Positions 1 to 64,000 of a stretch of DNA of 64,000 bases are shown one piece after another (the stretch's first letter is position 1; the number at the start of each line of letters is the position of its first letter). The notes under the pieces are model-generated. The model searched no databases. It was given only the letters and a program-made list of their open reading frames with translations, and was not told the DNA's origin. Source of the stretch: a virus; IMG/VR virus record IMGVR_UViG_3300020045_012645, positions 1-64,000 of that record; one strand, written 5' to 3'. The position numbers and the translations under genes were made by a program.

Positions 1-153
1 ATCTACTGCATTAGCAGATGCTTTAATTAGTTGTAACATAATCTTAGCTCTTGTAAAGATATTTGATTTTTGATACAACTCACCTAATCTCTGGCACTCT
101 TGATTTGCACTATCATATAATGATTGAGCATCTATTATGTTTGTCTTTGCCAT
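1..153 (-). CDS. Hypothetical early protein, runs off window (MAKTNIIDAQ...)
   Basis: ATG at 153 directly after the RNAP ORF stop; GGAG RBS upstream; open to the window edge. Confidence 0.6.
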   Translation of the reverse strand, partial: MAKTNIIDAQSLYDSANQECQRLGELYQKSNIFTRAKIMLQLIKASANAVD

Positions 154-154
154 A

Positions 155-1303
155 TTATTCTCCAGTAATTTCTTGTAATAGTCTTGACATTTCATTTGCT
201 ACAAGTTTGTAAGCATCTTGGATTTCATTGTTTTCTGGATTGTAAATATTACAAGCAGAAGCTGTTGTTTTACATTTAGTTAGAACTGCAACTACTTGTC
301 TTTGAGAACAAGATGCATCTATTTCTCTAGGAATATTAGTATAACCATTTTCTATTGCTGATTGTAATGAAATCATTTGTACATATGCAGTCAATGGTTC
401 TTTTGCTGTTTTATAATCTAAAGTATCTGCATTTAATGCATACCATTTTAGTTTAACTTCGTCTATTTCTTTATCTTGTCCAAATGCTGAAGCTATTGCA
501 CATTTGATTGAATTCATACCTTCTGGAGTAATATACTCTGATTCATTGAATGCAATCATAGATTTTGAGAACTCATCTGATTGGATATGATAGTGGTATC
601 CAGCATCGTAAAGTCTACCTCTATAGTCTGGATGCCAATTGAAATAGATTGGTTTTCCTATCATGTGTGGCATAGTAGCTTTTCTTACTTCCCAAATAGA
701 ATGCTTTTCTTCTAAGTCTTTATTTGGTTCTTCTAGGTCTAAATCTAGAATAGTAAATGCTGTTTTATTCATAGTATCTAAAGCAGTTGTTTCTGTAATT
801 TCCCATTTGTATGCACCTAATGGTCTATGAATAGTAGTTGGTTCAAAGTTTGGTAATGGATAATACTCTTTTGATTCTTCTATTCTATACAATGGTTTAC
901 ATTTTAAATATCCATTTACAGTTGTGTACATTTCATACATATTGTTTGGATAAACATCGTCTGGAATATAGTTGGATGCGAAGAATATTAGTTCAGATGC
1001 TACTTGATGTGCATCTTGTACTGAATCTAATTCTTTATCACCAGCTAGTATTGCACTTGCTATTGTACCTATTGCAGATTGGATTGTTTGATGAGAATCA
1101 GATGTTGCATAAGCAAATGCTATTCTATCGTGGTTTGTAAAGTCTGCCAATACAGATTTAACTAACTGTTCTTCTTTAGTTGTTGATCTACTGAAATTGT
1201 AGAAATCTCTGATTATTTGTTGCACATATGCACATATATCTGTGTTAACAAAAGCATCGAATGCTTTTTGATTGAACTCTTTGAAATTTAATTTTTCTTC
1301 CAT
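155..1303 (-). CDS. N4-like RNA polymerase II subunit (T7-type single-subunit family), N-terminal portion including motif A
   Basis: DYRGRLYDAGYH (DxxGR motif), AIASAFGQDK block, motif A EIDASCSQRQ, DAY; stops before motif B. Confidence 0.88.
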   Translation of the reverse strand: MEEKLNFKEFNQKAFDAFVNTDICAYVQQIIRDFYNFSRSTTKEEQLVKSVLADFTNHDRIAFAYATSDSHQTIQSAIGTIASAILAGDKELDSVQDAHQVASELIFFASNYIPDDVYPNNMYEMYTTVNGYLKCKPLYRIEESKEYYPLPNFEPTTIHRPLGAYKWEITETTALDTMNKTAFTILDLDLEEPNKDLEEKHSIWEVRKATMPHMIGKPIYFNWHPDYRGRLYDAGYHYHIQSDEFSKSMIAFNESEYITPEGMNSIKCAIASAFGQDKEIDEVKLKWYALNADTLDYKTAKEPLTAYVQMISLQSAIENGYTNIPREIDASCSQRQVVAVLTKCKTTASACNIYNPENNEIQDAYKLVANEMSRLLQEITGE

Positions 1304-1588
1304 ATTATTTTCCTTTTAACAATTTTATTTATTTAACAACTCTACTCTGGTACTTATGACAATTTATATGTGTATATCTTCTGAGATACAAGATACTCAC
1401 TTTCTTTCCATTCTATGTATTGATTCTCAATCCATATACTTTTATTTTTTTCTAATCTACTTACTGAATGTTGTTCTATAAAAGTTTTAGCAATTCCAAA
1501 GAAAGCTAATAGTCTTATTTTAAATGGTACTCCAAACTTTGTAAGTTTTATATTGTTTACTTTTTGGCATTATCTCTGGCTCCCTTGG

Positions 1589-1795
1589 TTAATACCTACT
1601 TGTTCTTGATTTATGAATATCGAATCTTGTAATTACATCTATAGATTCTATTTCATCTAACTGTACTTTTATATCAGCAATTGTTGATATAGATGCTTTG
1701 AATGGTTCAACAATTACTCTGGTACTACATAATAGTTCTAACTGTTTTTGATGATATGCTACTGTTCTAGCATCCAATGGTTTTATGTTTGTCAT
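1589..1795 (-). CDS. Hypothetical early protein
   Basis: ORF with AAGGA RBS in the early operon. Confidence 0.6.
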   Translation of the reverse strand: MTNIKPLDARTVAYHQKQLELLCSTRVIVEPFKASISTIADIKVQLDEIESIDVITRFDIHKSRTSRY

Positions 1796-1850
1796 CCAAA
1801 ATCCTTTTATATCTTATTTTTACTTTTAAGTCGAAACCAACTCCTAAGAG

Positions 1851-2153
1851 TTAGTTTCTAATTTGTGCTACGATAATTTCGATAGCTTGTTCTTGACTAA
1901 GTCCTGCCTCAACTAATGTTGATACAAGTACTAATTTTTGTTTGATAATCATTTCATCTAGTTGTAGATTTAATGCATTCATACCTTTTCTGAAAGCTTT
2001 TACTAATTCAGATGTACCTTCAGTTATTTCAGAGATTATTTCTGTTGTGTCTTGAAACACACCTTTTGATGTTTGCCAAATGCTTTTGTCGTTCTCTGCT
2101 TTACTCATTAGGTCGGCAAAGCTATATGTTTCTTTTACTACTGGTGCTGACAT
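1851..2153 (-). CDS. Hypothetical early helical protein (possible paralog of 3200-3424)
   Basis: AAGGA RBS; weak similarity FADLMSK..IWQT vs MASLFSK..VRQT. Confidence 0.7.
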   Translation of the reverse strand: MSAPVVKETYSFADLMSKAENDKSIWQTSKGVFQDTTEIISEITEGTSELVKAFRKGMNALNLQLDEMIIKQKLVLVSTLVEAGLSQEQAIEIIVAQIRN

Positions 2154-2254
2154 TTTATTTTCCTTTATGTCTTGGTTTATTGTTGGCTCTATACTAGAGA
2201 TTCCTTCGTCCGATAAAGCTATTAGCTATTTAGCTCTATAACTTTGTTATGTTG

Positions 2255-2338
2255 TTATCTGTTTACCATTGAGTTTATAGATTTACATTCTTCTAGTGTT
2301 GAACATAATGTTCCATCTATTGCTATGTAGTATGACAT
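2255..2338 (-). CDS. 27-aa early peptide (MSYYIAIDGTLCSTLEECKSINSMVNR)
   Basis: Read manually; AAGGAAAG RBS upstream. Confidence 0.45.
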   Translation of the reverse strand: MSYYIAIDGTLCSTLEECKSINSMVNR

Positions 2339-2359
2339 TGTATCTTTCCTTTGATGTTC

Positions 2360-2411
2360 TATGTAGTACCAGAGAAGAGTAATTTAATACTTAATTATCT
2401 GGTACTACATA
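2360..2411. repeat. Inverted pair of CTGGTACT motif (14-bp arms)
   Basis: tatgtagtaccaga ... tctggtactacata. Confidence 0.9.
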
Positions 2412-2450
2412 TTGTGGTTATTTTTATATCTTTTATTGAAACTTTATTTG

Positions 2451-2474
2451 CAAGGAGAGGTTGAAGTCTCCTTG
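2451..2474 (-). terminator. Stem-loop after early gene
   Basis: caaggaga/tctccttg 8-bp stem just downstream of the 2484 stop; weak U tract. Confidence 0.45.
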
Positions 2475-2483
2475 AAGTTTTGA

Positions 2484-2777
2484 TTACGCACCTAATTTTG
2501 CAAATCTTGAAGCGATGCTATCTGTTGTAACTACTGGTCTATCCGCTTGTTCATCGGCACTCATGAATGAATGATGTATTCCAACTTCAACTAATTTGTT
2601 CAAGTAGAACTCACCTTCAGCTTTGTTAGCTTTTAAGAAACTGATGTTTCCAAACCAAATTGGTTGACCACCCTCAATAGTTGGTTCATCATAGATTTTG
2701 AAAGTTACAAATTCTGCTTGTTTAGCTCCACCTAATTTTGCTCCAGATGCTGGTGCTACTAATTTTAATTCTGACAT
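2484..2777 (-). CDS. Early protein, positional candidate for N4 gp2-like ssDNA-binding RNAP II activator
   Basis: Start reassigned to MSELK (AAGGA RBS); second early gene; aromatic beta-rich core; function inferred from position only. Confidence 0.55.
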   Translation of the reverse strand: MSELKLVAPASGAKLGGAKQAEFVTFKIYDEPTIEGGQPIWFGNISFLKANKAEGEFYLNKLVEVGIHHSFMSADEQADRPVVTTDSIASRFAKLGA

Positions 2778-2838
2778 TTTATGTCCTTTTTTATGAGTAA
2801 GATATATCAAACTTTTCAATTTAAAATTTCAAATTTTG

Positions 2839-2859
2839 ATACTCGAAAGACTAGCATAG
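2839..2859 (-). promoter_or_regulatory. Candidate virion-RNAP hairpin promoter (copy 2)
   Basis: atactcgaaagactagcatag, identical to 3479-3499; template-strand CTA-GCA-TAG triloop hairpin. Confidence 0.65.
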
Positions 2860-3199
2860 CCAGATCAGTAACCAATCAGAAATCGAAGGAGGTACGACTG
2901 GTACCAACAAGAGAGAGTTGGACACAAGCCGTTAGGCAAAGAGTACCCAAGGAAGCTGGAACATTAGTAGAACTAGAACTAAGCTGACAGGCTGAGTGAT
3001 ATATAACTGGTACTTATGATATGCACCTATAGTTATCTTGTAAGTGAAGCAATGTGAAGTAATATATATTGGGATAAGAGATGTGAAGCACAGATAAGAA
3101 TGAGTAGAAGCCTATAAAGACTTCTTAAATTGTTTGCCTCTTAATGAAGCACCATAACGATATACACAAGACAATCGAAGTTGTCTGTCTGAGAAGAAC

Positions 3200-3424
3200 T
3201 TAAGCTTTTGCACTATACTTGTCCATAAGTCTTTGTCTTGATTCTTGCTTCATATCTATAAGTTCATATCTAGCTAGTTCTATAACATCTGCTACTGCTT
3301 TAGCTGATTGAGAGATAGTATTAGCTACATCTCCAACTGTTTGTCTAACACCTGAACGCTCTGATACTGATTGGATGTCTTTACTGAATAGAGAAGCCAT
3401 GTCGATATTGTTTGTTGTTGCCAT
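3200..3424 (-). CDS. First early protein (MATTNNIDM...)
   Basis: Start reassigned using AAGGA RBS; lies downstream of promoter repeat. Confidence 0.7.
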   Translation of the reverse strand: MATTNNIDMASLFSKDIQSVSERSGVRQTVGDVANTISQSAKAVADVIELARYELIDMKQESRQRLMDKYSAKA

Positions 3425-3478
3425 AGGAAAATCCTTGTTTATGATAAAAGATATATATGTCAATAACCACAAAGACAT

Positions 3479-3499
3479 ATACTCGAAAGACTAGCATAG
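3479..3499 (-). promoter_or_regulatory. Candidate virion-RNAP hairpin promoter (copy 1)
   Basis: 21-nt exact repeat about 55-60 nt upstream of two early genes. Confidence 0.65.
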
Positions 3500-3844
3500 G
3501 TTACAAGAGGTACGATTGTAACAAGAAGTAGGATAGATATGCAGTACTCGTTGAGGTTGGTACATGTTCCACTAGAGCAGAAGTGAAGCAAGAATAAAAA
3601 GGGTACCAACCAAGAGTACCAAGTACCTAGGGGGTATGATTTGAATTTGTAGGCTGTGGGAGTAGAAGCTACACTGTACATAAAATATATTTTTTTTCTC
3701 AGAATTAAACCTTAAACTAAACTTAAGAACTATGCTCATCTATACATAAAATATAAAAAATTTGTTCATACCTTCCTTAATTCTACCTTAAACTACACTA
3801 CACTATATTCCCTATGTACTCTATATATAAATAGGTAATATAAA

Positions 3845-3885
3845 TCAATCGGTCAGCCTAAATAGTCAATCGGTCTATAGACCGA
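3845..3885. repeat. TCAATCGGTC direct repeats and perfect 16-bp palindrome TCGGTCTATAGACCGA
   Basis: Repeats at 3845 and 3866; palindrome 3870-3885; further AATCGGTC at 3972. Confidence 0.8.
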
Positions 3886-3965
3886 AATTTTACTGTTTTT
3901 TAGTGCTCTGAATACGTTAACGACGGTAGTTAGATATTCGTTTTCGCTGTTTTTAATAGTTGCTC

Positions 3966-3994
3966 TTGACAAATCGGTCAGAACTATATATAAT
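3966..3994 (+). promoter_or_regulatory. Canonical sigma70 promoter of the ParB-like gene
   Basis: TTGACA-17 nt-TATAAT; spacer contains AATCGGTC. Confidence 0.8.
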
Positions 3995-4020
3995 TACAAA
4001 ACTAAAATAAGGACAGCAAC

Positions 4021-4767
4021 ATGAAATTTACTGAACCAAAATATTACAGCATAGATGAACTATCAATTCATCCAGAGGCTAATGCTACACCAATAATGAC
4101 ATTGGAACAATATAATGCTCTAAAGCTAGACATTGAAAAGAATGGACAAATAGATCCAGTTATTTTGTTTAGAGGAAAGATAGTTGATGGTAGACATAGA
4201 TACAAAATACTGTCTGAACTTTTATACAAAACAATATCAGGAATCAGTATGCCAAACAATTCAACACTTACTGAAATAAAATCACTTGTTAAAAGTAAAG
4301 AAACTCATAGACATCAAACACCTACTCAACTTGCTATATATGCATATAGACAAATGATTAAACATAATGAAGATCAAAAGAACAAAGATAAGTATATGAC
4401 TCAATCAGATGCTGCTAAAGAATTTGGAGTTGCAGTAAAACAAATTGGTAGAACAGCAAGAATAGATACAAAACTTTTAAGACCTGATATATTAGATAGT
4501 CTATTTGATGGAAACAAATTTAACATTGGAACAATGCATAGACCATTATTAACAGACAGTCTTCAATCAGTAATAAATTACCTTGACAAGATAAGCGCTG
4601 AACAATCAACTGTATTATCAGATATAGTATTTGAAGAACAACTAACAGAAGAAGACAATCTTGTTGTAGCAAAGATAATGAACATAGCACGAGATCAAAA
4701 AAGAATTGTTAGAGAAGCATTATCTAAAAAACTATATGCTGAACTAAATGACTTACCAGATGAATAA
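4021..4767 (+). CDS. ParB/Srx N-terminal domain protein with HTH
   Basis: LKLDIEKNGQIDPVILFRGKIVDGRHRY (ParB box); MTQSDAAKEFGVAVKQIGR HTH. Confidence 0.85.
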   Translation: MKFTEPKYYSIDELSIHPEANATPIMTLEQYNALKLDIEKNGQIDPVILFRGKIVDGRHRYKILSELLYKTISGISMPNNSTLTEIKSLVKSKETHRHQTPTQLAIYAYRQMIKHNEDQKNKDKYMTQSDAAKEFGVAVKQIGRTARIDTKLLRPDILDSLFDGNKFNIGTMHRPLLTDSLQSVINYLDKISAEQSTVLSDIVFEEQLTEEDNLVVAKIMNIARDQKRIVREALSKKLYAELNDLPDE

Positions 4768-4911
4768 ACATAATCAGTATAAGAGCTGGTACTCATCAGT
4801 GTAGCTAGAGCGAAGACGAAGTAGCTGCGACAGCAGCAATGAGGATGAGTCTCTAAGCGGAACTGATTATCTAACTACAAATAACAATACCAAACTATAG
4901 GAGCCAGAGAA

Positions 4912-5295
4912 ATGAAGAATGTTGTTAGAATATATAACTCAAATATTACACTAGTTGAAAAAGTATATCTATGCTATGGAAGAAAAGCATATGATAAGTT
5001 CTGTAAGAAAAGATTTAAAACACAAGAGAGCCAGATTATAACTAAAGGTGGTGTTACATCTCTATGGGATAAACATAATGGAAGTTTTGAATGTGCTATT
5101 GGTGTATTGAAAATAGACAATGTTATTCAGCTAAAAGGATTGGTAGTACACGAGATTACTCATGCTACAGATTTTATCATGAGACATAATGATTTAACTG
5201 ATATGGAATTCAGAGCATATTGCAATCAAGCTATGTATCAAACAGCTATAGAATTTATAGACAAGATAGTTTCTAAAAAGAAGAAAGTAAAATAA
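4912..5295 (+). CDS. Hypothetical protein with HExxH zincin-like motif
   Basis: VVHEITHA...EFRAY. Confidence 0.7.
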   Translation: MKNVVRIYNSNITLVEKVYLCYGRKAYDKFCKKRFKTQESQIITKGGVTSLWDKHNGSFECAIGVLKIDNVIQLKGLVVHEITHATDFIMRHNDLTDMEFRAYCNQAMYQTAIEFIDKIVSKKKKVK

Positions 5296-5320
5296 ACGCC
5301 ATTGTATCTTACCAGTTATG

Positions 5321-5343
5321 TTTAAGTTATGTGTATGTATAAT
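5321..5343 (+). promoter_or_regulatory. Campylobacterota-type sigma70 promoter
   Basis: TTTAAG-N11-TATAAT; same spacing at 8351, 22291, 25478 and 48500(-). Confidence 0.65.
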
Positions 5344-5375
5344 ATGTGCATAAAATAAACATAATAGGAATTAAG

Positions 5376-5546
5376 ATGGTAAAAGAAGAAAAGATTAGGC
5401 TGAAGCCAATAAGACGAACAACATTATTAGATGATGTCACTATAAAGATATTAGAAGACTATGGAATGAATAAATCTGGTACTACAAATATAAGTAGTGC
5501 TATACGACATATGGCTAGAGATTTTGATAGCAGGAGTAAAAAATGA
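5376..5546 (+). CDS. Small ribbon-helix-helix-like DNA-binding protein
   Basis: RRTTLLDDVTIKILEDY...NISSAIRHMARDF pattern; AGGA RBS. Confidence 0.6.
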   Translation: MVKEEKIRLKPIRRTTLLDDVTIKILEDYGMNKSGTTNISSAIRHMARDFDSRSKK

Positions 5547-6346
5547 GTGAAACTATAGATGATAATAAACAACTAGAACTTATAAATAAAGGTGATTCGC
5601 CTACTTGTAAAAGTCAAAATATCACAAAGGAAAAACTACAGAAGTTTATGCCTAGAGGTACAAATGCTAAAGTAACAGATGAAATACTAGAGATAATTCA
5701 TAATATAGAAGATGATACTGGATTGAATCAATCATATGCTGAAGAACGAGTTATGAGTTGTATTCATTTAATGGGAAAGCAAGGTGTTACGTTAGAAAAG
5801 CTTGTTAATGCTGTTAAGTTCTGTACATTGAAACAACACATGACAAATAAGAAAGCATGGGCTATTACATTTCCTGATGAATATGATAGAATTGTAGCAA
5901 GAAATATGGAAGTAGATAGTCATGTATCTATGTTTAATTCTACATATTTAGTAATTGAAATAGACAAGATGATGATAGTACCATTTCATTTGTTGTACAA
6001 CAAGATAAAACATGAAGCTCTTGAGGTTCAAGTTAATTTAATGAGAGGAATTGGAGCTAATGATGATGATAGAGTTACTCCACATATTCAACATTTAGCA
6101 GCGAAGACTGTATCTGAAATACTTAAAAGTCCAGAAGAAAATAGTATTGAACTTAAAATTGGTGCTAGTGATGCTGTATTGGCTCAACAACAAGAACTTA
6201 ATGATCATCTTGCTGAGATTGTTGCTAATCAAAGAAAAGCTTTTCAGCAAGGAAAAGATGTATCTGAACTTCAAAGAATTCATGTTGCAAATAAAGATAG
6301 AAATTATGAAGAACCAGAAGACATAATCTATGATGATGAGGAATAG
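5543..6346 (+). CDS. N4 gp69-like protein (putative terminase small subunit)
   Basis: Immediately upstream of TerL as in N4; similar size. Confidence 0.6.
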   Translation: MSETIDDNKQLELINKGDSPTCKSQNITKEKLQKFMPRGTNAKVTDEILEIIHNIEDDTGLNQSYAEERVMSCIHLMGKQGVTLEKLVNAVKFCTLKQHMTNKKAWAITFPDEYDRIVARNMEVDSHVSMFNSTYLVIEIDKMMIVPFHLLYNKIKHEALEVQVNLMRGIGANDDDRVTPHIQHLAAKTVSEILKSPEENSIELKIGASDAVLAQQQELNDHLAEIVANQRKAFQQGKDVSELQRIHVANKDRNYEEPEDIIYDDEE

Positions 6347-6349
6347 AAT

Positions 6350-8281
6350 ATGCATATAAGTCCAGAAAAACTTGGAGAAGAATTATCCTTAATATATCCA
6401 CGAGGAATTGATCCTCACTGTGGATACAAAGTTGGAAGTGATGGAATAGTTATGGAAGCATTTGAAGATGGTAGAATTACTGTTGACAAGCTTCTTGATA
6501 ATATAGATTTAAAGTTAGATTGGTATGTACCATCTGACTTTGCTATTGAGTTTATTATATTCATTAGGCTTGTGTTGGGTGAAGAACCTGAAAATACATC
6601 TCCTAAAGCTCATTACTTTTTTATAGATTGTGTATTTCAACAACCTAATGTTAAACCATTTTTTATGGTTAGAAATATAGACTTTGAAGCGCTTAAAGAT
6701 AGAGTTGTAATTTTAGCTAGTCGTGAATTTAGTAAGTCAACTTTAGTTGCATATCTAATATTATATATGGCTGCTAAAGGACGAGTTCCTGGGTTTGGTA
6801 GAGTTAACTATGGATTGTATGTTGCAGACTCTATGCGTAATAATGTTGAAACTACAATGACTACAATCAAGAAAGTATATCAAGAAAGTAAATACTTAAA
6901 AGGTTTATTTGAAGATACAAGACTTATACAAACAGAAGTAAGTTTTATTAGAAAGCCTAGAACTAAAAAAGAAATGGAAGCATATGAATTAGCTGTTACG
7001 GTTGAAAAACTAAGACCAGAAGAAGTACCAGGTCGAATGAAGCGAACATTTACATTGGTTGGTATTGGAGCAAATACTGGTGGTAGGGGATCAAGAGATG
7101 GACTTGCCAGACCAGACTTTACAATATTTGATGATATTCTTCCTAGTGAAGCTGAAGCAAATAGTGATGCTATTTTATCAAAAGTTGAATCAACAATTGA
7201 ATCAGATATTTTACCAGGTATGAATAATAATGGAAACTTCTCAATTATGATTGGTACTCCATACTCAAAAAAAGATCCAGTATATAGAAGAATTGAACAG
7301 GGAACTTGGTTGCCAGTTGTGTTTCCACGAGGCAACAAACTACCTACTGATGAGAAAACATTTGTTAGTGTCTGGGAAGATAGACATAGTTACAAGAACT
7401 GTAGAAAAGATTATGTTAGAGCTATGAAAGCTAAAGAGATGGGAGATGGGTCCAAGATGCGTTCATTACTTCAAGAGCACTATTTGAGAATTAGTAGTGA
7501 TGAGGATAGAATGATAAGCGAATCAATGGTTCAATGGTATAGTAGAGTAGATATAGAAAAAAGAATTAGTCAATATAATTTATACATGACAACTGACTTT
7601 ACAACAACTGGTACTTCTGGTTCTGACATGAGTGGAATTGCTACCTGGGCAATGGGGCAAAACAATGATATATTTTTATTAGATTTATGTTTGCGAAGAC
7701 AAGAAATTGAAACTCAATATGATGAAGTATTTAGAATGGTAAACTACTGGACAAAAAATAATCCAAGGGGAGTAACAGTTGGTATAGAAGTTGATGGTCA
7801 ACAAAAGAGTCATATCTATTCACTAAAAGAAAAAATGATTAAAAGAAATGAATGGTTTACAATTGGAAAACAAAAGGGAGCAAAGCCTGGCTCTGAAGGT
7901 ATATTAAGTAGACTTGAAAAAGGAAACAAGCATTGGAGATTTAGAATGATGCTTCCATTGTTTCAAAATAAAAAGATTTGGTTTCCATATGAATTAGAAG
8001 ATACAAATGATATGAGAGAATTAATGGAACAAATCAAATATGCAACATATACTGGATTTGGAACTAAATGTGATGATGGAGCCGATTTGATATCACAACT
8101 TGGAATGCTAGATGTAATATATCCAATGAAGTCTATGTATGACGAAGATGGTCCTGAAGAATATAGATATAGTGCTGCAATAGATGGTGGAAAAACTGGA
8201 CCAAAAAGATCTCATGGAAGTTATTATAAAAGTTCACATAGTAAAGATAAAGAAGATAGTATGTATTCATTGTATAACTAG
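6350..8281 (+). CDS. terL: Terminase large subunit (N4 gp68-like)
   Basis: ASREFSKST Walker A variant, TIFDDI Walker B, IGTP coupling motif, nuclease MTTDF and DDGADLIS. Confidence 0.92.
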   Translation: MHISPEKLGEELSLIYPRGIDPHCGYKVGSDGIVMEAFEDGRITVDKLLDNIDLKLDWYVPSDFAIEFIIFIRLVLGEEPENTSPKAHYFFIDCVFQQPNVKPFFMVRNIDFEALKDRVVILASREFSKSTLVAYLILYMAAKGRVPGFGRVNYGLYVADSMRNNVETTMTTIKKVYQESKYLKGLFEDTRLIQTEVSFIRKPRTKKEMEAYELAVTVEKLRPEEVPGRMKRTFTLVGIGANTGGRGSRDGLARPDFTIFDDILPSEAEANSDAILSKVESTIESDILPGMNNNGNFSIMIGTPYSKKDPVYRRIEQGTWLPVVFPRGNKLPTDEKTFVSVWEDRHSYKNCRKDYVRAMKAKEMGDGSKMRSLLQEHYLRISSDEDRMISESMVQWYSRVDIEKRISQYNLYMTTDFTTTGTSGSDMSGIATWAMGQNNDIFLLDLCLRRQEIETQYDEVFRMVNYWTKNNPRGVTVGIEVDGQQKSHIYSLKEKMIKRNEWFTIGKQKGAKPGSEGILSRLEKGNKHWRFRMMLPLFQNKKIWFPYELEDTNDMRELMEQIKYATYTGFGTKCDDGADLISQLGMLDVIYPMKSMYDEDGPEEYRYSAAIDGGKTGPKRSHGSYYKSSHSKDKEDSMYSLYN

Positions 8282-8288
8282 TAACACA

Positions 8289-8349
8289 ATCTCTGGTACT
8301 CTTGATTGGATACAAAATTAAGTAACTATATACATGTAGTACCAGAGAT
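8289..8349. repeat. Inverted CTGGTACT pair after terL
   Basis: atctctggtact ... agtaccagagat. Confidence 0.9.
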
Positions 8350-8350
8350 G

Positions 8351-8373
8351 TTTAAGCAAATATTTTGTACAAT
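8351..8373 (+). promoter_or_regulatory. Sigma70-type promoter
   Basis: TTTAAG-N11-TACAAT. Confidence 0.55.
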
Positions 8374-8401
8374 ATAACAAAATTATAATAGGAGAATTCA
8401 T

Positions 8402-8809
8402 ATGACGTATGGTTCACTAAAAAGCTTAGTATCTGGATTATTGCTTGGTGATAATATGATACCAAAAGATGATGCAGTAATGAAAGCATTATTATCATAT
8501 GCATATAGTATGATTTCTGATAAAGCTGAAGCACTTCATTTATTAACTTTAGATAAAAAAGGTGACATAAATAGATTTGCTACTGGAGAATATCTAATGC
8601 GAAATCCAGAACTTCCAGAAGACGATAGTTCTGAACTTGACATAGATGAAGAGTTATGTTTTGTTACTGCTAGATATATTGCATCAATGCTTAGCAAGGA
8701 AAAAACTGCATTGCATCAACAATATGGAGATGATGCAATATTAAAATATAATGGAAAAGTTTATCAGATATTAGATAATTTAACAAAAGTACCAGAGGTT
8801 GTATTATGA
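8402..8809 (+). CDS. Putative virion adaptor protein
   Basis: Position after terL (N4 gp67 locus); AGGAG RBS. Confidence 0.5.
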   Translation: MTYGSLKSLVSGLLLGDNMIPKDDAVMKALLSYAYSMISDKAEALHLLTLDKKGDINRFATGEYLMRNPELPEDDSSELDIDEELCFVTARYIASMLSKEKTALHQQYGDDAILKYNGKVYQILDNLTKVPEVVL

Positions 8810-9153
8810 GTAGTATTGTAAGTAGATTTATAAAAACATGTGACGATTCTACTGTTCAGGAATGCACAACTGGAACAGAGAAGATAGCATATGCAATTGA
8901 TTCAATGCAAGAAGGAATTCCATATACAATAGATAAAAACATATTAGATGAAAATATATATGTATGGAATAAGAGTTTTATAGATAGAGTATTGCTTTCG
9001 TTTAGTACTACAATTATGCAATCATTTAGTAAAAAAGAAAAAGATTTATTTGATAGATATAGAAGTTTTATAATATATGAAGTTACAAATATTGTTGATG
9101 AAGATGTATTAAAGCTTGACGAATATATAGGAACATTAGGAGTTACTGCATGA
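8806..9153 (+). CDS. Hypothetical protein
   Basis: ATGA-coupled ORF. Confidence 0.65.
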   Translation: MSSIVSRFIKTCDDSTVQECTTGTEKIAYAIDSMQEGIPYTIDKNILDENIYVWNKSFIDRVLLSFSTTIMQSFSKKEKDLFDRYRSFIIYEVTNIVDEDVLKLDEYIGTLGVTA

Positions 9154-12100
9154 ATAGTTTTATAGAAAATGTAAACTACTTGGCTGGTTTAGATAATAAA
9201 TATGGAGATAGATGCGAGTTCTTAAAAACAAATTTATCGTTAAGAAATGTTCAAAATAATATAACTTTTAAAGCTAGTTATTTTGTATATGAAACTATGA
9301 GTATACAGTCAGTTGAGTATTCAATGTCTGGAGCTATATATTCTGATTTAAATGCAATATTTACTGAATTTAAAAATGTAGTTGATGCAACTGGATATTT
9401 TACCTCTGATTTTACATTATCAGATAATAACAATGGATTTTTAGTACATAGTATAGCATTTAATATTAATAGTATAAATACAAAAGTAAAATTATCTGAT
9501 ATAGAATTCACAGCAACTCAAACAGTTGGTGGATTACAAATATATCATTTACATGGAAATGTAATTAATAGTTTAAAAATTTTACCAACACTTGCACTAT
9601 TTGATCAATCAATATTAGATGGTGTTATAGCAGTTGGACAATATCCAGATGAAGTTGTAACTGTTTCCAATAATATTGGAAGTGTTGCTGTTGTTTCTAC
9701 TAATATTGCAAATATAAATAATGTTGGGAATAGCATAGCAAATGTTAATACAGTAGGTGTAAATATTTCTAACGTAAATACTACTGCTACTGATATAACA
9801 AATGTTAATTCAGTTGCTGGAAGTATTACAAATGTAAATACTGTATCAACAAATATTACTGATGTAAATACTGTTTCAGATAATATTTCAAATGTAAATT
9901 CTACTGGAAGTAATATATCAAATGTAAATATAGTTTCTACTAGTATTGCAAATGTTAATGCTGTTGGAACTAACATATTAGATGTTAATACAGTATCAAC
10001 AAATATTATTGATGTTGTTGCTGTTGGAGATAATATTGGAAATGTTGTAACCGTTAGTGGAAGTGTTAATAATATAAATACAATAGCACCTAGTATAGCA
10101 AACGTTGATTTAGTTGGTCCAGATATATCAAGTGTAGTAATCGTTGCAAATAATATTGGTGCTGTAGTTACAGATGCAAATAATATTGGAAATATAAATA
10201 TAGTTGCAAATGATTTAAGTTTGTCTGGATATTCAAATTTATTAGATGCTGGAAGTATAGTTGATAGTGTTATTTCTGATCCAGTTGGTATATCAGTTAT
10301 TGAAACAGTTGCAGAAAATATTGTAAATGTAAATAACACTGGTTCTAGTATTACTAATGTAAACACAGTTGGAAATAATATAACAAATGTAAATTTAGTA
10401 GCAACTCAAATTGTACCAAATTTGGCTGAGATTTTATTAGCAGATGATAACGCAGCAACTGCTACTATAAAAGCAGCAGAAGCTTTAGCTAGTGAAAATA
10501 AAGCACATAAGTGGGCTGATGAATTAGAAAATGTTCCAGTTGTTGGTACAATTGGATTAGATGATGAATATAGTGCATATCACTGGGCTAAGAAAGCAGA
10601 AGCTGCAGCAGGTGGAAGTATCACATTAGATAGTTTGTATGATGTTGATGCTACTGGTGTTTTAGATGGTGGAATATTAAGATATGATACTACAACAAGT
10701 ACGTGGGTTGATTATGATTTTAATAATAATCCTATATTAGGTTTGGATAAAACATATGCTGGATTAACTCTTGAGGGTCAAATAACTTGGAATAGTACCG
10801 AAGGTACAGCTAATTTAGGATTGCCAAGTGGAAGTACTCTGCAGATTGGACAAGAAAATATTAGAACAATTAGAAATTCAACTGCAATTACCATAGAAAA
10901 TGGAACATTATGTATGTTCGATGGAACAATTGGAAATAGTGGAAGAATAAAGGTTAAACCATTTACTGCTGGGTTCAATGAAGCAATGTATTTATATGGA
11001 GTAGCAACACAAGATATCATATCTGGTACTGATGGCATAATTACTATTGAAGGTAAAGTTAGAGGTATTGATACTACTGGGGCATCTGTAGGCGAAGTAT
11101 GGGCTGATGAAGATATATTGTATGCTAAACCAAACGATAACGGAATGATGACAAATGTTATGCCTGCAGATAATGAATTGAAATTGGTTGTTGCAACGGT
11201 AATTCATGCACATTCTACAAATGGAATATTAGAAATAAGATTTACTCCAATGAACGAGAATGCAATATATAATTTGTATTCAAATGCTGGAGATATTCTA
11301 GTTGGTACAGGTGAGCACTCTGCGTCAATATTGCAAAAAGGATTGCCAACTCAAGTATTGAGAGTTAAGGCTGACGGAAGCGGATTAGAGTTTTCTTCAC
11401 CATCTGCCGCAACTATAGGTACAGATACAACTTTATATTTAGATGCAACATCTGCGTTTTCAGATAATTTATCTTTATCTGGAATTCCTTCTATTTATTC
11501 TGAACAAACTAGTACTTCTACTATTTCTTCTGGAAGTGTTGGATTCTTAGAAAGATTTGTGTCTGCTCCTCTTGGAGTAAACACAATACCAGCTGGTACA
11601 TGGACATTTAATACATATGCATCAGTTGATAGTAGTGTTGGTATATCTAATATTATTATAAGAGTTAATAGAAGAATTGATAAACATGGGATGACTGCAA
11701 CGTTTACTGGCTCTGGACTAACTAGAACATTGACTGTTACAGGCGGAAATCCGTTTTATCCGTCTGATGCAACATCTAGTGTTTTGACGGCAACACTTAT
11801 TGAAACACCAACACAAACTGCATGGATCAATAGTTATATTTCTAGTAATCAGGTTGTAGTTACGGTTACTGATATTGGATATGTAAATGAGACAAACGTA
11901 TCTTTTAGTGGACTGTATTACTTGGTTTTATCTGATACATCTAGTGAACTTGCGGTTGGGGTAGATTTTTATCAAAATACAACAGTTTTTGGCGAGATTA
12001 TTGTTGATCCAGAAGACAGACTTGTTGTTGCATATTTTTGTCAAACAAGCAGTGTAAACAGAATAATTACGCTATACTACGGAGGAGAATCAAGATATAG

Positions 12101-12215
12101 CAATATTATTATTCCATCTTTACTTGATGTGTATACAAAAGCTGAAACAGATGGACTTATTGATGGACTTGTTCCGCTAAGTGGAGATTTTATTTTAGAT
12201 TTAGGAGGCTTATAA
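9150..12215 (+). CDS. Long tail fibre/appendage protein with 14-aa N/V/I repeats
   Basis: Many NIxNVNxVxx repeats, YSAYHWAKKA, LDSLYDVD motif; tail gene locus. Confidence 0.8.
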   Translation: MNSFIENVNYLAGLDNKYGDRCEFLKTNLSLRNVQNNITFKASYFVYETMSIQSVEYSMSGAIYSDLNAIFTEFKNVVDATGYFTSDFTLSDNNNGFLVHSIAFNINSINTKVKLSDIEFTATQTVGGLQIYHLHGNVINSLKILPTLALFDQSILDGVIAVGQYPDEVVTVSNNIGSVAVVSTNIANINNVGNSIANVNTVGVNISNVNTTATDITNVNSVAGSITNVNTVSTNITDVNTVSDNISNVNSTGSNISNVNIVSTSIANVNAVGTNILDVNTVSTNIIDVVAVGDNIGNVVTVSGSVNNINTIAPSIANVDLVGPDISSVVIVANNIGAVVTDANNIGNINIVANDLSLSGYSNLLDAGSIVDSVISDPVGISVIETVAENIVNVNNTGSSITNVNTVGNNITNVNLVATQIVPNLAEILLADDNAATATIKAAEALASENKAHKWADELENVPVVGTIGLDDEYSAYHWAKKAEAAAGGSITLDSLYDVDATGVLDGGILRYDTTTSTWVDYDFNNNPILGLDKTYAGLTLEGQITWNSTEGTANLGLPSGSTLQIGQENIRTIRNSTAITIENGTLCMFDGTIGNSGRIKVKPFTAGFNEAMYLYGVATQDIISGTDGIITIEGKVRGIDTTGASVGEVWADEDILYAKPNDNGMMTNVMPADNELKLVVATVIHAHSTNGILEIRFTPMNENAIYNLYSNAGDILVGTGEHSASILQKGLPTQVLRVKADGSGLEFSSPSAATIGTDTTLYLDATSAFSDNLSLSGIPSIYSEQTSTSTISSGSVGFLERFVSAPLGVNTIPAGTWTFNTYASVDSSVGISNIIIRVNRRIDKHGMTATFTGSGLTRTLTVTGGNPFYPSDATSSVLTATLIETPTQTAWINSYISSNQVVVTVTDIGYVNETNVSFSGLYYLVLSDTSSELAVGVDFYQNTTVFGEIIVDPEDRLVVAYFCQTSSVNRIITLYYGGESRYSNIIIPSLLDVYTKAETDGLIDGLVPLSGDFILDLGGL

Positions 12216-12218
12216 TAC

Positions 12219-13091
12219 ATGGCTAAACAAGTACAATTTAGGGGCGGCACAACTGCTCAACATTCCGTATTTACTGGAGCTAATAGAGAAATAACAGTTG
12301 ATACAGACAAAGATACTCTTGTTGTTCATGATGGAACAACTGTTGGTGGATTTCCATTAGCTAGAGAAAGTGTTGTAACAAGTGGATTATCTACAAAGGT
12401 AGACAAAAATACTGATATCGCTGGAGGAACTGGAACTAAAGTTACGTATGATTCAAAAGGATTAGTAACATCAAGTACTACTCCGACTACAATTGCTGGT
12501 TATAGTATTTTAGATGTATATACAAAAACTGAAGTAGATAATAAAATTGCTGAATTAGTAGATTCTGCTCCAGGAACATTGGATACATTAAATGAGCTTG
12601 CTGCTGCACTCGGAGATGATCCGAACTTTGCAACAACAGTTACAAATAGTATTGCAACAAAAGTAGTTAAAAATACTGATATAACTGCTGGAACAAATAC
12701 TAAGATTACTTATGATGCTAAAGGTCTAGTTACTGATGGGAGCACACCTACAACATTAGCTGGATACAGTATAGCAAATGCTTACACTAAGACAGAAGTT
12801 GATTCAGCCCTGGCTCTGAAAGTTGATGACACTGAAATTACTAGTGTTAATTTACTAAGAGCAGATAAATATTTATCTGCACAAAATGTAGTAAAGATGA
12901 CATATGATGTTAATAAAAAATTAATAAAAGTACAGTATAATAATGCAACAGATGTAGACTATGAAGTATTATCATATACTGATGGAAAACTTACAAATGT
13001 AGCACATTATGTAGGTAGTGTATTAAAAGGTAATACGGTTTTAACATATGCTGGTGGTTTATTAGACAATGCACCATTCATAGCAGTATAA
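12219..13091 (+). CDS. Tail fibre protein (Mtd/hyaluronidase-like N-terminus)
   Basis: VQFRGGTTAQHSVFTGANREITVDTDKDTLVVHDG; KVTYDSKGLVT repeats; APGTLDTLNELAAALGDDPNFA. Confidence 0.85.
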   Translation: MAKQVQFRGGTTAQHSVFTGANREITVDTDKDTLVVHDGTTVGGFPLARESVVTSGLSTKVDKNTDIAGGTGTKVTYDSKGLVTSSTTPTTIAGYSILDVYTKTEVDNKIAELVDSAPGTLDTLNELAAALGDDPNFATTVTNSIATKVVKNTDITAGTNTKITYDAKGLVTDGSTPTTLAGYSIANAYTKTEVDSALALKVDDTEITSVNLLRADKYLSAQNVVKMTYDVNKKLIKVQYNNATDVDYEVLSYTDGKLTNVAHYVGSVLKGNTVLTYAGGLLDNAPFIAV

Positions 13092-13100
13092 GGAGATAAG

Positions 13101-13928
13101 ATGGATATAATTTCATTTAATGAAGCTGCTACAGCTAACAGTAGAATAGAAAAATTTAATGCAAATCCAGATAGTACATCTGGAGTAGTAACAACTCCTA
13201 AAGTAATTGCTGCTGGAGAAACAATCACAATTCCTACTGGAAGAATGGCTGTGCTACCTAATTTACAAATAGACGGTACATTGGATATTCAAGGTGATGT
13301 ATTTATACCAAGTGGTAGTACGTTTGGAGATTTAGAATCTCAGATTGCATTAAAAGCACCATTGGCTAGTCCAGCATTTACTGGTACACCAACTGCACCT
13401 ACACAAACTGCTAGTGATAATTCAACTAAGTTAGCAACAACAGCTTATGTTGATGGCAAGTTTACAAGAGGTACAGCAGTAGCAGCAAGTGGTACAAGTA
13501 TTGACTTTACTGGGATACCATCTTGGGTTAAAAAAATTACTGTTATGATTGATAGTGTAAGCACAAATGGAGCTTCTATCCCTCAAATACAAATAGGCTC
13601 TGTTGCAATACAAACAAGTGGTTATGCTGGTGTTGGAGCAACTTGTTTGTCTGGGAATGTACCACTTAATATCAACAGTACAACAGGTTTTATGATTGGA
13701 GCTGATGGCAATGCTACATACATAAGACAAGGAATCGCGACACTAGTAAATATATCAGGAAATAAGTGGTGTTTTAGTTATTTAGGCGGAATGAGTCATG
13801 CATCATATTTTCTTTTAGGCTCAGGAGTAGCTACTCTTTCAGGTGAACTTGATAGAATCAGAATAACAACAGTAAATGGAACAGATACATTTGATGCTGG
13901 AACAATTAATATACTTTACGAAGGATAA
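13101..13928 (+). CDS. Tail fibre / receptor-binding protein 1
   Basis: APLASPAFTGTPTAPT..DNSTKLATTAYV fibre motif; C-terminal FDAGTINILYE. Confidence 0.85.
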   Translation: MDIISFNEAATANSRIEKFNANPDSTSGVVTTPKVIAAGETITIPTGRMAVLPNLQIDGTLDIQGDVFIPSGSTFGDLESQIALKAPLASPAFTGTPTAPTQTASDNSTKLATTAYVDGKFTRGTAVAASGTSIDFTGIPSWVKKITVMIDSVSTNGASIPQIQIGSVAIQTSGYAGVGATCLSGNVPLNINSTTGFMIGADGNATYIRQGIATLVNISGNKWCFSYLGGMSHASYFLLGSGVATLSGELDRIRITTVNGTDTFDAGTINILYEG

Positions 13929-13930
13929 AT

Positions 13931-14437
13931 ATGCTTACACAAGAAAGATTAAAAGAACTATTTGTGTATAACCCAGACACAGGTGAGTTAATAGTTGCCA
14001 AAAATAGAAAAGGCAGCTCTAAGAAAATTGGAATGATAGCAGGGAGTATTACTAAAGCTGGATATATTGAGATAGATATTGATACAAAAAGATATACAGT
14101 ACATAGATTAGCCTTCTTATATATGAACGGAAAATTTCCAGATAATGTAGTAGACCATATAAATGGTGTTAAAGATGATAATAGATTTTCTAATTTAGTA
14201 GAGTGTAGTCAGGCAGATAATAGACAAAATGTTATAAAAATAAAAAGTACAAATACTACTGGTTTTACTGGGGTATTTGTATATAAAGATAAGTATAGAG
14301 CAAAAATAAATATAGATGGAAAACAAGTCCATCTTGGTGAGTTTGATACTAAGGAATTAGCATCCGAAGCATATCAAAAAGCAAAAAGTAGCCTACATAC
14401 ACATTTTAGAAAAATACAAATGAGGGGTAACAAATGA
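13931..14437 (+). CDS. HNH homing endonuclease with AP2-like domain
   Basis: MLTQERLKELFVYNPDTG, VHRLAFLYM, DHINGVKDDNRFSNL, NTTGFTGV, HLGEFDTKELA. Confidence 0.9.
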   Translation: MLTQERLKELFVYNPDTGELIVAKNRKGSSKKIGMIAGSITKAGYIEIDIDTKRYTVHRLAFLYMNGKFPDNVVDHINGVKDDNRFSNLVECSQADNRQNVIKIKSTNTTGFTGVFVYKDKYRAKINIDGKQVHLGEFDTKELASEAYQKAKSSLHTHFRKIQMRGNK

Positions 14438-14706
14438 GAATAGAAGTTAATATAGATGGAACTATAACTGAGCATGAAGACGCACCAGTAACTGAAAGAA
14501 GTCAAGAAGAAATTGAATTTGAGACTCTTCAAGCTAAGATTCAAGAAGCAGATGTGTATTTAGCTCAAACTGATTGGGTAGAAACTTATAAAATTAGACA
14601 TGACTTAGGATTAGAGTTAATTCCTGAAGATAGTTCTAAATGGTTAGTAATAAATAAAAGAGAAGAATATAAATTATTCTTAAGAACTTTAGAAGGAGTT
14701 AATTAA
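14434..14706 (+). CDS. Tail fibre assembly chaperone-like protein
   Basis: YLAQTDW motif; follows fibre 1. Confidence 0.65.
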   Translation: MRIEVNIDGTITEHEDAPVTERSQEEIEFETLQAKIQEADVYLAQTDWVETYKIRHDLGLELIPEDSSKWLVINKREEYKLFLRTLEGVN

Positions 14707-15236
14707 TGTCAACTGGAAATTTTAATATACAATCGTCAGGCGGAGGAATAATAAATGTAAAAGCACCTGAAGCTATTGCAATAAACGGTACTGTAACGTT
14801 TCCTAGTTCTGGTACGTTAGCAATTACTGATAGTCCAGTATTTACAGGAACTCCAACATTACCTACTGGTACTATTGGAATTACTCAAGCATCTGGAGAC
14901 AATTCAACTAAATTAGCAACTACTGCTTTTGTTACAGGACAAGATTTAGGGGTAGGACAGACTTGGCAAGATATGACAGCAAGTAGAACTGTTGGAGTTA
15001 CCTACACCAATACAACTGGAAAACCAATCACAGTGTGTTTATCCATTGATATTTCTGGTGCAGCCGGAGCTTTATATCGGGCAGCTGTTTCTGGCATAGT
15101 AGTATGGGATACTAAAGCATCATCTGCATATCAAGATTATGTTAATATTTTTTTAATAATTCCAACTGGCGGTACATATTCCGTTACACAAACTGCTGGG
15201 ACATATGCAATTATGATATGGACAGAGTTAAGATAA
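14706..15236 (+). CDS. Tail fibre / receptor-binding protein 2
   Basis: SPVFTGTPTLPT..DNSTKLATTAFV; GVGQTWQDMTASRTVGVTYTNTTGKPI. Confidence 0.85.
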   Translation: MSTGNFNIQSSGGGIINVKAPEAIAINGTVTFPSSGTLAITDSPVFTGTPTLPTGTIGITQASGDNSTKLATTAFVTGQDLGVGQTWQDMTASRTVGVTYTNTTGKPITVCLSIDISGAAGALYRAAVSGIVVWDTKASSAYQDYVNIFLIIPTGGTYSVTQTAGTYAIMIWTELR

Positions 15237-15247
15237 TGGAGAATAAA

Positions 15248-15532
15248 ATGAAATACTACATAAATAAAAATAAAGAAATCTTCGGATTTGAATTAGATGG
15301 TTCACAAGACCACTTAATAAAAGATGATATGAGTCCAATTAGTTTAGAAGAAATAGAAGCTATTAATAAAGCTAAAGAGGATGAAGTTAAACAGACTATT
15401 GAGTATAAAAAAGCAGAAGCTTTAGCATACTTAGCAAGTACTGATTGGTATGTAACAAGAAAACTTGAAAAAGGTATTGAGATACCTGAAGAAGTAACTA
15501 AAAAGAGAGATGAAGCAAGAGAGATTGCTTAA
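15248..15532 (+). CDS. Tail fibre assembly chaperone-like protein
   Basis: MKYYIN..FGFELDGSQD; YLASTDWYVTRKLE. Confidence 0.7.
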   Translation: MKYYINKNKEIFGFELDGSQDHLIKDDMSPISLEEIEAINKAKEDEVKQTIEYKKAEALAYLASTDWYVTRKLEKGIEIPEEVTKKRDEAREIA

Positions 15533-16122
15533 TGATTGAAATAATCCTAAACAGATTAAGAGGTACAGGTAATGTGTTCTGGAAGATAACAGGACTACAC
15601 CTGTACGCTCTGTACGTATTCGTTGGAATAACAATGTTAAGTACTTGGTACTATGGATTAATAGCAGCTGGACTGTTTATCGCAGGAGAGAGCTTCTCTT
15701 GGGGTAAATGGGTAGGCTACTTAGTTGATTATGAAAATGAACATGAACCAGAATATAGTAGCAAGGTAGGAAAGGGTTTTCCATATATACACTATATAGC
15801 AGATACAATAGTAAGTGAAAAGAAAGACTACAAACTGTATTGTCAAGTTGCGTTATCGATTAGAGGATTCGTATGGTGGACTCCACTTGTAGTGTTTCTA
15901 GGTGTGACAGGACTGATTGATTGGTTAATAGTAGTTTCGAGTATATTAATGCTTAGTTTTGGATTTCCATTGGCTTGCATTATAGGTAGAAATTGGAAGT
16001 ACAATAGAAAGTTTAGAGTGTTAGAGTTTAGACGAGGATGGGAAAATCAAGAGATAGTGTATGGACTTATACAGTTTTTATGTATAACATTACCACTAAT
16101 AATTACAAAATATATAGTTTAG
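15532..16122 (+). CDS. Multi-pass membrane protein
   Basis: Several hydrophobic segments. Confidence 0.7.
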   Translation: MIEIILNRLRGTGNVFWKITGLHLYALYVFVGITMLSTWYYGLIAAGLFIAGESFSWGKWVGYLVDYENEHEPEYSSKVGKGFPYIHYIADTIVSEKKDYKLYCQVALSIRGFVWWTPLVVFLGVTGLIDWLIVVSSILMLSFGFPLACIIGRNWKYNRKFRVLEFRRGWENQEIVYGLIQFLCITLPLIITKYIV

Positions 16123-16218
16123 AACCAGATTTTTCTCTCTGGTTCTTCATATTAATTTAAGTATATCTTTGATAATATAAATTTTAATAAATAATTAAGT
16201 AGGGATATAATTTTACCA

Positions 16219-16926
16219 ATGAACTATACTAACTCAATAAAATCAATGCTTACAAATATTTTACATGCAATAAATATATTTGATATACCTAGTTTGACTA
16301 GACAGATTAGTTGTGATGTTAAGCATATAAAGGCTTGTTACAATGATAGTAAAGCTGCAATAGAACAATATAGGAAAGATTTAGAAGAAGAACGAGAAAG
16401 CAGAATTAAAGAACAAAATTTGTTTGTTAGTGTATTGGATCACCTTGATGATATGGTTTGGTCAAAAGATATGAACGGAAGATATATAGTTGCAAACAAA
16501 GCATTTAGAGAAAAATTCTGTTACGGAATTAGTTGGAACGAACTACAAGGAAAAAATGATATTGAACTAGCTTTAAAATTTAAAAAATTAGTTGGAGAAG
16601 AAAATCATACATTTGGAGAAGTTTGCTGTAATTCAGATGTTGTAATTCATGAAACAAGACTTCCTAAGAAATTTTTAGAACACGGTAATATAAATGGTAA
16701 ACTAATGAAACTTATAGTAAACAAAAGTCCAGTATATGATCATAATGGTTCAATGTTTGCTACATGTGGTACTGGAACAGATGTTACTGAATTACATGAT
16801 TCTATAGAAAAAGTAGTTAATAATATTAATGATGGATGTTCGTGCTTTCAACATGAAGATGCACAAAAAATATTATTAGAACTTAATAAGTTTAAATTTG
16901 AGGTAGGTGATCATGTCAGAAAATAA
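16219..16926 (+). CDS. Stand-alone PAS-domain protein
   Basis: LFVSVLDHLDDMVWSKDMNGRYIVANKAF...GKNDIEL...VNKSPVYDHNG...GTDVTE (PAS_4/PAC pattern); N-terminal coiled coil. Confidence 0.85.
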   Translation: MNYTNSIKSMLTNILHAINIFDIPSLTRQISCDVKHIKACYNDSKAAIEQYRKDLEEERESRIKEQNLFVSVLDHLDDMVWSKDMNGRYIVANKAFREKFCYGISWNELQGKNDIELALKFKKLVGEENHTFGEVCCNSDVVIHETRLPKKFLEHGNINGKLMKLIVNKSPVYDHNGSMFATCGTGTDVTELHDSIEKVVNNINDGCSCFQHEDAQKILLELNKFKFEVGDHVRK

Positions 16927-17227
16927 TGATGGATATGAAGTATTAAAATATAGAGTTGGTCAACTAGAAGACATGATTCGTCCACTTATGGATTTAGTTA
17001 ACAACCTTGATAAGAAAATAGGGTTATTGACTCAGAAGATAGTTATAGCTACATTATTAGTTGGTGGAGTATTTCAAGGTGCTGGAGTATGGTATAGTGT
17101 TCATGGAGCAAACAAAGAACAATTTACAGAACCAGAGAAGAAAATATATTATGAATCAAGAGTTAGCGACACAGACAAGATTAAATCTCTAGAAGCAGAA
17201 ATAGCTCAATTAAAAATAAAAAAATAA
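16913..17227 (+). CDS. Single-TM coiled-coil protein (holin/antiholin candidate)
   Basis: Coiled coil then IVIATLLVGGVFQGAGVWY; lysis locus. Confidence 0.55.
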   Translation: MSENNDGYEVLKYRVGQLEDMIRPLMDLVNNLDKKIGLLTQKIVIATLLVGGVFQGAGVWYSVHGANKEQFTEPEKKIYYESRVSDTDKIKSLEAEIAQLKIKK

Positions 17228-17239
17228 ATAGGAGATTAC

Positions 17240-17797
17240 ATGGCACCATTATTAATACCAATAATTTCATTACTTGCAGAAAAAGGAATGAGTTTATTAA
17301 GTAAAGCAATAGACTCTGGTTCTGATAAAGCTGTAGAGTTTATTGAAGAAAAGACTGGTCTTAAGCTTACAGAACCAGAGATTAAAAAAATGTCTAGCGA
17401 AGATATTGCTAAACTAAAACAAGTAGAGATTGACTATGAACTTGAATTAATGAGATTAGCATTGGCTGATAAAGTAGAAGATAATAGACATGATGAAGCT
17501 GTAACTGGTGGAGTTATGAATGATAAACAAAATGCTAGAGGTAGTGAGCATTTATATATTCTTCAAACTGATATAGGAAAAAAAATATTTATACAAACAA
17601 GTATAATTATTCCATTATTAATAATGATAGATCTACTTCTTGTTAGTTATGCAAGTGATTTAAAGCTTAGTGAAGCAATGATTGCTGGTGTATCTACACT
17701 TATTGGTATAGCATTGAATAATGCATATAGAGAAAGACAATCAATTATAGAATTTCTTTTTGGAAGTTCTATTGGTTCAAAAATAAAGGATAAATAA
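17240..17797 (+). CDS. Putative holin
   Basis: DKQNAR motif followed by two TM helices and FLFGSSIGSK; adjacent to endolysin. Confidence 0.7.
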   Translation: MAPLLIPIISLLAEKGMSLLSKAIDSGSDKAVEFIEEKTGLKLTEPEIKKMSSEDIAKLKQVEIDYELELMRLALADKVEDNRHDEAVTGGVMNDKQNARGSEHLYILQTDIGKKIFIQTSIIIPLLIMIDLLLVSYASDLKLSEAMIAGVSTLIGIALNNAYRERQSIIEFLFGSSIGSKIKDK

Positions 17798-18249
17798 TGG
17801 CAACATTTGGAAAAAAATCACAAGATAAATTATCTACTGCTCATCCAAAACTACAATTAGTAATGAATGAAGCTATTAAAGCATATGATTTTACAGTATT
17901 GTATGGAAACAGAAGTGTTGACGAGCAATTTGAATTGTATAAGCAAGGTAGACAATTGCAGTCTGATGGAACATGGAAAAAAATTGGAAGTACTGTTACT
18001 GAGCTTGATGGTAAGATTAAAAAATCAAAACATAACTATAGTCCTTCATTGGCTGTAGATATTGCTCCGTATCCAATTGATTGGAATAATATACAAAGAT
18101 TTAAAGATATGGCTAAGGTTGTTTTACAATGTGCTAAAAATTTAAACATTAAAGTTGTTTGGGGAGCAGATTGGGATATGGATGGAAATATTGAAGAACA
18201 TAAGTTCAAAGACTTTCCCCACTTTCAAATTGACGACTCAGAGTTATAA
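17797..18249 (+). CDS. Endolysin, M15 family (L-Ala-D-Glu) peptidase
   Basis: GNRSVDEQFELY, SKHN..SLAVDI, WGADW, DFPHFQ. Confidence 0.92.
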   Translation: MATFGKKSQDKLSTAHPKLQLVMNEAIKAYDFTVLYGNRSVDEQFELYKQGRQLQSDGTWKKIGSTVTELDGKIKKSKHNYSPSLAVDIAPYPIDWNNIQRFKDMAKVVLQCAKNLNIKVVWGADWDMDGNIEEHKFKDFPHFQIDDSEL

Positions 18250-18357
18250 TTACAAGAACTAATGGACTAGGATACGTTAATCAAGAATATAGCCTGATGT
18301 TAAAATTACAATATCTGTTCCATTTAATAAAAGTGTTATAAAATAAAAGTTAAGGAA

Positions 18358-18858
18358 ATGAACATGATGAATATGAAAATAATGGCAATAAGCTCTGGTA
18401 CCGATAACGATAAAGCAATGAAATATGTTAAAGATAATTATAATCTTGGACCAGAAGTGACTTCAATTAAGCCAAACGATAACAAAGAATATTGGATTAA
18501 AATGTCTAAGACATGGAAAGTATCTGAACCTGAAGCCAGAAGAAGATTGTGTGCTAATTGTGAATACTATAATAATACTCCAGAATCCATGGAAGAAATG
18601 GAAAATATTTCATTAAATAAATATGATTTAGATGGTGGTGGAAGAGGATACTGTCACGAATTTGATTTTATATGTCATAATCTTAGAACATGTGAAAATT
18701 GGGAAAAGAAAGAATTCATAAATGAAGACATGAAGTCTGAGCCAAAAGGTCTTGGTAAAATGCATATGATGCCTAATGGAGAAATGATGGCTGATAAAGA
18801 TATGATGAAACCAAACATTAAAAAGAACATGAAAAATAATATGATGGAAGAAATGTAA
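18358..18858 (+). CDS. Cys-rich hypothetical protein with Met-rich tail
   Basis: CANC...YC...IC...TC; MHMMPNGEMM. Confidence 0.7.
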   Translation: MNMMNMKIMAISSGTDNDKAMKYVKDNYNLGPEVTSIKPNDNKEYWIKMSKTWKVSEPEARRRLCANCEYYNNTPESMEEMENISLNKYDLDGGGRGYCHEFDFICHNLRTCENWEKKEFINEDMKSEPKGLGKMHMMPNGEMMADKDMMKPNIKKNMKNNMMEEM

Positions 18859-18859
18859 T

Positions 18860-19033
18860 ATGGAAAAAGGTCTTGGAAGAATAGAAATAAAACCATCGCA
18901 TAAAGGTAGATTTACCGAGTATTGTGGTGGTAAAGTTACTGAAGAATGTATCCACAAAGGCTTAGGTTCTCCAGATGAATCTGTAAGAAAACAAGCACAA
19001 TTTGCTAAAAATGTTAGATTGTTCAAGCATTAA
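18860..19033 (+). CDS. 57-aa basic protein (MEKGLGRIEIKPSHKGRFTEYCGGKVTEECIHKG...FAKNVRLFKH), absent from ORF track
   Basis: Read manually; starts 1 nt after the upstream stop. Confidence 0.75.
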   Translation: MEKGLGRIEIKPSHKGRFTEYCGGKVTEECIHKGLGSPDESVRKQAQFAKNVRLFKH

Positions 19034-19148
19034 TACACTACTCTGGTACTTATGATTAATTCATGTTTTATAACTTAAGATAGTATTAATTGATAAAATA
19101 ATAGAATATGTCAAATAATATAAATATATAATTTCGTTAAGGATATTA

Positions 19149-21581
19149 ATGATAGATAAAAAAAATAACAATATCAAGAGTACCAGCTCTGTGAATGAGG
19201 CAAAAGATAGTATTGGAAAGATAATGGAAGCTGCTGGAATTAGTGCTGATGTTATAGAAGCTGTTTCTGAAGATAGCGGAATAGATATTGGAAATACTAA
19301 AGAACAATTAGAATCTGAAATAATTAAAAAACTTAGACCTGATTGGAAAAATGAACCAAAATTTGATGATTTAAATAATGATTTAATTGAAGCTAATTAT
19401 TCTCATGAAGCATTTAAGGCTAAACTTTTAATTAGAAAAGAGAATTTCGAAGGTGGACCAGAAATTAATTCACCAAAAAATAGAAGTAAGCATAGACCTA
19501 AGCTTATAAGAAAAAATGCTGAATGGAAATATCCTGCAATCGAAGATCCATTTTTATCTACTGTTGATATGTACAAAATTAATCCAAGAACATGGGAAGA
19601 TGAAGATGCTGCAAAACAAAATGAATTAATATTAAATTATCAATGGAATACTAAAATAAATAAAGTAAAACTTGTTAATGAAATTAGTAGATGTGTTGTT
19701 GATGAAGGTACTGTAATTGTTAAAGTTGGATGGGATGCAGAATGGGGAACAAGAACTATCGAGAAAGAAGAAGAGCAATTTGCTACCGCTAAAGAATCAT
19801 TTATTACAATAATGCAACAAGTTGAATCTGGAGAAATATCTCAAGAAGAAGCCGATGATATGTTAGCTAGTGGACAACTTATTAGTAAAGGTATGCAAAA
19901 AGTTTATGTCGAAGAAGAAACACTAATTAAGAATCAACCATTATACGAAGTATGCAATGCTGCAAATGTAATAGTTGATCCTACATGTGATGGAGATATA
20001 TCTAAAGCTACATTTTTAATTCATGAATATAGTACTTCTATGGCTGATTTAAAGAAAAATGAATATTCTAAAACTGTTGAAATTATAAAAGAAATTGATG
20101 AAACATCTGGTACTGAGGTTGAAGTAAAAACGATTACAGAGACTGGATTCTATAAAAATTTAAATTCAATTAATATAGATGCTGTTGAATTTATTAATGA
20201 CGAATATGGTTCTACTTCTGCAAATACATTTAGACATAAAGATAAGACTAGAAGAAAAATTAGAGCATATGAATATTGGGGATATTGGGATGTTAATGAT
20301 GATGGGAAGCTAGTTAGTATTGTTGCTACTTGGGTTGGAACAACAATGATTAGACTTGAAGAAAATCCATTTCCACATAAAAAGATTCCGTTTACAATTG
20401 CTACATATATGCCAGTAAAAAGAGAAATCCATGGTGAAGCAGATGGAGATTTACTTATAGAGAATCAAGAAACTATTGGTAAAATGACAAGAGCTGCATT
20501 AGATATTACTTCTATTCAAGCTGTTGGTCAAGAATTCATAGATGAACAATTGTTTCCAACTCCAGTACAAAAAGCTAATTATGAAAATGGTAAAACAGTA
20601 TATTTTAGACATGGATTAGATCCTAGGATAGCTATAAATAGAAAAAGTGTTGAGCCTATTCCAAATAGCGTATTTAATATTATAGAAATGCAAAATGCAG
20701 ATGCCGAATCATTAACTGGTACTAAATCATTTAGTGGCGGAATTGGTAGTCAAGCTTTAGGAAGTGTTGCTGCTGGAATAAGAAGTGCAATGGATGCTAC
20801 AAGCAAAAGAGAGCTATCTATACTTAGAAGACTTAATCAATTATTTAATGATATGGCTAGGCTTACAATTGCAAATAATCAAGCATTTTTATCTGAAGAA
20901 GAGGTTATTAGAATTGCTAATGGATTTACTAAAATTAGACGAGACGACTTGGCAGGAGAATTTGATTTAATTGTTGATGTATCTACTCCAGAAAAAGATA
21001 ATGATACTGCTGAAAAATTATATAAACTAATGCAAACAAACGCTGCTTCAATGGATCCAAAATTAGCTGCTATACATTATGTTAAACTTGCTGATTTATG
21101 GAAACTTCCAGACTTAGCTAGAAAAGTTGAAGAAGAAATGAATAAACCAATAGAGCCTGATCCTGTTCAACAAGAGATGATGCAAGTACAGTTAGAAGCT
21201 GCAAAACAAGCTCTTAAAAATGAGCAAATGAAAGAACAATTATTAATGAAACAAATGGAAGATTATGATTCTAGAATTCACGAACGTATTTCACGCTCAT
21301 TAGAGAACGAAAATGCAGACATGTTAGTTAAAGCTGCAAGAGCACAAGAGCATCAAGAAAAAGCCAGAAAATTAAGAGCTGAAACAGATATTCTTGACAA
21401 AGATTTTGCAAAAGATGTTAGTGGCAAAAACGACTTAGATAAAAAAGCTGAACTTGATTATGATATGGTTAAAAAACTTGAAGAACTAAATTCTAAAGAA
21501 AGAATTGAATTTTATAAAAGACAAGAACAAGAAGATGAATTGTTAAATCAATCTAATCAAGGAGCAAGCTATGGCATGTAA
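19149..21581 (+). CDS. Portal protein (N4 gp59-like)
   Basis: WKNEP, PKLIRKNAEWKYP, EGTVIVKVGW, AYEYWG, AESLTGTKSFSGGI. Confidence 0.92.
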   Translation: MIDKKNNNIKSTSSVNEAKDSIGKIMEAAGISADVIEAVSEDSGIDIGNTKEQLESEIIKKLRPDWKNEPKFDDLNNDLIEANYSHEAFKAKLLIRKENFEGGPEINSPKNRSKHRPKLIRKNAEWKYPAIEDPFLSTVDMYKINPRTWEDEDAAKQNELILNYQWNTKINKVKLVNEISRCVVDEGTVIVKVGWDAEWGTRTIEKEEEQFATAKESFITIMQQVESGEISQEEADDMLASGQLISKGMQKVYVEEETLIKNQPLYEVCNAANVIVDPTCDGDISKATFLIHEYSTSMADLKKNEYSKTVEIIKEIDETSGTEVEVKTITETGFYKNLNSINIDAVEFINDEYGSTSANTFRHKDKTRRKIRAYEYWGYWDVNDDGKLVSIVATWVGTTMIRLEENPFPHKKIPFTIATYMPVKREIHGEADGDLLIENQETIGKMTRAALDITSIQAVGQEFIDEQLFPTPVQKANYENGKTVYFRHGLDPRIAINRKSVEPIPNSVFNIIEMQNADAESLTGTKSFSGGIGSQALGSVAAGIRSAMDATSKRELSILRRLNQLFNDMARLTIANNQAFLSEEEVIRIANGFTKIRRDDLAGEFDLIVDVSTPEKDNDTAEKLYKLMQTNAASMDPKLAAIHYVKLADLWKLPDLARKVEEEMNKPIEPDPVQQEMMQVQLEAAKQALKNEQMKEQLLMKQMEDYDSRIHERISRSLENENADMLVKAARAQEHQEKARKLRAETDILDKDFAKDVSGKNDLDKKAELDYDMVKKLEELNSKERIEFYKRQEQEDELLNQSNQGASYGM

Positions 21582-21665
21582 AAAACCAGGTAAGAAATAA
21601 ATATGAAGTACCAGAAAACTTACCTGGTACTCTTGATTAGATACAAATTATAAAAGGAAAAAAAT

Positions 21666-22253
21666 ATGAATGAAGAAATAAACCCAAATATTATAGCTGG
21701 TAATGGTGGTCTTGCTCCTATGCAAAATATTGTACAGCAAAGAGAACAGCAAGTTTCTCAACCTACTAAAGAATCTGGATTAGGAAATGTTGGACAACAA
21801 GTTCCATATCAAAGAAATAGTAGTCTTGCAATGTTTGAACTAGCTAACGCTGAAAAAAATAAAGCTAAAGAAATGTTTTATGAAAATGAAGCAATGAAAT
21901 CTAAAACTATGCAACAAGACTTAGGTTCAGAAAAACAAGCCATGCAACAACAAGCACAACAATCACAAATTGATAATTCAATTTTGGGTGCTCTTAAATC
22001 TGGAGCTGTTGATGAAGCTACAGCTAATGCTATTTTTCAAGATAGTAGAGTAAGTGATAATGTTAAACAACAAATTGCAGATACTTTGTATCCATCTGAG
22101 AAATCTTCACCTCAATTAAACTTTGGTGACGAAAGAAATATTGATGCAAATAGAGCAACAGGACAATATATGAATGTTGACAATGAAATGTCTCAATATG
22201 TTCCAGAAGCTACAGCTAAAGAAATATCTATGTCTCAAGGTTATGGAAACTAA
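21666..22253 (+). CDS. Gln-rich hypothetical protein
   Basis: AAGGA RBS; head gene cluster. Confidence 0.7.
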   Translation: MNEEINPNIIAGNGGLAPMQNIVQQREQQVSQPTKESGLGNVGQQVPYQRNSSLAMFELANAEKNKAKEMFYENEAMKSKTMQQDLGSEKQAMQQQAQQSQIDNSILGALKSGAVDEATANAIFQDSRVSDNVKQQIADTLYPSEKSSPQLNFGDERNIDANRATGQYMNVDNEMSQYVPEATAKEISMSQGYGN

Positions 22254-22402
22254 TAATATATTTATGCACATAAAATGCTATTAAGATAGTATTAAGTGTG
22301 CTATATGTATAATTTTAATGCAGGTGCATAAAAGCACTTAGTACAAATTTTAAAGCAATGCCTTAAATTTATATTTAAATGGTAACTTTACAAGGAAAAA
22401 AT

Positions 22403-22795
22403 ATGAACGAACACGAAGCACTAGACTCTACAAATCCAATAGGATTAGATGAGATCAATCTTAGAAAAGAAAAATTAGCTGAAATTGATGCATCAATTGA
22501 AGACATTAAGTCTAAAATTGAATTTGCAGAGGCTATAAAAAGACTGCAATCAAATCCTGATTACATTAAAGTAGTAGAGGAAGGTTATTTAGTTGGCGAA
22601 GGCGAAAGAATTAGTAAATGTTTATTAGAGCCTACATATTTAAAAAGAGATCAAATTGAAAATATGATGGATATGATGTCTGCTATTAGAAATTTAAAAA
22701 CATTTATTATGTTTAGAGAAGCTGATGCAGCAAATGGTCAAGAAGAAATTGAAGATCTTAATGACCTTAGAACTTCTGTAAATGCAATGGCATAA
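22403..22795 (+). CDS. N4 gp58-like protein
   Basis: AIKRLQSNPDYIKVVEEGYL; position between portal and gp57-like gene. Confidence 0.7.
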   Translation: MNEHEALDSTNPIGLDEINLRKEKLAEIDASIEDIKSKIEFAEAIKRLQSNPDYIKVVEEGYLVGEGERISKCLLEPTYLKRDQIENMMDMMSAIRNLKTFIMFREADAANGQEEIEDLNDLRTSVNAMA

Positions 22796-22805
22796 GGAGT
22801 TTTAA

Positions 22806-24116
22806 ATGAGTACTAAAGAACTTAATTTTGATACTATGACTGATGAAGAAGTAGAAGCTATACTTAATCAAATTGATACTGGAACATTAGAATCAGCAAA
22901 CTCTGGTACTGATGATATTGACAATTTTGAAGAAGAATCTACAACTGACGCTACTGATGATAACTACAATGGAAATCTTGAGGACACAGAGAATGAGAAT
23001 GAAGATGCAGATGACTTAGAAACGAATGATCAGAATGACGGTTCCGATAATGATACTAATGATGACACGTCTGAAACTGGTACGGAAAACTCTCAAGTAG
23101 AAAAAACTGAAACTGACAACACGACAACTACAGACACAGATAGTACTGAGGACGCAAAGACTACAGAAACTGGAAAGATTGATCCTGCTGAATATGAGAA
23201 GTTAAAAAATTTCTATGAAACGATTGCAAACGCTGAGTTCGTTGCTAACGGTAAAAAAGTAAAAGGATTCACCGATCCTGAGAAGATTATAAGAAGTCAA
23301 CAAATGGCTTATGGTTACAGTGATAAAATGAGAGGATTCAACGAATATAGACCATTTTTAAAAGCGTTAAAAGATAAAGGTCTTATGTCTGACGAATCTA
23401 AATTCAATTTTGCTATGAGCGTAATTGATGGTGATAAAGCTGCAATTAAACAACATTTGAAGACATTAAATCTAGATCCAGTTGATTTAGAATTAGATGA
23501 ATCTGCATATGGTGGTAGAAATTATGTTGCCAGCAAAGAATCATTAATTTTAGAAGATACACTTGCTACTGCAAGAGAAAACGGGATCGAAGATAAGTTA
23601 AGAAAAACTATTGGTGAACAATGGGACGAGTCAAGCTTTAAAGAATTTGTTGAGAATCCTGCTGTTAGAGCTGACCTGCTTGAGCATATGCAATCTGGAG
23701 CGTTTGATGTTATTCAAAGTAAAGTTTCCGAAATGGAATTACTTGATACTTATGGAACATTTTCTGGATTAAAATCTACTGATAAATATAGAAAAGCAGT
23801 TGCAGAGATAAACAGAGAAGCTCAACATTCATATCAATCTAATTCAAGAGTACCAGCTACTGATACGAATAGAGTTGATGAGTTGCTTAGAAAACAACAA
23901 ACAGATGATTTAAAACAAAAGAGTTCTAAAGAAGCCGAGTATGAAGCAAATGTTCAAAAAAAGAATATCGAAGCTGATAATGCTAGAAAAAAAGCTGCAG
24001 AGTTAAGTAAAAAGAAAACTACAGTTACAAAAACTAAAAAGTTTGATCCACTTTCATTAGATGGTGATGATCTTTCAAGTTTTGTTGATGGTTTAATTAG
24101 TGGAAATATTAAGTAA
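22806..24116 (+). CDS. N4 gp57-like protein (acidic; putative scaffold)
   Basis: Acidic N-terminus, FVANGKKV, QMAYGYSDKM, FDPLSL; directly upstream of MCP. Confidence 0.8.
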   Translation: MSTKELNFDTMTDEEVEAILNQIDTGTLESANSGTDDIDNFEEESTTDATDDNYNGNLEDTENENEDADDLETNDQNDGSDNDTNDDTSETGTENSQVEKTETDNTTTTDTDSTEDAKTTETGKIDPAEYEKLKNFYETIANAEFVANGKKVKGFTDPEKIIRSQQMAYGYSDKMRGFNEYRPFLKALKDKGLMSDESKFNFAMSVIDGDKAAIKQHLKTLNLDPVDLELDESAYGGRNYVASKESLILEDTLATARENGIEDKLRKTIGEQWDESSFKEFVENPAVRADLLEHMQSGAFDVIQSKVSEMELLDTYGTFSGLKSTDKYRKAVAEINREAQHSYQSNSRVPATDTNRVDELLRKQQTDDLKQKSSKEAEYEANVQKKNIEADNARKKAAELSKKKTTVTKTKKFDPLSLDGDDLSSFVDGLISGNIK

Positions 24117-24160
24117 GTTATGCTAAAATAACTTGCTTAAAAAAACATAAGGAATAAATT

Positions 24161-25453
24161 ATGAGTATGAAGTTTAATCAAGGTGGATTTAATCCAGCTA
24201 CGTCAAGCATTGGTGCGCAAATTAATGACAAGTTTTGGTCAAAAGTTGCTGTTATGGAAGCTAGAAAAAAAAGAGTTTTTTCACAATTAGGTGAAAAATT
24301 AGTTCAACCAAAAAATTATGGTGACAAATTAGTTAAGTATCATGAATTACCAATTATTGATGCTAGAAATATTAATGACCAAGGTATTGATGCAAATGGT
24401 GTATCTTTAGTATCTGGTAAATGGTATGCATATGATAATGCTGGAGCCATGACTGGTTCAACTACTGGTTATGCAACAAAAGAATTGGCTAAGACTGCTG
24501 CTGGTGCAAATGGTTCTATCAAATCTGGTAATGGTAACCTATATGGTGGGGACACTGATATTGCTGTTATTAAAGGTTCTTTCCCTGCTTTATCTGAAGA
24601 AGGTGGAAAAGTTAATGCTGTTGGTATGAAGAGATTAGTTTTAGAAGCTACTGTTTCTGAATTTGGATTTCATGTACCATTTACTAAAAAAATGTTAGAT
24701 ATGGATACTGAAACTGGGTTATTAGCTAGAATTTCTAGAGAAGTTGGTGAAGCTCAAGGTGAATTAAGAGAGAAACAAATTGCTGCTTCTTTATTATCTG
24801 CTTCTGAAATCAACAGAGTATTGTCTGGAGACGCTTCTACTATTGCTCAAATGGGTGCTGGTGATGTTGTTACATTTACTGATATTAGAGGAATGGAACA
24901 ATCGTTAAAACTTGCTAGATCTCCAAGACAAACTAAAATGATTGATGGTTCTACTAAAATTGGAACTGTAGTTGTTGGTGCTGGTTATTCTGCATTTGTT
25001 GGTCAAGAATTATACCCTGTGTTAGAAGACATGGAACATGGTGGAGTTAAGGTATGGAGACCAGTTGAGTCTTATGCTGCCGCGGGAACTGTAATGGAAG
25101 ATGAAATTGGTAAAATCTCTGCTACAAGATTTGTAGAAGTTGAAGATATGCCTAAATATGGTGGAGCTGGTGCATCTACTACTGACGCTACTGATGATAC
25201 TGGCGTTGAAAATATGTATGTATCTGGTACTAACTACGATGTATTCCCTATTTTATATGTTGGTTCTGATTCATTCGGTACTATCGGATTCGAAGGTGAT
25301 GTTGCTAGAGTTAATACTGTTATGCCAACTCCTGATGCACACAATGATGTATTTGGTAAAAAAGGTGCTGTTGCTATTTCTTGGTACTATGGATGTTTAA
25401 TCTATAGAAATGAACGTATTAGACAAATCCTAACGACGGCGAAACTCGCTTGA
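24161..25453 (+). CDS. Major capsid protein (N4 gp56-like)
   Basis: PKNYGD, PIIDARNINDQGIDANG, PALSEEGGKVNAVG, YDVFPILYVGSDSF. Confidence 0.95.
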   Translation: MSMKFNQGGFNPATSSIGAQINDKFWSKVAVMEARKKRVFSQLGEKLVQPKNYGDKLVKYHELPIIDARNINDQGIDANGVSLVSGKWYAYDNAGAMTGSTTGYATKELAKTAAGANGSIKSGNGNLYGGDTDIAVIKGSFPALSEEGGKVNAVGMKRLVLEATVSEFGFHVPFTKKMLDMDTETGLLARISREVGEAQGELREKQIAASLLSASEINRVLSGDASTIAQMGAGDVVTFTDIRGMEQSLKLARSPRQTKMIDGSTKIGTVVVGAGYSAFVGQELYPVLEDMEHGGVKVWRPVESYAAAGTVMEDEIGKISATRFVEVEDMPKYGGAGASTTDATDDTGVENMYVSGTNYDVFPILYVGSDSFGTIGFEGDVARVNTVMPTPDAHNDVFGKKGAVAISWYYGCLIYRNERIRQILTTAKLA

Positions 25454-25477
25454 TTTGTCTAAATCAGTTTATTCTGG

Positions 25478-25500
25478 TTTAAGTTAATTTTCTGTATAAT
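25478..25500 (+). promoter_or_regulatory. Sigma70-type promoter of endonuclease cassette
   Basis: TTTAAG-N11-TATAAT. Confidence 0.6.
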
Positions 25501-25530
25501 TCTCCTATATAAAAAAATATAGGAGATTAT

Positions 25531-26271
25531 ATGGAGTTAATTAGAGAGATTGGTTCTAAAAGTTGGATAAATAAATCTGGAAAAAAAGATTCAAAAAAAT
25601 TTGGAATCTTTTTGTGTCCATGTTGCAACAAAGAAGTAGAAAAACCTTTAAGACAAGGAACGTCTGCATTTAGTTGCGGAAACAAATTTTGCAGAAAAGA
25701 AATGTTCAATGCTAATCCAAACAATCCTGGTAATAAAAAAAGAGAAGAAGATTGTATCTATAATATTCCATTTTATGGTTCAATAAAAGAAAGATATAGA
25801 TTCTTAAAAGCAAATCATAAAATGTGTAAAGAATGGGATTTGCTAAGAAATTTTGTAAAAGATACTCAAGAGTCGTACTCAAAAATTAGAGAAAAACATA
25901 GTAAGGTTACATATGAACTTATAGACTCAAATAAAGAATTATCTAAAGACAATTTTAATTGGGTTCCACTGTCTAGATATTTTGAATATGAAGATAAGAA
26001 TGAAGATGGAAAAAGATATATATATGTTATAACTGCTGACAAGCATACAAAAATAGGAATAACAAATAGTATAAAAAGAAGAATGGAAACTATGCAAGTA
26101 TGCAATCCATATAAAATAAATTTAATACTTGCTAAAAAAATAAATTCTGCAGAATTTATAGAGAAAAAAATACACAAAGAATATGCTGAGTTTAATGTTC
26201 TTGGTGAATGGTTTATATTGTCAGATAAGCAAATTAATGATATAATTTCAAACATATCATTGTTAAAATGA
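25531..26271 (+). CDS. GIY-YIG-like (T5orf172/Mug113) homing endonuclease with N-terminal Zn finger
   Basis: YIYVI..KIGIT..KRRMETMQ..EKKIHKEY..GEWF; CPCC...SCG. Confidence 0.85.
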   Translation: MELIREIGSKSWINKSGKKDSKKFGIFLCPCCNKEVEKPLRQGTSAFSCGNKFCRKEMFNANPNNPGNKKREEDCIYNIPFYGSIKERYRFLKANHKMCKEWDLLRNFVKDTQESYSKIREKHSKVTYELIDSNKELSKDNFNWVPLSRYFEYEDKNEDGKRYIYVITADKHTKIGITNSIKRRMETMQVCNPYKINLILAKKINSAEFIEKKIHKEYAEFNVLGEWFILSDKQINDIISNISLLK

Positions 26272-26284
26272 TTTTTGTGTAATT

Positions 26285-26326
26285 ATAAGTACCAGATATA
26301 GTAGTTCTCCCTACTCTGGTACTTAT
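26285..26326. repeat. Inverted CTGGTACT pair / hairpin
   Basis: ataagtaccaga ... tctggtacttat. Confidence 0.9.
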
Positions 26327-26409
26327 TTTATATAAGTTATTGGTTCCGAGATTGATCGGCTAAATGTGAGGCAATAGATATTAATCTAACCTATTATAAG
26401 GAAAATAAA

Positions 26410-27030
26410 ATGAGTAAAGTAAATTATGAAGAAATGACAAATAAAGACTTACAGACACTAATTGATGATTTTGAATTAACAGTTGATTCTAAAATTCCAG
26501 GTAAGCCAAATAAAGCTGAATTAGTTGCTACATTAATGGCATACAAAGTTCAACAAGACATTATTAATGGTATTGAAGAAGATGAAATTGATGATGCGGA
26601 AGATACTAAAAATGATGAATTAGTTGCTACTCCAAAAGTTGTTAAAGCTGTTGCTCAAAAAGATTTACCTAAAGATGAAAAAAGAAAACTACAAAGAGCT
26701 GATCTATTAAGAAAAGAAAGAGTTATTATATTCGACAAACAAAGTACACAAACAAAAGTACCAGTTATTACTGTTACATGGGGAAATAAGTTAGTTGGAA
26801 TTAATTCTGATGTTGTTAACTTATCATCTGGTAAACCTCAATACATTAGAAGAGGCGCACTATCAAATCTTAGATTAGCTACATTTACTTATTCTTTTCA
26901 AGAAGAAGAATTTGGACCAGTAAAACAAATTACTGAAGATAGATTTGAAATTAGAGAATTAGATGGACTAACGGAAGAAGAGATTGAAACTTTAGCTGCT
27001 CAACAAAAGTTTAATAAAAGAATTCAATAA
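26410..27030 (+). CDS. N4 gp55-like protein
   Basis: ITVTWGN; LTEEEIETLAAQQ C-terminus; synteny after MCP. Confidence 0.7.
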   Translation: MSKVNYEEMTNKDLQTLIDDFELTVDSKIPGKPNKAELVATLMAYKVQQDIINGIEEDEIDDAEDTKNDELVATPKVVKAVAQKDLPKDEKRKLQRADLLRKERVIIFDKQSTQTKVPVITVTWGNKLVGINSDVVNLSSGKPQYIRRGALSNLRLATFTYSFQEEEFGPVKQITEDRFEIRELDGLTEEEIETLAAQQKFNKRIQ

Positions 27031-27053
27031 TTATCTGGTACTGATGATTCAAT

Positions 27054-27092
27054 AAAAAGGGAATATAAGTTTTATCTTGTATTCCCTTTTTT
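27054..27092 (+). terminator. Rho-independent terminator
   Basis: aaaaagggaatataag/cttgtattcccttttt stem plus T-run. Confidence 0.85.
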
Positions 27093-27148
27093 AATGTTTA
27101 ACAAGATATAATAAAAAAATAATAAATAAAAATAAATAGGAATAAAAT

Positions 27149-27472
27149 ATGATAACTACAAGTGAAAATGTTAATATACATAAAGTAATTAGACTTGGCT
27201 CAATTACTGAGTATACTGTCGATAATGTTTCTATATTTATTACTCATGATGGTATTCAAAAAAGATTTGCACCAACAATTGTTACTAATGCAAACTTAAC
27301 ATCTCTTGGAATGATAGAGTTTAATAATGTTCCTTTATGGGGAGACGGAAGTTATTCGTTTTATATAACTGCTGAAAATAATTCCGATCTTGATACGTCT
27401 GGTGTGAACTTAAGTAGATTAGCAACTGGATATATTAAGAAAATTACAAATGTATCTACAATAACCGTATAA
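27149..27472 (+). CDS. Hypothetical virion protein
   Basis: ORF with AGGA RBS. Confidence 0.6.
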   Translation: MITTSENVNIHKVIRLGSITEYTVDNVSIFITHDGIQKRFAPTIVTNANLTSLGMIEFNNVPLWGDGSYSFYITAENNSDLDTSGVNLSRLATGYIKKITNVSTITV

Positions 27473-27484
27473 AGGAAAAATATA

Positions 27485-28156
27485 ATGTCAATAGAAATAG
27501 ATTTTATTAATTTTAGTGATGGAGAAATAATAAATTCAGAATGGATAGGTACTGGAGTATTTGATAGACTTATGCATGCAGTAAATGGAAACATAAAGAT
27601 ACAATTTGAAGAAGGTAGATTAACTGGATCAAACTATGCTGAAGCATATGTAGGTGCTATGCAAACTGCTATGTCAGAAAGTATGAAATATTTACTTAGT
27701 AAAGATGGAATTGAAAAAGCACTTCAGGTTCAAGATATACAAATAGCAATTAATGAGGTTCAATTGGCTGAGAGTTCAGAAAAATGGGCTATTCAGAAAA
27801 AAGTTTTAGATAATCAATTGGAAATGAGTAACGTAGATGTTACGTATAAAGAACAAAACGTACTTAGAGATTTAGAAATAAGAGAAAAACAAATAGAATC
27901 AGCAGCTGCTGATGTTGATTTTAATGTTTCAAAAAAACTTATTATGGAACAAACTAGAAAAGACAACATCAGAAGTAAAGCTGCTGAACAATTTGCTGAG
28001 TTTATGAAATATATATCTGCTGCAAATGTAGTACCAGGTCCTACTGATTTTGCAAACATGAGAGCATTAATTACTGCTATGAATACTGGTATTGCAAATC
28101 CAGACTTTGTTGCTATCATTACAACTAGTGGTGCTGACTTTATTAAGCCAGCATAA
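27485..28156 (+). CDS. N4 gp54-like structural protein
   Basis: GTGVFDRLMHAV..FEEGRLTGSNYAEAY. Confidence 0.8.
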   Translation: MSIEIDFINFSDGEIINSEWIGTGVFDRLMHAVNGNIKIQFEEGRLTGSNYAEAYVGAMQTAMSESMKYLLSKDGIEKALQVQDIQIAINEVQLAESSEKWAIQKKVLDNQLEMSNVDVTYKEQNVLRDLEIREKQIESAAADVDFNVSKKLIMEQTRKDNIRSKAAEQFAEFMKYISAANVVPGPTDFANMRALITAMNTGIANPDFVAIITTSGADFIKPA

Positions 28157-28168
28157 TAGGAGTTGATT

Positions 28169-28549
28169 ATGGCAATGTTTAGTGGTAAAAATGGTAAAGC
28201 ACATGTATTAGAGATAAGTAATCGAGCAAGTATTCAAACTATAAATATTGATGCTGTTACTTCTATCAATACAAGAATAGATAATCATATTGGTATATTA
28301 AATACTAATGCTCATGAAATACAAAATATATTTGGACTTCAAGATGCATTAGATGAGAAAAGTCCAATTGTTCATGTCCATGAAATTACTGATATAACTG
28401 GATTGCAAACAGTATTAAATGAAAAACAAGATACAATATCTGGAGCAAATGGTAGTTTTACTTATGTCAAGACAGTTAATTTTGTTGGTCAAAGTGTTAC
28501 TAACGGTACTATTGTTGTTGAAAATGGAATAATAACTTCTATTAGCTAA
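28169..28549 (+). CDS. Short fibre-like protein
   Basis: HxH..I.GLQ..L.EK repeats; VENGIITSI. Confidence 0.65.
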   Translation: MAMFSGKNGKAHVLEISNRASIQTINIDAVTSINTRIDNHIGILNTNAHEIQNIFGLQDALDEKSPIVHVHEITDITGLQTVLNEKQDTISGANGSFTYVKTVNFVGQSVTNGTIVVENGIITSIS

Positions 28550-28571
28550 TATTAGATAAGGTTGTAAAAAA

Positions 28572-29624
28572 ATGAAAATAAGTATACTTGAAGAAATTGA
28601 TAAAAATATTATTGAAATATGTTTAGAAAAATATAATATAGATTCTGATGTTGTTGAAAGTTTAATAAGAACAAATAATTGTATAGTAACTAGAAATAAT
28701 AGTACAAATGATATAGAAGGATTTGTACTTGGTGCTATTTCTTTAGATAATGAAGAATTATGTGTATCTTGTAAAGTAATAGCAATATGGGGAATAGATA
28801 TTCATATGGCTGTTGCACTTGCTAATCATCATAATAGTTTAATACCATTGGTTAAATATTCATCTAAATGTATGCAATTCATGGAAGTTAAATATGATAA
28901 TTTATTCAATTGGCATAAATTAATTATAAAACCAAAAGATGACTTAACTTCTAGAGTTCTTGATAAAAATACATATAGTAAAGATTTTAAAAGATTAAAA
29001 TTTCTTGTTGAGAATATAAATTCAAATATTCAATCTCTTTCTGATGACAGAGATGAATTTTATACATCTACTATAGAAAATAGAATTTTAAATCTTCCAA
29101 TTACTGAACATCATGAAGGAATATATTCTTTTCAATTATTAAGTAAAGAATATTGTGAAATTATATTATCAAAAACTAATAAGTATAATTATAGTGTTAA
29201 TTGTGATGAAAATACATATGCTCAGATACCAGAAGTTGTGTTAGAAGAACATGATGATGAATTATATTCAAAGATGTACTGTGTCTTCTTGGATTCTGTT
29301 AAACCTTTAAGTAAGTTAATGTATGGAGTGGAACCAAAAACTGTAAACTCAATTCAATTAGCTAGATATTCATCTGGTTCTACAGATAAAGGTAATTGGC
29401 ATTTTGATGAAGACTCTGATATAACATTAGTAATATCACTAAATAACGAACATTCTGGTGGAGGAACTGTAATAAAACCTTATGGATTAGGAAAAGAATT
29501 TATTGTTCCACAGCTACAAGCAGGAGAAGCTTTGTTATTTAGAGGAAAGCATTATATGCATAAAGGACTTCCTGTAACATCTGGAACCAGAGATTTGATG
29601 GTATTTTGGTCAGAATCAAACTAA
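28572..29624 (+). CDS. 2OG-Fe(II) oxygenase (lysyl-hydroxylase-like C-terminal domain)
   Basis: HFD...ITLVISLN..SGGGT...HKGLPVTSGTR (HxD...H...R). Confidence 0.85.
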   Translation: MKISILEEIDKNIIEICLEKYNIDSDVVESLIRTNNCIVTRNNSTNDIEGFVLGAISLDNEELCVSCKVIAIWGIDIHMAVALANHHNSLIPLVKYSSKCMQFMEVKYDNLFNWHKLIIKPKDDLTSRVLDKNTYSKDFKRLKFLVENINSNIQSLSDDRDEFYTSTIENRILNLPITEHHEGIYSFQLLSKEYCEIILSKTNKYNYSVNCDENTYAQIPEVVLEEHDDELYSKMYCVFLDSVKPLSKLMYGVEPKTVNSIQLARYSSGSTDKGNWHFDEDSDITLVISLNNEHSGGGTVIKPYGLGKEFIVPQLQAGEALLFRGKHYMHKGLPVTSGTRDLMVFWSESN

Positions 29625-29634
29625 TGATAAATTT

Positions 29635-30036
29635 ATGTATCAAATATTACAATTAAATCATGAAGATGTAGATATTGCTAGTGAATTAATAAATAGTTCA
29701 ACTTGCGTATGTTCAGATTGTAATGTAAACTTAGAATTACATGAACAAATAGACAATAAAGAGTGCCTTGTTCGTAAATTATTATATAATAAAAATATAA
29801 TCGGAGTATACTCAATAGAATTTGATTCTGAATTTCTAGGAATAAGTTTTATATTTATAATTCCAGAATATAGAAAAACAATGATGTCGTATAGATTTTG
29901 CAAAGACTTGTTGAGTTATTTTACTAGTGATTTGCCAATATATATAATGACAGATGATACCTCTCTGTTTAAAAAATATGTAGAGCTAATTGAAGATAAT
30001 TTATATATTCTTAAAGGACTTAGAAAAAATGGGTAA
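29635..30036 (+). CDS. GNAT-fold acetyltransferase-like protein
   Basis: IIGVYSI...FIFIIPEYRK. Confidence 0.6.
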   Translation: MYQILQLNHEDVDIASELINSSTCVCSDCNVNLELHEQIDNKECLVRKLLYNKNIIGVYSIEFDSEFLGISFIFIIPEYRKTMMSYRFCKDLLSYFTSDLPIYIMTDDTSLFKKYVELIEDNLYILKGLRKNG

Positions 30037-31582
30037 GTCAGTAAAAAAAGCAGTAAAAAAAATAAAAAAAGTTGTTAGTAAAGTAACAAAAACTGTAGTT
30101 AATGTTGCAAAAGTTGGAGCTGCAGTTGGACTTGGATTTGCAGTCGGAGGATATGCTGGAGCTGCATATGCATTTAATAAATCTGGTGGATTTGAATTAA
30201 CAGCACAAGGTTTTACTGAAGCAGGAAATGTTGCAGGGCAACTCGGGTTTGATTCTTTAGAAAAAGAAACAGAACGATGGGCTAGTGACATAAAACAAGT
30301 AGGAAAAGTTTTAAGTGGAGAATATGCTAGAGATCAATCTAGAGTTGCAGATGCACAAGAACTTTATCAAAATGCATTAGATGATTATGAAGATGACTAT
30401 AAAGAAGCAGCAAGTATATACAATAGTGGATTAAATGAATTAATTGACAAAATGAATAGATTAATTGGTTTTCATGAAATATTTCAAATGTCTATGTCTA
30501 ACAAAATAGAAAATTATGGGTCATTTGTTCCACCAGATGAAGCTGAATTGCTTAAACTTTTTAATGAATTTAAAAAACTATCAGATAGGCTCAAGAATGA
30601 ATATGATTTTATAATTGGTTTAAAGTCTGGTGGTATACTTGAAAAAGTATTCCATTCCATGATTACTATTATTGGTGGTATAACAAGAGATATGATTGAT
30701 GCAATTAGTGGAGAAGCAGATACTCAAACATGGAAGAGAATCGGTGGAGTAATAGTTGCTATAGTCTTGGTTGTTATAGCAATTTTAGCTGCAATACCAA
30801 CTGGTGGAGCATCTCTTAGTTTAATTGCTGTTGCAATAGCAGTACTAACAGTTGTAAGTACATTATTAATGCTTGATGGAATGTATGGAAGTGGAAGTCT
30901 TATGGGTGCTACATTTGACTTACTTGATTTTGTTTTTAATGATGTTTTTAATTTTGATGATTTGATAGGATCTGATTTTAATAAATTTGATAGTGATCAC
31001 GAGGATTATCAAGAAATGACAATGTATTTCCAAATGGCTTTAGCTATATCTGCTATTATATTAAGTCTTGGTTCTAGTATGCTCTCATCTGGTTCTACTA
31101 CTGGACAATCTGGATATACTAGTGTATGGAGTGATTTTACAACTAGCACATCTAGTACATCGTTTCTTGGAATAAATGCGTCTACTTATAAATCAATATA
31201 TGATGTGTATCAAGGTGCAATGTCTGTAAAAGACTATATGACTGCTAATGATTCACACAATCAGCTTAAAGATAAACTTAATACAGATTTAGGTAAAATA
31301 AATAATGTAATTTCAAAGCAAACCAATAAGAACTTTATGAAACATTATAAAGATACTGAGTATTTTTTAAATGATCAACAACTTGTAATAGATAGATATT
31401 TATGGGAAGTTACTGCTGATAATATGTATACAGATCCTTATGCTGTTACTCCAGTAGCTAATATAAGATTTAGTCCAGACAAGAGAGAGAGAAAAGTTGT
31501 TTTTGGTTTTGAGGAATTGTTTGACTATGAAAGTCAAGCTGGCGGTAATAATTATTTTAAAAATATATTATATATGACATAA
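30029..31582 (+). CDS. Putative ejection/membrane-channel virion protein
   Basis: Lys-rich N-terminus, long hydrophobic hairpin AAIPTGGASLSLIAV, no Cys; first gene of cargo block. Confidence 0.65.
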   Translation: MGKSVKKAVKKIKKVVSKVTKTVVNVAKVGAAVGLGFAVGGYAGAAYAFNKSGGFELTAQGFTEAGNVAGQLGFDSLEKETERWASDIKQVGKVLSGEYARDQSRVADAQELYQNALDDYEDDYKEAASIYNSGLNELIDKMNRLIGFHEIFQMSMSNKIENYGSFVPPDEAELLKLFNEFKKLSDRLKNEYDFIIGLKSGGILEKVFHSMITIIGGITRDMIDAISGEADTQTWKRIGGVIVAIVLVVIAILAAIPTGGASLSLIAVAIAVLTVVSTLLMLDGMYGSGSLMGATFDLLDFVFNDVFNFDDLIGSDFNKFDSDHEDYQEMTMYFQMALAISAIILSLGSSMLSSGSTTGQSGYTSVWSDFTTSTSSTSFLGINASTYKSIYDVYQGAMSVKDYMTANDSHNQLKDKLNTDLGKINNVISKQTNKNFMKHYKDTEYFLNDQQLVIDRYLWEVTADNMYTDPYAVTPVANIRFSPDKRERKVVFGFEELFDYESQAGGNNYFKNILYMT

Positions 31583-31593
31583 AAGGAAATAAG

Positions 31594-32145
31594 ATGGCAG
31601 AAAGTTCATTAAATAATATCAATACTGGATCTTTAGCATTTAAACCCGTTTCAAAGAAAATAAATCCATATTCTCAATATAATGGATTAAATCAAGTAGT
31701 TAGTAATGAAAATGCTGCTATTGATTTTAATAATGGAGTATTTGACAACAGTAGTTATTCAGATCAAACATCTGGTACTACATATAATGGAAGTGCTGAT
31801 TATGGTTTAGGTAAACTTGGAAATATTGGTGATAATATTAATTATGATTATGGTTCTATTAAGCCAACAACTACAACTACAAATGAAGATTTGGGATGGT
31901 TTGGAGTAGGAGATAAAGGTACTAGTAAATTTTCAAGTACTATGGGTGGAATTGGAGCAGGTGTCGGAGCATTATCTGGATTAGGTTCTATGTATCTTGG
32001 AATGAAAAACTATAAGTTAGCAAAAGAAGCTAACGAATTAGAGAAAGATAAATATAATAGATTAATCAAAGAAGATGAAGCAGCTGATGCAAATAAAGCT
32101 AAATTTGCTGAAAATGTTGGTGGAGGAGCTACTTATGTCGGGTAA
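31594..32145 (+). CDS. N4 gp52-like small internal virion protein
   Basis: Gly zipper GGIGAGVGALSGLGSMYLGMKNYKLAK; synteny. Confidence 0.7.
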   Translation: MAESSLNNINTGSLAFKPVSKKINPYSQYNGLNQVVSNENAAIDFNNGVFDNSSYSDQTSGTTYNGSADYGLGKLGNIGDNINYDYGSIKPTTTTTNEDLGWFGVGDKGTSKFSSTMGGIGAGVGALSGLGSMYLGMKNYKLAKEANELEKDKYNRLIKEDEAADANKAKFAENVGGGATYVG

Positions 32146-34582
32146 TTATTATGATCCAAATCCAAATATAGCAAATGCTAGATTAAATTTTCAACAATAT
32201 GATACTAGTGGTTTTTTAAAAGGCGGTCAAGCAGTAAATGAATCTTTAAATTACTTAAGAGATAAAGAACTTTCTGATTTTAAGATTCAAAAAGAAATTG
32301 AAAAAGAGAAGTACCAGAGAAGTAGAGATGCTTTATCTGATGCACGATATGATAAGCAAGAACTTAGAAAAGATAAAGAGCAGCAAGCTACTGATTCTTT
32401 TTATAACTCTATGGCAGAAGGTCCAAAGCAAGTTGGTGGATTATATGGAGATACATTAGCAAAAGAGTCAGATAAATATGTAATGACTCAAGATGAAATT
32501 GCTAGTGGAATTATGAATCCTGAAGAAGCTAGAAAATCTGGAAATGAAGCATTAGCTAAGAAATTAGAATGGCAATTGAAAGCTGGAGATGCTGCAAATA
32601 AAGCAGTTACTGCTGATGCATTTAAAGAATCTAGACCAGAAATGTATTTAAGAATGATGGAAGAATCTAGATCAAAAGGATTGCCAGTTCTTCCTGGAAT
32701 GGTTGAGAAATATGAATCTGCTAAATTAGCTGAAGAAACTGCTAGTGCTAAAAAATTAGAAGATATAACAAAGTTAAAAGAAGATATATACAAAGACCAA
32801 TTATCTAATCAATGGAAATTAGTTGGAACAATTCCAAATAAAGATGGAAGCGTACAAACTGGTACTGACAGTGATGGTAATCCAATATATATTCCTACAT
32901 TAAAACAGCAAGTTAATTCTCAAAATAAAGCTAATAAAACATTTGATGAGCAAGTAGCAGATGACACTAAAATATTAAATTCAGTATTTGATGATATAAA
33001 AAAAGACGGAAAACCAGTTGTTTTAGAAAAAGGTACATCCGATGCTATTAGATCTGATATGTCAAAAGCATATATTAATGCTAGAAATAACTATCCAGAC
33101 GTAGATCCATCTGTTATTGCTAAAGCTGTTGCCTCAACTGCTGGATCGACTAGTGGTGGATATTTATGGGGAGATCCAGCTGCTAAATATAATGTTGAAG
33201 AATTAAACAATAAGCTAAAAGATTCTTCATACATTAAATCTGAAACAGATAAGATAAAAGCTCAACAACAAGTTGCACTACAAAACTCTGGTACTGATGT
33301 TGAAGATAGGCTTACAAAATTTGATATGGCTAAAGAATTAGTTTCTGGAACTAATGCAATTAATGCAAACAGACTATCTGGTATTAATAGCAAAATGGCT
33401 CAACTTAATCTTACTCCAGAGGAACGAAGACTTGCAAAGGCACAAGAATGGCTAAAATCAGAAGGTTTGATTTCAACTCCTTCATCTTCTTTGGCGCAAC
33501 AAGATTCACAAGTTAATAGACTTGCTAATATTAATAAAGAATTAACTGATCCGAAAAAATTAATTGCTGGTGTTCCAAATTCTTTAAAAATGATTGAAGG
33601 AATAAGTAATAGTTCATATGGAGATGCGGGTGGATACGCTGTTGGAATGGGATATAATTTAACAAAAAATATTGATAGTATAGATAGAGATTTCAAAAAT
33701 GCAAATATATCTCCAGAAAAAGCGTATATTGCTAGAACTAGACCACAAGATTTAGTTCTAGATAATGGTGAAGCAGAAAGACTTGCTCAGGTTGCGGTTA
33801 TTGATAGAATTGATAGATTAGATAATAAGATAGCTGGATACGGAAAAACATTTGACACATTGAGTCCGAATATGCAAGCTGCTGCATTACAAATGGAATA
33901 TAGAGGTGATCTTGGAAACAAAGATTATTCTAAACAACTTAAAGGATTTATTAGAAAAGATGATTTTGAAGGATTGAAAAATTATATTGTTGAAAATCAA
34001 AATACTTTACCTAAAGAGGTTGTTGATAGATTTGGTAAAAATCTTAAATATGATACTGGTGAATCTTTAAGTAGAGGAACTATGACCGATAAAGATAAAG
34101 ATATTTATCTTGCCAATGCAAGATTATCATCTAAATCAGAAGATGAAAAAGCTAAATCATTAAATAATTTAGATTCAAAATCAATTCCAAAAGAAGAACA
34201 AAAAATTAAAGATTATTCTGAATTAAAAAATGAAATAATAAATAGAACTGATGTGCTTGGTAATGAAATTGGTTCTTTTGATGAAAATATTATAAAAAAT
34301 AAAATAATGGATTCAAACGATGTTAACTCATATGAAGCTGATAAAATTTTTCAAAATATTAAAAAAGATATTTCATCTCAATATAGTTCTGCTGATAAAA
34401 ATTATAGAGAAGCATTACAAAAAGATATTAAATCTGGTAAGCAGAATTCAACAATAATTAATGGAAAAAATGCTGAAGAATGGTACAAACTTAGAAGTGA
34501 AAAAAGTATTATAGGAGATAATATTATAAATAATATAAAATCATCAACAAATAGATTAAAAGATTATTATTCATATGACTAA
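32135..34582 (+). CDS. gp51-position ejection protein with lysozyme-like (GH24) domain
   Basis: LKMIEG...YGDAGGYAVGMGYNL...FDTLSPNMQAAALQMEYRG; no Cys; GGAGG RBS. Confidence 0.7.
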   Translation: MSGNYYDPNPNIANARLNFQQYDTSGFLKGGQAVNESLNYLRDKELSDFKIQKEIEKEKYQRSRDALSDARYDKQELRKDKEQQATDSFYNSMAEGPKQVGGLYGDTLAKESDKYVMTQDEIASGIMNPEEARKSGNEALAKKLEWQLKAGDAANKAVTADAFKESRPEMYLRMMEESRSKGLPVLPGMVEKYESAKLAEETASAKKLEDITKLKEDIYKDQLSNQWKLVGTIPNKDGSVQTGTDSDGNPIYIPTLKQQVNSQNKANKTFDEQVADDTKILNSVFDDIKKDGKPVVLEKGTSDAIRSDMSKAYINARNNYPDVDPSVIAKAVASTAGSTSGGYLWGDPAAKYNVEELNNKLKDSSYIKSETDKIKAQQQVALQNSGTDVEDRLTKFDMAKELVSGTNAINANRLSGINSKMAQLNLTPEERRLAKAQEWLKSEGLISTPSSSLAQQDSQVNRLANINKELTDPKKLIAGVPNSLKMIEGISNSSYGDAGGYAVGMGYNLTKNIDSIDRDFKNANISPEKAYIARTRPQDLVLDNGEAERLAQVAVIDRIDRLDNKIAGYGKTFDTLSPNMQAAALQMEYRGDLGNKDYSKQLKGFIRKDDFEGLKNYIVENQNTLPKEVVDRFGKNLKYDTGESLSRGTMTDKDKDIYLANARLSSKSEDEKAKSLNNLDSKSIPKEEQKIKDYSELKNEIINRTDVLGNEIGSFDENIIKNKIMDSNDVNSYEADKIFQNIKKDISSQYSSADKNYREALQKDIKSGKQNSTIINGKNAEEWYKLRSEKSIIGDNIINNIKSSTNRLKDYYSYD

Positions 34583-34661
34583 TTCATGTAGTACCAGATA
34601 AAGTAAAACTTAGGCAATTTTAGATAGAATCAATCTAATAAAATTGCTTAAGGATACATAT

Positions 34662-37600
34662 ATGGCAAAAGACTTTGAACAAAGATGGGCTGAAGTTGCA
34701 CTAAACAATAGCTTTACTACTGATACCGAATATAGTCAACCAGTTGATGCATCTATTTCACTTACAAATAGATTACTAAATTTAGAAAATACTAAACAAG
34801 AAAAAATTAAAAAATTAAATGAAACTACAAGCACTTTAGCTGGTACTGATGGCATTAAACCAATTCCACAATATGATGAAAATGTTAAAATAGTTGGAAT
34901 GGAAGATGCCGATACTGCATTACTTTCTGATGATAGACAAGTTAGGATTTCAGATCCATCTCTTAGATATGATGCTGCTGAAATAAAACATGCTGGCGAT
35001 GATTCATTTAAAGAAAAATTTCTTGATGTATTTGGACTTGGAGCTACTGGAAAATCTGATTTTGCTGAAAAAAGACAAAAAGAGCAAGCTGCTAGATTAT
35101 ATAATAAACCTGTTCAGTATGTTACCGAACAAGACATACTTGATGTTGGTAATATGCAACAAGTTCAAGCTGTGGCTGATTTATATAAAAATCCTGGTGA
35201 TACAAAATTTGAAGCTCCATTAATTAAAAATTCTACACAACTTGATTTTAATACTGGATTGGACATTGATGTTGGATTACAAAAATCTGGTACTGATGAA
35301 TATGGTAGAACTCTTGGATCATTTATCAATAAAAATACTGGTGAAAACATTACAAGAATACAAGCAGAAAGTCAAAGAACTAATGCATTTGCACCTGGTA
35401 CTAATGATTATACAGTTAATGAAAGTGGAGAAGTTGTAAAAGTAAATCCTGGTATTATTGATAGACTTGAGAATGCCGCTAAAGGTGCTGGATATCAATT
35501 AGCTGGTGGAATTGCAGATACATTAAATCTTGTACCTAGAGCTGTTGAATATGCTGCTACAGATAAAACTTGGGATCAAAGCAAAGGTTTATATACTGAA
35601 ACAGATCAAGAAGCATTAAAGAAATCAATTGGATATGATGATAGATATACTCAATATGTTGGCAAAGAAGCTACTGAAGCTGTTAAAAAAGCATATGAAG
35701 ATGGAAACTACAAAGAATTAGCTGGTGCATTCTGGGATGCTGCTACTACTCCAGAGGTACTTGGAGAAAGCACTGGGTTCTTATTATCAATGTTTATGCC
35801 TGGTGCTTTAGCTAAAAAAGGTGTTAGTGCTGTATCTGGAATTAATACTGCTGCTAAAGAATTAATTGCTGCTGACAAAACATTATCTAAAGTTGATGCT
35901 ATTGCTAAAGCAGAAGATGAAGCTGGAATTGCATATAAAATATCAAAAGGTGTTGCTGGTCAAACTGGACAAATTGGTATGGCAGAAGCTCAAACTCAAG
36001 ATGCTGCTTCTGAATATGAAAAAACATATGGTGAACAAATGTCTTCAGAAAGAAGAACTGGTGCATTCCTGCTTAATCTTGCTAGTGTTAACATGGATGC
36101 TGCTATGGGTAAAGCAATACTTCTTGGTAATGATCCACTTGCTAAAGTTATCAAAGATACACTAGTTAATTCTGATGATGTTGTTAAAAAAACAATGATT
36201 GAGAAAATTGCTAAATCTGTTGGTCTTGATACTGCAAGAGTTGCTGGTGCTATACTTGAAGAAGCTGGTACTGAAGCTACACAAGCTGGAATAGAGAATG
36301 TTTCAAAATATTACAATGCAGACAAAGGTGTTGGTGTTGCAGATGTATTAGAAAATACTGCATACGATATTGGTGGAGCAGCGTTAATGGGTGGAGCAGG
36401 TGGTGCTCAAATGAACAGAACTGGAGAAGTATCTCGAAAATTATTTGATGGAAGTATTGGTAAACTAGTACCAGAGAATTTCATTAACTCAATAAATAAA
36501 GATGTTGATACAAAAGTTCAATATTCATTTACTCCAGATTTACAGTATACAGAAAGACCTGGTTCTGAAAATTTAAGCAAAGATGAAATGGCTTTCGAAG
36601 GTAATCAAACAATTAGTGATATACAAAAATATTCTACAAAAGCTATTGCTGAATCTATGTATAAAGGCAGAGACATCAAAGATGCTAGAGGAAATAGCAT
36701 AACTCCAGAAGCTGGAATTAGTGGAATAATAGATACCATTAGACATGAAAATTTAGCTAAAAATAAATATGTTGTTGAAGATAGACAAAACAGAATGAAT
36801 CAAATAAATTCTATTGAAGATGAATTAATTAGAAATACTGAAAAAGCAAAATATGAAGAATCACTGTATGGTTCTGATCTAATTGACAAAGAGGAATATG
36901 TTAAGAATTTTATCAATACATATTCTGCAATGACAAAACAACTAAAAGATCCAAAATTCGATGTTAATGGAGATATTAGAAATAAATCTATAGCAAATAC
37001 TACCAAAGCATTTATCTCTAAAGCAAATGCAGAACCAGATAGCTATATCAAAGATAGATTATTATCTGAATTCATCAATGGATATATTGCTGAATCCGCT
37101 AAGAATACTATATATGGTAAAGAAGGTGTTGATATTAAACAATTTGGTTCCGTTGGTGAATTATCTAAAGATGTTATGTTTGGAGATAAAGCAGAAGATT
37201 ATATTAAAAGTCTAAAAGCTGTAAAACAAGTAGTATTTGGAAGTATGCCTAAAAATAAAGATGGAAATTCTGGAGAACTAGAAAAAGAACTTGATCAAAA
37301 AATTAATGCATTTGAAAAAATGTATTTTGATTATAAAAATAAATTAAATGAAATGAAATCTAAAAATCCAGATGCTGATTTAACACTATTAAATGCTAAA
37401 ACAAAAGAAGATGTTAATAGAGAAATAATGGATGGATCAGGTTTTATATCTAGTATATTTAAACCATTTAAAAAGTCTATTAATGGTCATATGAATATGA
37501 TTAGAAAAAATGTTAATAATATTAGAACAGATAAAACTGGAGCGCTTAGTCAAACTAAATCTATTGATCAAATGTTGACACAAGTTACTAAATTTAATAA

Positions 37601-40600
37601 ATTTGCTGATACAAGAACAGTTAATAATAGTGATGCATATGCTGATATATTAGAAGCTAGATATGATGGAGTTAGTGATTCAGAACTTGCTCAAATGTTA
37701 TTCTCAAGAGAAAATGAATTTAGTAATATTAGAAAAGACGTAGACGCTTCAAATATTAATGTTGACGAATTACCAAATGAACTTAGAAAAAAAAGAGTTC
37801 CTGTTTATAGAGTAGGACTTGACAGTAAAAAGATGACAAATGAATTGTCTACTGGCGAGATAATGATTAATGAAGCAAAAGCATTTATTAAAAATTTAGA
37901 AGAAGCTAGACTTTTATTAGTTGGTAAAATTTCATTACAACAAGAATTACTTGGTACTGTAAAAAACAATAAAGATAGAAAAGCTATTGAAGAAACTATT
38001 GAAAAACTTCAAGAAAAAGTTGATGAAATTAATGCTACAATAGCTAATCAAGAAAGCAATACAGCAATAATAAATGAACTAAGAACTAAATTATTAACTC
38101 CTGAAGTTGTTAAAAACTTAAAAAGATTATATGCTCAAAGTAAGTTTAAAGAAGAATCTTATTTTGATAAATCAAGAGTACCAGCTATTGCGACTGAAGC
38201 AAATGTAGATAATATTTCAACAAATAAAGAAAATGGAGATACAAATGGAACAAAAACAACAACAGAAGATACAAACGTTGAATCAGGAAATCAAGAGTCT
38301 GAATCAACAATTGTCGAAGGAAAAAGAGAATCTGAAGCTAGAACAAAAGAAACTGGAAAAGATGGAACTATTGAAGAAAAAATTAGTCCTACAGTTGAAG
38401 AATCTAGTAAAATAGATAATACCATATCTGGTACTGATGATAAAGTAAATGTAGTACCAGATATAGTTGAAGAAGAAATTGATGTTGATAGCTTAAGTCT
38501 TGATGATCAAATTGCTTACTATAGAAAACAAGTAAAAGCTATATCTAAAAGTGAAAGAAAAATTGATGTATTAAAATCTGATATAGACTCTAGAGTTAAA
38601 AAGGCTAATGCAGTACTTGATATGCTAGATAGTATTCAAAACAGTTCAATTAAACATTCAGAAAATATTACTAAATATGAAAAAAGAATATCAGAAATTG
38701 AAACAAAATTATCTGATAAATCTAATAAATTAAGTGAAATTGAAAAGTCAGAACTTAAAAAAGAATCTTCTGGTAAAGCAATTGCGTTAGCAGATGAAAA
38801 AAGATATTTAGAATCTGAACAAAAAAATATTAAAAAGTATAATGGAATCAAAAAGTCAAATTCTAAAAAAGTAAAAGAAATTCAAGTCAAACTTGCTAAG
38901 TTAAATGAATTCTCTGATAAAAATTTGAATGATGGTCAAAAACTATTAATTAACAATAAAATTAGAACATTAGAAATTCAACAACATTCTATTAAATGGA
39001 AAGATTCTGTTGTTCAAAAATCATTTGAAACAATTAAAGAATTAGAAGGACAACTTGAAAAAGATAGATTATCTAGTACTGATAGTTTTGAACTTAATGA
39101 ATTAGAATATAAAATTAAAGTTTCACAAAGAAGATATGCAAATGATAAATTTGTTGATAAAACAATTAGAGATAAAGCCATTGAAATTTGGAAAGAAGAT
39201 TTAGAAAAAAAATTAGCGATAGATGCTACTAAAAATATTGATGAAAGTAGAAAAAAATATTTAGTATCATCTAAAATTTCTGAATCAATTAGAATGTTAG
39301 AAAATTATGAATATCATAATTTATTTATAAATGATGTAGTTACTTATACAACTACTGATAAAAAATATCCACTAATTAGAAGTTCAATTAAAAACAATGA
39401 TGTTGTTGCTGGATATAATTTACTTGATGATATGAGAAAAGGAATTGTTAAATTATCTAAAAAAGATAAAGTTTATTCTGCACTATCAAAAGGTATAACT
39501 AAAAAAATGGAAGATAGCGAAGTTGTAGCTAAATTAATTAGCAATTATTTTGCGTTAAAAGGTAATAGCTATACAAACAAAATCAACAAAGAATATCCAA
39601 TCGGAAGTGAATCTAGAAGTTCATTTGATGCTAAACTAAGTAACTATTTATTGTATATACACAATTCTTCATTTGTTGATAATGATTTAATTATTAGAGA
39701 TTCTTCAAATAAATTAAATGCAGATGGTAGTAAAGTTGGAGAATCTAAATCTCCAGATATTGTTAATTATGAAATTAAACAAGGTAAAGTAATTGCATTA
39801 GATAAAGATGGAAATGTAGTTGATACTAATCAAAGTGTAAACTTATTATCTTTATTATTTGGAAATGAAACTAAAGAAATTAAACTTGGAAAAGATGAAT
39901 TAAAAGTTAGCCATACTAAATTTCCTAAGTATTTTGCTGAAGTTGTTAAGGTTGAATCAATCAAAGAGATCAGTAATATGTATAAAATATTGATTACTAA
40001 TCCAAATACTGATACTGAAACATTTGATGGTATATGGGGAATTGATCCATCTAGCGATAACGCTGAAGAATTAAGAACTGAAGTTTATGAAAACTATTTA
40101 TCAAAAGGAATTATTCCTGAATCAGTTATTGTTAGAGCATTGGGTCAAAGAATATACAAACAATTGCCTATTACATTTGATAGAAATTTATTAGAAAGAT
40201 ATACAGAAGAAACTATTATATCTCAATTAGGAATATATGCTATTGGACAATTTGAGAATGAATCAAATTCTGTTAAAGTAAATATTGAAGACGAAGTTAA
40301 AGAATATGGTATTTCAAGATGGAAAGAGATTAATCCAGTAAATAAAAAACTTGAAACACAAATGATTAAAATTGGCGATAAAACTATGAATGCTATTCAA
40401 CTTCCTATGAATGAGCAAGCTATGAAATTATTAGTTGATTTATCTGAAACTCTTGATTATTTATCTGTTTCTGAAGATAGAAAAACTCCTAGTTTTGAAC
40501 CAATAACAAGAGTACCAGATACAATTAAACATAAGAAAACTAAGTTATCTGATACTGCAATTGAAACTATTAAAGATTATCAAAGTATTGCATATAAATT

Positions 40601-43574
40601 TGAAGATAATATTACTGAAATGTACAATCTATGGAAAGATGATAATACTAGAAAACTATCTTATATGTATGCTGGTATAGATACTCCAATGATTGAAAAA
40701 ATGACAAGTAGTGAAATAGAAAAAGCATTGACTAAAAATAGAAATGAAAGACTTGAATTAGACTCATTAATGAAGTTCTATGAAGAAGCTGGTACTGATA
40801 AAGAATTTTATTTACCATGGGACTTTGTTACATCTGGAAGATATATGGTTAGTTCAAACATAAATCCTCAAGGTAGTAAAATTACTAGATTTTTAGTTAG
40901 TACAGAAGGTACTAGAACAGATATAACATTAAAAGCTAGAGATGGTGTTGTATCAATTGATGATAAACAATTAGGAATGATTAAAAGATCACTTGCTCAA
41001 TCGTTAGATTATGGATTAGATAAAGACTTGGACTTATTTGTTATAGACAAGATGGAAAAAGATATCAAAATAAGCGATGACCTTATTGTAACATTTGGAA
41101 CTAGTCCAAAAGCTAAAGTAATTAGTGATGCATTTAATTATTTCAAAGAAATCATTTTATCTGGTACTGATGGTAAAGCGTTATCTGAGTTAACAGAAGG
41201 TGCTAAACTTGTTGAGAAATTAACTTTAAAAGGTATTTCAGAAGAACCAGAATTTGAAGGATTTCATGCTGTACAAACTATTAGAGAGTTGGCTAAGTTA
41301 AGCATTAAAGCTGATGAATTGAAAGAAGCATCATTGAGTGTTGGTTCTGAGAAAATTAACCATGAAGAATCTGTAGGCACTCATTTTGTTATAGAAGCCG
41401 ATGGTATTACATCTGGAATGATGATTACGCTTGCTCAAATTATGAGTGATGATGCAATTGCATTATTTGAAAAAGGTGGTATTTATACTGAAGAATCTGT
41501 TGAATTTTGGAATGAAATCACTCAGGCATTTGAAAAAGCTGGATTAATTAAAACTGAACATTTAGCTGATCTAAAACAAGAAGATGGTTCATATAAAATT
41601 ACTCATGGATTATTGAATAGAATTGGTAAAGTAATTTCAGATAAAAATAATAAAGAAAAAGTTGATTCAGTATTTGAAAAAGACGAGAATGATACAAGAA
41701 GAACCAGAGCTGGCTTCAAAGACTTCTATAATACTATAGCTTCATCTGTTACTAAAGATTTACCAGCAATTAGAAAAGCATTAGAAAAAGATTATTCTAA
41801 AAAATTAGATAAATATAACAATATGGAAGATGGATTTGAAAAAGACAATTTTTATAAGTATGTAAATCAAGCATATTTGTCTGTAGCGTTGATTGATGTT
41901 GTTGGTGCAGAAATTAGTAGGTCAATGGCTAAAGATCCTGTAATGGTGTTCATATACGGTTCTAGTACAGGAAGTATCAAGAATAAAATTTTACAAAACT
42001 TAGTTAAATCTACAATTGAGAAAAAGATTAAAAAATTATCAGATGAAGCCAATGCTTCTAAAAGTGGATTTATTAAAGTTGATGAAACATTCGTAAATGT
42101 ACTTAATGCTATGAATATTCAATTAAATAAAACTCAAGGATTATATGGTGTTGCAACTATTCCTAATACTTCAAAAGTCGTAGACTATACAAGAAATATA
42201 AATGGAGACATAGATGAAAGTGTTGTTAAGAATCTAGAACCAGATGTATATGATGGATACGATGGATATGTAAAAATTAATATTAGAGATTTACATAAAG
42301 TAAAAATAGATGGATCTATGCTATCTGATATTGCTATACCATCTTTAAATTCATATGGTGCTGCATTTGAGAAAGCATTTGATGATAATTTTGCCTTTAT
42401 TGGTGAATATAGAGATTCTATCAAAGCACTTGAAGTTGTTAGATTTGAAATATTTGATTTTAAATTTAAAGAAAAAGTTACTTCATTAATTAAAGATAGA
42501 AGTACTTCAGATTTTGCTTACAATCCAACAAATGAAGAACTTGATGTAATCCTTCAAGAATTAATAAACGAAGGTTTTGGACATGTTATTAAAGATATAA
42601 ATGGTGGTTATCATTCATTTGAGAAATCACAAGTTGAAGATTCTATGAATAGAACAAGTTTAAGAACTCACAATGAAAATAATTTAAGAGATGACAGTAC
42701 AACATCTGCATCAATTGACATTAGAAAAGAAGTTGTAAATACAGGAGCAGCTCCAGTTACAAGTATTCATAATCAAGATGGATGGCAAGTTAGATATGCT
42801 ACATTAAAAACTGGTATTCAAAATGTATTCGATGCTATTATATCTGGACTAGACAATCACGAAGATGGAACATACTTGTACAATGAAGGATTTAGCAAAG
42901 CAAATACTAAACATTCAATTTTACAAAGTCAATTAGTTGATATGGAAAATATTTTAGATAAACTTGGCTCAGATGGAATTGCTGAGTTATTATCTGGTAT
43001 TGATGCTTCATCTTCTATAAAGATATTAGATGTATTTGAAAAAATGACTAAACCATTGGTTAATAAAATGGCAGAAGAAAATTCTGAAAGCAAAAATGGA
43101 TTTGCAATAGCAGAAGCTAAAAAAGACATTACTAAACTTGACGCTCTTAGAAGATTTGCAAAAGACACAACTGTGTCATCAAATGAAATACTTGCTTCAT
43201 TAAATAAAAAAGTAGATAATGTTGCAATTGCTCACTTGTATGCAATAGATACTGGTAAGCAATTCTCTGGTACTCTTGGTGGATTCAAAGATATGAAAGT
43301 AGATACTACTAGAATCTTTAATTTTTATAATGATATAATCTATAAAGCAATAAGTATGCTAGATCAAGATTTAGTAGCTGAAGAAACTAATACTAAAACT
43401 GGTTTTGGTTATGTAGTTGAAAATTCATTACTTGGTGATTCTGCTGAAGTAAAAGCAACTAGAAAAAAACTATACAATGAAGCTTACTACAACGCAATAA
43501 ATCTTGGACTTAAGCCAGATCAAGTTGATGAAATAATGAAAATAGTAGAAGATCTTATGGATTGTAAACCATAG
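34662..43574 (+). CDS. Virion-encapsidated RNA polymerase (N4 vRNAP-like), N-terminal and polymerase domains
   Basis: VTSGRY, NPQGSKITR, motif A EADGITSG, motif B RSMAKDPVMVFIYGS, motif C VFDA. Confidence 0.93.
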   Translation: MAKDFEQRWAEVALNNSFTTDTEYSQPVDASISLTNRLLNLENTKQEKIKKLNETTSTLAGTDGIKPIPQYDENVKIVGMEDADTALLSDDRQVRISDPSLRYDAAEIKHAGDDSFKEKFLDVFGLGATGKSDFAEKRQKEQAARLYNKPVQYVTEQDILDVGNMQQVQAVADLYKNPGDTKFEAPLIKNSTQLDFNTGLDIDVGLQKSGTDEYGRTLGSFINKNTGENITRIQAESQRTNAFAPGTNDYTVNESGEVVKVNPGIIDRLENAAKGAGYQLAGGIADTLNLVPRAVEYAATDKTWDQSKGLYTETDQEALKKSIGYDDRYTQYVGKEATEAVKKAYEDGNYKELAGAFWDAATTPEVLGESTGFLLSMFMPGALAKKGVSAVSGINTAAKELIAADKTLSKVDAIAKAEDEAGIAYKISKGVAGQTGQIGMAEAQTQDAASEYEKTYGEQMSSERRTGAFLLNLASVNMDAAMGKAILLGNDPLAKVIKDTLVNSDDVVKKTMIEKIAKSVGLDTARVAGAILEEAGTEATQAGIENVSKYYNADKGVGVADVLENTAYDIGGAALMGGAGGAQMNRTGEVSRKLFDGSIGKLVPENFINSINKDVDTKVQYSFTPDLQYTERPGSENLSKDEMAFEGNQTISDIQKYSTKAIAESMYKGRDIKDARGNSITPEAGISGIIDTIRHENLAKNKYVVEDRQNRMNQINSIEDELIRNTEKAKYEESLYGSDLIDKEEYVKNFINTYSAMTKQLKDPKFDVNGDIRNKSIANTTKAFISKANAEPDSYIKDRLLSEFINGYIAESAKNTIYGKEGVDIKQFGSVGELSKDVMFGDKAEDYIKSLKAVKQVVFGSMPKNKDGNSGELEKELDQKINAFEKMYFDYKNKLNEMKSKNPDADLTLLNAKTKEDVNREIMDGSGFISSIFKPFKKSINGHMNMIRKNVNNIRTDKTGALSQTKSIDQMLTQVTKFNKFADTRTVNNSDAYADILEARYDGVSDSELAQMLFSRENEFSNIRKDVDASNINVDELPNELRKKRVPVYRVGLDSKKMTNELSTGEIMINEAKAFIKNLEEARLLLVGKISLQQELLGTVKNNKDRKAIEETIEKLQEKVDEINATIANQESNTAIINELRTKLLTPEVVKNLKRLYAQSKFKEESYFDKSRVPAIATEANVDNISTNKENGDTNGTKTTTEDTNVESGNQESESTIVEGKRESEARTKETGKDGTIEEKISPTVEESSKIDNTISGTDDKVNVVPDIVEEEIDVDSLSLDDQIAYYRKQVKAISKSERKIDVLKSDIDSRVKKANAVLDMLDSIQNSSIKHSENITKYEKRISEIETKLSDKSNKLSEIEKSELKKESSGKAIALADEKRYLESEQKNIKKYNGIKKSNSKKVKEIQVKLAKLNEFSDKNLNDGQKLLINNKIRTLEIQQHSIKWKDSVVQKSFETIKELEGQLEKDRLSSTDSFELNELEYKIKVSQRRYANDKFVDKTIRDKAIEIWKEDLEKKLAIDATKNIDESRKKYLVSSKISESIRMLENYEYHNLFINDVVTYTTTDKKYPLIRSSIKNNDVVAGYNLLDDMRKGIVKLSKKDKVYSALSKGITKKMEDSEVVAKLISNYFALKGNSYTNKINKEYPIGSESRSSFDAKLSNYLLYIHNSSFVDNDLIIRDSSNKLNADGSKVGESKSPDIVNYEIKQGKVIALDKDGNVVDTNQSVNLLSLLFGNETKEIKLGKDELKVSHTKFPKYFAEVVKVESIKEISNMYKILITNPNTDTETFDGIWGIDPSSDNAEELRTEVYENYLSKGIIPESVIVRALGQRIYKQLPITFDRNLLERYTEETIISQLGIYAIGQFENESNSVKVNIEDEVKEYGISRWKEINPVNKKLETQMIKIGDKTMNAIQLPMNEQAMKLLVDLSETLDYLSVSEDRKTPSFEPITRVPDTIKHKKTKLSDTAIETIKDYQSIAYKFEDNITEMYNLWKDDNTRKLSYMYAGIDTPMIEKMTSSEIEKALTKNRNERLELDSLMKFYEEAGTDKEFYLPWDFVTSGRYMVSSNINPQGSKITRFLVSTEGTRTDITLKARDGVVSIDDKQLGMIKRSLAQSLDYGLDKDLDLFVIDKMEKDIKISDDLIVTFGTSPKAKVISDAFNYFKEIILSGTDGKALSELTEGAKLVEKLTLKGISEEPEFEGFHAVQTIRELAKLSIKADELKEASLSVGSEKINHEESVGTHFVIEADGITSGMMITLAQIMSDDAIALFEKGGIYTEESVEFWNEITQAFEKAGLIKTEHLADLKQEDGSYKITHGLLNRIGKVISDKNNKEKVDSVFEKDENDTRRTRAGFKDFYNTIASSVTKDLPAIRKALEKDYSKKLDKYNNMEDGFEKDNFYKYVNQAYLSVALIDVVGAEISRSMAKDPVMVFIYGSSTGSIKNKILQNLVKSTIEKKIKKLSDEANASKSGFIKVDETFVNVLNAMNIQLNKTQGLYGVATIPNTSKVVDYTRNINGDIDESVVKNLEPDVYDGYDGYVKINIRDLHKVKIDGSMLSDIAIPSLNSYGAAFEKAFDDNFAFIGEYRDSIKALEVVRFEIFDFKFKEKVTSLIKDRSTSDFAYNPTNEELDVILQELINEGFGHVIKDINGGYHSFEKSQVEDSMNRTSLRTHNENNLRDDSTTSASIDIRKEVVNTGAAPVTSIHNQDGWQVRYATLKTGIQNVFDAIISGLDNHEDGTYLYNEGFSKANTKHSILQSQLVDMENILDKLGSDGIAELLSGIDASSSIKILDVFEKMTKPLVNKMAEENSESKNGFAIAEAKKDITKLDALRRFAKDTTVSSNEILASLNKKVDNVAIAHLYAIDTGKQFSGTLGGFKDMKVDTTRIFNFYNDIIYKAISMLDQDLVAEETNTKTGFGYVVENSLLGDSAEVKATRKKLYNEAYYNAINLGLKPDQVDEIMKIVEDLMDCKP

Positions 43575-43603
43575 GATCTTATTTTAAATAAAAAAGGAAT
43601 CTT

Positions 43604-46600
43604 ATGGGATGTAATGTTGAAAAAGCAAAAGTTAAAATAGCAGATATAATTAATTCAGGAATTAAAAATAATAGTGTATCGAGTTCTGAAAAAGCTATGA
43701 AGCAATCAGAACAATTTGCAGATATTCTTGACAAAATTAAATCAAATTATGTTTTAAACAAAGATGTAAAAGAAAATGCTAATTCAAATATTACTGAACA
43801 ATTAGTACCAGCTGAAGAAAAAGTTCCTGCTGAAAAAGAAACTAAAGGTTCTATGGATAGTAAAACAACTGAGAATATTGATATTATATCTACTGATGTT
43901 ACAAAGATAAATATTAAAGATGAATTACTTGGATTTGTTGCAGCTGGTGCTTCAAAACATGACAAAAATGTTGATATGGATTTCTTTGGAAGTTTTATTG
44001 AAACAATTAAAAAAGTATCTGCTAATTTAGAGAAATATGGATTAGACAAGAATATTGAATTTAGACAACATAAGATGGCTACAGATAGATATACTCGAGG
44101 AACATATACGTTTGGTGAAGATGTTGCCAAAGACAACAGTCATCTCTCTGGCTCTGATAATGGATACATGTTTGAAATAGATGGTGGAGTTGTAGATATT
44201 TATTATGGTAAAGGATTCTATAATGAAACTGAAGATGGAATTGTTCAAAATGAATTAAGACAAGATATTTCGTTAAGTACAAATACTGAGTTAATTATGC
44301 ATGAGATTCTTCACTCAATGATCGAGAAAGCATACGATCAAGATAAAGCATTGAATAGAGCATTGTTCTTATTGAAAGAACAAGTTATGAAAAAGATTTC
44401 ATACAAAGATTTATTAGGAAAAGATGAAAGTGAAGCTACAAATGCTGAGATTCAATTAGCTAAAGATATATATGCTTATATGCATAATCCAACTGAGTTT
44501 TTAGCTTATGCTGCTACTAATCAGAATGTGTTTCTTGCAATAAAAGATTTGACGATATCTAATACTTTAATTGGAAAATTTGAAGCTAAGCGTGGAGATA
44601 CAATTGGTAAATTCAAACAGTTTTTAAATAAATTTATTGATGCTATAAATAAAGTATATACAGCTTTAACAACTGGTGAAAGTGCTAAGATTGAGTTTGA
44701 TAAAATATTAAATGGACTTATTGAAGTAAATACTAAAATTGAAATTGGTGCATTAGATATTAAAATGCAAAAAGAATTTAAACCATATGCTGCGTTTGGA
44801 GTTGGTGAAAAATTCAAGAAAACAAATGACTGGATGCTTGAAGCTGAAAAAGGTACATTTAGTAAATTAAAAGATGTATGGTCTGCAGATAGTGTTAGAA
44901 ACAAAGCTGAAGGAGCTGGTAGATTTATTGAGTCAATTGGTGATTGGAGAGGACTTCAATGGCTTAGAGATACAAGACTAATATCTGATTTAGTTACTGA
45001 CATGGTTGAAGATACTACTTCTGATGGAGTTGCTTGGTTTTATGAATCTGTGCGTCATATCAAGGGTACCAGAGAGAAGGATAAGCTAGACTTTTCTTCA
45101 GTTATGAAAAAGAAAGTTGGAGCTGAATTTGGTGAGTTTAGCAAAGAAGAAAGATCTGCTGTTACATTTATGCTACAAGGAGACTGGAAAGCTCTTGGAG
45201 TTAGTTTATCTGAATATAAAGATATGTTAACTGACGAATCAAAAGTTGAAGCTAGGATTTCTGACCTTAAGAACCAGATAAAGCATCCTGAATATATCAA
45301 TCAATCTGCTATGCTTGGATACTATTTGGTTAATGGAGAAGCGAAAGGTTCTGCTACTATGAAAAGTGCATATCAAATTGTGCATAGATTTCATACTGGA
45401 AAAGAATCATCTCCATTACAAAGTGATATAGATACTGATTCAATGATTAAATTGGTTGATGAATTGTCTTCATTGTATGCGATTAAATATACTGAAAAAA
45501 GTATTAAAGATAATATTGTAAGAGCTATAGAAAGAGATGCTGATGTTGTTAGTTTTGGAAGTGATACATACTATGCTTACAGATTAAAAGAGCAAAACGG
45601 ACAACTTGCTATGTTTGGCAAATATATGGATAAAGGATATGTTAGAAAATCTGGTACTGTTGACATGAAATTTGATATTATTCCAGAAAGTAAATTAATT
45701 AGAAATAGTAAAATATCTGCATTAAATCATAAAATTATTAGAGAACTTCCTGAAGTTCAAAACAATATGCATGATGCTGGATTAAATGATTCATTTGAAA
45801 AATATTATCTTGTTGTTGAAAGAGATAGGGATCCAGCTAGAACTCAAGGTGTTCTTGATGATATATCTATTATTGAGCAAGGACAAGAGCTTGCTTCATT
45901 TACTGCTGGTAAAGAAATTGACTATGCTGACATGAAAAACTATACAATTAGAAGATTTGGTGCACATGAGAAAACATATTTAAATAAACCAATAGATGAT
46001 AGTATTGAAGCCATGAGAGATAGAAAAAGCTATAGCATATCAAATATAGATATTAATGGAAATATTGTTGGATATGCAGAACCAGTTAGTGAAGCTGATA
46101 AAATTAATTATGGAAGAATTAACAATGATATTGCCGATGTTATTGGAAATACTGCATCGCATATTCAATCTAAAGAAAAAGCATTATTAAATAATCAAAA
46201 TTTTATTGAATTATTAATAGCTGATAGCAATAATAATATTGGAACACCTGGTTATGTATTTATCAGTTCAGATTCAAAAGAAATTGAATTACAAAAATAC
46301 TGGGCAATGATTCCTGATTATAGTAGATCATTTATTGAGCATGAAACTGCCGTTAAAGGATTATGGGTTAAAAGAAGTAGGATTAATAATATCGTTGGAT
46401 ATAAAGATGTTAGTATAAGTAATATGAAATTGTTTGGATTAAAACTTGAAGATTATCCTCAATGGCAAAAAGCTATTAAGATAGTTGAACATACTTGGAA
46501 AGAAATTGCTAGTTCATATAAAGAGATAATCGTTAAGCTTATGCCAAATGTTATATTATCAAATGCTACAAGTAATATGTTTGTTGCAATGAGACATGGA

Positions 46601-47407
46601 ATTGGACCTATGGAATATGCTAAATCATTTAGAAAATCTTGGTCTGAATTGAGTGAATATATTGAATTGAATGAAGAATTAGTTAGTTTAAAAATTGATA
46701 GAGATATTGGTAAAAAAGGATTAAGTCCTAAAATAGCTGAACTTGAAAAAAGGCTAGAACGAAATGGAATGCATCCATTAATTAAAGATGGACAGTTTTC
46801 TATGATATTTGAAGACTTAGATAAAGATTTAATTGGAAAAACTACACATTTAAAAGATGTAGTTAGTTCTAGAATTGAAAAAACATTTGGTAAAAATGTT
46901 GCAGATAATCTTGAAGAATTTAGACAAAATGTTTATGTTACTAAAGACACAAGGGGCCATCAAGCTATTGAAAAGTTAACATTATTCAATGATATTATTA
47001 ATAAAAAAATAATTATGGATAAAATGATGCAAGATATTAATGAAATTAATTTTGCTACTACAGAAGCCAGAGAAGCTGCTGAGATAGATGTTCTTAATTA
47101 TCTTGATCAATTATTCGTAAACTATTCTTACTTGACTAATAAGTATGTTAAATGGGCTTCAGATACTAATACAATACTGTTTATTAAATATTTTTTAAGA
47201 GCTGGGAAAGCATCTTTGAATATGATGCGAAGAATGCCACTTGGTTCAACTATTGCAGAAGCATTGGATTCATTTGTAATGAATGTTCCAGATCCTATTG
47301 ACCAATATATGAGTCCAATTAGTACATTAAGTGGAAAAGTTGGATTAAGTCCAGTTGATATGCTAAGCGAGATATTATTCCCTAGAATCATTACTGTTAT
47401 GCCATGA
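43604..47407 (+). CDS. Separate gene equivalent to the vRNAP C-terminal domain (zincin HExxH)
   Basis: IMHEILH...EFLAYAATN; HPLIKDGQFS, LFVNY blocks resembling N4-like vRNAP C-termini; own AAGGA RBS; different frame from upstream ORF. Confidence 0.75.
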   Translation: MGCNVEKAKVKIADIINSGIKNNSVSSSEKAMKQSEQFADILDKIKSNYVLNKDVKENANSNITEQLVPAEEKVPAEKETKGSMDSKTTENIDIISTDVTKINIKDELLGFVAAGASKHDKNVDMDFFGSFIETIKKVSANLEKYGLDKNIEFRQHKMATDRYTRGTYTFGEDVAKDNSHLSGSDNGYMFEIDGGVVDIYYGKGFYNETEDGIVQNELRQDISLSTNTELIMHEILHSMIEKAYDQDKALNRALFLLKEQVMKKISYKDLLGKDESEATNAEIQLAKDIYAYMHNPTEFLAYAATNQNVFLAIKDLTISNTLIGKFEAKRGDTIGKFKQFLNKFIDAINKVYTALTTGESAKIEFDKILNGLIEVNTKIEIGALDIKMQKEFKPYAAFGVGEKFKKTNDWMLEAEKGTFSKLKDVWSADSVRNKAEGAGRFIESIGDWRGLQWLRDTRLISDLVTDMVEDTTSDGVAWFYESVRHIKGTREKDKLDFSSVMKKKVGAEFGEFSKEERSAVTFMLQGDWKALGVSLSEYKDMLTDESKVEARISDLKNQIKHPEYINQSAMLGYYLVNGEAKGSATMKSAYQIVHRFHTGKESSPLQSDIDTDSMIKLVDELSSLYAIKYTEKSIKDNIVRAIERDADVVSFGSDTYYAYRLKEQNGQLAMFGKYMDKGYVRKSGTVDMKFDIIPESKLIRNSKISALNHKIIRELPEVQNNMHDAGLNDSFEKYYLVVERDRDPARTQGVLDDISIIEQGQELASFTAGKEIDYADMKNYTIRRFGAHEKTYLNKPIDDSIEAMRDRKSYSISNIDINGNIVGYAEPVSEADKINYGRINNDIADVIGNTASHIQSKEKALLNNQNFIELLIADSNNNIGTPGYVFISSDSKEIELQKYWAMIPDYSRSFIEHETAVKGLWVKRSRINNIVGYKDVSISNMKLFGLKLEDYPQWQKAIKIVEHTWKEIASSYKEIIVKLMPNVILSNATSNMFVAMRHGIGPMEYAKSFRKSWSELSEYIELNEELVSLKIDRDIGKKGLSPKIAELEKRLERNGMHPLIKDGQFSMIFEDLDKDLIGKTTHLKDVVSSRIEKTFGKNVADNLEEFRQNVYVTKDTRGHQAIEKLTLFNDIINKKIIMDKMMQDINEINFATTEAREAAEIDVLNYLDQLFVNYSYLTNKYVKWASDTNTILFIKYFLRAGKASLNMMRRMPLGSTIAEALDSFVMNVPDPIDQYMSPISTLSGKVGLSPVDMLSEILFPRIITVMP

Positions 47408-47421
47408 TATTCTTCAATCAT

Positions 47422-47443
47422 AAGTACCAGCTAACTGGTACTT
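47422..47443. terminator. CTGGTACT-based hairpin at the convergence of the late and middle arms
   Basis: aagtaccag-ctaa-ctggtactt. Confidence 0.6.
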
Positions 47444-47447
47444 CATG

Positions 47448-47885
47448 CTAAAAGTCCATGTCTTTATATGGAGCTTTAACTTCTTCTTCAATCTCTTGTA
47501 CCCTTGATTGAGTCTTATCTTGTTCTTGTTTTGAGTTTGATTTTGTCTTTATATGTCCATATCCTTTTGGATATTTTGGAGCATATGCAAAAGCTTCCGA
47601 ACCACCATTGTCTATATAGTTTCTTGATTCAATTATTTTAACAAATTCGTTTTCTACTAAATATTTCATATGAGCTGAAAGAGTTTTTTTGTCTATTTTT
47701 AATTTCTTTGCCATTTCTGATTGAGACATTCTATTTGTAACTTCTTCACAATATCCAAATGATCTTCTAACTATATGCATATATAAAGGTATTTTTGAAT
47801 ATTGAATATTTTCTTCTGCAAATATACTGCATATTCCTATGTTTTGCCATCCATTATTACTATATTGTTCTATTGAGTTTTCCAT
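47448..47885 (-). CDS. Winged-HTH protein (replication-initiator N-terminal-like)
   Basis: LYMHIVRRSFGY...MSQSEMAKKLKIDKKTLSAHMKYLVENEFV. Confidence 0.75.
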   Translation of the reverse strand: MENSIEQYSNNGWQNIGICSIFAEENIQYSKIPLYMHIVRRSFGYCEEVTNRMSQSEMAKKLKIDKKTLSAHMKYLVENEFVKIIESRNYIDNGGSEAFAYAPKYPKGYGHIKTKSNSKQEQDKTQSRVQEIEEEVKAPYKDMDF

Positions 47886-47899
47886 ATTGAACTCCTCAG

Positions 47900-48328
47900 T
47901 TATTGCTTAAATATAGGAGTATACTTATGACTTGCAGAGCCAGCTCCTATTAGTTTGTGATTTGATTTTTCTATTTTTAAAAAACCATCACTTTCTAATT
48001 GTTTTAAATATTTTGACAATGTTTTTCTAGACATTCCAAATTTTTTTGCCAAATCTTCTTGGCTAACTCTATCTGTTGTAAGTTTTAATTGCGCCAAAGA
48101 TTCCTGGCACATTTCAACAAAGATACATCTTGGTTTTAATTTTTTTATAGTTTCAGAAGCATATACTCCACACACTCCTAGATTTTGAATAGAAGCATTG
48201 TATTCACTTATTTCTTGTCTAATATCTGGCTCTCCCATATGCTTTTCAAAATGCTCTATGTTTTTCAGAGCCAGGATTGAATACTTTTCTTTTGAACCAA
48301 TTTCGTTTAAAATTAGTAATTTTGACAC
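47900..48328 (-). CDS. Winged-HTH protein, paralog of 47448-47885
   Basis: VSQEDLAKKFGMSRKTLSKYLKQLESDGFL; GTG start. Confidence 0.7.
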   Translation of the reverse strand: MSKLLILNEIGSKEKYSILALKNIEHFEKHMGEPDIRQEISEYNASIQNLGVCGVYASETIKKLKPRCIFVEMCQESLAQLKLTTDRVSQEDLAKKFGMSRKTLSKYLKQLESDGFLKIEKSNHKLIGAGSASHKYTPIFKQ

Positions 48329-48477
48329 TTTAATCTTTCTGTAGTTTTTTAAATTTGAGGCAGATTCTGAAGTTTACAAGGCTTCGATTCTTTTTTAATC
48401 CTCAAGAAAGAACAGCAGAAATCAGGTGCCTTGTAAAACCTTTGATTACTGTTCTTACTTGAAAATTATATTTTAAA

Positions 48478-48500
48478 ATTATACACTACTTAACCTTAAA
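48478..48500 (-). promoter_or_regulatory. Sigma70-type promoter for wHTH genes
   Basis: Minus strand TTTAAG-N11-TATAAT. Confidence 0.65.
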
Positions 48501-48504
48501 GTTA

Positions 48505-48646
48505 TATGAAAAATTTACACATTCCAGATAGTGTAAAATCTCCACTATTGGTGGTGGAGAAATTCCCCTATTCGTAGTGGAAATTCTCCACTATTCGAGG
48601 AAAATTTCCCCCGTCTATAGATGGTGGAGAAATTCTACCATCTATT
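48505..48646. repeat. Iteron-like array of about 6 degenerate ~23-bp palindromic units
   Basis: tagtgtaaaatctccactatt / tggtggagaaattcccctatt / tagtggaaattctccactatt / tggtggagaaattctaccatct. Confidence 0.8.
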
Positions 48647-48720
48647 AACACCTGTTAAACATACCTGAGAAGGTATGTTAAAAAAATAGAACTGAAATTA
48701 ATCTATCGCTTCGCTTCGAT

Positions 48721-48793
48721 TAATTAAGAGTACCAGAGATATTGTTGGACTTTTACTTTTGCAGAAAGTTACATCATCTGGTACTCTTGATTA
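48721..48793. repeat. Inverted CTGGTACT pair
   Basis: aagagtaccaga ... tctggtactctt. Confidence 0.9.
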
Positions 48794-49093
48794 GATATGA
48801 TTTGTTCTGAGATATTCTAGTACTTCTTTACCTAAGTCAGTAAGCCATGCTCCTCTTGGAGAAGAACCATAGTCTATACAATTATTTAATAATCCAAGAA
48901 TTAACCAATATTCCATTACTGAAAGATTTTCTTGACCATTTATTGTTTCTGGTATTTCATCAGATATGAATAATCCTTGTTCTTTCCATGTTAAAATATC
49001 TTCCATGTGATTCAAAAGGTTATCTCTATCTAATTCTCCATATGTAAGTATTGGTAATTCATTAAACCAATCATTAAATCGTTCTTCATTCAT
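48791..49093 (-). CDS. Hypothetical phage protein
   Basis: DYGSSPRGAWLTDLGKE; AAGGA RBS. Confidence 0.75.
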   Translation of the reverse strand: MNEERFNDWFNELPILTYGELDRDNLLNHMEDILTWKEQGLFISDEIPETINGQENLSVMEYWLILGLLNNCIDYGSSPRGAWLTDLGKEVLEYLRTNHI

Positions 49094-49130
49094 TTGTTTT
49101 GTTTCCTTGTTGTTATATGTTGTTTAATAG

Positions 49131-49280
49131 CTAATATTTGTTCTGTGGCTTGTCGAATATGTAAAACCATGCAAAGACCAATCCAATGAAAAAGATTGCT
49201 CCTAATAGCTTTAAAATGATGCAAAATATCATAAAGATAAATATAGCAATTATGAATTTCAATGTATTCCATAATATCAT
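49131..49280 (-). CDS. 49-aa membrane peptide (MILWNTLKFIIAIFIF...)
   Basis: ATGA overlap with helicase stop; two hydrophobic segments; preferred over the track ORF 49090-49284. Confidence 0.6.
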   Translation of the reverse strand: MILWNTLKFIIAIFIFMIFCIILKLLGAIFFIGLVFAWFYIFDKPQNKY

Positions 49281-50881
49281 TCAAAATCTCCTCTTAAGCT
49301 ACTCATTGAGAAAGAAGTATATTTATCTGGTACTGATAGCCATTGAGCGTTTTCGTATTGGTATCTTCCTCTTGTTATTACTACATAGTAAAGTCTAAAT
49401 TCTTCTAATTGTTTGTTATTTAGTAAATCTAAATTTGGATTTTCTTTTCTAAAATATTCGTATTTCATTGGATCGAACGACCATTTATCTTGTAGTTTTA
49501 ATTTGTCTTGGTCTATTCTTGAATTTACTTCATCGTTTTGTATTTTTACTATTTTGTCAAGAGCATTGTTTAAATCGTCTTCAATGTATATAGAATCAAA
49601 AGTTAGACCTTTGCTGCTATGAGCTGAGGTAATTGTTGTTTGATGCGTATCGTGATGCTTCTCGTGCTCTAAAGCGCTATAGTATGATTCGTATATTGCT
49701 TGATTACCGAATCTTTTAATAAGTGATATTGCAGAAACAATTCCAATGTCATCTCCATGTACATTTTCTAAGAATGCAAGCACATCATCTCCGAAATCTC
49801 TTTGAAGTTTATAATCTGAATTATATTCTTTCATGTCTGCTTCTAGGAATCTAAATTCTGACACAGATACTTCTCTATATGGATCTTTTCTTAATCCCAT
49901 TAGAATTAATGGAAGTTGAAATAGTGATTTAACTGGTCTTGTTAAATTATATTTTGTTTTATGTTTATCAAGTTCTATCATACGATTAATTATTGCAGCG
50001 TTTGTTCTTGCTATATATGCAAAAGTTGCTGTACTTTGTTCTGGTGGATTTTTATATTTTAATCCCTTGAACTCCATTTCATTTGATAAATATGCATGAC
50101 AAAATTCTTCAATAACTGGAGCTAAATCTGAAGAAACTCTGTATGACATTGTTAATGGCATAAGTATTCCTTCTTTTTCTAAAGCTTTAAATCCATTTAT
50201 AGTTTGATTGAAAGAATAGATATTTTGTTGTCTATCGCCAGTCATAACTTTTTTCTTTGAATTCAATAGCATGAAAATTTCTAATGAAACACCAGTTATG
50301 TCACCTGACTCATCAAGAGCAAGAAAATCATATTCTGGTTGTTTTATTAAATTGTGATGCATTAAAATATGGAATAGTTTTAAATAGAAGTCGTGAGTGC
50401 ATTCTATCTTTCCGTCCTTCATTTTAATGAAATATGATTTTAATAAATCTGATTCATATTGTGTTATTTTATCTTCATAGCATTCATCAATGAATCCTTG
50501 AATTGTTATATGTCTTGATAAGAAATATTTTGCAAGAATATCAACTAGAAATGATTTTTTAATTGGATCCATTTTTTCTGTAATCATTCTTGCTTTTAAT
50601 GTTGGTCCAAGTTTTAAATTAAATTGTCTAACTGTTGATCCATATGCCAATGAATGTATTGTTCTGCAGTCTACATTTGGTCCAAATTTTTCTGAAGCTT
50701 CATCAGCTATTGCTTTGTTGTAAGAGATATATAATCCTCTTGTAACATTTAGTTGATTAGCTATTTCTATTAATAGGTGCGTTTTGCCAGATCCAGCTAC
50801 TGCGTCAATTTTGACTAAGTTACAGGCATCCTCCTTAATGGTATCTACTACCGCTTGTTGTTCGATTGTTAAAGAATTCAA
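49277..50881 (-). CDS. SF1 (UvrD-like) DNA helicase
   Basis: AVAGSGKT, TIHSLAY, LDESGD, GDRQQNIY, SYR, SAHSSKGLTFD, YYVVITRG. Confidence 0.9.
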   Translation of the reverse strand: MNSLTIEQQAVVDTIKEDACNLVKIDAVAGSGKTHLLIEIANQLNVTRGLYISYNKAIADEASEKFGPNVDCRTIHSLAYGSTVRQFNLKLGPTLKARMITEKMDPIKKSFLVDILAKYFLSRHITIQGFIDECYEDKITQYESDLLKSYFIKMKDGKIECTHDFYLKLFHILMHHNLIKQPEYDFLALDESGDITGVSLEIFMLLNSKKKVMTGDRQQNIYSFNQTINGFKALEKEGILMPLTMSYRVSSDLAPVIEEFCHAYLSNEMEFKGLKYKNPPEQSTATFAYIARTNAAIINRMIELDKHKTKYNLTRPVKSLFQLPLILMGLRKDPYREVSVSEFRFLEADMKEYNSDYKLQRDFGDDVLAFLENVHGDDIGIVSAISLIKRFGNQAIYESYYSALEHEKHHDTHQTTITSAHSSKGLTFDSIYIEDDLNNALDKIVKIQNDEVNSRIDQDKLKLQDKWSFDPMKYEYFRKENPNLDLLNNKQLEEFRLYYVVITRGRYQYENAQWLSVPDKYTSFSMSSLRGDFE

Positions 50882-51027
50882 TTCTTCTCCTATTATGCTT
50901 TTAGTGTATATAATTTGTAGAACCAGATTGTGTGTTTGCTAGAATGAAATTTATTTTGATGTTATCTGGCTCTAGAAAGTACATAAGCTGGTACTCTTGA
51001 TATGTTTAATCTTAAGTACCAGATATT

Positions 51028-51528
51028 TTATTTTTGTCTTTGATCTAAAATCTTTTGAAGTTTAGGTTCTGGAGCATATTTTTCATCAAAATCTGCTGGC
51101 TTTAGTAGTTTTCCTGCTTCGTCTCTTGGGCATCCAAGTTTTGCTTTATTTGATTGATTTACGATTAATAATGCTTGTTGAATTTCTTGAGCATTTAATC
51201 CAAGTTTTGACATTGATCCAATTGCATAAACAACTGCATCGCAAGCCTTGTCAAGTCTTTCAACATCAGATGCTGTTTTGCAGAATGCACCTTTTGAAAT
51301 GCCTCTTGATACACTTTTGTGCGTTGGAATTACTGGATCATTTTCAAAATCAAAATGTTTATTTAATGCTTCAGCTAAAGATGGAAGTCCTCCTCCTTTG
51401 GAAGATAGAGATATACCCTCAAGTGCTTCCTCAATTTGAAAACTACTTTCAAGAATGTCATCATATTCTCTTTTAGCATTTCCAGCATCAACTTGCCATT
51501 GCCAAATACTTTTAATAGGATTTGTCAT
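51028..51528 (-). CDS. MazG-like / HAD-associated NTP pyrophosphohydrolase
   Basis: QIEEALE, LDKACDAVVYAIG, SNKAK...GKLLKP. Confidence 0.75.
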   Translation of the reverse strand: MTNPIKSIWQWQVDAGNAKREYDDILESSFQIEEALEGISLSSKGGGLPSLAEALNKHFDFENDPVIPTHKSVSRGISKGAFCKTASDVERLDKACDAVVYAIGSMSKLGLNAQEIQQALLIVNQSNKAKLGCPRDEAGKLLKPADFDEKYAPEPKLQKILDQRQK

Positions 51529-51836
51529 TAAATAGTTCCTTCGAATAATTTTTGTTTTAATAAATAACCTTCAAGCATCCAAATTTTTTCAGTTGCGTTT
51601 TCTTTTGCTATTTTTTCACCAATTTCTTGATTGTAGTTTGCTGGAGAAGCACAAGCCGATTCACCAGTTACTGTGAAACCATTTTCAAGTGTCAATACAC
51701 AAACTGTTAAAACATCTGTTAGTTTATGAAAACTACATTCTTTAATCTTAGATTTAATTAAATCTGGAGTTAATCTTGGAGCATTTAAGTTTTTATCCTG
51801 AATCATTTGTTCTGTTGTTGTATTATTATTACTCAT
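51528..51836 (-). CDS. Phage Gp49/66-family protein (probable Acb4-like cyclic-nucleotide sponge)
   Basis: APRLT...LTVCVLTLENGFTVTGESACASPANYNQEIG...IWMLEGYLLK. Confidence 0.8.
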   Translation of the reverse strand: MSNNNTTTEQMIQDKNLNAPRLTPDLIKSKIKECSFHKLTDVLTVCVLTLENGFTVTGESACASPANYNQEIGEKIAKENATEKIWMLEGYLLKQKLFEGTI

Positions 51837-51991
51837 TAGTATGCCACCATTTTTGCTAAGTATTTTTTAGAAAGTTCTGGATCGCTTCCTAAGTCTTTGT
51901 ATGCTTCTTTAATGTTTTTATATCCTGCAAGTTCAACAACTTGTTTTTTGTTTAATCTACATAGATATTTGTAGTGTTCTCTATTTGACAT
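51836..51991 (-). CDS. 51-aa hypothetical protein, absent from ORF track
   Basis: Read manually; AAGGA RBS; stop overlaps next ATG. Confidence 0.6.
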   Translation of the reverse strand: MSNREHYKYLCRLNKKQVVELAGYKNIKEAYKDLGSDPELSKKYLAKMVAY

Positions 51992-52001
51992 TATTTATTC
52001 C

Positions 52002-52277
52002 TTATTTATTTTTATTGTTTAAATCTTTTAGTACCAGAGCTATATCTGGTTCTGAATAACCTAATTCCTTTAGCAATTCTCTATTGAAGTTAATTGCTTT
52101 ACTTACTTCTGACATTCTTTGATTGTCAATCATATTATCAGTTATTACTAATTTTTTCATTAGCTTTGTAGATAATTGTATTTTTACAAACAGAACATCT
52201 TTATATGGATATTCTGCATATTCCTTCATTTCTGTATCATATAAGTATTTAGCTGATTGCATTGACTGCTTCCCCAT
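52002..52277 (-). CDS. Hypothetical protein
   Basis: ORF in operon. Confidence 0.6.
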   Translation of the reverse strand: MGKQSMQSAKYLYDTEMKEYAEYPYKDVLFVKIQLSTKLMKKLVITDNMIDNQRMSEVSKAINFNRELLKELGYSEPDIALVLKDLNNKNK

Positions 52278-52968
52278 CTTTTAGAAGTTCTCTAAATTCA
52301 TCTTTAGAAATAGAATTATTAGTATAAATATATCTATGTTCTTCATCAAAAGGATTTACATCATCTGGTACTCTTGATTTGGTCTCATCTAATTTTGATT
52401 CATTTGTATTTGTCACTAGTTTTACTATTTTTAATAACTCTAGTGTTGCATCTACTATGTCTTCATTTTTAACATGAAATTCACATATTTCACCAATTTT
52501 ATCTGGTGAGAATTTTTCATTATCATCAGCTAATCTTCTACACCATTCAAGCATATTAAAATCTGCTCTTGATGCTTCAGCTCTCCATTGTCTTGTTTTT
52601 TCATCTGCATCAATAAATATAGTATGTACTCTGTCTCCAAAGTGTTTTTTTATTTTTTTTGCACCTTCTAAATCAAGAACAACTACGTATTGCTTATCAT
52701 CTTCAATTTGATTTTTATGTAACGCATAATACCAGTTACCTGCCACTGTGCTATAGCATCTTGATTCTATTATATTATCATGTACATACATATCCAAAAG
52801 AGTATTGTTGTCAATAAAGAAATATGGATTTCCTTCTGATTCTTCTGCTCTCATAGGTCTTGTAGAATGCGACACAACAAAGTTAAAACCAACTTGTTGT
52901 AGTATTTTAGCAAGTGTGTCTTTTCCGGCTCCAGAGAAGCCAGCAAGTACTATAATTTTGTTATTCAT
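52249..52968 (-). CDS. gmk: Guanylate kinase-like nucleotide kinase
   Basis: GFSGAGKDT, VSHSTRPMRAEESEGNPYFF. Confidence 0.88.
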   Translation of the reverse strand: MNNKIIVLAGFSGAGKDTLAKILQQVGFNFVVSHSTRPMRAEESEGNPYFFIDNNTLLDMYVHDNIIESRCYSTVAGNWYYALHKNQIEDDKQYVVVLDLEGAKKIKKHFGDRVHTIFIDADEKTRQWRAEASRADFNMLEWCRRLADDNEKFSPDKIGEICEFHVKNEDIVDATLELLKIVKLVTNTNESKLDETKSRVPDDVNPFDEEHRYIYTNNSISKDEFRELLKDGEAVNAIS

Positions 52969-53398
52969 TTTTTTCCAATTCACTAATTTTAATAAATTTT
53001 TGATTAGTTGTTTTTGATTCTAAACCACCTAGTTCTTTTATATATCTTCCTGTTTTAATATATGTAAGATTAGATAGTAAGTTATCTGAAATTTGATTTA
53101 GTTCTAGTCCAGTGTATAGACAAGTTTTGAGATTGTTTGATTTAACTAGTTTTAATAATTTAATTAAATAATCTTCTTGCCATTCTCCTCCATAAAATAA
53201 GACACAAGTTATGTATTTACTTCTTGTAATTAGGTCTTGTAATATATTTTCTGTAAGTTCTTCGCCATATTTAGGATTCCATGTTTCTGTAGAGTGACAA
53301 CCTTTGCATGCTAATTTACAACCAGATATCGAAAGTGCCAGAGATATTTCATCTGGTACTTCCTGCAACACAATTTGTTTAGAACTATAATGTAACAT
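52961..53398 (-). CDS. nrdG: Anaerobic RNR activating protein (radical SAM)
   Basis: QEVPDEISL, GCKLACKGCHS, GGEW, KTGRY. Confidence 0.93.
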   Translation of the reverse strand: MLHYSSKQIVLQEVPDEISLALSISGCKLACKGCHSTETWNPKYGEELTENILQDLITRSKYITCVLFYGGEWQEDYLIKLLKLVKSNNLKTCLYTGLELNQISDNLLSNLTYIKTGRYIKELGGLESKTTNQKFIKISELEKNE

Positions 53399-55181
53399 TT
53401 TTAGTTTTATTATAATGTCTCAAATCTGCTTCTACTTGTCTTTCTGAACTAAAATCTTTAATTTTTTTAAGATAACCAATTACTCTAGTTGCCCAATAAA
53501 TGTTTTTAGATTTACAATTGTCGCACTCATAAAGTGTTCTTTTATCAATTCTTCCACAATCTTCGCAGCAAGTTACTTTAATGTTAAAGCAAAAGTATTC
53601 ACATCCTTCTTTAACCGCTACATCTAATAGTTTAGAGAAGCCTTCAGCTGTTGGATAAGACTCTAGATTACAATGGTAAGCCGAGCCTCCATCTAAAAAT
53701 TTAGAAGTTTCTTTTCCGTGTAATACAAATTTATCAATAACTGAAATATCATTATCTTCTACTTTATAGAAGTAACTATTATAACAATCTCTTGGTACTA
53801 CATAGCCATCGGCTCTATCCCATTTAGCGAATTTAACACCTAAGTTTTCAGCAGGTACAATCTCTGTATTAAACTTAACTCCATATTTTTTAGCAGATAT
53901 TTTATTTAAATCTGAAATCTTTTTAAGTTCTGTTGCTAACCATGTTTTATATGGTTCATTATCTGAAATTTCATAACCTAAATACTCTGCAGCTTCTAAT
54001 AAACCATTAATACCAATTGTTAGATATTGTTTATCAAGTGTTATATAACCAGCAGTATATGTTGGCATCATTCCTGCTTCTAGATACTCTTCAAACAAAT
54101 CTCTAAATGCTAATTGATATTGATGAATTTTTTCGACTTCATCTTCAATTTTTCTTCCATCTTGAATTAATCTATTATAATTAATTGCTATAACATTCAG
54201 AGAACCAGTTGAGACTCCACCTGCACCAAGCGAATAAGAGAAATCATTAACCGAATCTGATACATCATTTTTAAGTCGGCAGCAACTAGAAAGTGCATGT
54301 GCTGAATCAGATGTAAATGTAAAGAATGAATTTCCTTCCGCATACTCCTTAGATATAAAATTTTTAAATTCTGTATCAATAAGAGTTTCACCATCATTTA
54401 AGCAAGCTGCTGTTACAACTGGAAAAGTTAATAATGCAACTTCTCTTTCTTTGTTGAACCATTTCATAAAATGTTTTTGTAATTTATTTAATGAATCCCA
54501 ACTTGGTTTTTGCATATCTGGGAATACAAAGTTACCAAACATTGATTCAAAATACGATTTATCATATATGCTTATGTTCCAAAATACACTCTGAAAACCC
54601 CTTGCAGCCGCAGGTTGATTTAATGCATACACTACAGATTGAATTTCTTGAGTAATTATTTTTTCATGTGTTAGTAAATAATTATCTCCATATTCTTTTC
54701 TTGCAAAATGATCAAAATACATTAGCCATTCTACTGTCGCAACAGCACCAGCAAATTGTGAAGATACTGCAAATACCAAGTTAATAAAACCACCGTTAAA
54801 TGATGATAAATGTTTTGGTGCTTTTGTTTCACCACCAAATGATTTTAATCCTTCAAGTAAAAATGGGTACAATGAAATAGATACACAATATGGCATTAAA
54901 GATGTTTCATCATGCGTATATATTTCATGAGACTCTAATTGCCTCTTGTACTCTAATGCCAAATCTTCTCCACTTCGTTGTGTAATTTTATCCATAATTA
55001 AGCTTCTATTCACTTGAATATTTATATCTTTATTCAGTTCGGCAGATAACGTAGCAATATTTTTATGAGATACATTCGCATTTGCATCCATTTTTGATCC
55101 ATCTGCTGCATTGCTAGCTTTGATGTAATTATTTATAAATGCTTTTTTTGCATCTATTTGTTCTTTGGTTAGTTTAACCAT
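53385..55181 (-). CDS. nrdD: Class III anaerobic ribonucleoside-triphosphate reductase
   Basis: IYTHD, PYCVS, SSCCRL, PAENL, Zn-site cysteines, glycyl radical TRVIGYL. Confidence 0.95.
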   Translation of the reverse strand: MVKLTKEQIDAKKAFINNYIKASNAADGSKMDANANVSHKNIATLSAELNKDINIQVNRSLIMDKITQRSGEDLALEYKRQLESHEIYTHDETSLMPYCVSISLYPFLLEGLKSFGGETKAPKHLSSFNGGFINLVFAVSSQFAGAVATVEWLMYFDHFARKEYGDNYLLTHEKIITQEIQSVVYALNQPAAARGFQSVFWNISIYDKSYFESMFGNFVFPDMQKPSWDSLNKLQKHFMKWFNKEREVALLTFPVVTAACLNDGETLIDTEFKNFISKEYAEGNSFFTFTSDSAHALSSCCRLKNDVSDSVNDFSYSLGAGGVSTGSLNVIAINYNRLIQDGRKIEDEVEKIHQYQLAFRDLFEEYLEAGMMPTYTAGYITLDKQYLTIGINGLLEAAEYLGYEISDNEPYKTWLATELKKISDLNKISAKKYGVKFNTEIVPAENLGVKFAKWDRADGYVVPRDCYNSYFYKVEDNDISVIDKFVLHGKETSKFLDGGSAYHCNLESYPTAEGFSKLLDVAVKEGCEYFCFNIKVTCCEDCGRIDKRTLYECDNCKSKNIYWATRVIGYLKKIKDFSSERQVEADLRHYNKTKNVTL

Positions 55182-55272
55182 ATTTTTTGTTTTCCTTTGT
55201 TTGTGATTTTATTTATTTTAATATAAAATTAGTTATTCATACATTAAATAAAATGTCACATTTTTGACATTG

Positions 55273-55312
55273 AATACTAAGTATAATGTTTATATTTATA
55301 TACTTAGTATTA
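55273..55312 (-). terminator. Hairpin between nrdB and nrdD
   Basis: aatactaagtata/tatacttagtatt. Confidence 0.5.
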
Positions 55313-55314
55313 TT

Positions 55315-56340
55315 CTAAAAATCGTCGAAGTCGATAGAACCTTTTGAGTAGTTAACAACATTTCCTTCAAAGAAGTTTGTTCTTTGGTCATTGAAACTTG
55401 CATATCCATCAACCCATGGAATAGGGTGTTTCACTCCGTATTCTGGTTTATATCCAACTGCTGCAAGTCTTTTATCTGCAAGATATTGAATATATTGTTC
55501 GATGATTGAATCTGTAAATCCTAGAATTTGTCCTTTTGTGATATGCTTACCCCAATTTGATTCTAATTCTACTGCTTTTCTAAACATTTCTCTTACTAGT
55601 TTTTCAAGTCTTTCTGTAAATAGCTCTGGTCTTTCTTTTCTTACTGAATTAATCATGTTTTGGAAAAGTAATAGGTGAGTTACTTCATCCCTTTGTATGA
55701 ATTTAATCATTTGAGATGAACCTAGCATTTTTCCTGATTTACCAAGTGCATACATAGCTGCAAATCCTGCATGAAAGTATATACCTTCAAGAATTTGATT
55801 TGCAAATAATGCAAGAACCAATTTTTCATCTGTTATATCTCCAGCCAATTCACTATAAACAAGAGAAAGATATTTATTCTTCTTTAAGAGTACTGAATCT
55901 GTTTTCCATAAATTATAAATTTCATCTGTGTTTTCAGAAATAGACTCAACCATAACGGCATAAGATTTACTATGATTTGCTTCTTCATAAGATTGTCTAG
56001 ATAAACAAGCATTTATTTCAGGAGCTGTGATATATGGATTTATGTTGTCCATTAGATTATTTGTTTGTAAAGAATCCATAGACATTAAATTTGATAAAAC
56101 TAGATCATACATTCTTTTCTCTGGTTCTGTAAGATATTTATAATCTTTGGCATCCCCTGTCATTTGAACTTCTCTTGGAAACCAAGTATTAGCTTCCATT
56201 GTGTCCCAAAGATTTAATGCCCATTCATATTTCATTGTAGTAAAGTTTATCATACCATCTGGATTACCACCGAAAACCTTACGGTTTCCAGTAGTTTCAT
56301 TTGATTCTGTATTAAATACATTTTTTCTATTCATAATCAT
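55315..56340 (-). CDS. nrdB: Class Ia RNR beta subunit (Campylobacterota type)
   Basis: [35 protein letters not shown]. Confidence 0.95.
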
Positions 56341-58757
56341 TGGCAACCGCTGCATTCTAAGCTTCTATCTTCTACATCAATTTTAGCTTCAGGTGATTTA
56401 CTTCTTAGATAATAGTTTGATTTATTACCTAATTTCCAAGATAACATATAAATCTCATGTAGATCTTTACCTGTTACCTTAGATGGGTCAGCAAAAACAT
56501 TTAGAGATTGACCTTGATCAATCCATTTACCTCTAACTGCTGCAGCTCTAATAATATCTCTTTGATCTAATTCATAAGCTGGTTTATAGTATTGATATGT
56601 TTCTGAATTAAGATTTGGAACAACAACTGGAATTAATCCTGATAAGTTTTCTTCAAACCATTTTCTTTTATAACAAGGTTCAATTGCTTGAGTTGTACCT
56701 ACAAGAATAGAAATAGAACTTGTAGGAGCAATAGCCATTAAATAACCATTTCTGATACCAGTATTTTTAATTTTATGTCTTAATGCTTCCCAAAGAATAT
56801 ACATTGGATAATATTTTTTAAGTTTTGTAAGCATTAATGTTTCTTGATTTGCATGATCATGTGGCATAATACCTTTTGACCATTTAGAACCTTCAAAATC
56901 TGGATATGCACCTTTTTCAATAGCTAAATCTGCAGAAGCATTAATAGTGTTGAATGAAATTAATTCCATAACATCATTTATTAATTCTAAATGTTCTTGA
57001 GAACCAAAGTATATTTGTTTTTCTGCAAGCATTTGATGTTCACCCATAACTCCAAGACCAACTGCTCTTGATTTTAAGTTTGTAGCTTTTACTTTTCGTA
57101 AAGGATAGAAATTTAAATCAATAACATTATCAAGCATTCTAATAGCTATTGGAACAACTCTTTCAATGTCTTCTTTTGTGTTAATTCTTGAAAGATTTAC
57201 AGATGCTAAGTTACAAACAGCTGTATCTCCGTCTATTTTTTCTTTTTCAACGCAGAATACTTTTGATGTTACATCTGGAGCTAAATTTTCAGATTTCTTT
57301 AACACTATAGTATCAAGAGATGTAATTTTGTTAGCTTTTTTTGTTTTACTATTTTTTAGCAATACATCAACATTTTCTTCTGCTAATAGAAATTTATTTC
57401 CATTGTCAATCCAGATTTTAATTAAATATTTATCTGGTTTTGTATTTTGGAAAATCTCAGTACAAAGGTTACTTGATCTAATATGTCCAACATGAGAGTT
57501 TGGATTAGCTCTATTTGCTGTATCTTTGAAACATAAGAATGGAGAACCACTTTCAAAGTAACTTGTAAGAATTTTCTTCCATAAATCTTTTGCTTTAACT
57601 ACTTCTTTTCTCAAAGAATCATTTTTTTCAAAAGACTCATATTTTAATTTGAATTCATCTCCAAAACATTCAGATAATTCTTGTACTTCATATGGATCAA
57701 ACAATGTCCACATTCCATCTTCTAAAACTCTTTCCATAAACAAGTCAGAAATCCAAAGTGCAGGAAATAAATCATGTGCTCTTCTTCTATCTTCACCAGA
57801 GTTCTTTTTCAAGTCTAAAAAGTCATTTATGTCTAAATGCCAAGGTTCAAGATAAACAGCTATGGCACCCTTTCTTGTCCCGATTTGGTCATAACCAATA
57901 GCAATATCGTTAACAATTTTTAACTGAGGAACAACTCCACCAGCTGCATTTTTATTGTTATCAATAACTCCACCCATAGCTCTTACTTGATTCCAATCTT
58001 GACCAACACCACCACCGAATTTAGATAACATACCAAATTCTTTAAACATACCAAAGATTCCTTCAATATTATCAGGAGTTGAACCAATATAACAAGAAGA
58101 TAGTTGGTGTCTATTTGTTCTAGCATTCGATAAAGTCGGAGTTGCTAACATAACTTCAAATTTAGAAATTACATCATAAAACTCTTTTGCACATTGTTGT
58201 TTATTAACTTCATCTTGGGCTAAAAACATTGCTACACACATAAACATATGTTGAGGTAACTCAATAGTATTACCATTGTTATTTTTGATTAAATATCTAT
58301 CATATAAAGTTTTTATACCTAAGTAGTTAAATAAGAAGTCTCTCTCTGGTTCTATGTATGCATTAAGATCTTCTAAATCGTATCCATCTGATAATGTTGG
58401 AAATAATTTTCCTTCATTAGTTGCATACTCAATATAGTCTTTAATGTGTCCATACGGAGTTCCTTTTGTGCTACCAAGAATTTTTCCTACAGTATGATAT
58501 AAATCAAATAGAAAAAGTCTAGCACCAACAAAAGTCCAATTAGGAACATCTATATCAATTTTATCAACTGCAGTTTTAATTAATAGATGTTGAATATCAG
58601 CAGAACTCATACCATCTACAAATTGAATATGTGCATCAACTTCTAATTCAGATTGAGAAACTCCATCTAAATCTTTAGTTGCAGGAATTGTCATTTTTTG
58701 AATTTTTACAATATTTAATTCTTCAAGAGAATTAGATCTTTTTTTAATTCTAATCAT
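56337..58757 (-). CDS. nrdA: Class Ia RNR alpha subunit with ATP cone (Campylobacterota type)
   Basis: [39 protein letters not shown]-terminal CSGCQ. Confidence 0.96.
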
Positions 58758-59323
58758 TTAATTTCTCCTGCAGAAACAATTCCCCAGTCTTCCGCCAAAA
58801 TATCTGTCTGTGATGCTAACCAACCAGTAACTATAGAGCCAGTTGCAGATTTCATATTTATATTAGGCAATCTAGTGATAGTTCCAGTATCACCATTTTC
58901 AAATAATGAAGCTTCAATTCCATCTATGTGTGTAAAATTTAGATCATTTTCTGAATCTTTTGAAACACTACCTTTATTTAAATAAATAAACATACCTTTT
59001 CCATTCCATCCCCATCTAGATACGCAATGTCCAAGTTTTAAAGCTTCAACTGCCATTCCAAATGGAAAGTTTCCAGTTTCTCTAAATTCTAAAAATACTT
59101 GTTCTTTTGTAGACCAAGAAATATATCCTTCAGCGAAATCAGTATTTGGTTTTGCATTTGTAAGATTTTCAATCATGAAACCTTCGTCGTCACCATTTTC
59201 ATCAGATGGCAAATCCCAATTTCTAAGACTATTATATTCAAGTCTTGTCATTGGATATGCAACAACGAACTTAGAACCAAACAATGTTAATGTTTGTAAT
59301 GTTTTAAGTTTCTCTTTGTTCAT
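58754..59323 (-). CDS. DUF2829 / Tad2-like protein with extra N-terminal domain
   Basis: FGMAVEALKLG..VSRWGWNGKGMFI...WLASQTDILAEDW. Confidence 0.85.
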   Translation of the reverse strand: MNKEKLKTLQTLTLFGSKFVVAYPMTRLEYNSLRNWDLPSDENGDDEGFMIENLTNAKPNTDFAEGYISWSTKEQVFLEFRETGNFPFGMAVEALKLGHCVSRWGWNGKGMFIYLNKGSVSKDSENDLNFTHIDGIEASLFENGDTGTITRLPNINMKSATGSIVTGWLASQTDILAEDWGIVSAGEIK

Positions 59324-59326
59324 AGC

Positions 59327-59605
59327 TTATTTACCAGCTACAAAGTCTTTTAAAAGCTTGCCAGCTTTAAATTTAGCAACAGTTTTTGCTTCAACATTAA
59401 CAGTTCTATCAGTACCAGGTACAGTTGCTGTTCTAGCAGATCTTTCAGCAGTTGCGAATGTTCCAAATCCAACTAAAGCAACTTGCTCTTTTCTTGCTAA
59501 TGTTTCTGTAATTGTTTCTAATGTTGCATCTAATGCAGCTTTTGAATCTTTTTTTGTTAATCCTGATTTAGATGCGATTGCATCAATTAATTCATTTTTA
59601 TTCAT
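59327..59605 (-). CDS. hup: HU family DNA-binding protein
   Basis: MNKNELIDAIA, VGFGTF, KFKAGKLLKD. Confidence 0.95.
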   Translation of the reverse strand: MNKNELIDAIASKSGLTKKDSKAALDATLETITETLARKEQVALVGFGTFATAERSARTATVPGTDRTVNVEAKTVAKFKAGKLLKDFVAGK

Positions 59606-59724
59606 AGTTGTTTCCTTGAAATTTTATTTATAGGATTTATTGCACATATCCGTCTTATATACCTATTGATACAAGTGGTGGTGGGGAGAAAGTCCACATA
59701 CCCCAATATGCACTACAATTTACT

Positions 59725-59910
59725 TTATACTAGTTCAGCTACACAAGCTTCAAATTCTCTATCAAAACATTTTGCATTAGTTGGCATTCCATCTTTTTCA
59801 AGAATTTTTTCTGCTTTTTCAAGTGCTTCTTCTTCTGATTTCGCATCTACATAAAAATATGCATGTACTGTTTCATAACAAGAAACTTTGTATTTTTTTT
59901 CTTCAGGCAT
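59725..59910 (-). CDS. Small hypothetical protein
   Basis: VDAKSEEEALEKA; AAGGA RBS. Confidence 0.7.
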   Translation of the reverse strand: MPEEKKYKVSCYETVHAYFYVDAKSEEEALEKAEKILEKDGMPTNAKCFDREFEACVAELV

Positions 59911-59959
59911 TTTCTTCCTTTAGTTTGTGATTTATATACCAGTAGCCAATTAGCGCAGA
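59903..59959 (-). pseudogene. Displaced second copy of the resolvase 3' end (SALIGYWYINHKLKEENA*)
   Basis: Homologous to the out-of-frame tail at 60883-60926 (SFLIGYWFINNK); overlaps RBS/ATG of the next gene. Confidence 0.7.
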
Positions 59960-59986
59960 CACTAGTTATTTAATGTATTATATAAA

Positions 59987-60781
59987 CTAATACATTTTTT
60001 CTCTAATGTCTGTTCTTTCTTTTGTATTTGGTAGACATTTATTTATAATTAACTTTTTTCTTGCTTCTACTGCTTCTTGTATTGTTTCAAAATTTCCTTC
60101 GTAGTATCTTATCTTTTTAAATACTACTTCGTAATAGAATTTTTTACCATTTGGATATACTCCAATTTCATTTGTTCTTGTAGTTTTTCTTCCATATCTC
60201 TTATTTGCTGCTTGAATATTTTTATTTGTCCATCTGCAGTTTTTTGGAGAATATCCAAGATTGTTGTTTTCTCTATCTATTGATAAATCTAAATTTTCTA
60301 CGTATCCATTTTCAATTGACCATTTTCTAAAAAGATTAAAATCATTCCATTCTTCACATACCGATATTCCTCTTGCTCCATAATTCTTGTAGCCTTTGTT
60401 TGTTTTACAATTGCATCTTGATCTTATTGCTTCCCATATCATGTATAATTTTGGAGTATCTTTTTTTCCATTTGATTTTATTCCAGCTCTACATAAACAT
60501 CCAGTTTGTTTTCCTGTTGTAATGTCTCCTACTCTTGCTTCAAATTCTTTTCCACAGTAGTTGCAAAGAAATAATGCAGTTCTTTTTTGATAATTATTAA
60601 ATAATTTATATCCTAAATCTTTTAAAACTTTTATTCCATTTATTTCGTCACTTAATAATGTAGTTGAACTACAACTTCTACATTTATTATGTCCTCTTTC
60701 TCTGAATTGTCTATTTTTTTGTTTTGTTGTTGTTTCTCTAGATTCACCACAAGATTCGCATGCAACATAAATTTTTTTCAT
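59987..60781 (-). CDS. HNH-type homing endonuclease (Zn fingers plus AP2-like C-terminus)
   Basis: YKNYGARGISVCEEW, LSIDRENNNLGYSPKNCRW. Confidence 0.88.
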   Translation of the reverse strand: MKKIYVACESCGESRETTTKQKNRQFRERGHNKCRSCSSTTLLSDEINGIKVLKDLGYKLFNNYQKRTALFLCNYCGKEFEARVGDITTGKQTGCLCRAGIKSNGKKDTPKLYMIWEAIRSRCNCKTNKGYKNYGARGISVCEEWNDFNLFRKWSIENGYVENLDLSIDRENNNLGYSPKNCRWTNKNIQAANKRYGRKTTRTNEIGVYPNGKKFYYEVVFKKIRYYEGNFETIQEAVEARKKLIINKCLPNTKERTDIREKMY

Positions 60782-60917
60782 ATTATATATTCCTTTTTTT
60801 TCATCAATAGTATTATATAATTATAATTATTAATTTAAGCTTTATGTGTCCGTCTAGTTAAGTGCACTTTTTATATGGGAAATTACATGGTTTTATTATT
60901 TATAAACCAATACCCTA

Positions 60918-61466
60918 TTAAAAAGATTCAGCAGGTCCATCCTTTAGAGCACCTCTAATAGTCCTAAATGATTTTCCTGATATTTGTTCTGCATATTTTA
61001 CACATTGTTCTTTATCTTTTGTCAAATCTAAATCTTTTTTCCATTTATGTGGTGGAACTGTAAAAATATTAAGTCCGCAAAGTTCTGCTACTGCCAATAA
61101 TTTACCAAAATTTTGGTTAGTTGTTGAAGTAGAACTTGCTGAATTTCCAAATGACATAGCTGGAGATTCTAAAATAATAGCCACTTTCTCTGGTTCTAAA
61201 AATGTAAAAAATGTTCTTATATTATTTAGAGCCAGATTTATTTCGTATTTTGCAGCTGATATTTGAACTTTTTTTGCTTCACCTTTGTTTGGACCAGACT
61301 TTATAAATTGTTTTTTACCATTAAGTAAATCTAACTTATATCGTGCTGGTTTTGTTTCAACTTTTTTTATAGGCATTTCTATGCACTCTAGTAACTTACC
61401 ATTTTGAAAAATAGATAGTCCACCAGATAATCCAGGATCTACTGAAACAACTGTATTAAATTTCAT
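60918..61466 (-). CDS. RuvC-like Holliday junction resolvase (ends prematurely at AESF*)
   Basis: SVDPGLSGG, ILE, NFGKL, PHKWKK, KDGPAES. Confidence 0.85.
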   Translation of the reverse strand: MKFNTVVSVDPGLSGGLSIFQNGKLLECIEMPIKKVETKPARYKLDLLNGKKQFIKSGPNKGEAKKVQISAAKYEINLALNNIRTFFTFLEPEKVAIILESPAMSFGNSASSTSTTNQNFGKLLAVAELCGLNIFTVPPHKWKKDLDLTKDKEQCVKYAEQISGKSFRTIRGALKDGPAESF

Positions 61467-61476
61467 AGTATTACTA

Positions 61477-62151
61477 CTAGAAATTTAATTTTTCAGCAGC
61501 AGCTTTTGTTTCTTCAGATGATGCAGAAGTTGATGCAGCATTAGCATCTTTTTTTACATAACCTTTGTATGTAAAGATTCCATCTTTGTTTTTTTCAACT
61601 TTTGCTTGGAATTTTTCAATATCTTCATTTCCAGCGTGAGTTACACCTTCGATGTCATTTGAATCTCTGTATGCTTCACCTTCTGCTTTGTTTGAATCTT
61701 GTGAATGTCTAATTAAAGCTTTAACTGATTTGTCATTTAATCCTAATAAGAATACACCTTTACATTCAGCACCAAATGAGCTAACTTTAGTTTCAGCACC
61801 TTGTTTGATGTTTTCCATAGCAACATTTGCAGCAACAGATAATGATTTTAATCTAGCAACGAAACCTTCATTGATTTTACCTGGTTTGTCTGCAGCTTTT
61901 TCTTCATCTGTTTGTTTTAAGTTTTTACCAATATCATCTCTAAATGATAAAGTTCTTTCTTGGTCATTATGTTTTACAGAAATATTTACTTTTAACATTT
62001 CTCCACCAAATTTGTTTGTGTAAAGAATTACTTCTTTAATTTTTGCATCATATACTCCTGAAGGCATTACTTCGAATGCTTCTGCTACTGTTGATGACTT
62101 TGCTGCATCGAATGTTTCTTGACTAATTCCTAATGATTCTAAAATACTCAT
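61477..62151 (-). CDS. Single-stranded DNA-binding protein (putative)
   Basis: PSGVYDAKIKEV; low-complexity tail ending LNF; N4-like synteny ATPase-SSB-resolvase. Confidence 0.7.
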   Translation of the reverse strand: MSILESLGISQETFDAAKSSTVAEAFEVMPSGVYDAKIKEVILYTNKFGGEMLKVNISVKHNDQERTLSFRDDIGKNLKQTDEEKAADKPGKINEGFVARLKSLSVAANVAMENIKQGAETKVSSFGAECKGVFLLGLNDKSVKALIRHSQDSNKAEGEAYRDSNDIEGVTHAGNEDIEKFQAKVEKNKDGIFTYKGYVKKDANAASTSASSEETKAAAEKLNF

Positions 62152-62201
62152 TTTGTTTTTCCCTTAAATTTTAATTGGATTTTTGTTGAATTCTAATATG
62201 T

Positions 62202-62230
62202 AGTACCAGCTAATTTCTGGTACTCTTGAT
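62202..62230. repeat. Inverted CTGGTACT pair
   Basis: agtaccag ctaattt ctggtact cttgat. Confidence 0.9.
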
Positions 62231-62274
62231 TAAAAAAGGACTATAATTGTATCTGTAATTAACTTTTATATTTG

Positions 62275-62496
62275 TTACTTAGCTTCTTCTTCGTAACTAA
62301 TTGCTTCACCACAACAACCTATATCTACAGGCGCTTCTTGTACATTTTGCAATGCTGGCTCATCTGTTAAATCAACAGTTACTTCGATTCCATTTTTTTT
62401 ATTTGCAATTGTTAATTCTTCATTTTGGTTAAACTTTTGTTCTGCCCAAGCTTTTACAATTTCAGATAATTCTTGATTGTTTAATACTATTTTCAA
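62275..62496 (-). CDS. Hypothetical protein
   Basis: TTG start with AAGGA RBS. Confidence 0.65.
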   Translation of the reverse strand: MKIVLNNQELSEIVKAWAEQKFNQNEELTIANKKNGIEVTVDLTDEPALQNVQEAPVDIGCCGEAISYEEEAK

Positions 62497-62508
62497 ATTT
62501 TTTCCTTA

Positions 62509-63165
62509 TTATTTTATTCCGTAGTATGAGCAAATTGCATCATCTACTATTTTTAAATCGTTATCTATATACTCATCTTTTATCATATCTTCTGGTGTTT
62601 TATAAAAATCACGACCAGATGATTGTGTCTTAAATTTATATCCATCTTTAGTTTTTATTGCTCTAATCGAAACAGTAAGTAACGATGGAATATCAATTTT
62701 TTCTGTAATAAATTTACCACCTACTACTTTAATTATTTCATCTCCATTTGCATCCAAATCAATATGGTTCACTATATAAACTCTTACATCATCAGGAAGT
62801 GATTGTGCTGTCATAAGAAGATTATAATAGTTTAATGCACTATTCATAAATTTCTCATAGCCTTTTTCTTTTGCTGTGTCCATTGTTTCTTTAAGAAGTA
62901 AGTGAGTTGAATCATCTATGATTACAATTTTTTTACCATATTCTGGTAACCTTGACAGAACTGCATTGATTGTTGCATAATCTGTTGAATATATATAGTG
63001 TCCAGTTTTTGTTTCTGAATCCCATGCTTTTAATTCTCCTGCTCCAGGAAAAGAAAATGGTTTTCTATTTGGTCTTATTATAAATGTTTCATCCCAATTT
63101 AAGTTCTTAAAAGATCTTGTTTTTCCAGAACCAGATGGTCCAGCAATACTTGTTAAAATACTCAT
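62509..63165 (-). CDS. AAA/Sak4-like ATPase (ssDNA annealing)
   Basis: GPSGSGKT, IIDD, KGYEKF, YKTP, IDNDL. Confidence 0.85.
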   Translation of the reverse strand: MSILTSIAGPSGSGKTRSFKNLNWDETFIIRPNRKPFSFPGAGELKAWDSETKTGHYIYSTDYATINAVLSRLPEYGKKIVIIDDSTHLLLKETMDTAKEKGYEKFMNSALNYYNLLMTAQSLPDDVRVYIVNHIDLDANGDEIIKVVGGKFITEKIDIPSLLTVSIRAIKTKDGYKFKTQSSGRDFYKTPEDMIKDEYIDNDLKIVDDAICSYYGIK

Positions 63166-63259
63166 ATGCGTATTTCCTTTTTTTATATAAAATCATAGGA
63201 CTTACAAATTAGCTGGTACTCTTGAATAAGTACTTATTTGTGCCAATAATGCCAAGATG

Positions 63260-63487
63260 TTATATTAATCGTTCAGTTATTTCAGATATATAATTTAATA
63301 AATTCTCTGGTATTATATGAATAAAATTATTGTTTTCAACATTTTTTATTTCATATTTTGTGATAATACTGCTATCAAATGGATAATCTCTTATTGGACT
63401 AATAATAAACTTATTAAAATTTTTTTGTTTTGGAATATCTATTCCATTTAATTTTATAATTGTTTCAAATATGTCTTGTTTATTCAT
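63260..63487 (-). CDS. Hypothetical protein
   Basis: Start reassigned to MNKQDIF, just after the primase stop. Confidence 0.5.
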   Translation of the reverse strand: MNKQDIFETIIKLNGIDIPKQKNFNKFIISPIRDYPFDSSIITKYEIKNVENNNFIHIIPENLLNYISEITERLI

Positions 63488-63489
63488 AG

Positions 63490-64000
63490 TTATTTTCTTT
63501 GTACTGATCTTATTATTGTTTGCATATCTGAATCTGATATAGAAGATGATAGGCATGAATTTGCTTGTAATAGCCAGCTTTGCCAATCTTGTTCTTGTAT
63601 TTCTTTTTTAAGCAATACTCCAAGAGAATATAGATTGTCGTTTCTGTTTCCATTTGATGTATTTGCCAAAAACCATCTCACTGCTGCATCAACTCTTACT
63701 GAAGCAGGAGCTGATCCACTAGATCTTTCATATTTTGTTACAGATGATGTTGCGTCTTGATGTTCTGAACTATCTGGAATAAATGTTCGAATATCTAAAA
63801 GACTTCCTTCATTGTACCAATGTTCTCCATCTGGATTACCATAATACCATCTTGAAGCGTTTCTACATTTTTTGTCTGCTTCTTCTATTCCAAGTGAACT
63901 AATAACATTCATATATGTATCTGAATATGTCTTGTAGTCTAAGTGGAATGTTGCAACAGTTGGAAGTATTATTCTGAATCTATCACAAGTTACCATTTCG
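63490..64000 (-). CDS. DNA primase C-terminal part (N4 gp43-like, PriCT), 5' truncated by window
   Basis: RFRIILP, GNRNDNLY, ANS.L...I...IIRSV. Confidence 0.8.
   Translation of the reverse strand, partial: EMVTCDRFRIILPTVATFHLDYKTYSDTYMNVISSLGIEEADKKCRNASRWYYGNPDGEHWYNEGSLLDIRTFIPDSSEHQDATSSVTKYERSSGSAPASVRVDAAVRWFLANTSNGNRNDNLYSLGVLLKKEIQEQDWQSWLLQANSCLSSSISDSDMQTIIRSVQRK

Follow-up and report, generated by a model that had tools for sequence, protein, structure and literature searches.

The primase of phage T7 recognises the site TGGTC, which yields the primer ACCA, and T7 primase pentamers are mildly enriched in the T7 genome, about 1.5-fold relative to shuffles. In coliphage N4, gp43 is described as an MCM-like helicase that is essential and bears an AEP domain at its C-terminus (PMC4889955). 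An earlier note on the DNA analysed here had pointed to a dispersed word, CTGGTACT, and knew of no such system in N4-like phages; no published description of one was found in the literature. The window, that is, the whole stretch that was analysed, comprises 64,000 nt of a 100,021-bp record, the genome of the uncultured phage under study (G000), and its assignment as N4-like is borne out.

The window contains 61 exact copies of CTGGTACT/AGTACCAG, 38 on the plus strand and 23 on the minus strand, close to the 60 or so counted earlier by eye, whereas dinucleotide shuffles of the window contain 0.74 +/- 0.84 copies (maximum 4). There are 106 copies in the whole genome (66 plus, 40 minus), about one per kb, which makes CTGGTACT the most enriched 8-mer by far, at 74 times the expectation from composition. 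The longer forms that the earlier note had seen are real: the extended consensus is (A/C)T-CTGGTACT-NN-TGAT, or ...ACAT, and the flanking consensus is identical among sense-coding, antisense-coding, and intergenic copies. The variants noted at the same time are also enriched, CTGGTTCT about 23-fold (33 copies) and CTGGCTCT about 29-fold (17 copies). Intergenic DNA holds 24 of the 61 window copies, in line with the one-third share estimated before, and 39 of the 106 genomic copies; non-coding DNA makes up 11% of the genome, so this is a 3.4-fold enrichment (p = 3e-12). The remaining 67 copies lie in coding DNA, on either strand. The unpaired intergenic copies of the window, its coding copies, and one island without sites are as follows.

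1347..63220, both strands: span of all 61 exact CTGGTACT/AGTACCAG copies in the window
1347..1354, plus strand: intergenic single, 43 nt upstream of the start of a minus-strand RNAPII-subunit gene
3007..3014, plus strand: intergenic single in the early arm
4786..4793, plus strand: intergenic single, 18 nt past the stop of the ParB-like gene
19043..19050, plus strand: intergenic single, 9 nt past a stop codon
27035..27042, plus strand: intergenic single, 4 nt past a stop codon
34590..34597, minus strand: intergenic single, 7 nt past a stop codon
63213..63220, plus strand: intergenic single, 47 nt upstream of the start of a Sak4-like gene
1719..59418, both strands: 37 coding copies, at 21 sense and 16 antisense positions
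Sense copies: 5476, 7608, 11023, 14866, 20107, 20716, 22903, 25224, 32859, 33288, 34840, 35287, 35395, 36265, 38428, 40789, 41161, 43267, 45651, 52030, 59411
Antisense copies: 1719, 7024, 8788, 19179, 23849, 26757, 28030, 32310, 36467, 38177, 38453, 40511, 43804, 49327, 52365, 53353
53361..59410: site-free island of 6 kb (Poisson P = 0.0016)

Singles had been described as following stop codons. This applies to those at 4786, 19043, 27035, and 34590 but not to the one at 1347, which lies before the start of a minus-strand gene. A further site, at 31772, is probably inside the ORF 31594-32145. The site-free island holds NrdD, both class-I RNR subunits, and a Tad2-like gene, and reads as imported RNR cargo over which the word has not yet been written.

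Is the abundance in coding DNA a by-product of codon usage? Sense copies are mostly in the frame xCT GGT ACT and antisense copies in the frame xxA GTA CCA Gxx. The earlier note had called for a codon-preserving shuffle; when this was run as a synonymous-codon shuffle the enrichment of CTGGTACT survived, with 36 sense copies against 5.0 +/- 2.2 and 31 antisense copies against 7.0 +/- 2.1, which marks a DNA-level signal and not a codon artefact. The tripeptide SGT occurs 25 times (6.7 expected) and the peptide SGTD eight times (0.4 expected). The target of selection is the DNA itself, and proteins are even reshaped by it, the word being kept at a cost in protein sequence.

CTGGTACT is one dialect of a family-wide word, a point that was missed in the earlier note, which had nonetheless proposed looking for enrichment in relatives. 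N4 and other relatives are enriched for equally extreme one- or two-letter variants: CTGGTTCC in G004 (143 copies, with 61 sense and 70 antisense coding copies versus 1.8 and 9.1 in shuffles), TGGTTCT in G005 to G007, CTGGCTCT in L195 to L201, L127, and G002, CTGGCGCT in L206 to L213 (18 copies in 14.7 kb versus 0.05 expected), GTGGTTCT in L205, TTGGCTGC in L216 to L220, and TTGGATC in L223. Coliphage N4 has 110 copies of CTGGTTC (coding copies: 51 sense and 51 antisense, versus 16.5 and 12.4 in shuffles), and the top de novo 7-mers of KP8, LUZ7, DSS3phi2, Axy10, and RHphN38 each contain TGG then Y-T. Two gp43-bearing contigs, L225 and L226, have no TGG word in about 6 kb. The TGG core of the word is invariant; next comes a triplet specific to the lineage and, in most versions, a pyrimidine. 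In most of the N4-like (Schitoviridae-type) genomes tested, selection keeps about one copy per 0.6-1.3 kb on both strands. CTGGCTCT is likely to be the ancestor of the word in the phage under study, where its 17 copies would be relics. There is no enrichment in 118 unrelated viral contigs (ratio to shuffles 0.8-1.2), nor any such enrichment in phage T7, whose top words differ.

Between G006 and G007, which have 85% nucleotide identity, 73% of sites are conserved versus 45% of background windows (p = 9e-6), while the phage under study and L127 have no coding site in common in position. What is maintained is word density and not the position of a given copy; the sites are mobile, though functional. 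The relatives show no intergenic enrichment of the word.

Across whole genomes, more copies of the word lie on the late-gene coding strand, independently of how the local genes are oriented, and this holds uniformly along the genome. This preference is modest, about 60-65% (66:40 in the phage under study, 69:41 in N4, 90:47 in G005, and 104:74 in KP8). The intergenic singles of the phage under study are oriented 19:2, the copy at 34590..34597 being one of only two in minus orientation, and their orientation tracks the genome and not the direction of transcription. No skew is present in LUZ7 or in 27 loci flanking gp43 (151 top versus 169 bottom), and no origin-like switch in word orientation was seen.

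Close neighbours (less than 60 nt apart) are inverted pairs in ten of ten cases, with no direct pairs, and 86 of the 106 genome copies are unpaired. Every inverted pair listed in the earlier note is present where that note placed it, including a variant pair and one within the 2976-aa ORF.

2365..2406, both strands: AGTACCAG-N26-CTGGTACT, intergenic; able to form a 12-bp stem because both copies have the ACAT extension
8293..8345, both strands: CTGGTACT-N37-AGTACCAG, intergenic, starting 11 nt past the stop of the terminase large subunit gene
16121..16146, both strands: variant-dialect pair AGAACCAG (16121-16128)-N10-CTGGTTCT (16139-16146), at the stop of ORF 15532-16122
21607..21631, both strands: AGTACCAG-N9-CTGGTACT, intergenic, after the portal gene
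26288..26323, both strands: AGTACCAG-N20-CTGGTACT, intergenic, 16 nt past the stop of ORF 25531-26271
38428..38460, both strands: CTGGTACT-N17-AGTACCAG, within the 2976-aa virion-protein ORF
47423..47442, both strands: AGTACCAG-N4-CTGGTACT, between the convergent late and middle gene arms; 9-bp stem without a T-tract
48729..48785, both strands: AGTACCAG-N41-CTGGTACT, intergenic
50988..51022, both strands: CTGGTACT-N19-AGTACCAG, intergenic
62202..62224, both strands: AGTACCAG-N7-CTGGTACT, intergenic

Which protein reads the word? The window encodes several candidates.

155..1303, minus strand: N4-type RNAPII subunit, family-wide rival candidate (its partner subunit is at 99006-99845 of the genome)
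4021..4767, plus strand: ParB-like protein, without a homologue in the other word-bearing N4-like genomes compared
5543-6346, plus strand: gp69-like protein, family-wide rival candidate for a packaging-related reader
6350-8281, plus strand: terminase large subunit, family-wide rival candidate for a packaging-related reader
34644..47407, plus strand: two giant late ORFs (2976 aa and 1267 aa), rival candidate; the 1267-aa ORF matches the C-terminal third of the N4 vRNAP
47448..48328, minus strand: two wHTH proteins, lineage-restricted, with a weak match only in G005
63490..64000, minus strand: 3' part of the gene for the gp43/dns-type candidate reader (695 aa); the gene extends as far as genome position 65577

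Since the dialects are family-wide and the N4 word is not enriched in a 50-kb sample of E. coli, the reader is probably phage-encoded and conserved across the family, and not the host Chi machinery. One rival is a self-marker copied from the host and read by it, whether a Chi-like site that tames RecBCD/AddAB or an uptake or defence word; in its favour, the word resembles DUS/USS and Chi in density, spread over two strands, preferred coding frames, inverted pairs at gene ends, and dialects. The N4 word CTGGTTC and E. coli Chi have CTGGT in common and, by analogy with E. coli Chi, the preferred strand would be Chi-active against a nuclease entering the first-injected end. However, a 50-kb sample of E. 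coli K-12 has three copies of CTGGTTC against 6.2 expected, while true Chi is found there 14 times against 1.7. In addition, the TGG-core word is found across phages whose hosts are gamma-, beta-, and alphaproteobacteria, being common to those of Escherichia, Klebsiella, Pseudomonas, Achromobacter, Ruegeria, and Rhizobium, which have different Chi systems. The Chi-like alternative raised in the earlier note therefore fails where it is testable, and a host-read marker is improbable. The same note had preferred a dsDNA binding site for a lineage-specific protein (ParB-HTH, RHH, wHTH, or HU) with a role in organising, looping, or compacting the genome. Such a site would suit a word that is asymmetric, extends to 13-16 nt with its flanking information, is enriched 3.4-fold in intergenic DNA, and forms inverted pairs at variable spacing. 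Yet the intergenic enrichment is absent in relatives, positions are not conserved between them, and the other word-bearing genomes compared lack homologues of the ParB, RHH, and wHTH candidates: BLASTP finds none for the ParB-HTH protein (4021), the small ORF at 5346, or the two wHTH proteins in N4, KP8, LUZ7, DSS3phi2, or RHphN38, and the wHTH proteins have one weak match, in G005. All six of these genomes carry the word family, and the binding-site reading is very improbable.

Could the paired copies be hairpin terminators or RNA-processing sites at gene boundaries, with the other copies as by-products? Ten pairs fold to stems of 8-12 bp (z-scores -2.9 to -6.6), and one sits between convergent gene arms. 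However, loops range from 4 to 41 nt, most copies are unpaired or coding, and, as the earlier note had argued, the pairs are not canonical terminators: no T-tract follows any of them and a terminator scan of 44-64 kb, which covers four pairs, called none. As the main function this is scarcely credible; a terminator or RNA-processing role may be a secondary use of the pairs. Quite unlikely, too, is reading by a T7-like phage RNA polymerase (RNAPII or vRNAP), with the word as a pause/stop signal or a single-stranded start site. Both hallmark genes are present, RNAPII works on single-stranded DNA, the extended word ATCTGGT... resembles the T7 class II pause/stop signal ATCTGTT, and intergenic copies range from a 1-nt overlap with the stop codon to about 30 nt beyond it. 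But early and middle genes are enriched in sense copies, not depleted of them (the minus-strand genes of the phage under study hold 16, versus about 2.6 expected), so that a stop signal would halt the phage's own transcripts. Most copies are intragenic and the intergenic singles do not follow transcription; moreover, the promoters published for N4 RNAPII have an AT-rich stretch from -7 to +2, and the middle promoters published for LUZ7 are GC hairpins. It is also unlikely that a one-way DNA-moving machine, be it terminase in packaging or the machinery of left-end-first genome entry, uses the word as a polar guide or processivity signal. KOPS/FtsK would be the model, but KOPS-type guides have a strand skew above 80%, far stronger than that of the word, of which about 40% of copies are in the 'wrong' orientation and still strongly enriched; the skew is absent in LUZ7 and the gp43 flanks, and we know of no packaging motor that reads dispersed words. 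In favour of a guide are the uniform late-strand preference in whole genomes, the 19:2 ratio of intergenic singles, the conservation of terminase and the gp69-like protein in most compared genomes, and the fact that N4 genome entry is directional and dependent on its RNA polymerases (PMC4496689).

Tentatively, and with somewhat less than even confidence, we take the word to serve the N4 gp43-type MCM-helicase/AEP-primase as its template or loading word. By BLASTP, the only nucleic-acid enzymes in most compared genomes are the gp43-type primase-helicase (seven of eight), terminase, RNAPII, and vRNAP. All other hallmark genes of the family are found together with the gp43-type gene, so co-occurrence does not set it apart. 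The 695-aa protein is orthologous to N4 gp43/dns from end to end and combines an MCM-like helicase with an AEP primase domain and, at the C-terminus, a helical bundle; its match to the phage 'DNA primase' family phrog_2135 likewise spans the whole protein. In its structure model (pLDDT 84.7), the N-terminal part matches MCM chains (Foldseek E values from 5e-7); the C-terminal part matches, with middling Z scores for the AEP-domain fold, the AEP domain of cyanophage S-2L PrimPol (E 8.6e-5, Z 7.9) and the sequence-specific primase RepB' (Z 6.9), after which the helical bundle follows. N4 gp43 has a PriCT_1 domain.

The gp43-type enzyme would start a primer, or load, at the word as a template site, and priming sites would thereby be spread over both strands. 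Every metagenomic dialect ends in a pyrimidine, and the primer would therefore start with a purine; that on CTGGTACT would read AGUACCAG, purine first. The seven-letter word of N4 ends in C, and the best 7-mers of LUZ7 end in G. Intergenic DNA would be preferred, often with one copy per strand, because, we propose, it is the cheapest place for writing a long word. The strict inversion of close pairs and the 19:2 ratio of intergenic singles are not specifically predicted by priming. Also against priming are the modest strand preference, its absence at the loci flanking gp43, the missing origin-like switch, and the gp43-bearing contigs L225 and L226, which show no TGG word in about 6 kb. Copies of the word are spaced at about the scale of phage Okazaki fragments. 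The primase words known so far have 3-5 nt and are only weakly enriched, whereas the word of this family is 8-13 nt long and enriched 74- to 360-fold; as a primase word, it would be unprecedented.

The octamer CTGGTACT occurs 61 times in the window, where dinucleotide shuffles give 0.74, and 106 times in the whole record (G000; 66 copies on the plus strand, 40 on the minus). It is the top enriched 8-mer of G000 by a wide margin. The strong over-representation reported in the earlier note is thus borne out, as are its inverted pairs: all ten pairs of neighbours less than 60 nt apart are inverted and none are direct, with gaps of 4-41 nt. Overall site spacing is Poisson-like, with a coefficient of variation of about 1. 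The heptamer CTGGTAC is followed by T in 91% of cases, and the extended consensus, (A/C)T-CTGGTACT-NN-TGAT, has identical flanks in sense-coding, antisense-coding, and intergenic copies. Non-coding DNA makes up 11% of the genome and holds 39 of the 106 copies, at positions from a 1 nt overlap with the stop codon to about 30 nt past the stop. Related words are also found in G000, CTGGTTCT 33 times and CTGGCTCT 17 times. An exact 14-mer scan across viral contigs gave single chance matches only. In the early arm, outside the window, the gene strand at genome positions 81871, 93132, 94920, and 98396 reads AGTACCAG-ATAATG, followed after 5-10 nt by TCGGAT; this may be a composite early-gene signal built around the word.

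What kind of virus carries this word? The window covers the first 64 kb of an IMG/VR record that is 100,021 bp long, with terminal repeats and 29% GC. Matches at 20-37% identity to coliphage N4 and other Schitoviridae cover the major capsid protein, portal, terminase, a gp57-like protein, part of vRNAP, two RNAPII subunits, a gp43-type primase, and a Sak4-like protein. Because these hallmark proteins match at such identities, G000 is regarded as a distant, enlarged N4-like phage, in agreement with the assignment first made from the sequence; a crAss-like identity, an initial guess from genome size and GC content, was ruled out by the N4-type capsid, portal, primase, and RNAPII matches. The lifestyle appears to be lytic. 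Late genes lie on the plus strand (4-47.4 kb) and early and middle genes on the minus strand (47.4-100 kb and 1-3.7 kb), so that the record is flipped relative to the standard N4 map. The phage had small shares in wastewater runs, in which only short contigs from relatives at 85-95% and five raw reads were seen, none of them informative on molecule ends or nicks.

Several other features of the genome can be recorded here. The giant virion protein is split into adjacent ORFs at window 34644-43574 (2976 aa) and 43604-47407 (1267 aa). Of the two, only the second matches the N4 vRNAP family, in the C-terminal third of N4 vRNAP, and the sole match of the first is in the related genome G005, at 23%; a megablast of the giant ORF against phages gave no match. 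A small protein of the Phage_gp49_66 family (window 51528-51836) is 60% identical to N4 gp48 across 58 residues and is thus far more conserved than the capsid protein (36%). Outside the window, a ThyX thymidylate synthase gene (genome 70611-72644; L165:10611-12644) contains an intein with HNH and NUMOD3 endonuclease motifs.

Could the word be a by-product of codon use? The earlier note held that preferred codons explain some coding copies but not the intergenic pairs, and proposed a codon-preserving shuffle as the check. Both synonymous-codon and codon-order shuffles were used. When synonymous codons are shuffled within genes, 36 sense copies are observed against 5.0 +/- 2.2 and 31 antisense copies against 7.0 +/- 2.1, and codon-order shuffles predict about 2 copies; the enrichment therefore survives, and the word reflects selection on DNA, not codon use. 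Copies occupy the cheapest reading frames (xCT GGT ACT in sense, xxA GTA CCA Gxx in antisense), and the composition of the proteins is shifted, with 25 SGT against 6.7 expected and eight SGTD against 0.4. Selection at the DNA level also acts in relatives, since synonymous shuffles fall short of the observed counts there: 61 sense and 70 antisense copies against 1.8 and 9.1 in G004, a complete 112-kb relative, and 51 sense and 51 antisense coding copies of CTGGTTC in N4 against 16.5 and 12.4. The sole long site-free stretch of G000 runs from 53.4 to 59.4 kb (Poisson P = 0.0016) and corresponds to a group of nucleotide-metabolism genes:

Window 53385-59323: nucleotide-metabolism block with NrdD, both class-I RNR subunits (small and large), and a Tad2-like protein; word-free
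Window 52961-53398: radical-SAM activase, upstream of the anaerobic RNR NrdD

Our reading of this block is that it is imported cargo yet to acquire the word. Its Tad2-like (anti-Thoeris) domain protein is homologous to N4 gp49.

Relatives were located via capsid protein and primase searches. The octamer CTGGTACT is absent from the relatives checked. Each instead carries another extreme word, which differs by one or two letters and is built on a TGG core. Word length across these dialects is 7-8 nt, up to 13 with flanks, and enrichment ranges from 12- to 360-fold.

Dialects of the word in related genomes and contigs
CTGGCTCT: L127 (86% capsid identity), G002, and L195 to L201
CTGGCGCT (octamer AGCGCCAG): L206 to L213; 18 copies in 14.7 kb, where 0.05 would be expected
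CTGGTTCT: G005 to G007 and L202
CTGGTTCC: G004; 143 copies
GTGGTTCT, TTGGCTGC, and TTGGATC: other lineages

G000 adjoins the CTGGCTCT lineages and retains their word as its 17 relics. A contig with 85% primase identity, L204, carries CTGGTACT twice in 2 kb; the CT to TA dialect switch is therefore placed between about 74% and 85% primase identity. In the closest sub-clade the third base past the 8-mer carries information: G000 has T there, the CT dialect A, and the CG dialect G. In the relatives the word is not enriched in intergenic DNA, and its flanks are mostly uninformative.

The family extends to well-known phages. Coliphage N4 has 110 copies of CTGGTTC, and TGG-(T/C)-T words are at the top of the de novo 7-mers exceeding synonymous shuffles in N4, KP8, LUZ7, DSS3phi2, Axy10, and RHphN38. 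Controls are flat: ratios are 0.8-1.2 in 118 unrelated viral contigs, and 50 kb of E. coli K-12 contain three copies of CTGGTTC against 6.2 expected, while true Chi occurs there 14 times against 1.7. The top words of T7 differ from the TGG-core family. No TGG-type word was seen in the gp43-bearing contigs L225 and L226, nor in the capsid relatives L136 and L139 (55% identity). The latter two instead show about 20- to 28-fold enrichment of the palindrome TTAGCTAA, with 14 copies in 12 kb and eight in 4.8 kb. In the N4-like lineage of contigs L240 and L241 the enriched word is TACAGGTA / CTACAGGT, in which AGG replaces TGG. N4 (L162, L163) and KP8 are enriched not only in CTGGTTC but also in TGGGTCA (41 against 10.7 and 32 against 12.6 in synonymous shuffles), which includes the T7 primase site GGGTC. 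A literature search on the word, N4 middle promoters, N4 replication, and over-represented Schitoviridae words found no published description, and the phi14:2 promoter paper contains no similar motif.

How are individual sites maintained? G006 and G007 share 85% nucleotide identity; windows that hold the word are identical in 73% of cases, compared with 45% of all windows (p = 9e-6). Between G000 and either L127 or G002 (about 70-74% identity) there are no aligned coding sites in common; density is therefore kept, and positions are not. Such turnover of sites at kept density is what Chi, DUS, or priming sites show, and not operators. The late-gene coding strand is preferred whatever the local gene direction, evenly along whole genomes, with counts of 66:40 in G000, 69:41 in N4, 90:47 in G005, and 104:74 in KP8; the skew is weak or not significant in G004 (81:62) and LUZ7. 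Of the intergenic singles of G000, counted over both gene arms, 19 are plus and two minus; they therefore lie in sense among the late genes and in antisense among the early and middle ones. Since no skew is found in 27 loci flanking the primase gene (151:169), polarity is taken as a moderate and not a universal trend. As for a possible excess on the lagging-strand template, whole genomes carry a uniform 60-65% of copies on one strand and the primase-flank loci show no strand preference.

Which molecule reads the word? One weak wHTH match in G005 aside, BLASTP found no homologues of the binders suggested earlier (a ParB-like protein, the small ORF at 5346, and wHTH proteins) among the other genomes compared that carry the word. 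The proposed alternative of a host-recognised, Chi-like signal fares no better: phages that share the word family infect unrelated hosts, and CTGGTTC is not enriched in the E. coli sample, which makes a host reader unlikely. For Chi, this comparison was made on N4 and the 50 kb of E. coli K-12. The same two observations speak against an uptake sequence of the DUS/USS type. Two other readings were dropped as well, phosphorothioate modification (GAAC/GTTC, CCA) because the dialects break those motifs, and Dcm/Vsr repair bias because they break its motifs too and repair bias cannot yield a 70- to 360-fold enrichment.

A role in transcription might be expected from the position of many copies just past stop codons and from the inverted pairs, which fold into 8-12 bp stems. 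Intrinsic (rho-independent) terminators combine a GC-rich hairpin with a T-tract; no T-tracts are present at the inverted pairs, and none of the five terminator-like calls in the 44-64 kb scanned is a pair, which upholds the earlier view that a terminator is the poorer fit. An orientation-specific transcription stop is disfavoured because early and middle genes are enriched in copies that read in sense (about 6-fold for G000, about 2-fold for N4); under a T7 class II pause/termination signal, such copies would be avoided. Published N4 and LUZ7 middle promoters look different from the word. Nick sites of the T5/tf type lie on one strand only, whereas the word is on both (66 and 40 copies). A KOPS-like guide would show very strong skew; it is 62% in G000, 63% in N4, and absent in several lineages.

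BLASTP finds counterparts of a limited set of G000 proteins in most genomes compared, namely structural proteins, the terminase large subunit, gp69-like, vRNAP, RNAPII, and gp43/dns-type proteins. The last is the candidate reader:

63490-65577: gp43/dns orthologue, 695 aa; full-length match to the phage 'DNA primase' family phrog_2135

It matches N4 gp43, which has DUF3987 and PriCT_1 domains, at 5e-26 in BLASTP. In the description of PMC4889955, N4 gp43 is essential and joins an MCM-like SF6 helicase to an AEP primase domain at its C terminus. Because gp43 orthologues gave no match when searched as a profile against PDB sequences, fold comparison was used. The first 400 or so residues of the G000 model match MCM chains (E values from 5e-7 in Foldseek), and residues 430-601 match the AEP domain of the cyanophage S-2L PrimPol (E 8.6e-5, Z 7.9); the AEP region also matches the sequence-specific plasmid primase RepB' (Z 6.9), and a helical bundle lies beyond it. 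The models agree with the description of N4 gp43 as an MCM-like helicase plus AEP primase, and suggest that G000 encodes a primase that could read a template. Helical bundles beside AEP domains are known to read template words, as in pRN1 ORF904 (GTG) and RepB' (ssiA/ssiB).

All metagenomic dialects (CTGGTACT, CTGGCTCT, CTGGCGCT, CTGGTTCC, TTGGCTGC, and TTGGATC) end in T or C. Because they end in a pyrimidine, copying them would yield a primer that has a purine at its start and CCA within it, if synthesis begins at the assumed point; this is a slight pointer, as the start is assumed and the best 7-mers of LUZ7 end in G. For comparison, T7 primase pentamers are about 1.5-fold enriched over synonymous shuffles. 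The reading that we rank first is that the word is the template or loading word of the family's primase-helicase; we infer this tentatively and put its probability somewhat below even. The closest gp43 relatives are 82-92% identical, and many close homologues are 850-1025 aa in length compared with about 700 aa, which suggests from sequence that the long homologues of sister lineages hold inteins or other insertions. In L240 and L241 (L241:3852-6048), an AEP primase (286 aa) and an MCM-like helicase (444 aa) are separate adjacent ORFs, in that order.

It is tempting to go further and to regard the word and its reader as a fast-evolving 'replicon identity' system, marking self against host DNA and co-infecting relatives, although we consider this improbable. 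The phage replisome, through its primase-helicase, would start only on DNA carrying its own dialect. Dialect switches, such as that from CTGGCTCT to CTGGTACT with 17 relics left, would change the reader and about a hundred sites in concert, and might keep lineages from replicating or recombining with one another's DNA.

For about fifty years N4 has served as a model phage, yet no paper was found that mentions the seven-letter word present at about 110 sites of its DNA. Were this the start or loading site of the gp43-type primase-helicase, no known primase word would be longer or more strongly selected, and a large share of codon, and even amino-acid, choice across a phage family would be explained. 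The natural dialects would offer a ready-made experiment on how a DNA-reading enzyme and about a hundred targets change together. The word could serve as a family-diagnostic signature for metagenomic contigs, its absence could mark recently imported genes as word-free islands, and it could be a design constraint when N4-like therapeutic phages are engineered.

The word has features in common with several known systems. The stoperators of cluster A mycobacteriophages, 13-bp asymmetric repressor sites, likewise number in the dozens and often lie just past stops in short gaps. Stoperators follow the direction of transcription and silence the prophage, whereas the word ignores gene direction (19:2 across both arms, not a single orientation relative to transcription) and most of its copies are coding. 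Chi (GCTGGTGG, read by RecBCD) and KOPS (GGGNAGGG, read by FtsK) are polar chromosomal octamers; like the word, they are over-represented, asymmetric 7-8-mers, and their preferred strand is linked to a process that moves one way along DNA. Chi and the word have CTGGT in common. In contrast, the skew of the word is only about 60-65%, its dialects follow phage lineage, and the host Chi system is unlikely to be the reader. A likeness in layout is also seen to the DUS of Neisseriaceae and USS of Pasteurellaceae, with about one copy per kb on both strands, preferred frames in genes, inverted pairs at gene ends, and lineage dialects one or two letters apart. These sequences fill the host chromosome and are read by competence machinery, whereas the word belongs to a lytic phage family.

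Primase words are likewise short, strand-specific, and found on both strands, with reading of single-stranded template by a primase being our proposal for G000. The T7 gp4 word, 5'-(G/T)(G/T)GTC-3' (TGGTC giving pppACCA), has the TGG/CCA core of the G000 word, and with a pyrimidine at the end of most dialects, synthesis would begin on a purine. Unlike known primase words, the word of the G000 family is 7-8 nt long (up to 13), reshapes proteins, and differs between close lineages. The T7 enzyme is of the DnaG type, whereas the candidate here is an AEP; pRN1 ORF904 (5'-GTG-3') and RSF1010 RepB' (ssiA/ssiB) combine an AEP domain with a helical bundle, as in the model of the gp43 candidate.

Follow-up and report, generated by a model that had tools for sequence, protein, structure and literature searches.

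The window analyzed here (64,000 nucleotides, positions 1 to 64,000 of IMG/VR virus record IMGVR_UViG_3300020045_012645) contains two adjacent genes, ORF1 and ORF2, that encode homologs of successive parts of the virion RNA polymerase (vRNAP) of coliphage N4 (Table 1). Translation of ORF1 was assigned to the ATG at 34662, the alternative being a TTG at 34644. Residues 1792 to 2292 of ORF1 matched positions 1054 to 1501 of the PHROG 2206 profile (E = 1.4e-41), with an additional match to phrog_414 (RNA polymerase; E = 1.2e-7), and residues 214 to 1236 of ORF2 matched positions 2331 to 3374 of PHROG 2206 (E = 5e-85). By blastp, ORF2 aligned to residues 2701 to 3468 of N4 gp50 (E = 9e-18), and a profile of the ORF2 family matched the PDB entries for N4 vRNAP (E = 1e-103), bearing out the first-pass annotation, which had read this gene as the C-terminal part of a split vRNAP. 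A Pfam search of ORF1 and ORF2 returned no match in either.

Table 1. Features of the split vRNAP locus (window coordinates)
Feature	Position	Strand	Details
Three Cys-free proteins (517, 183, 835 aa)	30029..34582	+	N4 gp53/gp52/gp51 ejection-protein position
vRNAP piece 1 (ORF1)	34662..43574	+	2970 aa; extended N-terminal region and N4-type single-subunit RNA polymerase domain
Predicted RNA hairpin A	43549..43580	+	Arms 43549-43560 and 43569-43580; Cys codon in loop, UAG stop in 3' arm
TGT, C-terminal Cys codon of piece 1 (LMDCKP, then stop)	43563..43565	+	
Predicted alternative RNA hairpin B	43569..43607	+	Arm 43569-43580 pairs with 43595-43607
Intergenic spacer, 29 nt	43575..43603	+	AAGGAA at 43594-43599, 4 nt ahead of ATG
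vRNAP piece 2 (ORF2)	43604..47407	+	1267 aa; N4 gp50 C-terminal domain homolog (C1 with HExxH, and C2)
TGT, N-terminal Cys codon of piece 2 (MGCNV)	43610..43612	+	
HEILH, zincin-like HExxH of CTD subdomain C1	44300..44314	+	ORF2 residues 233-237

A two-gene vRNAP with one cysteine at each facing end

Both the RNA polymerase domain and the large C-terminal domain (CTD) of an N4-type vRNAP are present, the latter with an HExxH-bearing C1 and a helical C2 as in other Schitoviridae vRNAPs (for example, Pseudomonas phage DEV gp71 and the PDB 9PNR/9PNT family); N4 HELVH at residue 2228 is the counterpart of the window's HEILH (PMC13434306). The window also shares with N4 the order of portal, gp57-like protein, major head protein, ejection proteins, and vRNAP, with the portal, gp57-like, major head, and virion protein genes being syntenic. 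Given these syntenic structural and ejection genes, the window vRNAP may likewise be a virion component that is delivered into the host cell, and position alone suggests that the upstream proteins are gp51/gp52 counterparts. The genome of the window's phage is larger than that of N4 (100 kb versus ~70 kb), and the N-terminal region of its vRNAP is ~750 aa longer.

Two properties of N4 gp50 are missing. Where N4 encodes one 3500-aa chain with a disordered 23-aa linker between polymerase and CTD (PMC13434306), the window has two ORFs in two frames, cut at this linker and separated by a spacer, and the split is kept in relatives. Where N4 gp50 has no Cys at all, the window has one Cys at each cut end. 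A scripted count placed the single Cys of ORF1 at residue 2968, third from the C terminus (ending EDLMDCKP), and the single Cys of ORF2 at residue 3, so that neither is more than 3 residues from its facing end, exactly as had been noticed by eye in the first-pass annotation. The neighboring ejection-operon ORFs (30029-31582, 31594-32145, and 32075-34582) contained none, also as first described. Cys made up 0.95% of residues genome-wide (259/27,222, counting the 93 ORFs that are 100 aa or longer), a frequency at which ORF1 and ORF2 together (4237 residues) would be expected to contain ~40 Cys, compared with the 2 observed. Near-total Cys exclusion is thus common to the window and N4, where gp50, gp51, and gp52 all lack Cys, and Cys suppression is established for Schitoviridae ejection proteins (PMC11445570).

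The junction itself carries ordinary signals for independent translation of ORF2, including the dedicated ribosome-binding site and separate frame already recognized on first inspection; the frame of ORF2 is open only past the ORF1 stop, which lies two codons beyond the Cys codon. The duplication reported around the two Cys codons is real, being a direct repeat of 16 nt (43552-43567 versus 43599-43614) with 14/16 positions identical and the two copies 47 nt apart. Its reading as a duplication fared less well. The repeat was not conserved among relatives, and it is better explained by arm 43569-43580, a hairpin strand that spans the ORF1 stop and has two alternative partners with which it can pair. 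Predicted hairpin A has a folding energy of −15.6 kcal/mol (z −4.5), and hairpin B, whose pairing stretch takes in the piece 2 start codon (AUG) and the AGG of its Shine-Dalgarno sequence, has −12.4 kcal/mol (z −3.3); in each case 0/200 shuffles were equally stable.

Terminal cysteines across relatives

In the window's own clade, all 21 full-length ORF2 homologs (52 to 91% identity) start M-x-C or MAGC, and 20 of the 21 have one Cys overall; C3 and the HExxH were invariant in alignment A1 of ORF2 and its relatives. On the other side of the break, 10/10 ORF1 homologs (31 to 47% identity over the C-terminal 600 aa) contain one Cys each, as the last or third-last residue, ending in C or CKP. A broader survey of CTDs used representatives at 50% identity from a library of 1.84 billion. 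Stand-alone CTD representatives had a Cys within residues 2 to 7 in 75/88 cases, as the sole Cys in 73 of those, and longer pieces combining cargo and CTD likewise had an N-terminal Cys (16/21). Among fused vRNAPs 3000 aa or longer, 19/21 representatives at this identity level were Cys-free. About five CTD representatives (P0041, P0061, P0075, P0132, and P0167) appeared full-length without an N-terminal Cys.

Examination of 86 distinct IMG/VR and metagenome loci, containing 62 junctions, showed how strictly the two ends go together. Cys was present on both sides of 43 junctions, on neither side of 18, and on one side of 1. The lone one-sided junction was an in-frame TGA artefact, and the 18 Cys-less junctions were those where a gp51-like neighbor adjoins the first piece, leaving 43/43 true junctions two-sided. 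Across these loci, 3 of 90 Cys were internal, in 109,654 chain residues; 31/32 fused genes were Cys-free; and Cys never occurred at the N-terminal end of a first piece or at the C-terminal end of a last piece. Middle "cargo" proteins of 210 to 1010 aa, encoded between the pieces, had exactly two Cys, one per end, and some of these showed no vRNAP-CTD match. The split or fused state changes at least 4 times on the CTD tree. The Cys signature of the window is therefore general among split vRNAPs, extending the conservation that the first-pass annotation had named as a check, and the gene is truly split, as had been supposed there. No publication stating this terminal-Cys rule for split vRNAPs was found.

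The rule also holds in a cultured phage. Alteromonas phage vB_AmaP_AD45-P1 is, like the window's phage, an N4-related podophage whose genome (~100 kb) has direct terminal repeats, and it has an experimentally verified split vRNAP (ORF127 plus ORF126; PMC3821669; NC_021532), although the two are distant (CTD ~25% identical). Its break also falls at the RNAP-CTD boundary, giving pieces of 2481 and ~1405 aa that end SKHCKQ and begin MTIC, with one Cys each. The split was resequenced by PCR, and two virion polypeptides ran as separate bands on a gel; the available part of the paper is silent on reducing conditions (PMC3821669). The authors took the cysteines to mean that the protein is not injected and did not remark on their terminal placement (PMC3821669).

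A candidate disulfide joint and its alternatives

Because the same Cys rule applies at every split found in distant relatives, the pieces are probably tied by a disulfide for packaging and injection. The reading we favor, and hold to be likely from the sequence pattern, is that the vRNAP is made as two separately translated pieces, cut at the RNAP-CTD linker, joined head to tail by a disulfide between the terminal Cys, and parted by reduction in the cytoplasm. The first-pass annotation drew the same inference, and every check from its list that was run here favored it. Each piece is kept free of Cys save one at the cut end, and in virions that are assembled or already released these two thiols could pair as an intermolecular disulfide, head to tail, restoring an unbranched "single chain." The CTD is the encapsidation determinant of the N4 vRNAP, and here it could bring the polymerase piece along with it during packaging. 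The linked pieces could then exit the narrow tail as one thread, and the reducing cytoplasm would cut the bond, freeing the polymerase from the inhibitory CTD. This fits N4, whose vRNAP passes the ~35 Å tail as beads on a string, and the N4 CTD inhibits the polymerase effectively only in cis (PMC13434306).

A precedent for the chemistry comes from cyanopodophage A4 (Anabaena phage A-4L), where a cryo-electron microscopy structure of the pre-ejectosome contains a gp27 Cys1715-gp26 Cys5 disulfide in the virion (PMC12002296). Our check of the sequences found a single Cys in each protein, third from the end in gp27 and at residue 5 in gp26, encoded by adjacent genes. A4 thus resembles the window in having adjacent, codirectional genes for giant internal or ejected proteins with single Cys at facing ends, and differs in being T7-like and lacking a virion RNA polymerase. 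Comparison of A4 gp26 and gp27 with the vRNAP pieces gave no blastp match better than E 0.05 and hhalign probabilities of 0.3% and 1.6%; because homology was not detectable, the precedent is one of analogy. The A4 authors described one bond and stated no general rule (PMC12002296). Inter-subunit disulfides also occur in virions of gut phage crAss001 (PMC10172136). For the window's phage we infer that a disulfide forms, at what stage it does so, and that reducing it both frees and activates the polymerase.

Structure prediction for the complex of the two pieces gave an ipSAE of 0.46; the highest value among 3 controls was 0.00. The value of 0.46 was reached by 58/80 solved complexes and 2/110 mismatched pairs, and is counted as weak support since passes at or below 0.60 included 7 of the 80 solved complexes and both passing mismatches. 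Runs shared at least 43% of contacts, with partner pLDDT of at least 58, and the solved N4 structure may have influenced the score.

Phage virions assemble in a reducing cytoplasm, which counts against a disulfide. The two separate bands on the AD45-P1 gel also count against it. A further point against it is the suggestion, from the aerobic and anaerobic ribonucleotide reductases encoded in the phage genome, that this phage may live where oxygen is scarce. A search of the phage for an Erv1 sulfhydryl oxidase gave no match, with a control that was uninformative, and no glutaredoxin was found in the phage genome. The strict two-sided co-occurrence demands a pairwise function and leaves its chemistry unspecified, and in a reducing cytoplasm the terminal thiols might cooperate through a shared metal ion, as in a zinc-hook-like clasp, or through a transient link during assembly. 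Acidic context is frequent ahead of the C-terminal Cys (EEC, KEC, KDC, MDC) and could aid metal binding. However, with one Cys per chain a metal would have just two thiolate ligands, the surrounding residues include neither a conserved His nor another Cys, and the sole solved case of the signature, in A4, is a disulfide (PMC12002296), making cooperation of this kind unlikely.

We regard as quite unlikely the proposal that each terminal Cys acts independently, as a modification site, a virion anchor, or, in the CTD, a "cysteine switch" on the HExxH zinc, with pairing a by-product. Such a switch could draw on the conserved zincin-like HExxH ~230 residues from the N-terminal Cys of the CTD piece, and the small residues at position 2 of CTD pieces (G, A, or S) would expose the Cys near the mature N terminus. 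Fused vRNAPs, however, retain the HExxH and have no Cys. Independent action also sits poorly with the absence of any true one-sided case among 62 junctions (artefact aside), with Cys pairs that flank cargo proteins lacking a vRNAP-CTD match, and with the consistent lack of Cys at the outer ends of first and last pieces.

Joining of the ORFs during translation, whether by frameshift, by readthrough, or by a ribosomal hop across the 47 nt that separate matched AUG or UGU codons, with the Cys codons and repeat as recoding signals, is very improbable. The window does resemble T4 gene 60 in having matched blocks around a gap of ~47 to 50 nt and a strong hairpin over a stop codon, and in one relative (L002) the two ORFs are in frame with one TAA between them. 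Unlike gene 60, the stop in the window is not beside the take-off codon, and the geometry is not conserved. Bypass, frameshift, and readthrough are excluded by gaps that vary between −11 and +45 nt and occur in all three frames. The gap is 29 nt in the window, 45 nt in L002, and between −11 and +26 nt in the IMG/VR loci, and at many junctions the genes overlap in ATGA or TAATG style. Every downstream piece has its own ATG 1 to 5 codons ahead of the Cys, with a ribosome-binding site in both the window and L002; AD45-P1 virions contain two polypeptides; and recoding would not call for a Cys codon in proteins from which Cys is otherwise absent. The window was therefore not assigned to the programmed recoding class. 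A split intein or trans-splicing was also rejected: because each Cys is so near a chain end (3 residues), intein fragments (Hint fold, about 100 plus 35 aa) could not fit, and neither ORF matched Pfam.

There is next to no chance that the split reflects faulty assembly or sequencing, or gene decay. Such a view is taken in the RefSeq label "potential frameshift" on the AD45-P1 region and in one survey that concatenated split vRNAPs as gene-calling errors or readthrough (PMC10654107). Against it, dozens of independent assemblies (more than 30, at 22 to 91% identity) show the same break with its start and Cys features conserved, both window ORFs are long and intact, and the AD45-P1 break withstood resequencing with both products in virions.

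A possible linked thread of ejected proteins

N4 biology has yet to settle how a protein of at least 3500 residues can be packaged and then pass through a 35 Å tail. Under the terminal-Cys rule, split vRNAP genes would be functional designs, though annotation and surveys treat them as errors. The rule would also account for strict Cys exclusion in ejected proteins, because any other thiol would branch or loop a thread that must be linear. A disulfide clasp would be a simple redox switch, parting the inhibitory CTD from the polymerase inside the cell, and AD45-P1, as a cultured phage that obeys the rule, permits a direct test of the disulfide idea.

More generally, split N4-like vRNAPs, and by analogy A4-like and possibly crAss-like ejected proteins, may form a disulfide-stitched, head-to-tail "ejection train," a single unbranched thread into which cargo can be plugged at the RNAP-CTD linker and which the reducing host cytoplasm would uncouple, setting free the cargo together with a polymerase no longer inhibited; we consider the chances of this wider model evenly balanced. 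The linker would then be where injected cargo enzymes dock, and some of these enzymes look like counter-defense functions. The cargo modules seen between pieces were NADAR-like, DprA/SLOG-like, and Dda-helicase-like.

Two pieces of an N4-type virion RNA polymerase

The source genome, of which the window forms the first 64 kb, is complete, at 100,021 bp with direct terminal repeats and a G+C content of 29 to 30%. PHROG 2206, the N4-type virion RNA polymerase (vRNAP) profile, matched two adjacent genes in different parts: its polymerase part (positions 1054 to 1501) aligned with ORF1 residues 1792 to 2292, and its C-terminal part (positions 2331 to 3374) with ORF2 residues 214 to 1236. The break therefore sits at the boundary between the polymerase and the C-terminal domain (CTD), which in N4 is a disordered 23-residue linker (2102 to 2124; PMC13434306). 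The first-pass annotation had inferred that the gene was split, and the identity of ORF2 as the CTD piece held in three further comparisons: N4 gp50 residues 2701 to 3468 align with ORF2, the HExxH motif of CTD subdomain C1 is present (HEILH at 233; HELVH at 2228 in N4), and a CTD-family profile matched solved N4 vRNAP structures at an E value of 1e-103. The profile was needed for this PDB search, as a single sequence found no match. Genes for a portal, gp57-like protein, major head protein, and virion protein lie upstream of the operon in the same order as in N4. ORF1 residues 1 to 1790 (window 34662 to 40000), ahead of the polymerase domain, are about 750 aa longer than the N4 N-terminal domain plus linker and had no Pfam or PHROG match. 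The window had no DNA match among GenBank phages, and close relatives were found neither in GTDB genomes nor in IMG/VR when queried with ORF2 alone or with the ORF2-family alignment.

At the genome average of 0.95% cysteine, about 40 cysteines are expected in the 4,237 residues of ORF1 plus ORF2. Counting confirmed one in each, at the ends that face each other. Three proteins encoded directly upstream of ORF1 contain none, as had been claimed for the neighboring cargo proteins, and the proposed ribosome binding site of ORF2 was located in the spacer; every factual statement of the first-pass annotation was upheld on checking. Within the otherwise cysteine-poor structural and ejection module, window 28572 to 29624 encodes a 350-aa protein with 8 cysteines, the C-terminal half of which resembles 2OG-Fe(II) oxygenases or endonucleases (phrog_61 and phrog_2297).

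Coordinates of the split vRNAP genes, junction hairpins, and stand-alone middle ORFs of related loci
Feature	Location	Strand	Description
ORF1	ATG 34662..43574	+	2970 aa; lone Cys third from end (..EDLMDCKP*)
ORF2	43604-47407	+	1267 aa; starts MGCNV, with that Cys the only one
ORF1-ORF2 spacer			29 nt; carries AAGGAA
Hairpin A	43549-43560 with 43569-43580		-15.6 kcal/mol; z -4.5; 0/200 shuffles as stable
Hairpin B	43569-43580 with 43595-43607 (ORF2 Shine-Dalgarno and AUG)		-12.4 kcal/mol; z -3.3; 0/200 shuffles as stable
Middle ORF, L008	5359-5991
Middle ORF, L010	3364-5997
Similar middle ORFs	L009, L011, L012, L015, L024, L026, L027, L033, L050

Terminal cysteines in split and fused polymerases

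Both terminal cysteines are kept in split homologs. All 21 full-length ORF2 homologs (52 to 91% identity) begin with M-x-C or MAGC, 20 of them with no further cysteine, and all 10 homologs of the ORF1 C-terminal region (31 to 47% identity) have exactly one cysteine, last or third from last, in endings such as ..L[IVM]NC*, ..NCKP*, and ..KDC*.

The pattern extends across the family. In the top 150 hits of an ORF2 search against 1.84 billion cluster representatives, a cysteine fell at residues 2 to 7 in 75 of 88 stand-alone CTD proteins and was the sole cysteine in 73. Longer proteins of 2,000 to 3,030 aa had this pattern in 16 of 21 cases, and cysteine was absent from 19 of the 21 fused vRNAPs with 3,000 aa or more. 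About five apparently full-length stand-alone CTD representatives lacked cysteine (P0041, P0061, P0075, P0132, and P0167); the apparent exception P0061 had no match in IMG/VR. IMG/VR was scanned twice, yielding 90 loci; the distinct total, including L002, an ENA metagenome contig, was 86. At 43 junctions in these loci cysteines occurred on both sides, 1 to 6 residues from the upstream end and at residues 2 to 6 downstream. The 18 junctions with cysteine on neither side were those between a gp51-like neighbor and a first vRNAP piece or fused vRNAP. Fused genes were cysteine-free in 31 of 32 cases, and split chains totaling 109,654 residues contained 90 cysteines, only 3 of them internal. An N-terminal cysteine was never found on a first piece, nor a C-terminal cysteine on a last piece. 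A FastTree phylogeny built from 115 CTD regions has at least four changes between the split and fused states.

The single junction with cysteine on one side was that of L002, where an in-frame TGA (9905 to 9907) hides the conserved ..VNCKP* tail of the ORF1 homolog 16 codons downstream. This position is Arg in relatives, and the TGA is the only one among about 3,090 codons; possible explanations are an error in sequencing, a polymorphism, or local readthrough.

Reality of the split and junction structure

One survey took split vRNAPs for errors or readthrough (PMC10654107). For Alteromonas phage AD45-P1, PCR and resequencing confirmed the split, and a gel showed two polypeptides (PMC3821669). 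AD45-P1 also follows the terminal-cysteine rule, defined here as a single cysteine on each facing end of split vRNAP pieces (..SKHCKQ* and MTIC.., 7-nt gap); its authors took the cysteines as evidence against injection (PMC3821669).

A rival reading is that ribosomal bypass, frameshift, or readthrough rejoins the pieces during translation. The two ORFs are in different frames, as first noted, and that of ORF2 is closed up to a point beyond the ORF1 stop. The L002 junction has a 45-nt gap with both ORFs in one frame, and at the 43 IMG/VR-locus junctions all three frames occurred, with gaps of -11 to +26 nt; a large number were ATGA or TAATG overlaps typical of translational coupling. Downstream pieces each have their own ATG, 1 to 5 codons ahead of the cysteine. 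This variable geometry and the independent start codons exclude recoding as a general mechanism. A split intein, a cysteine switch acting on the HExxH site, and assembly error were also considered and rejected.

The short duplication noted at the junction is present as two 16-mers but is absent from L002, and it reads as a pair of alternative hairpin partners. Both 16-mers are complementary to one arm (43569 to 43580) that includes the ORF1 stop (UAG), making the hairpins mutually exclusive: one sequesters the Shine-Dalgarno sequence and AUG of ORF2, and the other leaves both free. The hairpins may act locally to couple the start of ORF2 translation to the end of ORF1 translation. L002 had neither repeat nor alternative pairing, only a short, nonsignificant hairpin over the stop codon, and the repeat lies outside the protein-level terminal-cysteine rule.

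A putative disulfide joint and inserted cargo

From the sequence pattern, the terminal cysteines most likely join the pieces head to tail through a disulfide, making the chain continuous and unbranched again. The comparative evidence for this proposed bond is strong, and a single structural analogy adds support. The analogy is cyanopodophage A4, where cryo-electron microscopy showed the gp27 C-terminal helix inserted in gp26 and held by a Cys1715-Cys5 disulfide (PMC12002296). We found that gp27 (1,717 aa) and gp26 (1,114 aa) are encoded by adjacent genes and have one cysteine each, at those positions. This is the same facing single-cysteine signature as in split vRNAPs, but the A4 proteins have no detectable homology to the vRNAP pieces. 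Complex prediction with the last 271 residues of ORF1 and the first 330 of ORF2 offered weak support (0.46, versus 0.00 for the best control).

Cysteine suppression in Schitoviridae ejection proteins has been published (PMC11445570); split polymerases and the one disulfide in A4 were likewise known. A literature search found no published statement of the terminal-cysteine rule; new here are the general rule linking these three observations and the insertion of cargo.

The N4 CTD is the encapsidation determinant. We infer all mechanistic steps beyond the sequence pattern: the disulfide would let the CTD carry the polymerase piece into the head, the joined pieces would all exit as one thread, the strict absence of other cysteines would keep the thread from branching or looping, and the bond would be reduced in the cytoplasm. 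Because repression of the N4 polymerase by its CTD is effective only if the two are tethered (PMC13434306), bond reduction could double as polymerase activation. Virion disulfides occur in phages of anaerobes, as in crAss001 (PMC10172136). No Erv1-type sulfhydryl oxidase turned up in the phage, in a search whose control was uninformative, and no glutaredoxin was found. Two ribonucleotide reductases are encoded on the minus strand of the window (53385 to 55181 and 56337 to 58757), one NrdD-like and anaerobic and the other NrdA-like and aerobic, which suggests that the host meets oxic and anoxic conditions and bears on the timing of a virion disulfide.

At many loci, a third protein of 210 to 1,010 aa lies between the polymerase and CTD pieces, with exactly two cysteines, one per end. 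Canonical vRNAPs have no counterpart of these middle proteins, some of which match phrog_1017 and phrog_652. The 2,000- to 3,030-aa proteins with an N-terminal cysteine at first suggested that a further split separates the N-terminal domain from the polymerase domain; this reading was dropped, as none of the 16 had a polymerase match and they are instead fusions of cargo and CTD. All three fusions scanned had DprA/SLOG-like domains, and one added phrog_1017, phrog_2072, and a Dda-like helicase. Extra domains of these types (DprA/SLOG-like as phrog_768) lie between the N-terminal cysteine and the CTD in ORF2 relatives P0002, P0003, P0005, and P0012 and in P0048, P0094, and P0102. In relatives of ORF2, including one 88% identical, a DprA-like domain directly follows the N-terminal cysteine, and ORF2 itself is the shortest, cargo-free form. 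The linker between polymerase and CTD seems to be a favored insertion site for injected cargo. Two middle proteins had weak matches to NADAR (PF08719; E values of 1e-5 and 1.6e-4, under the Pfam cutoff), which hints at an injected counter-defense enzyme.
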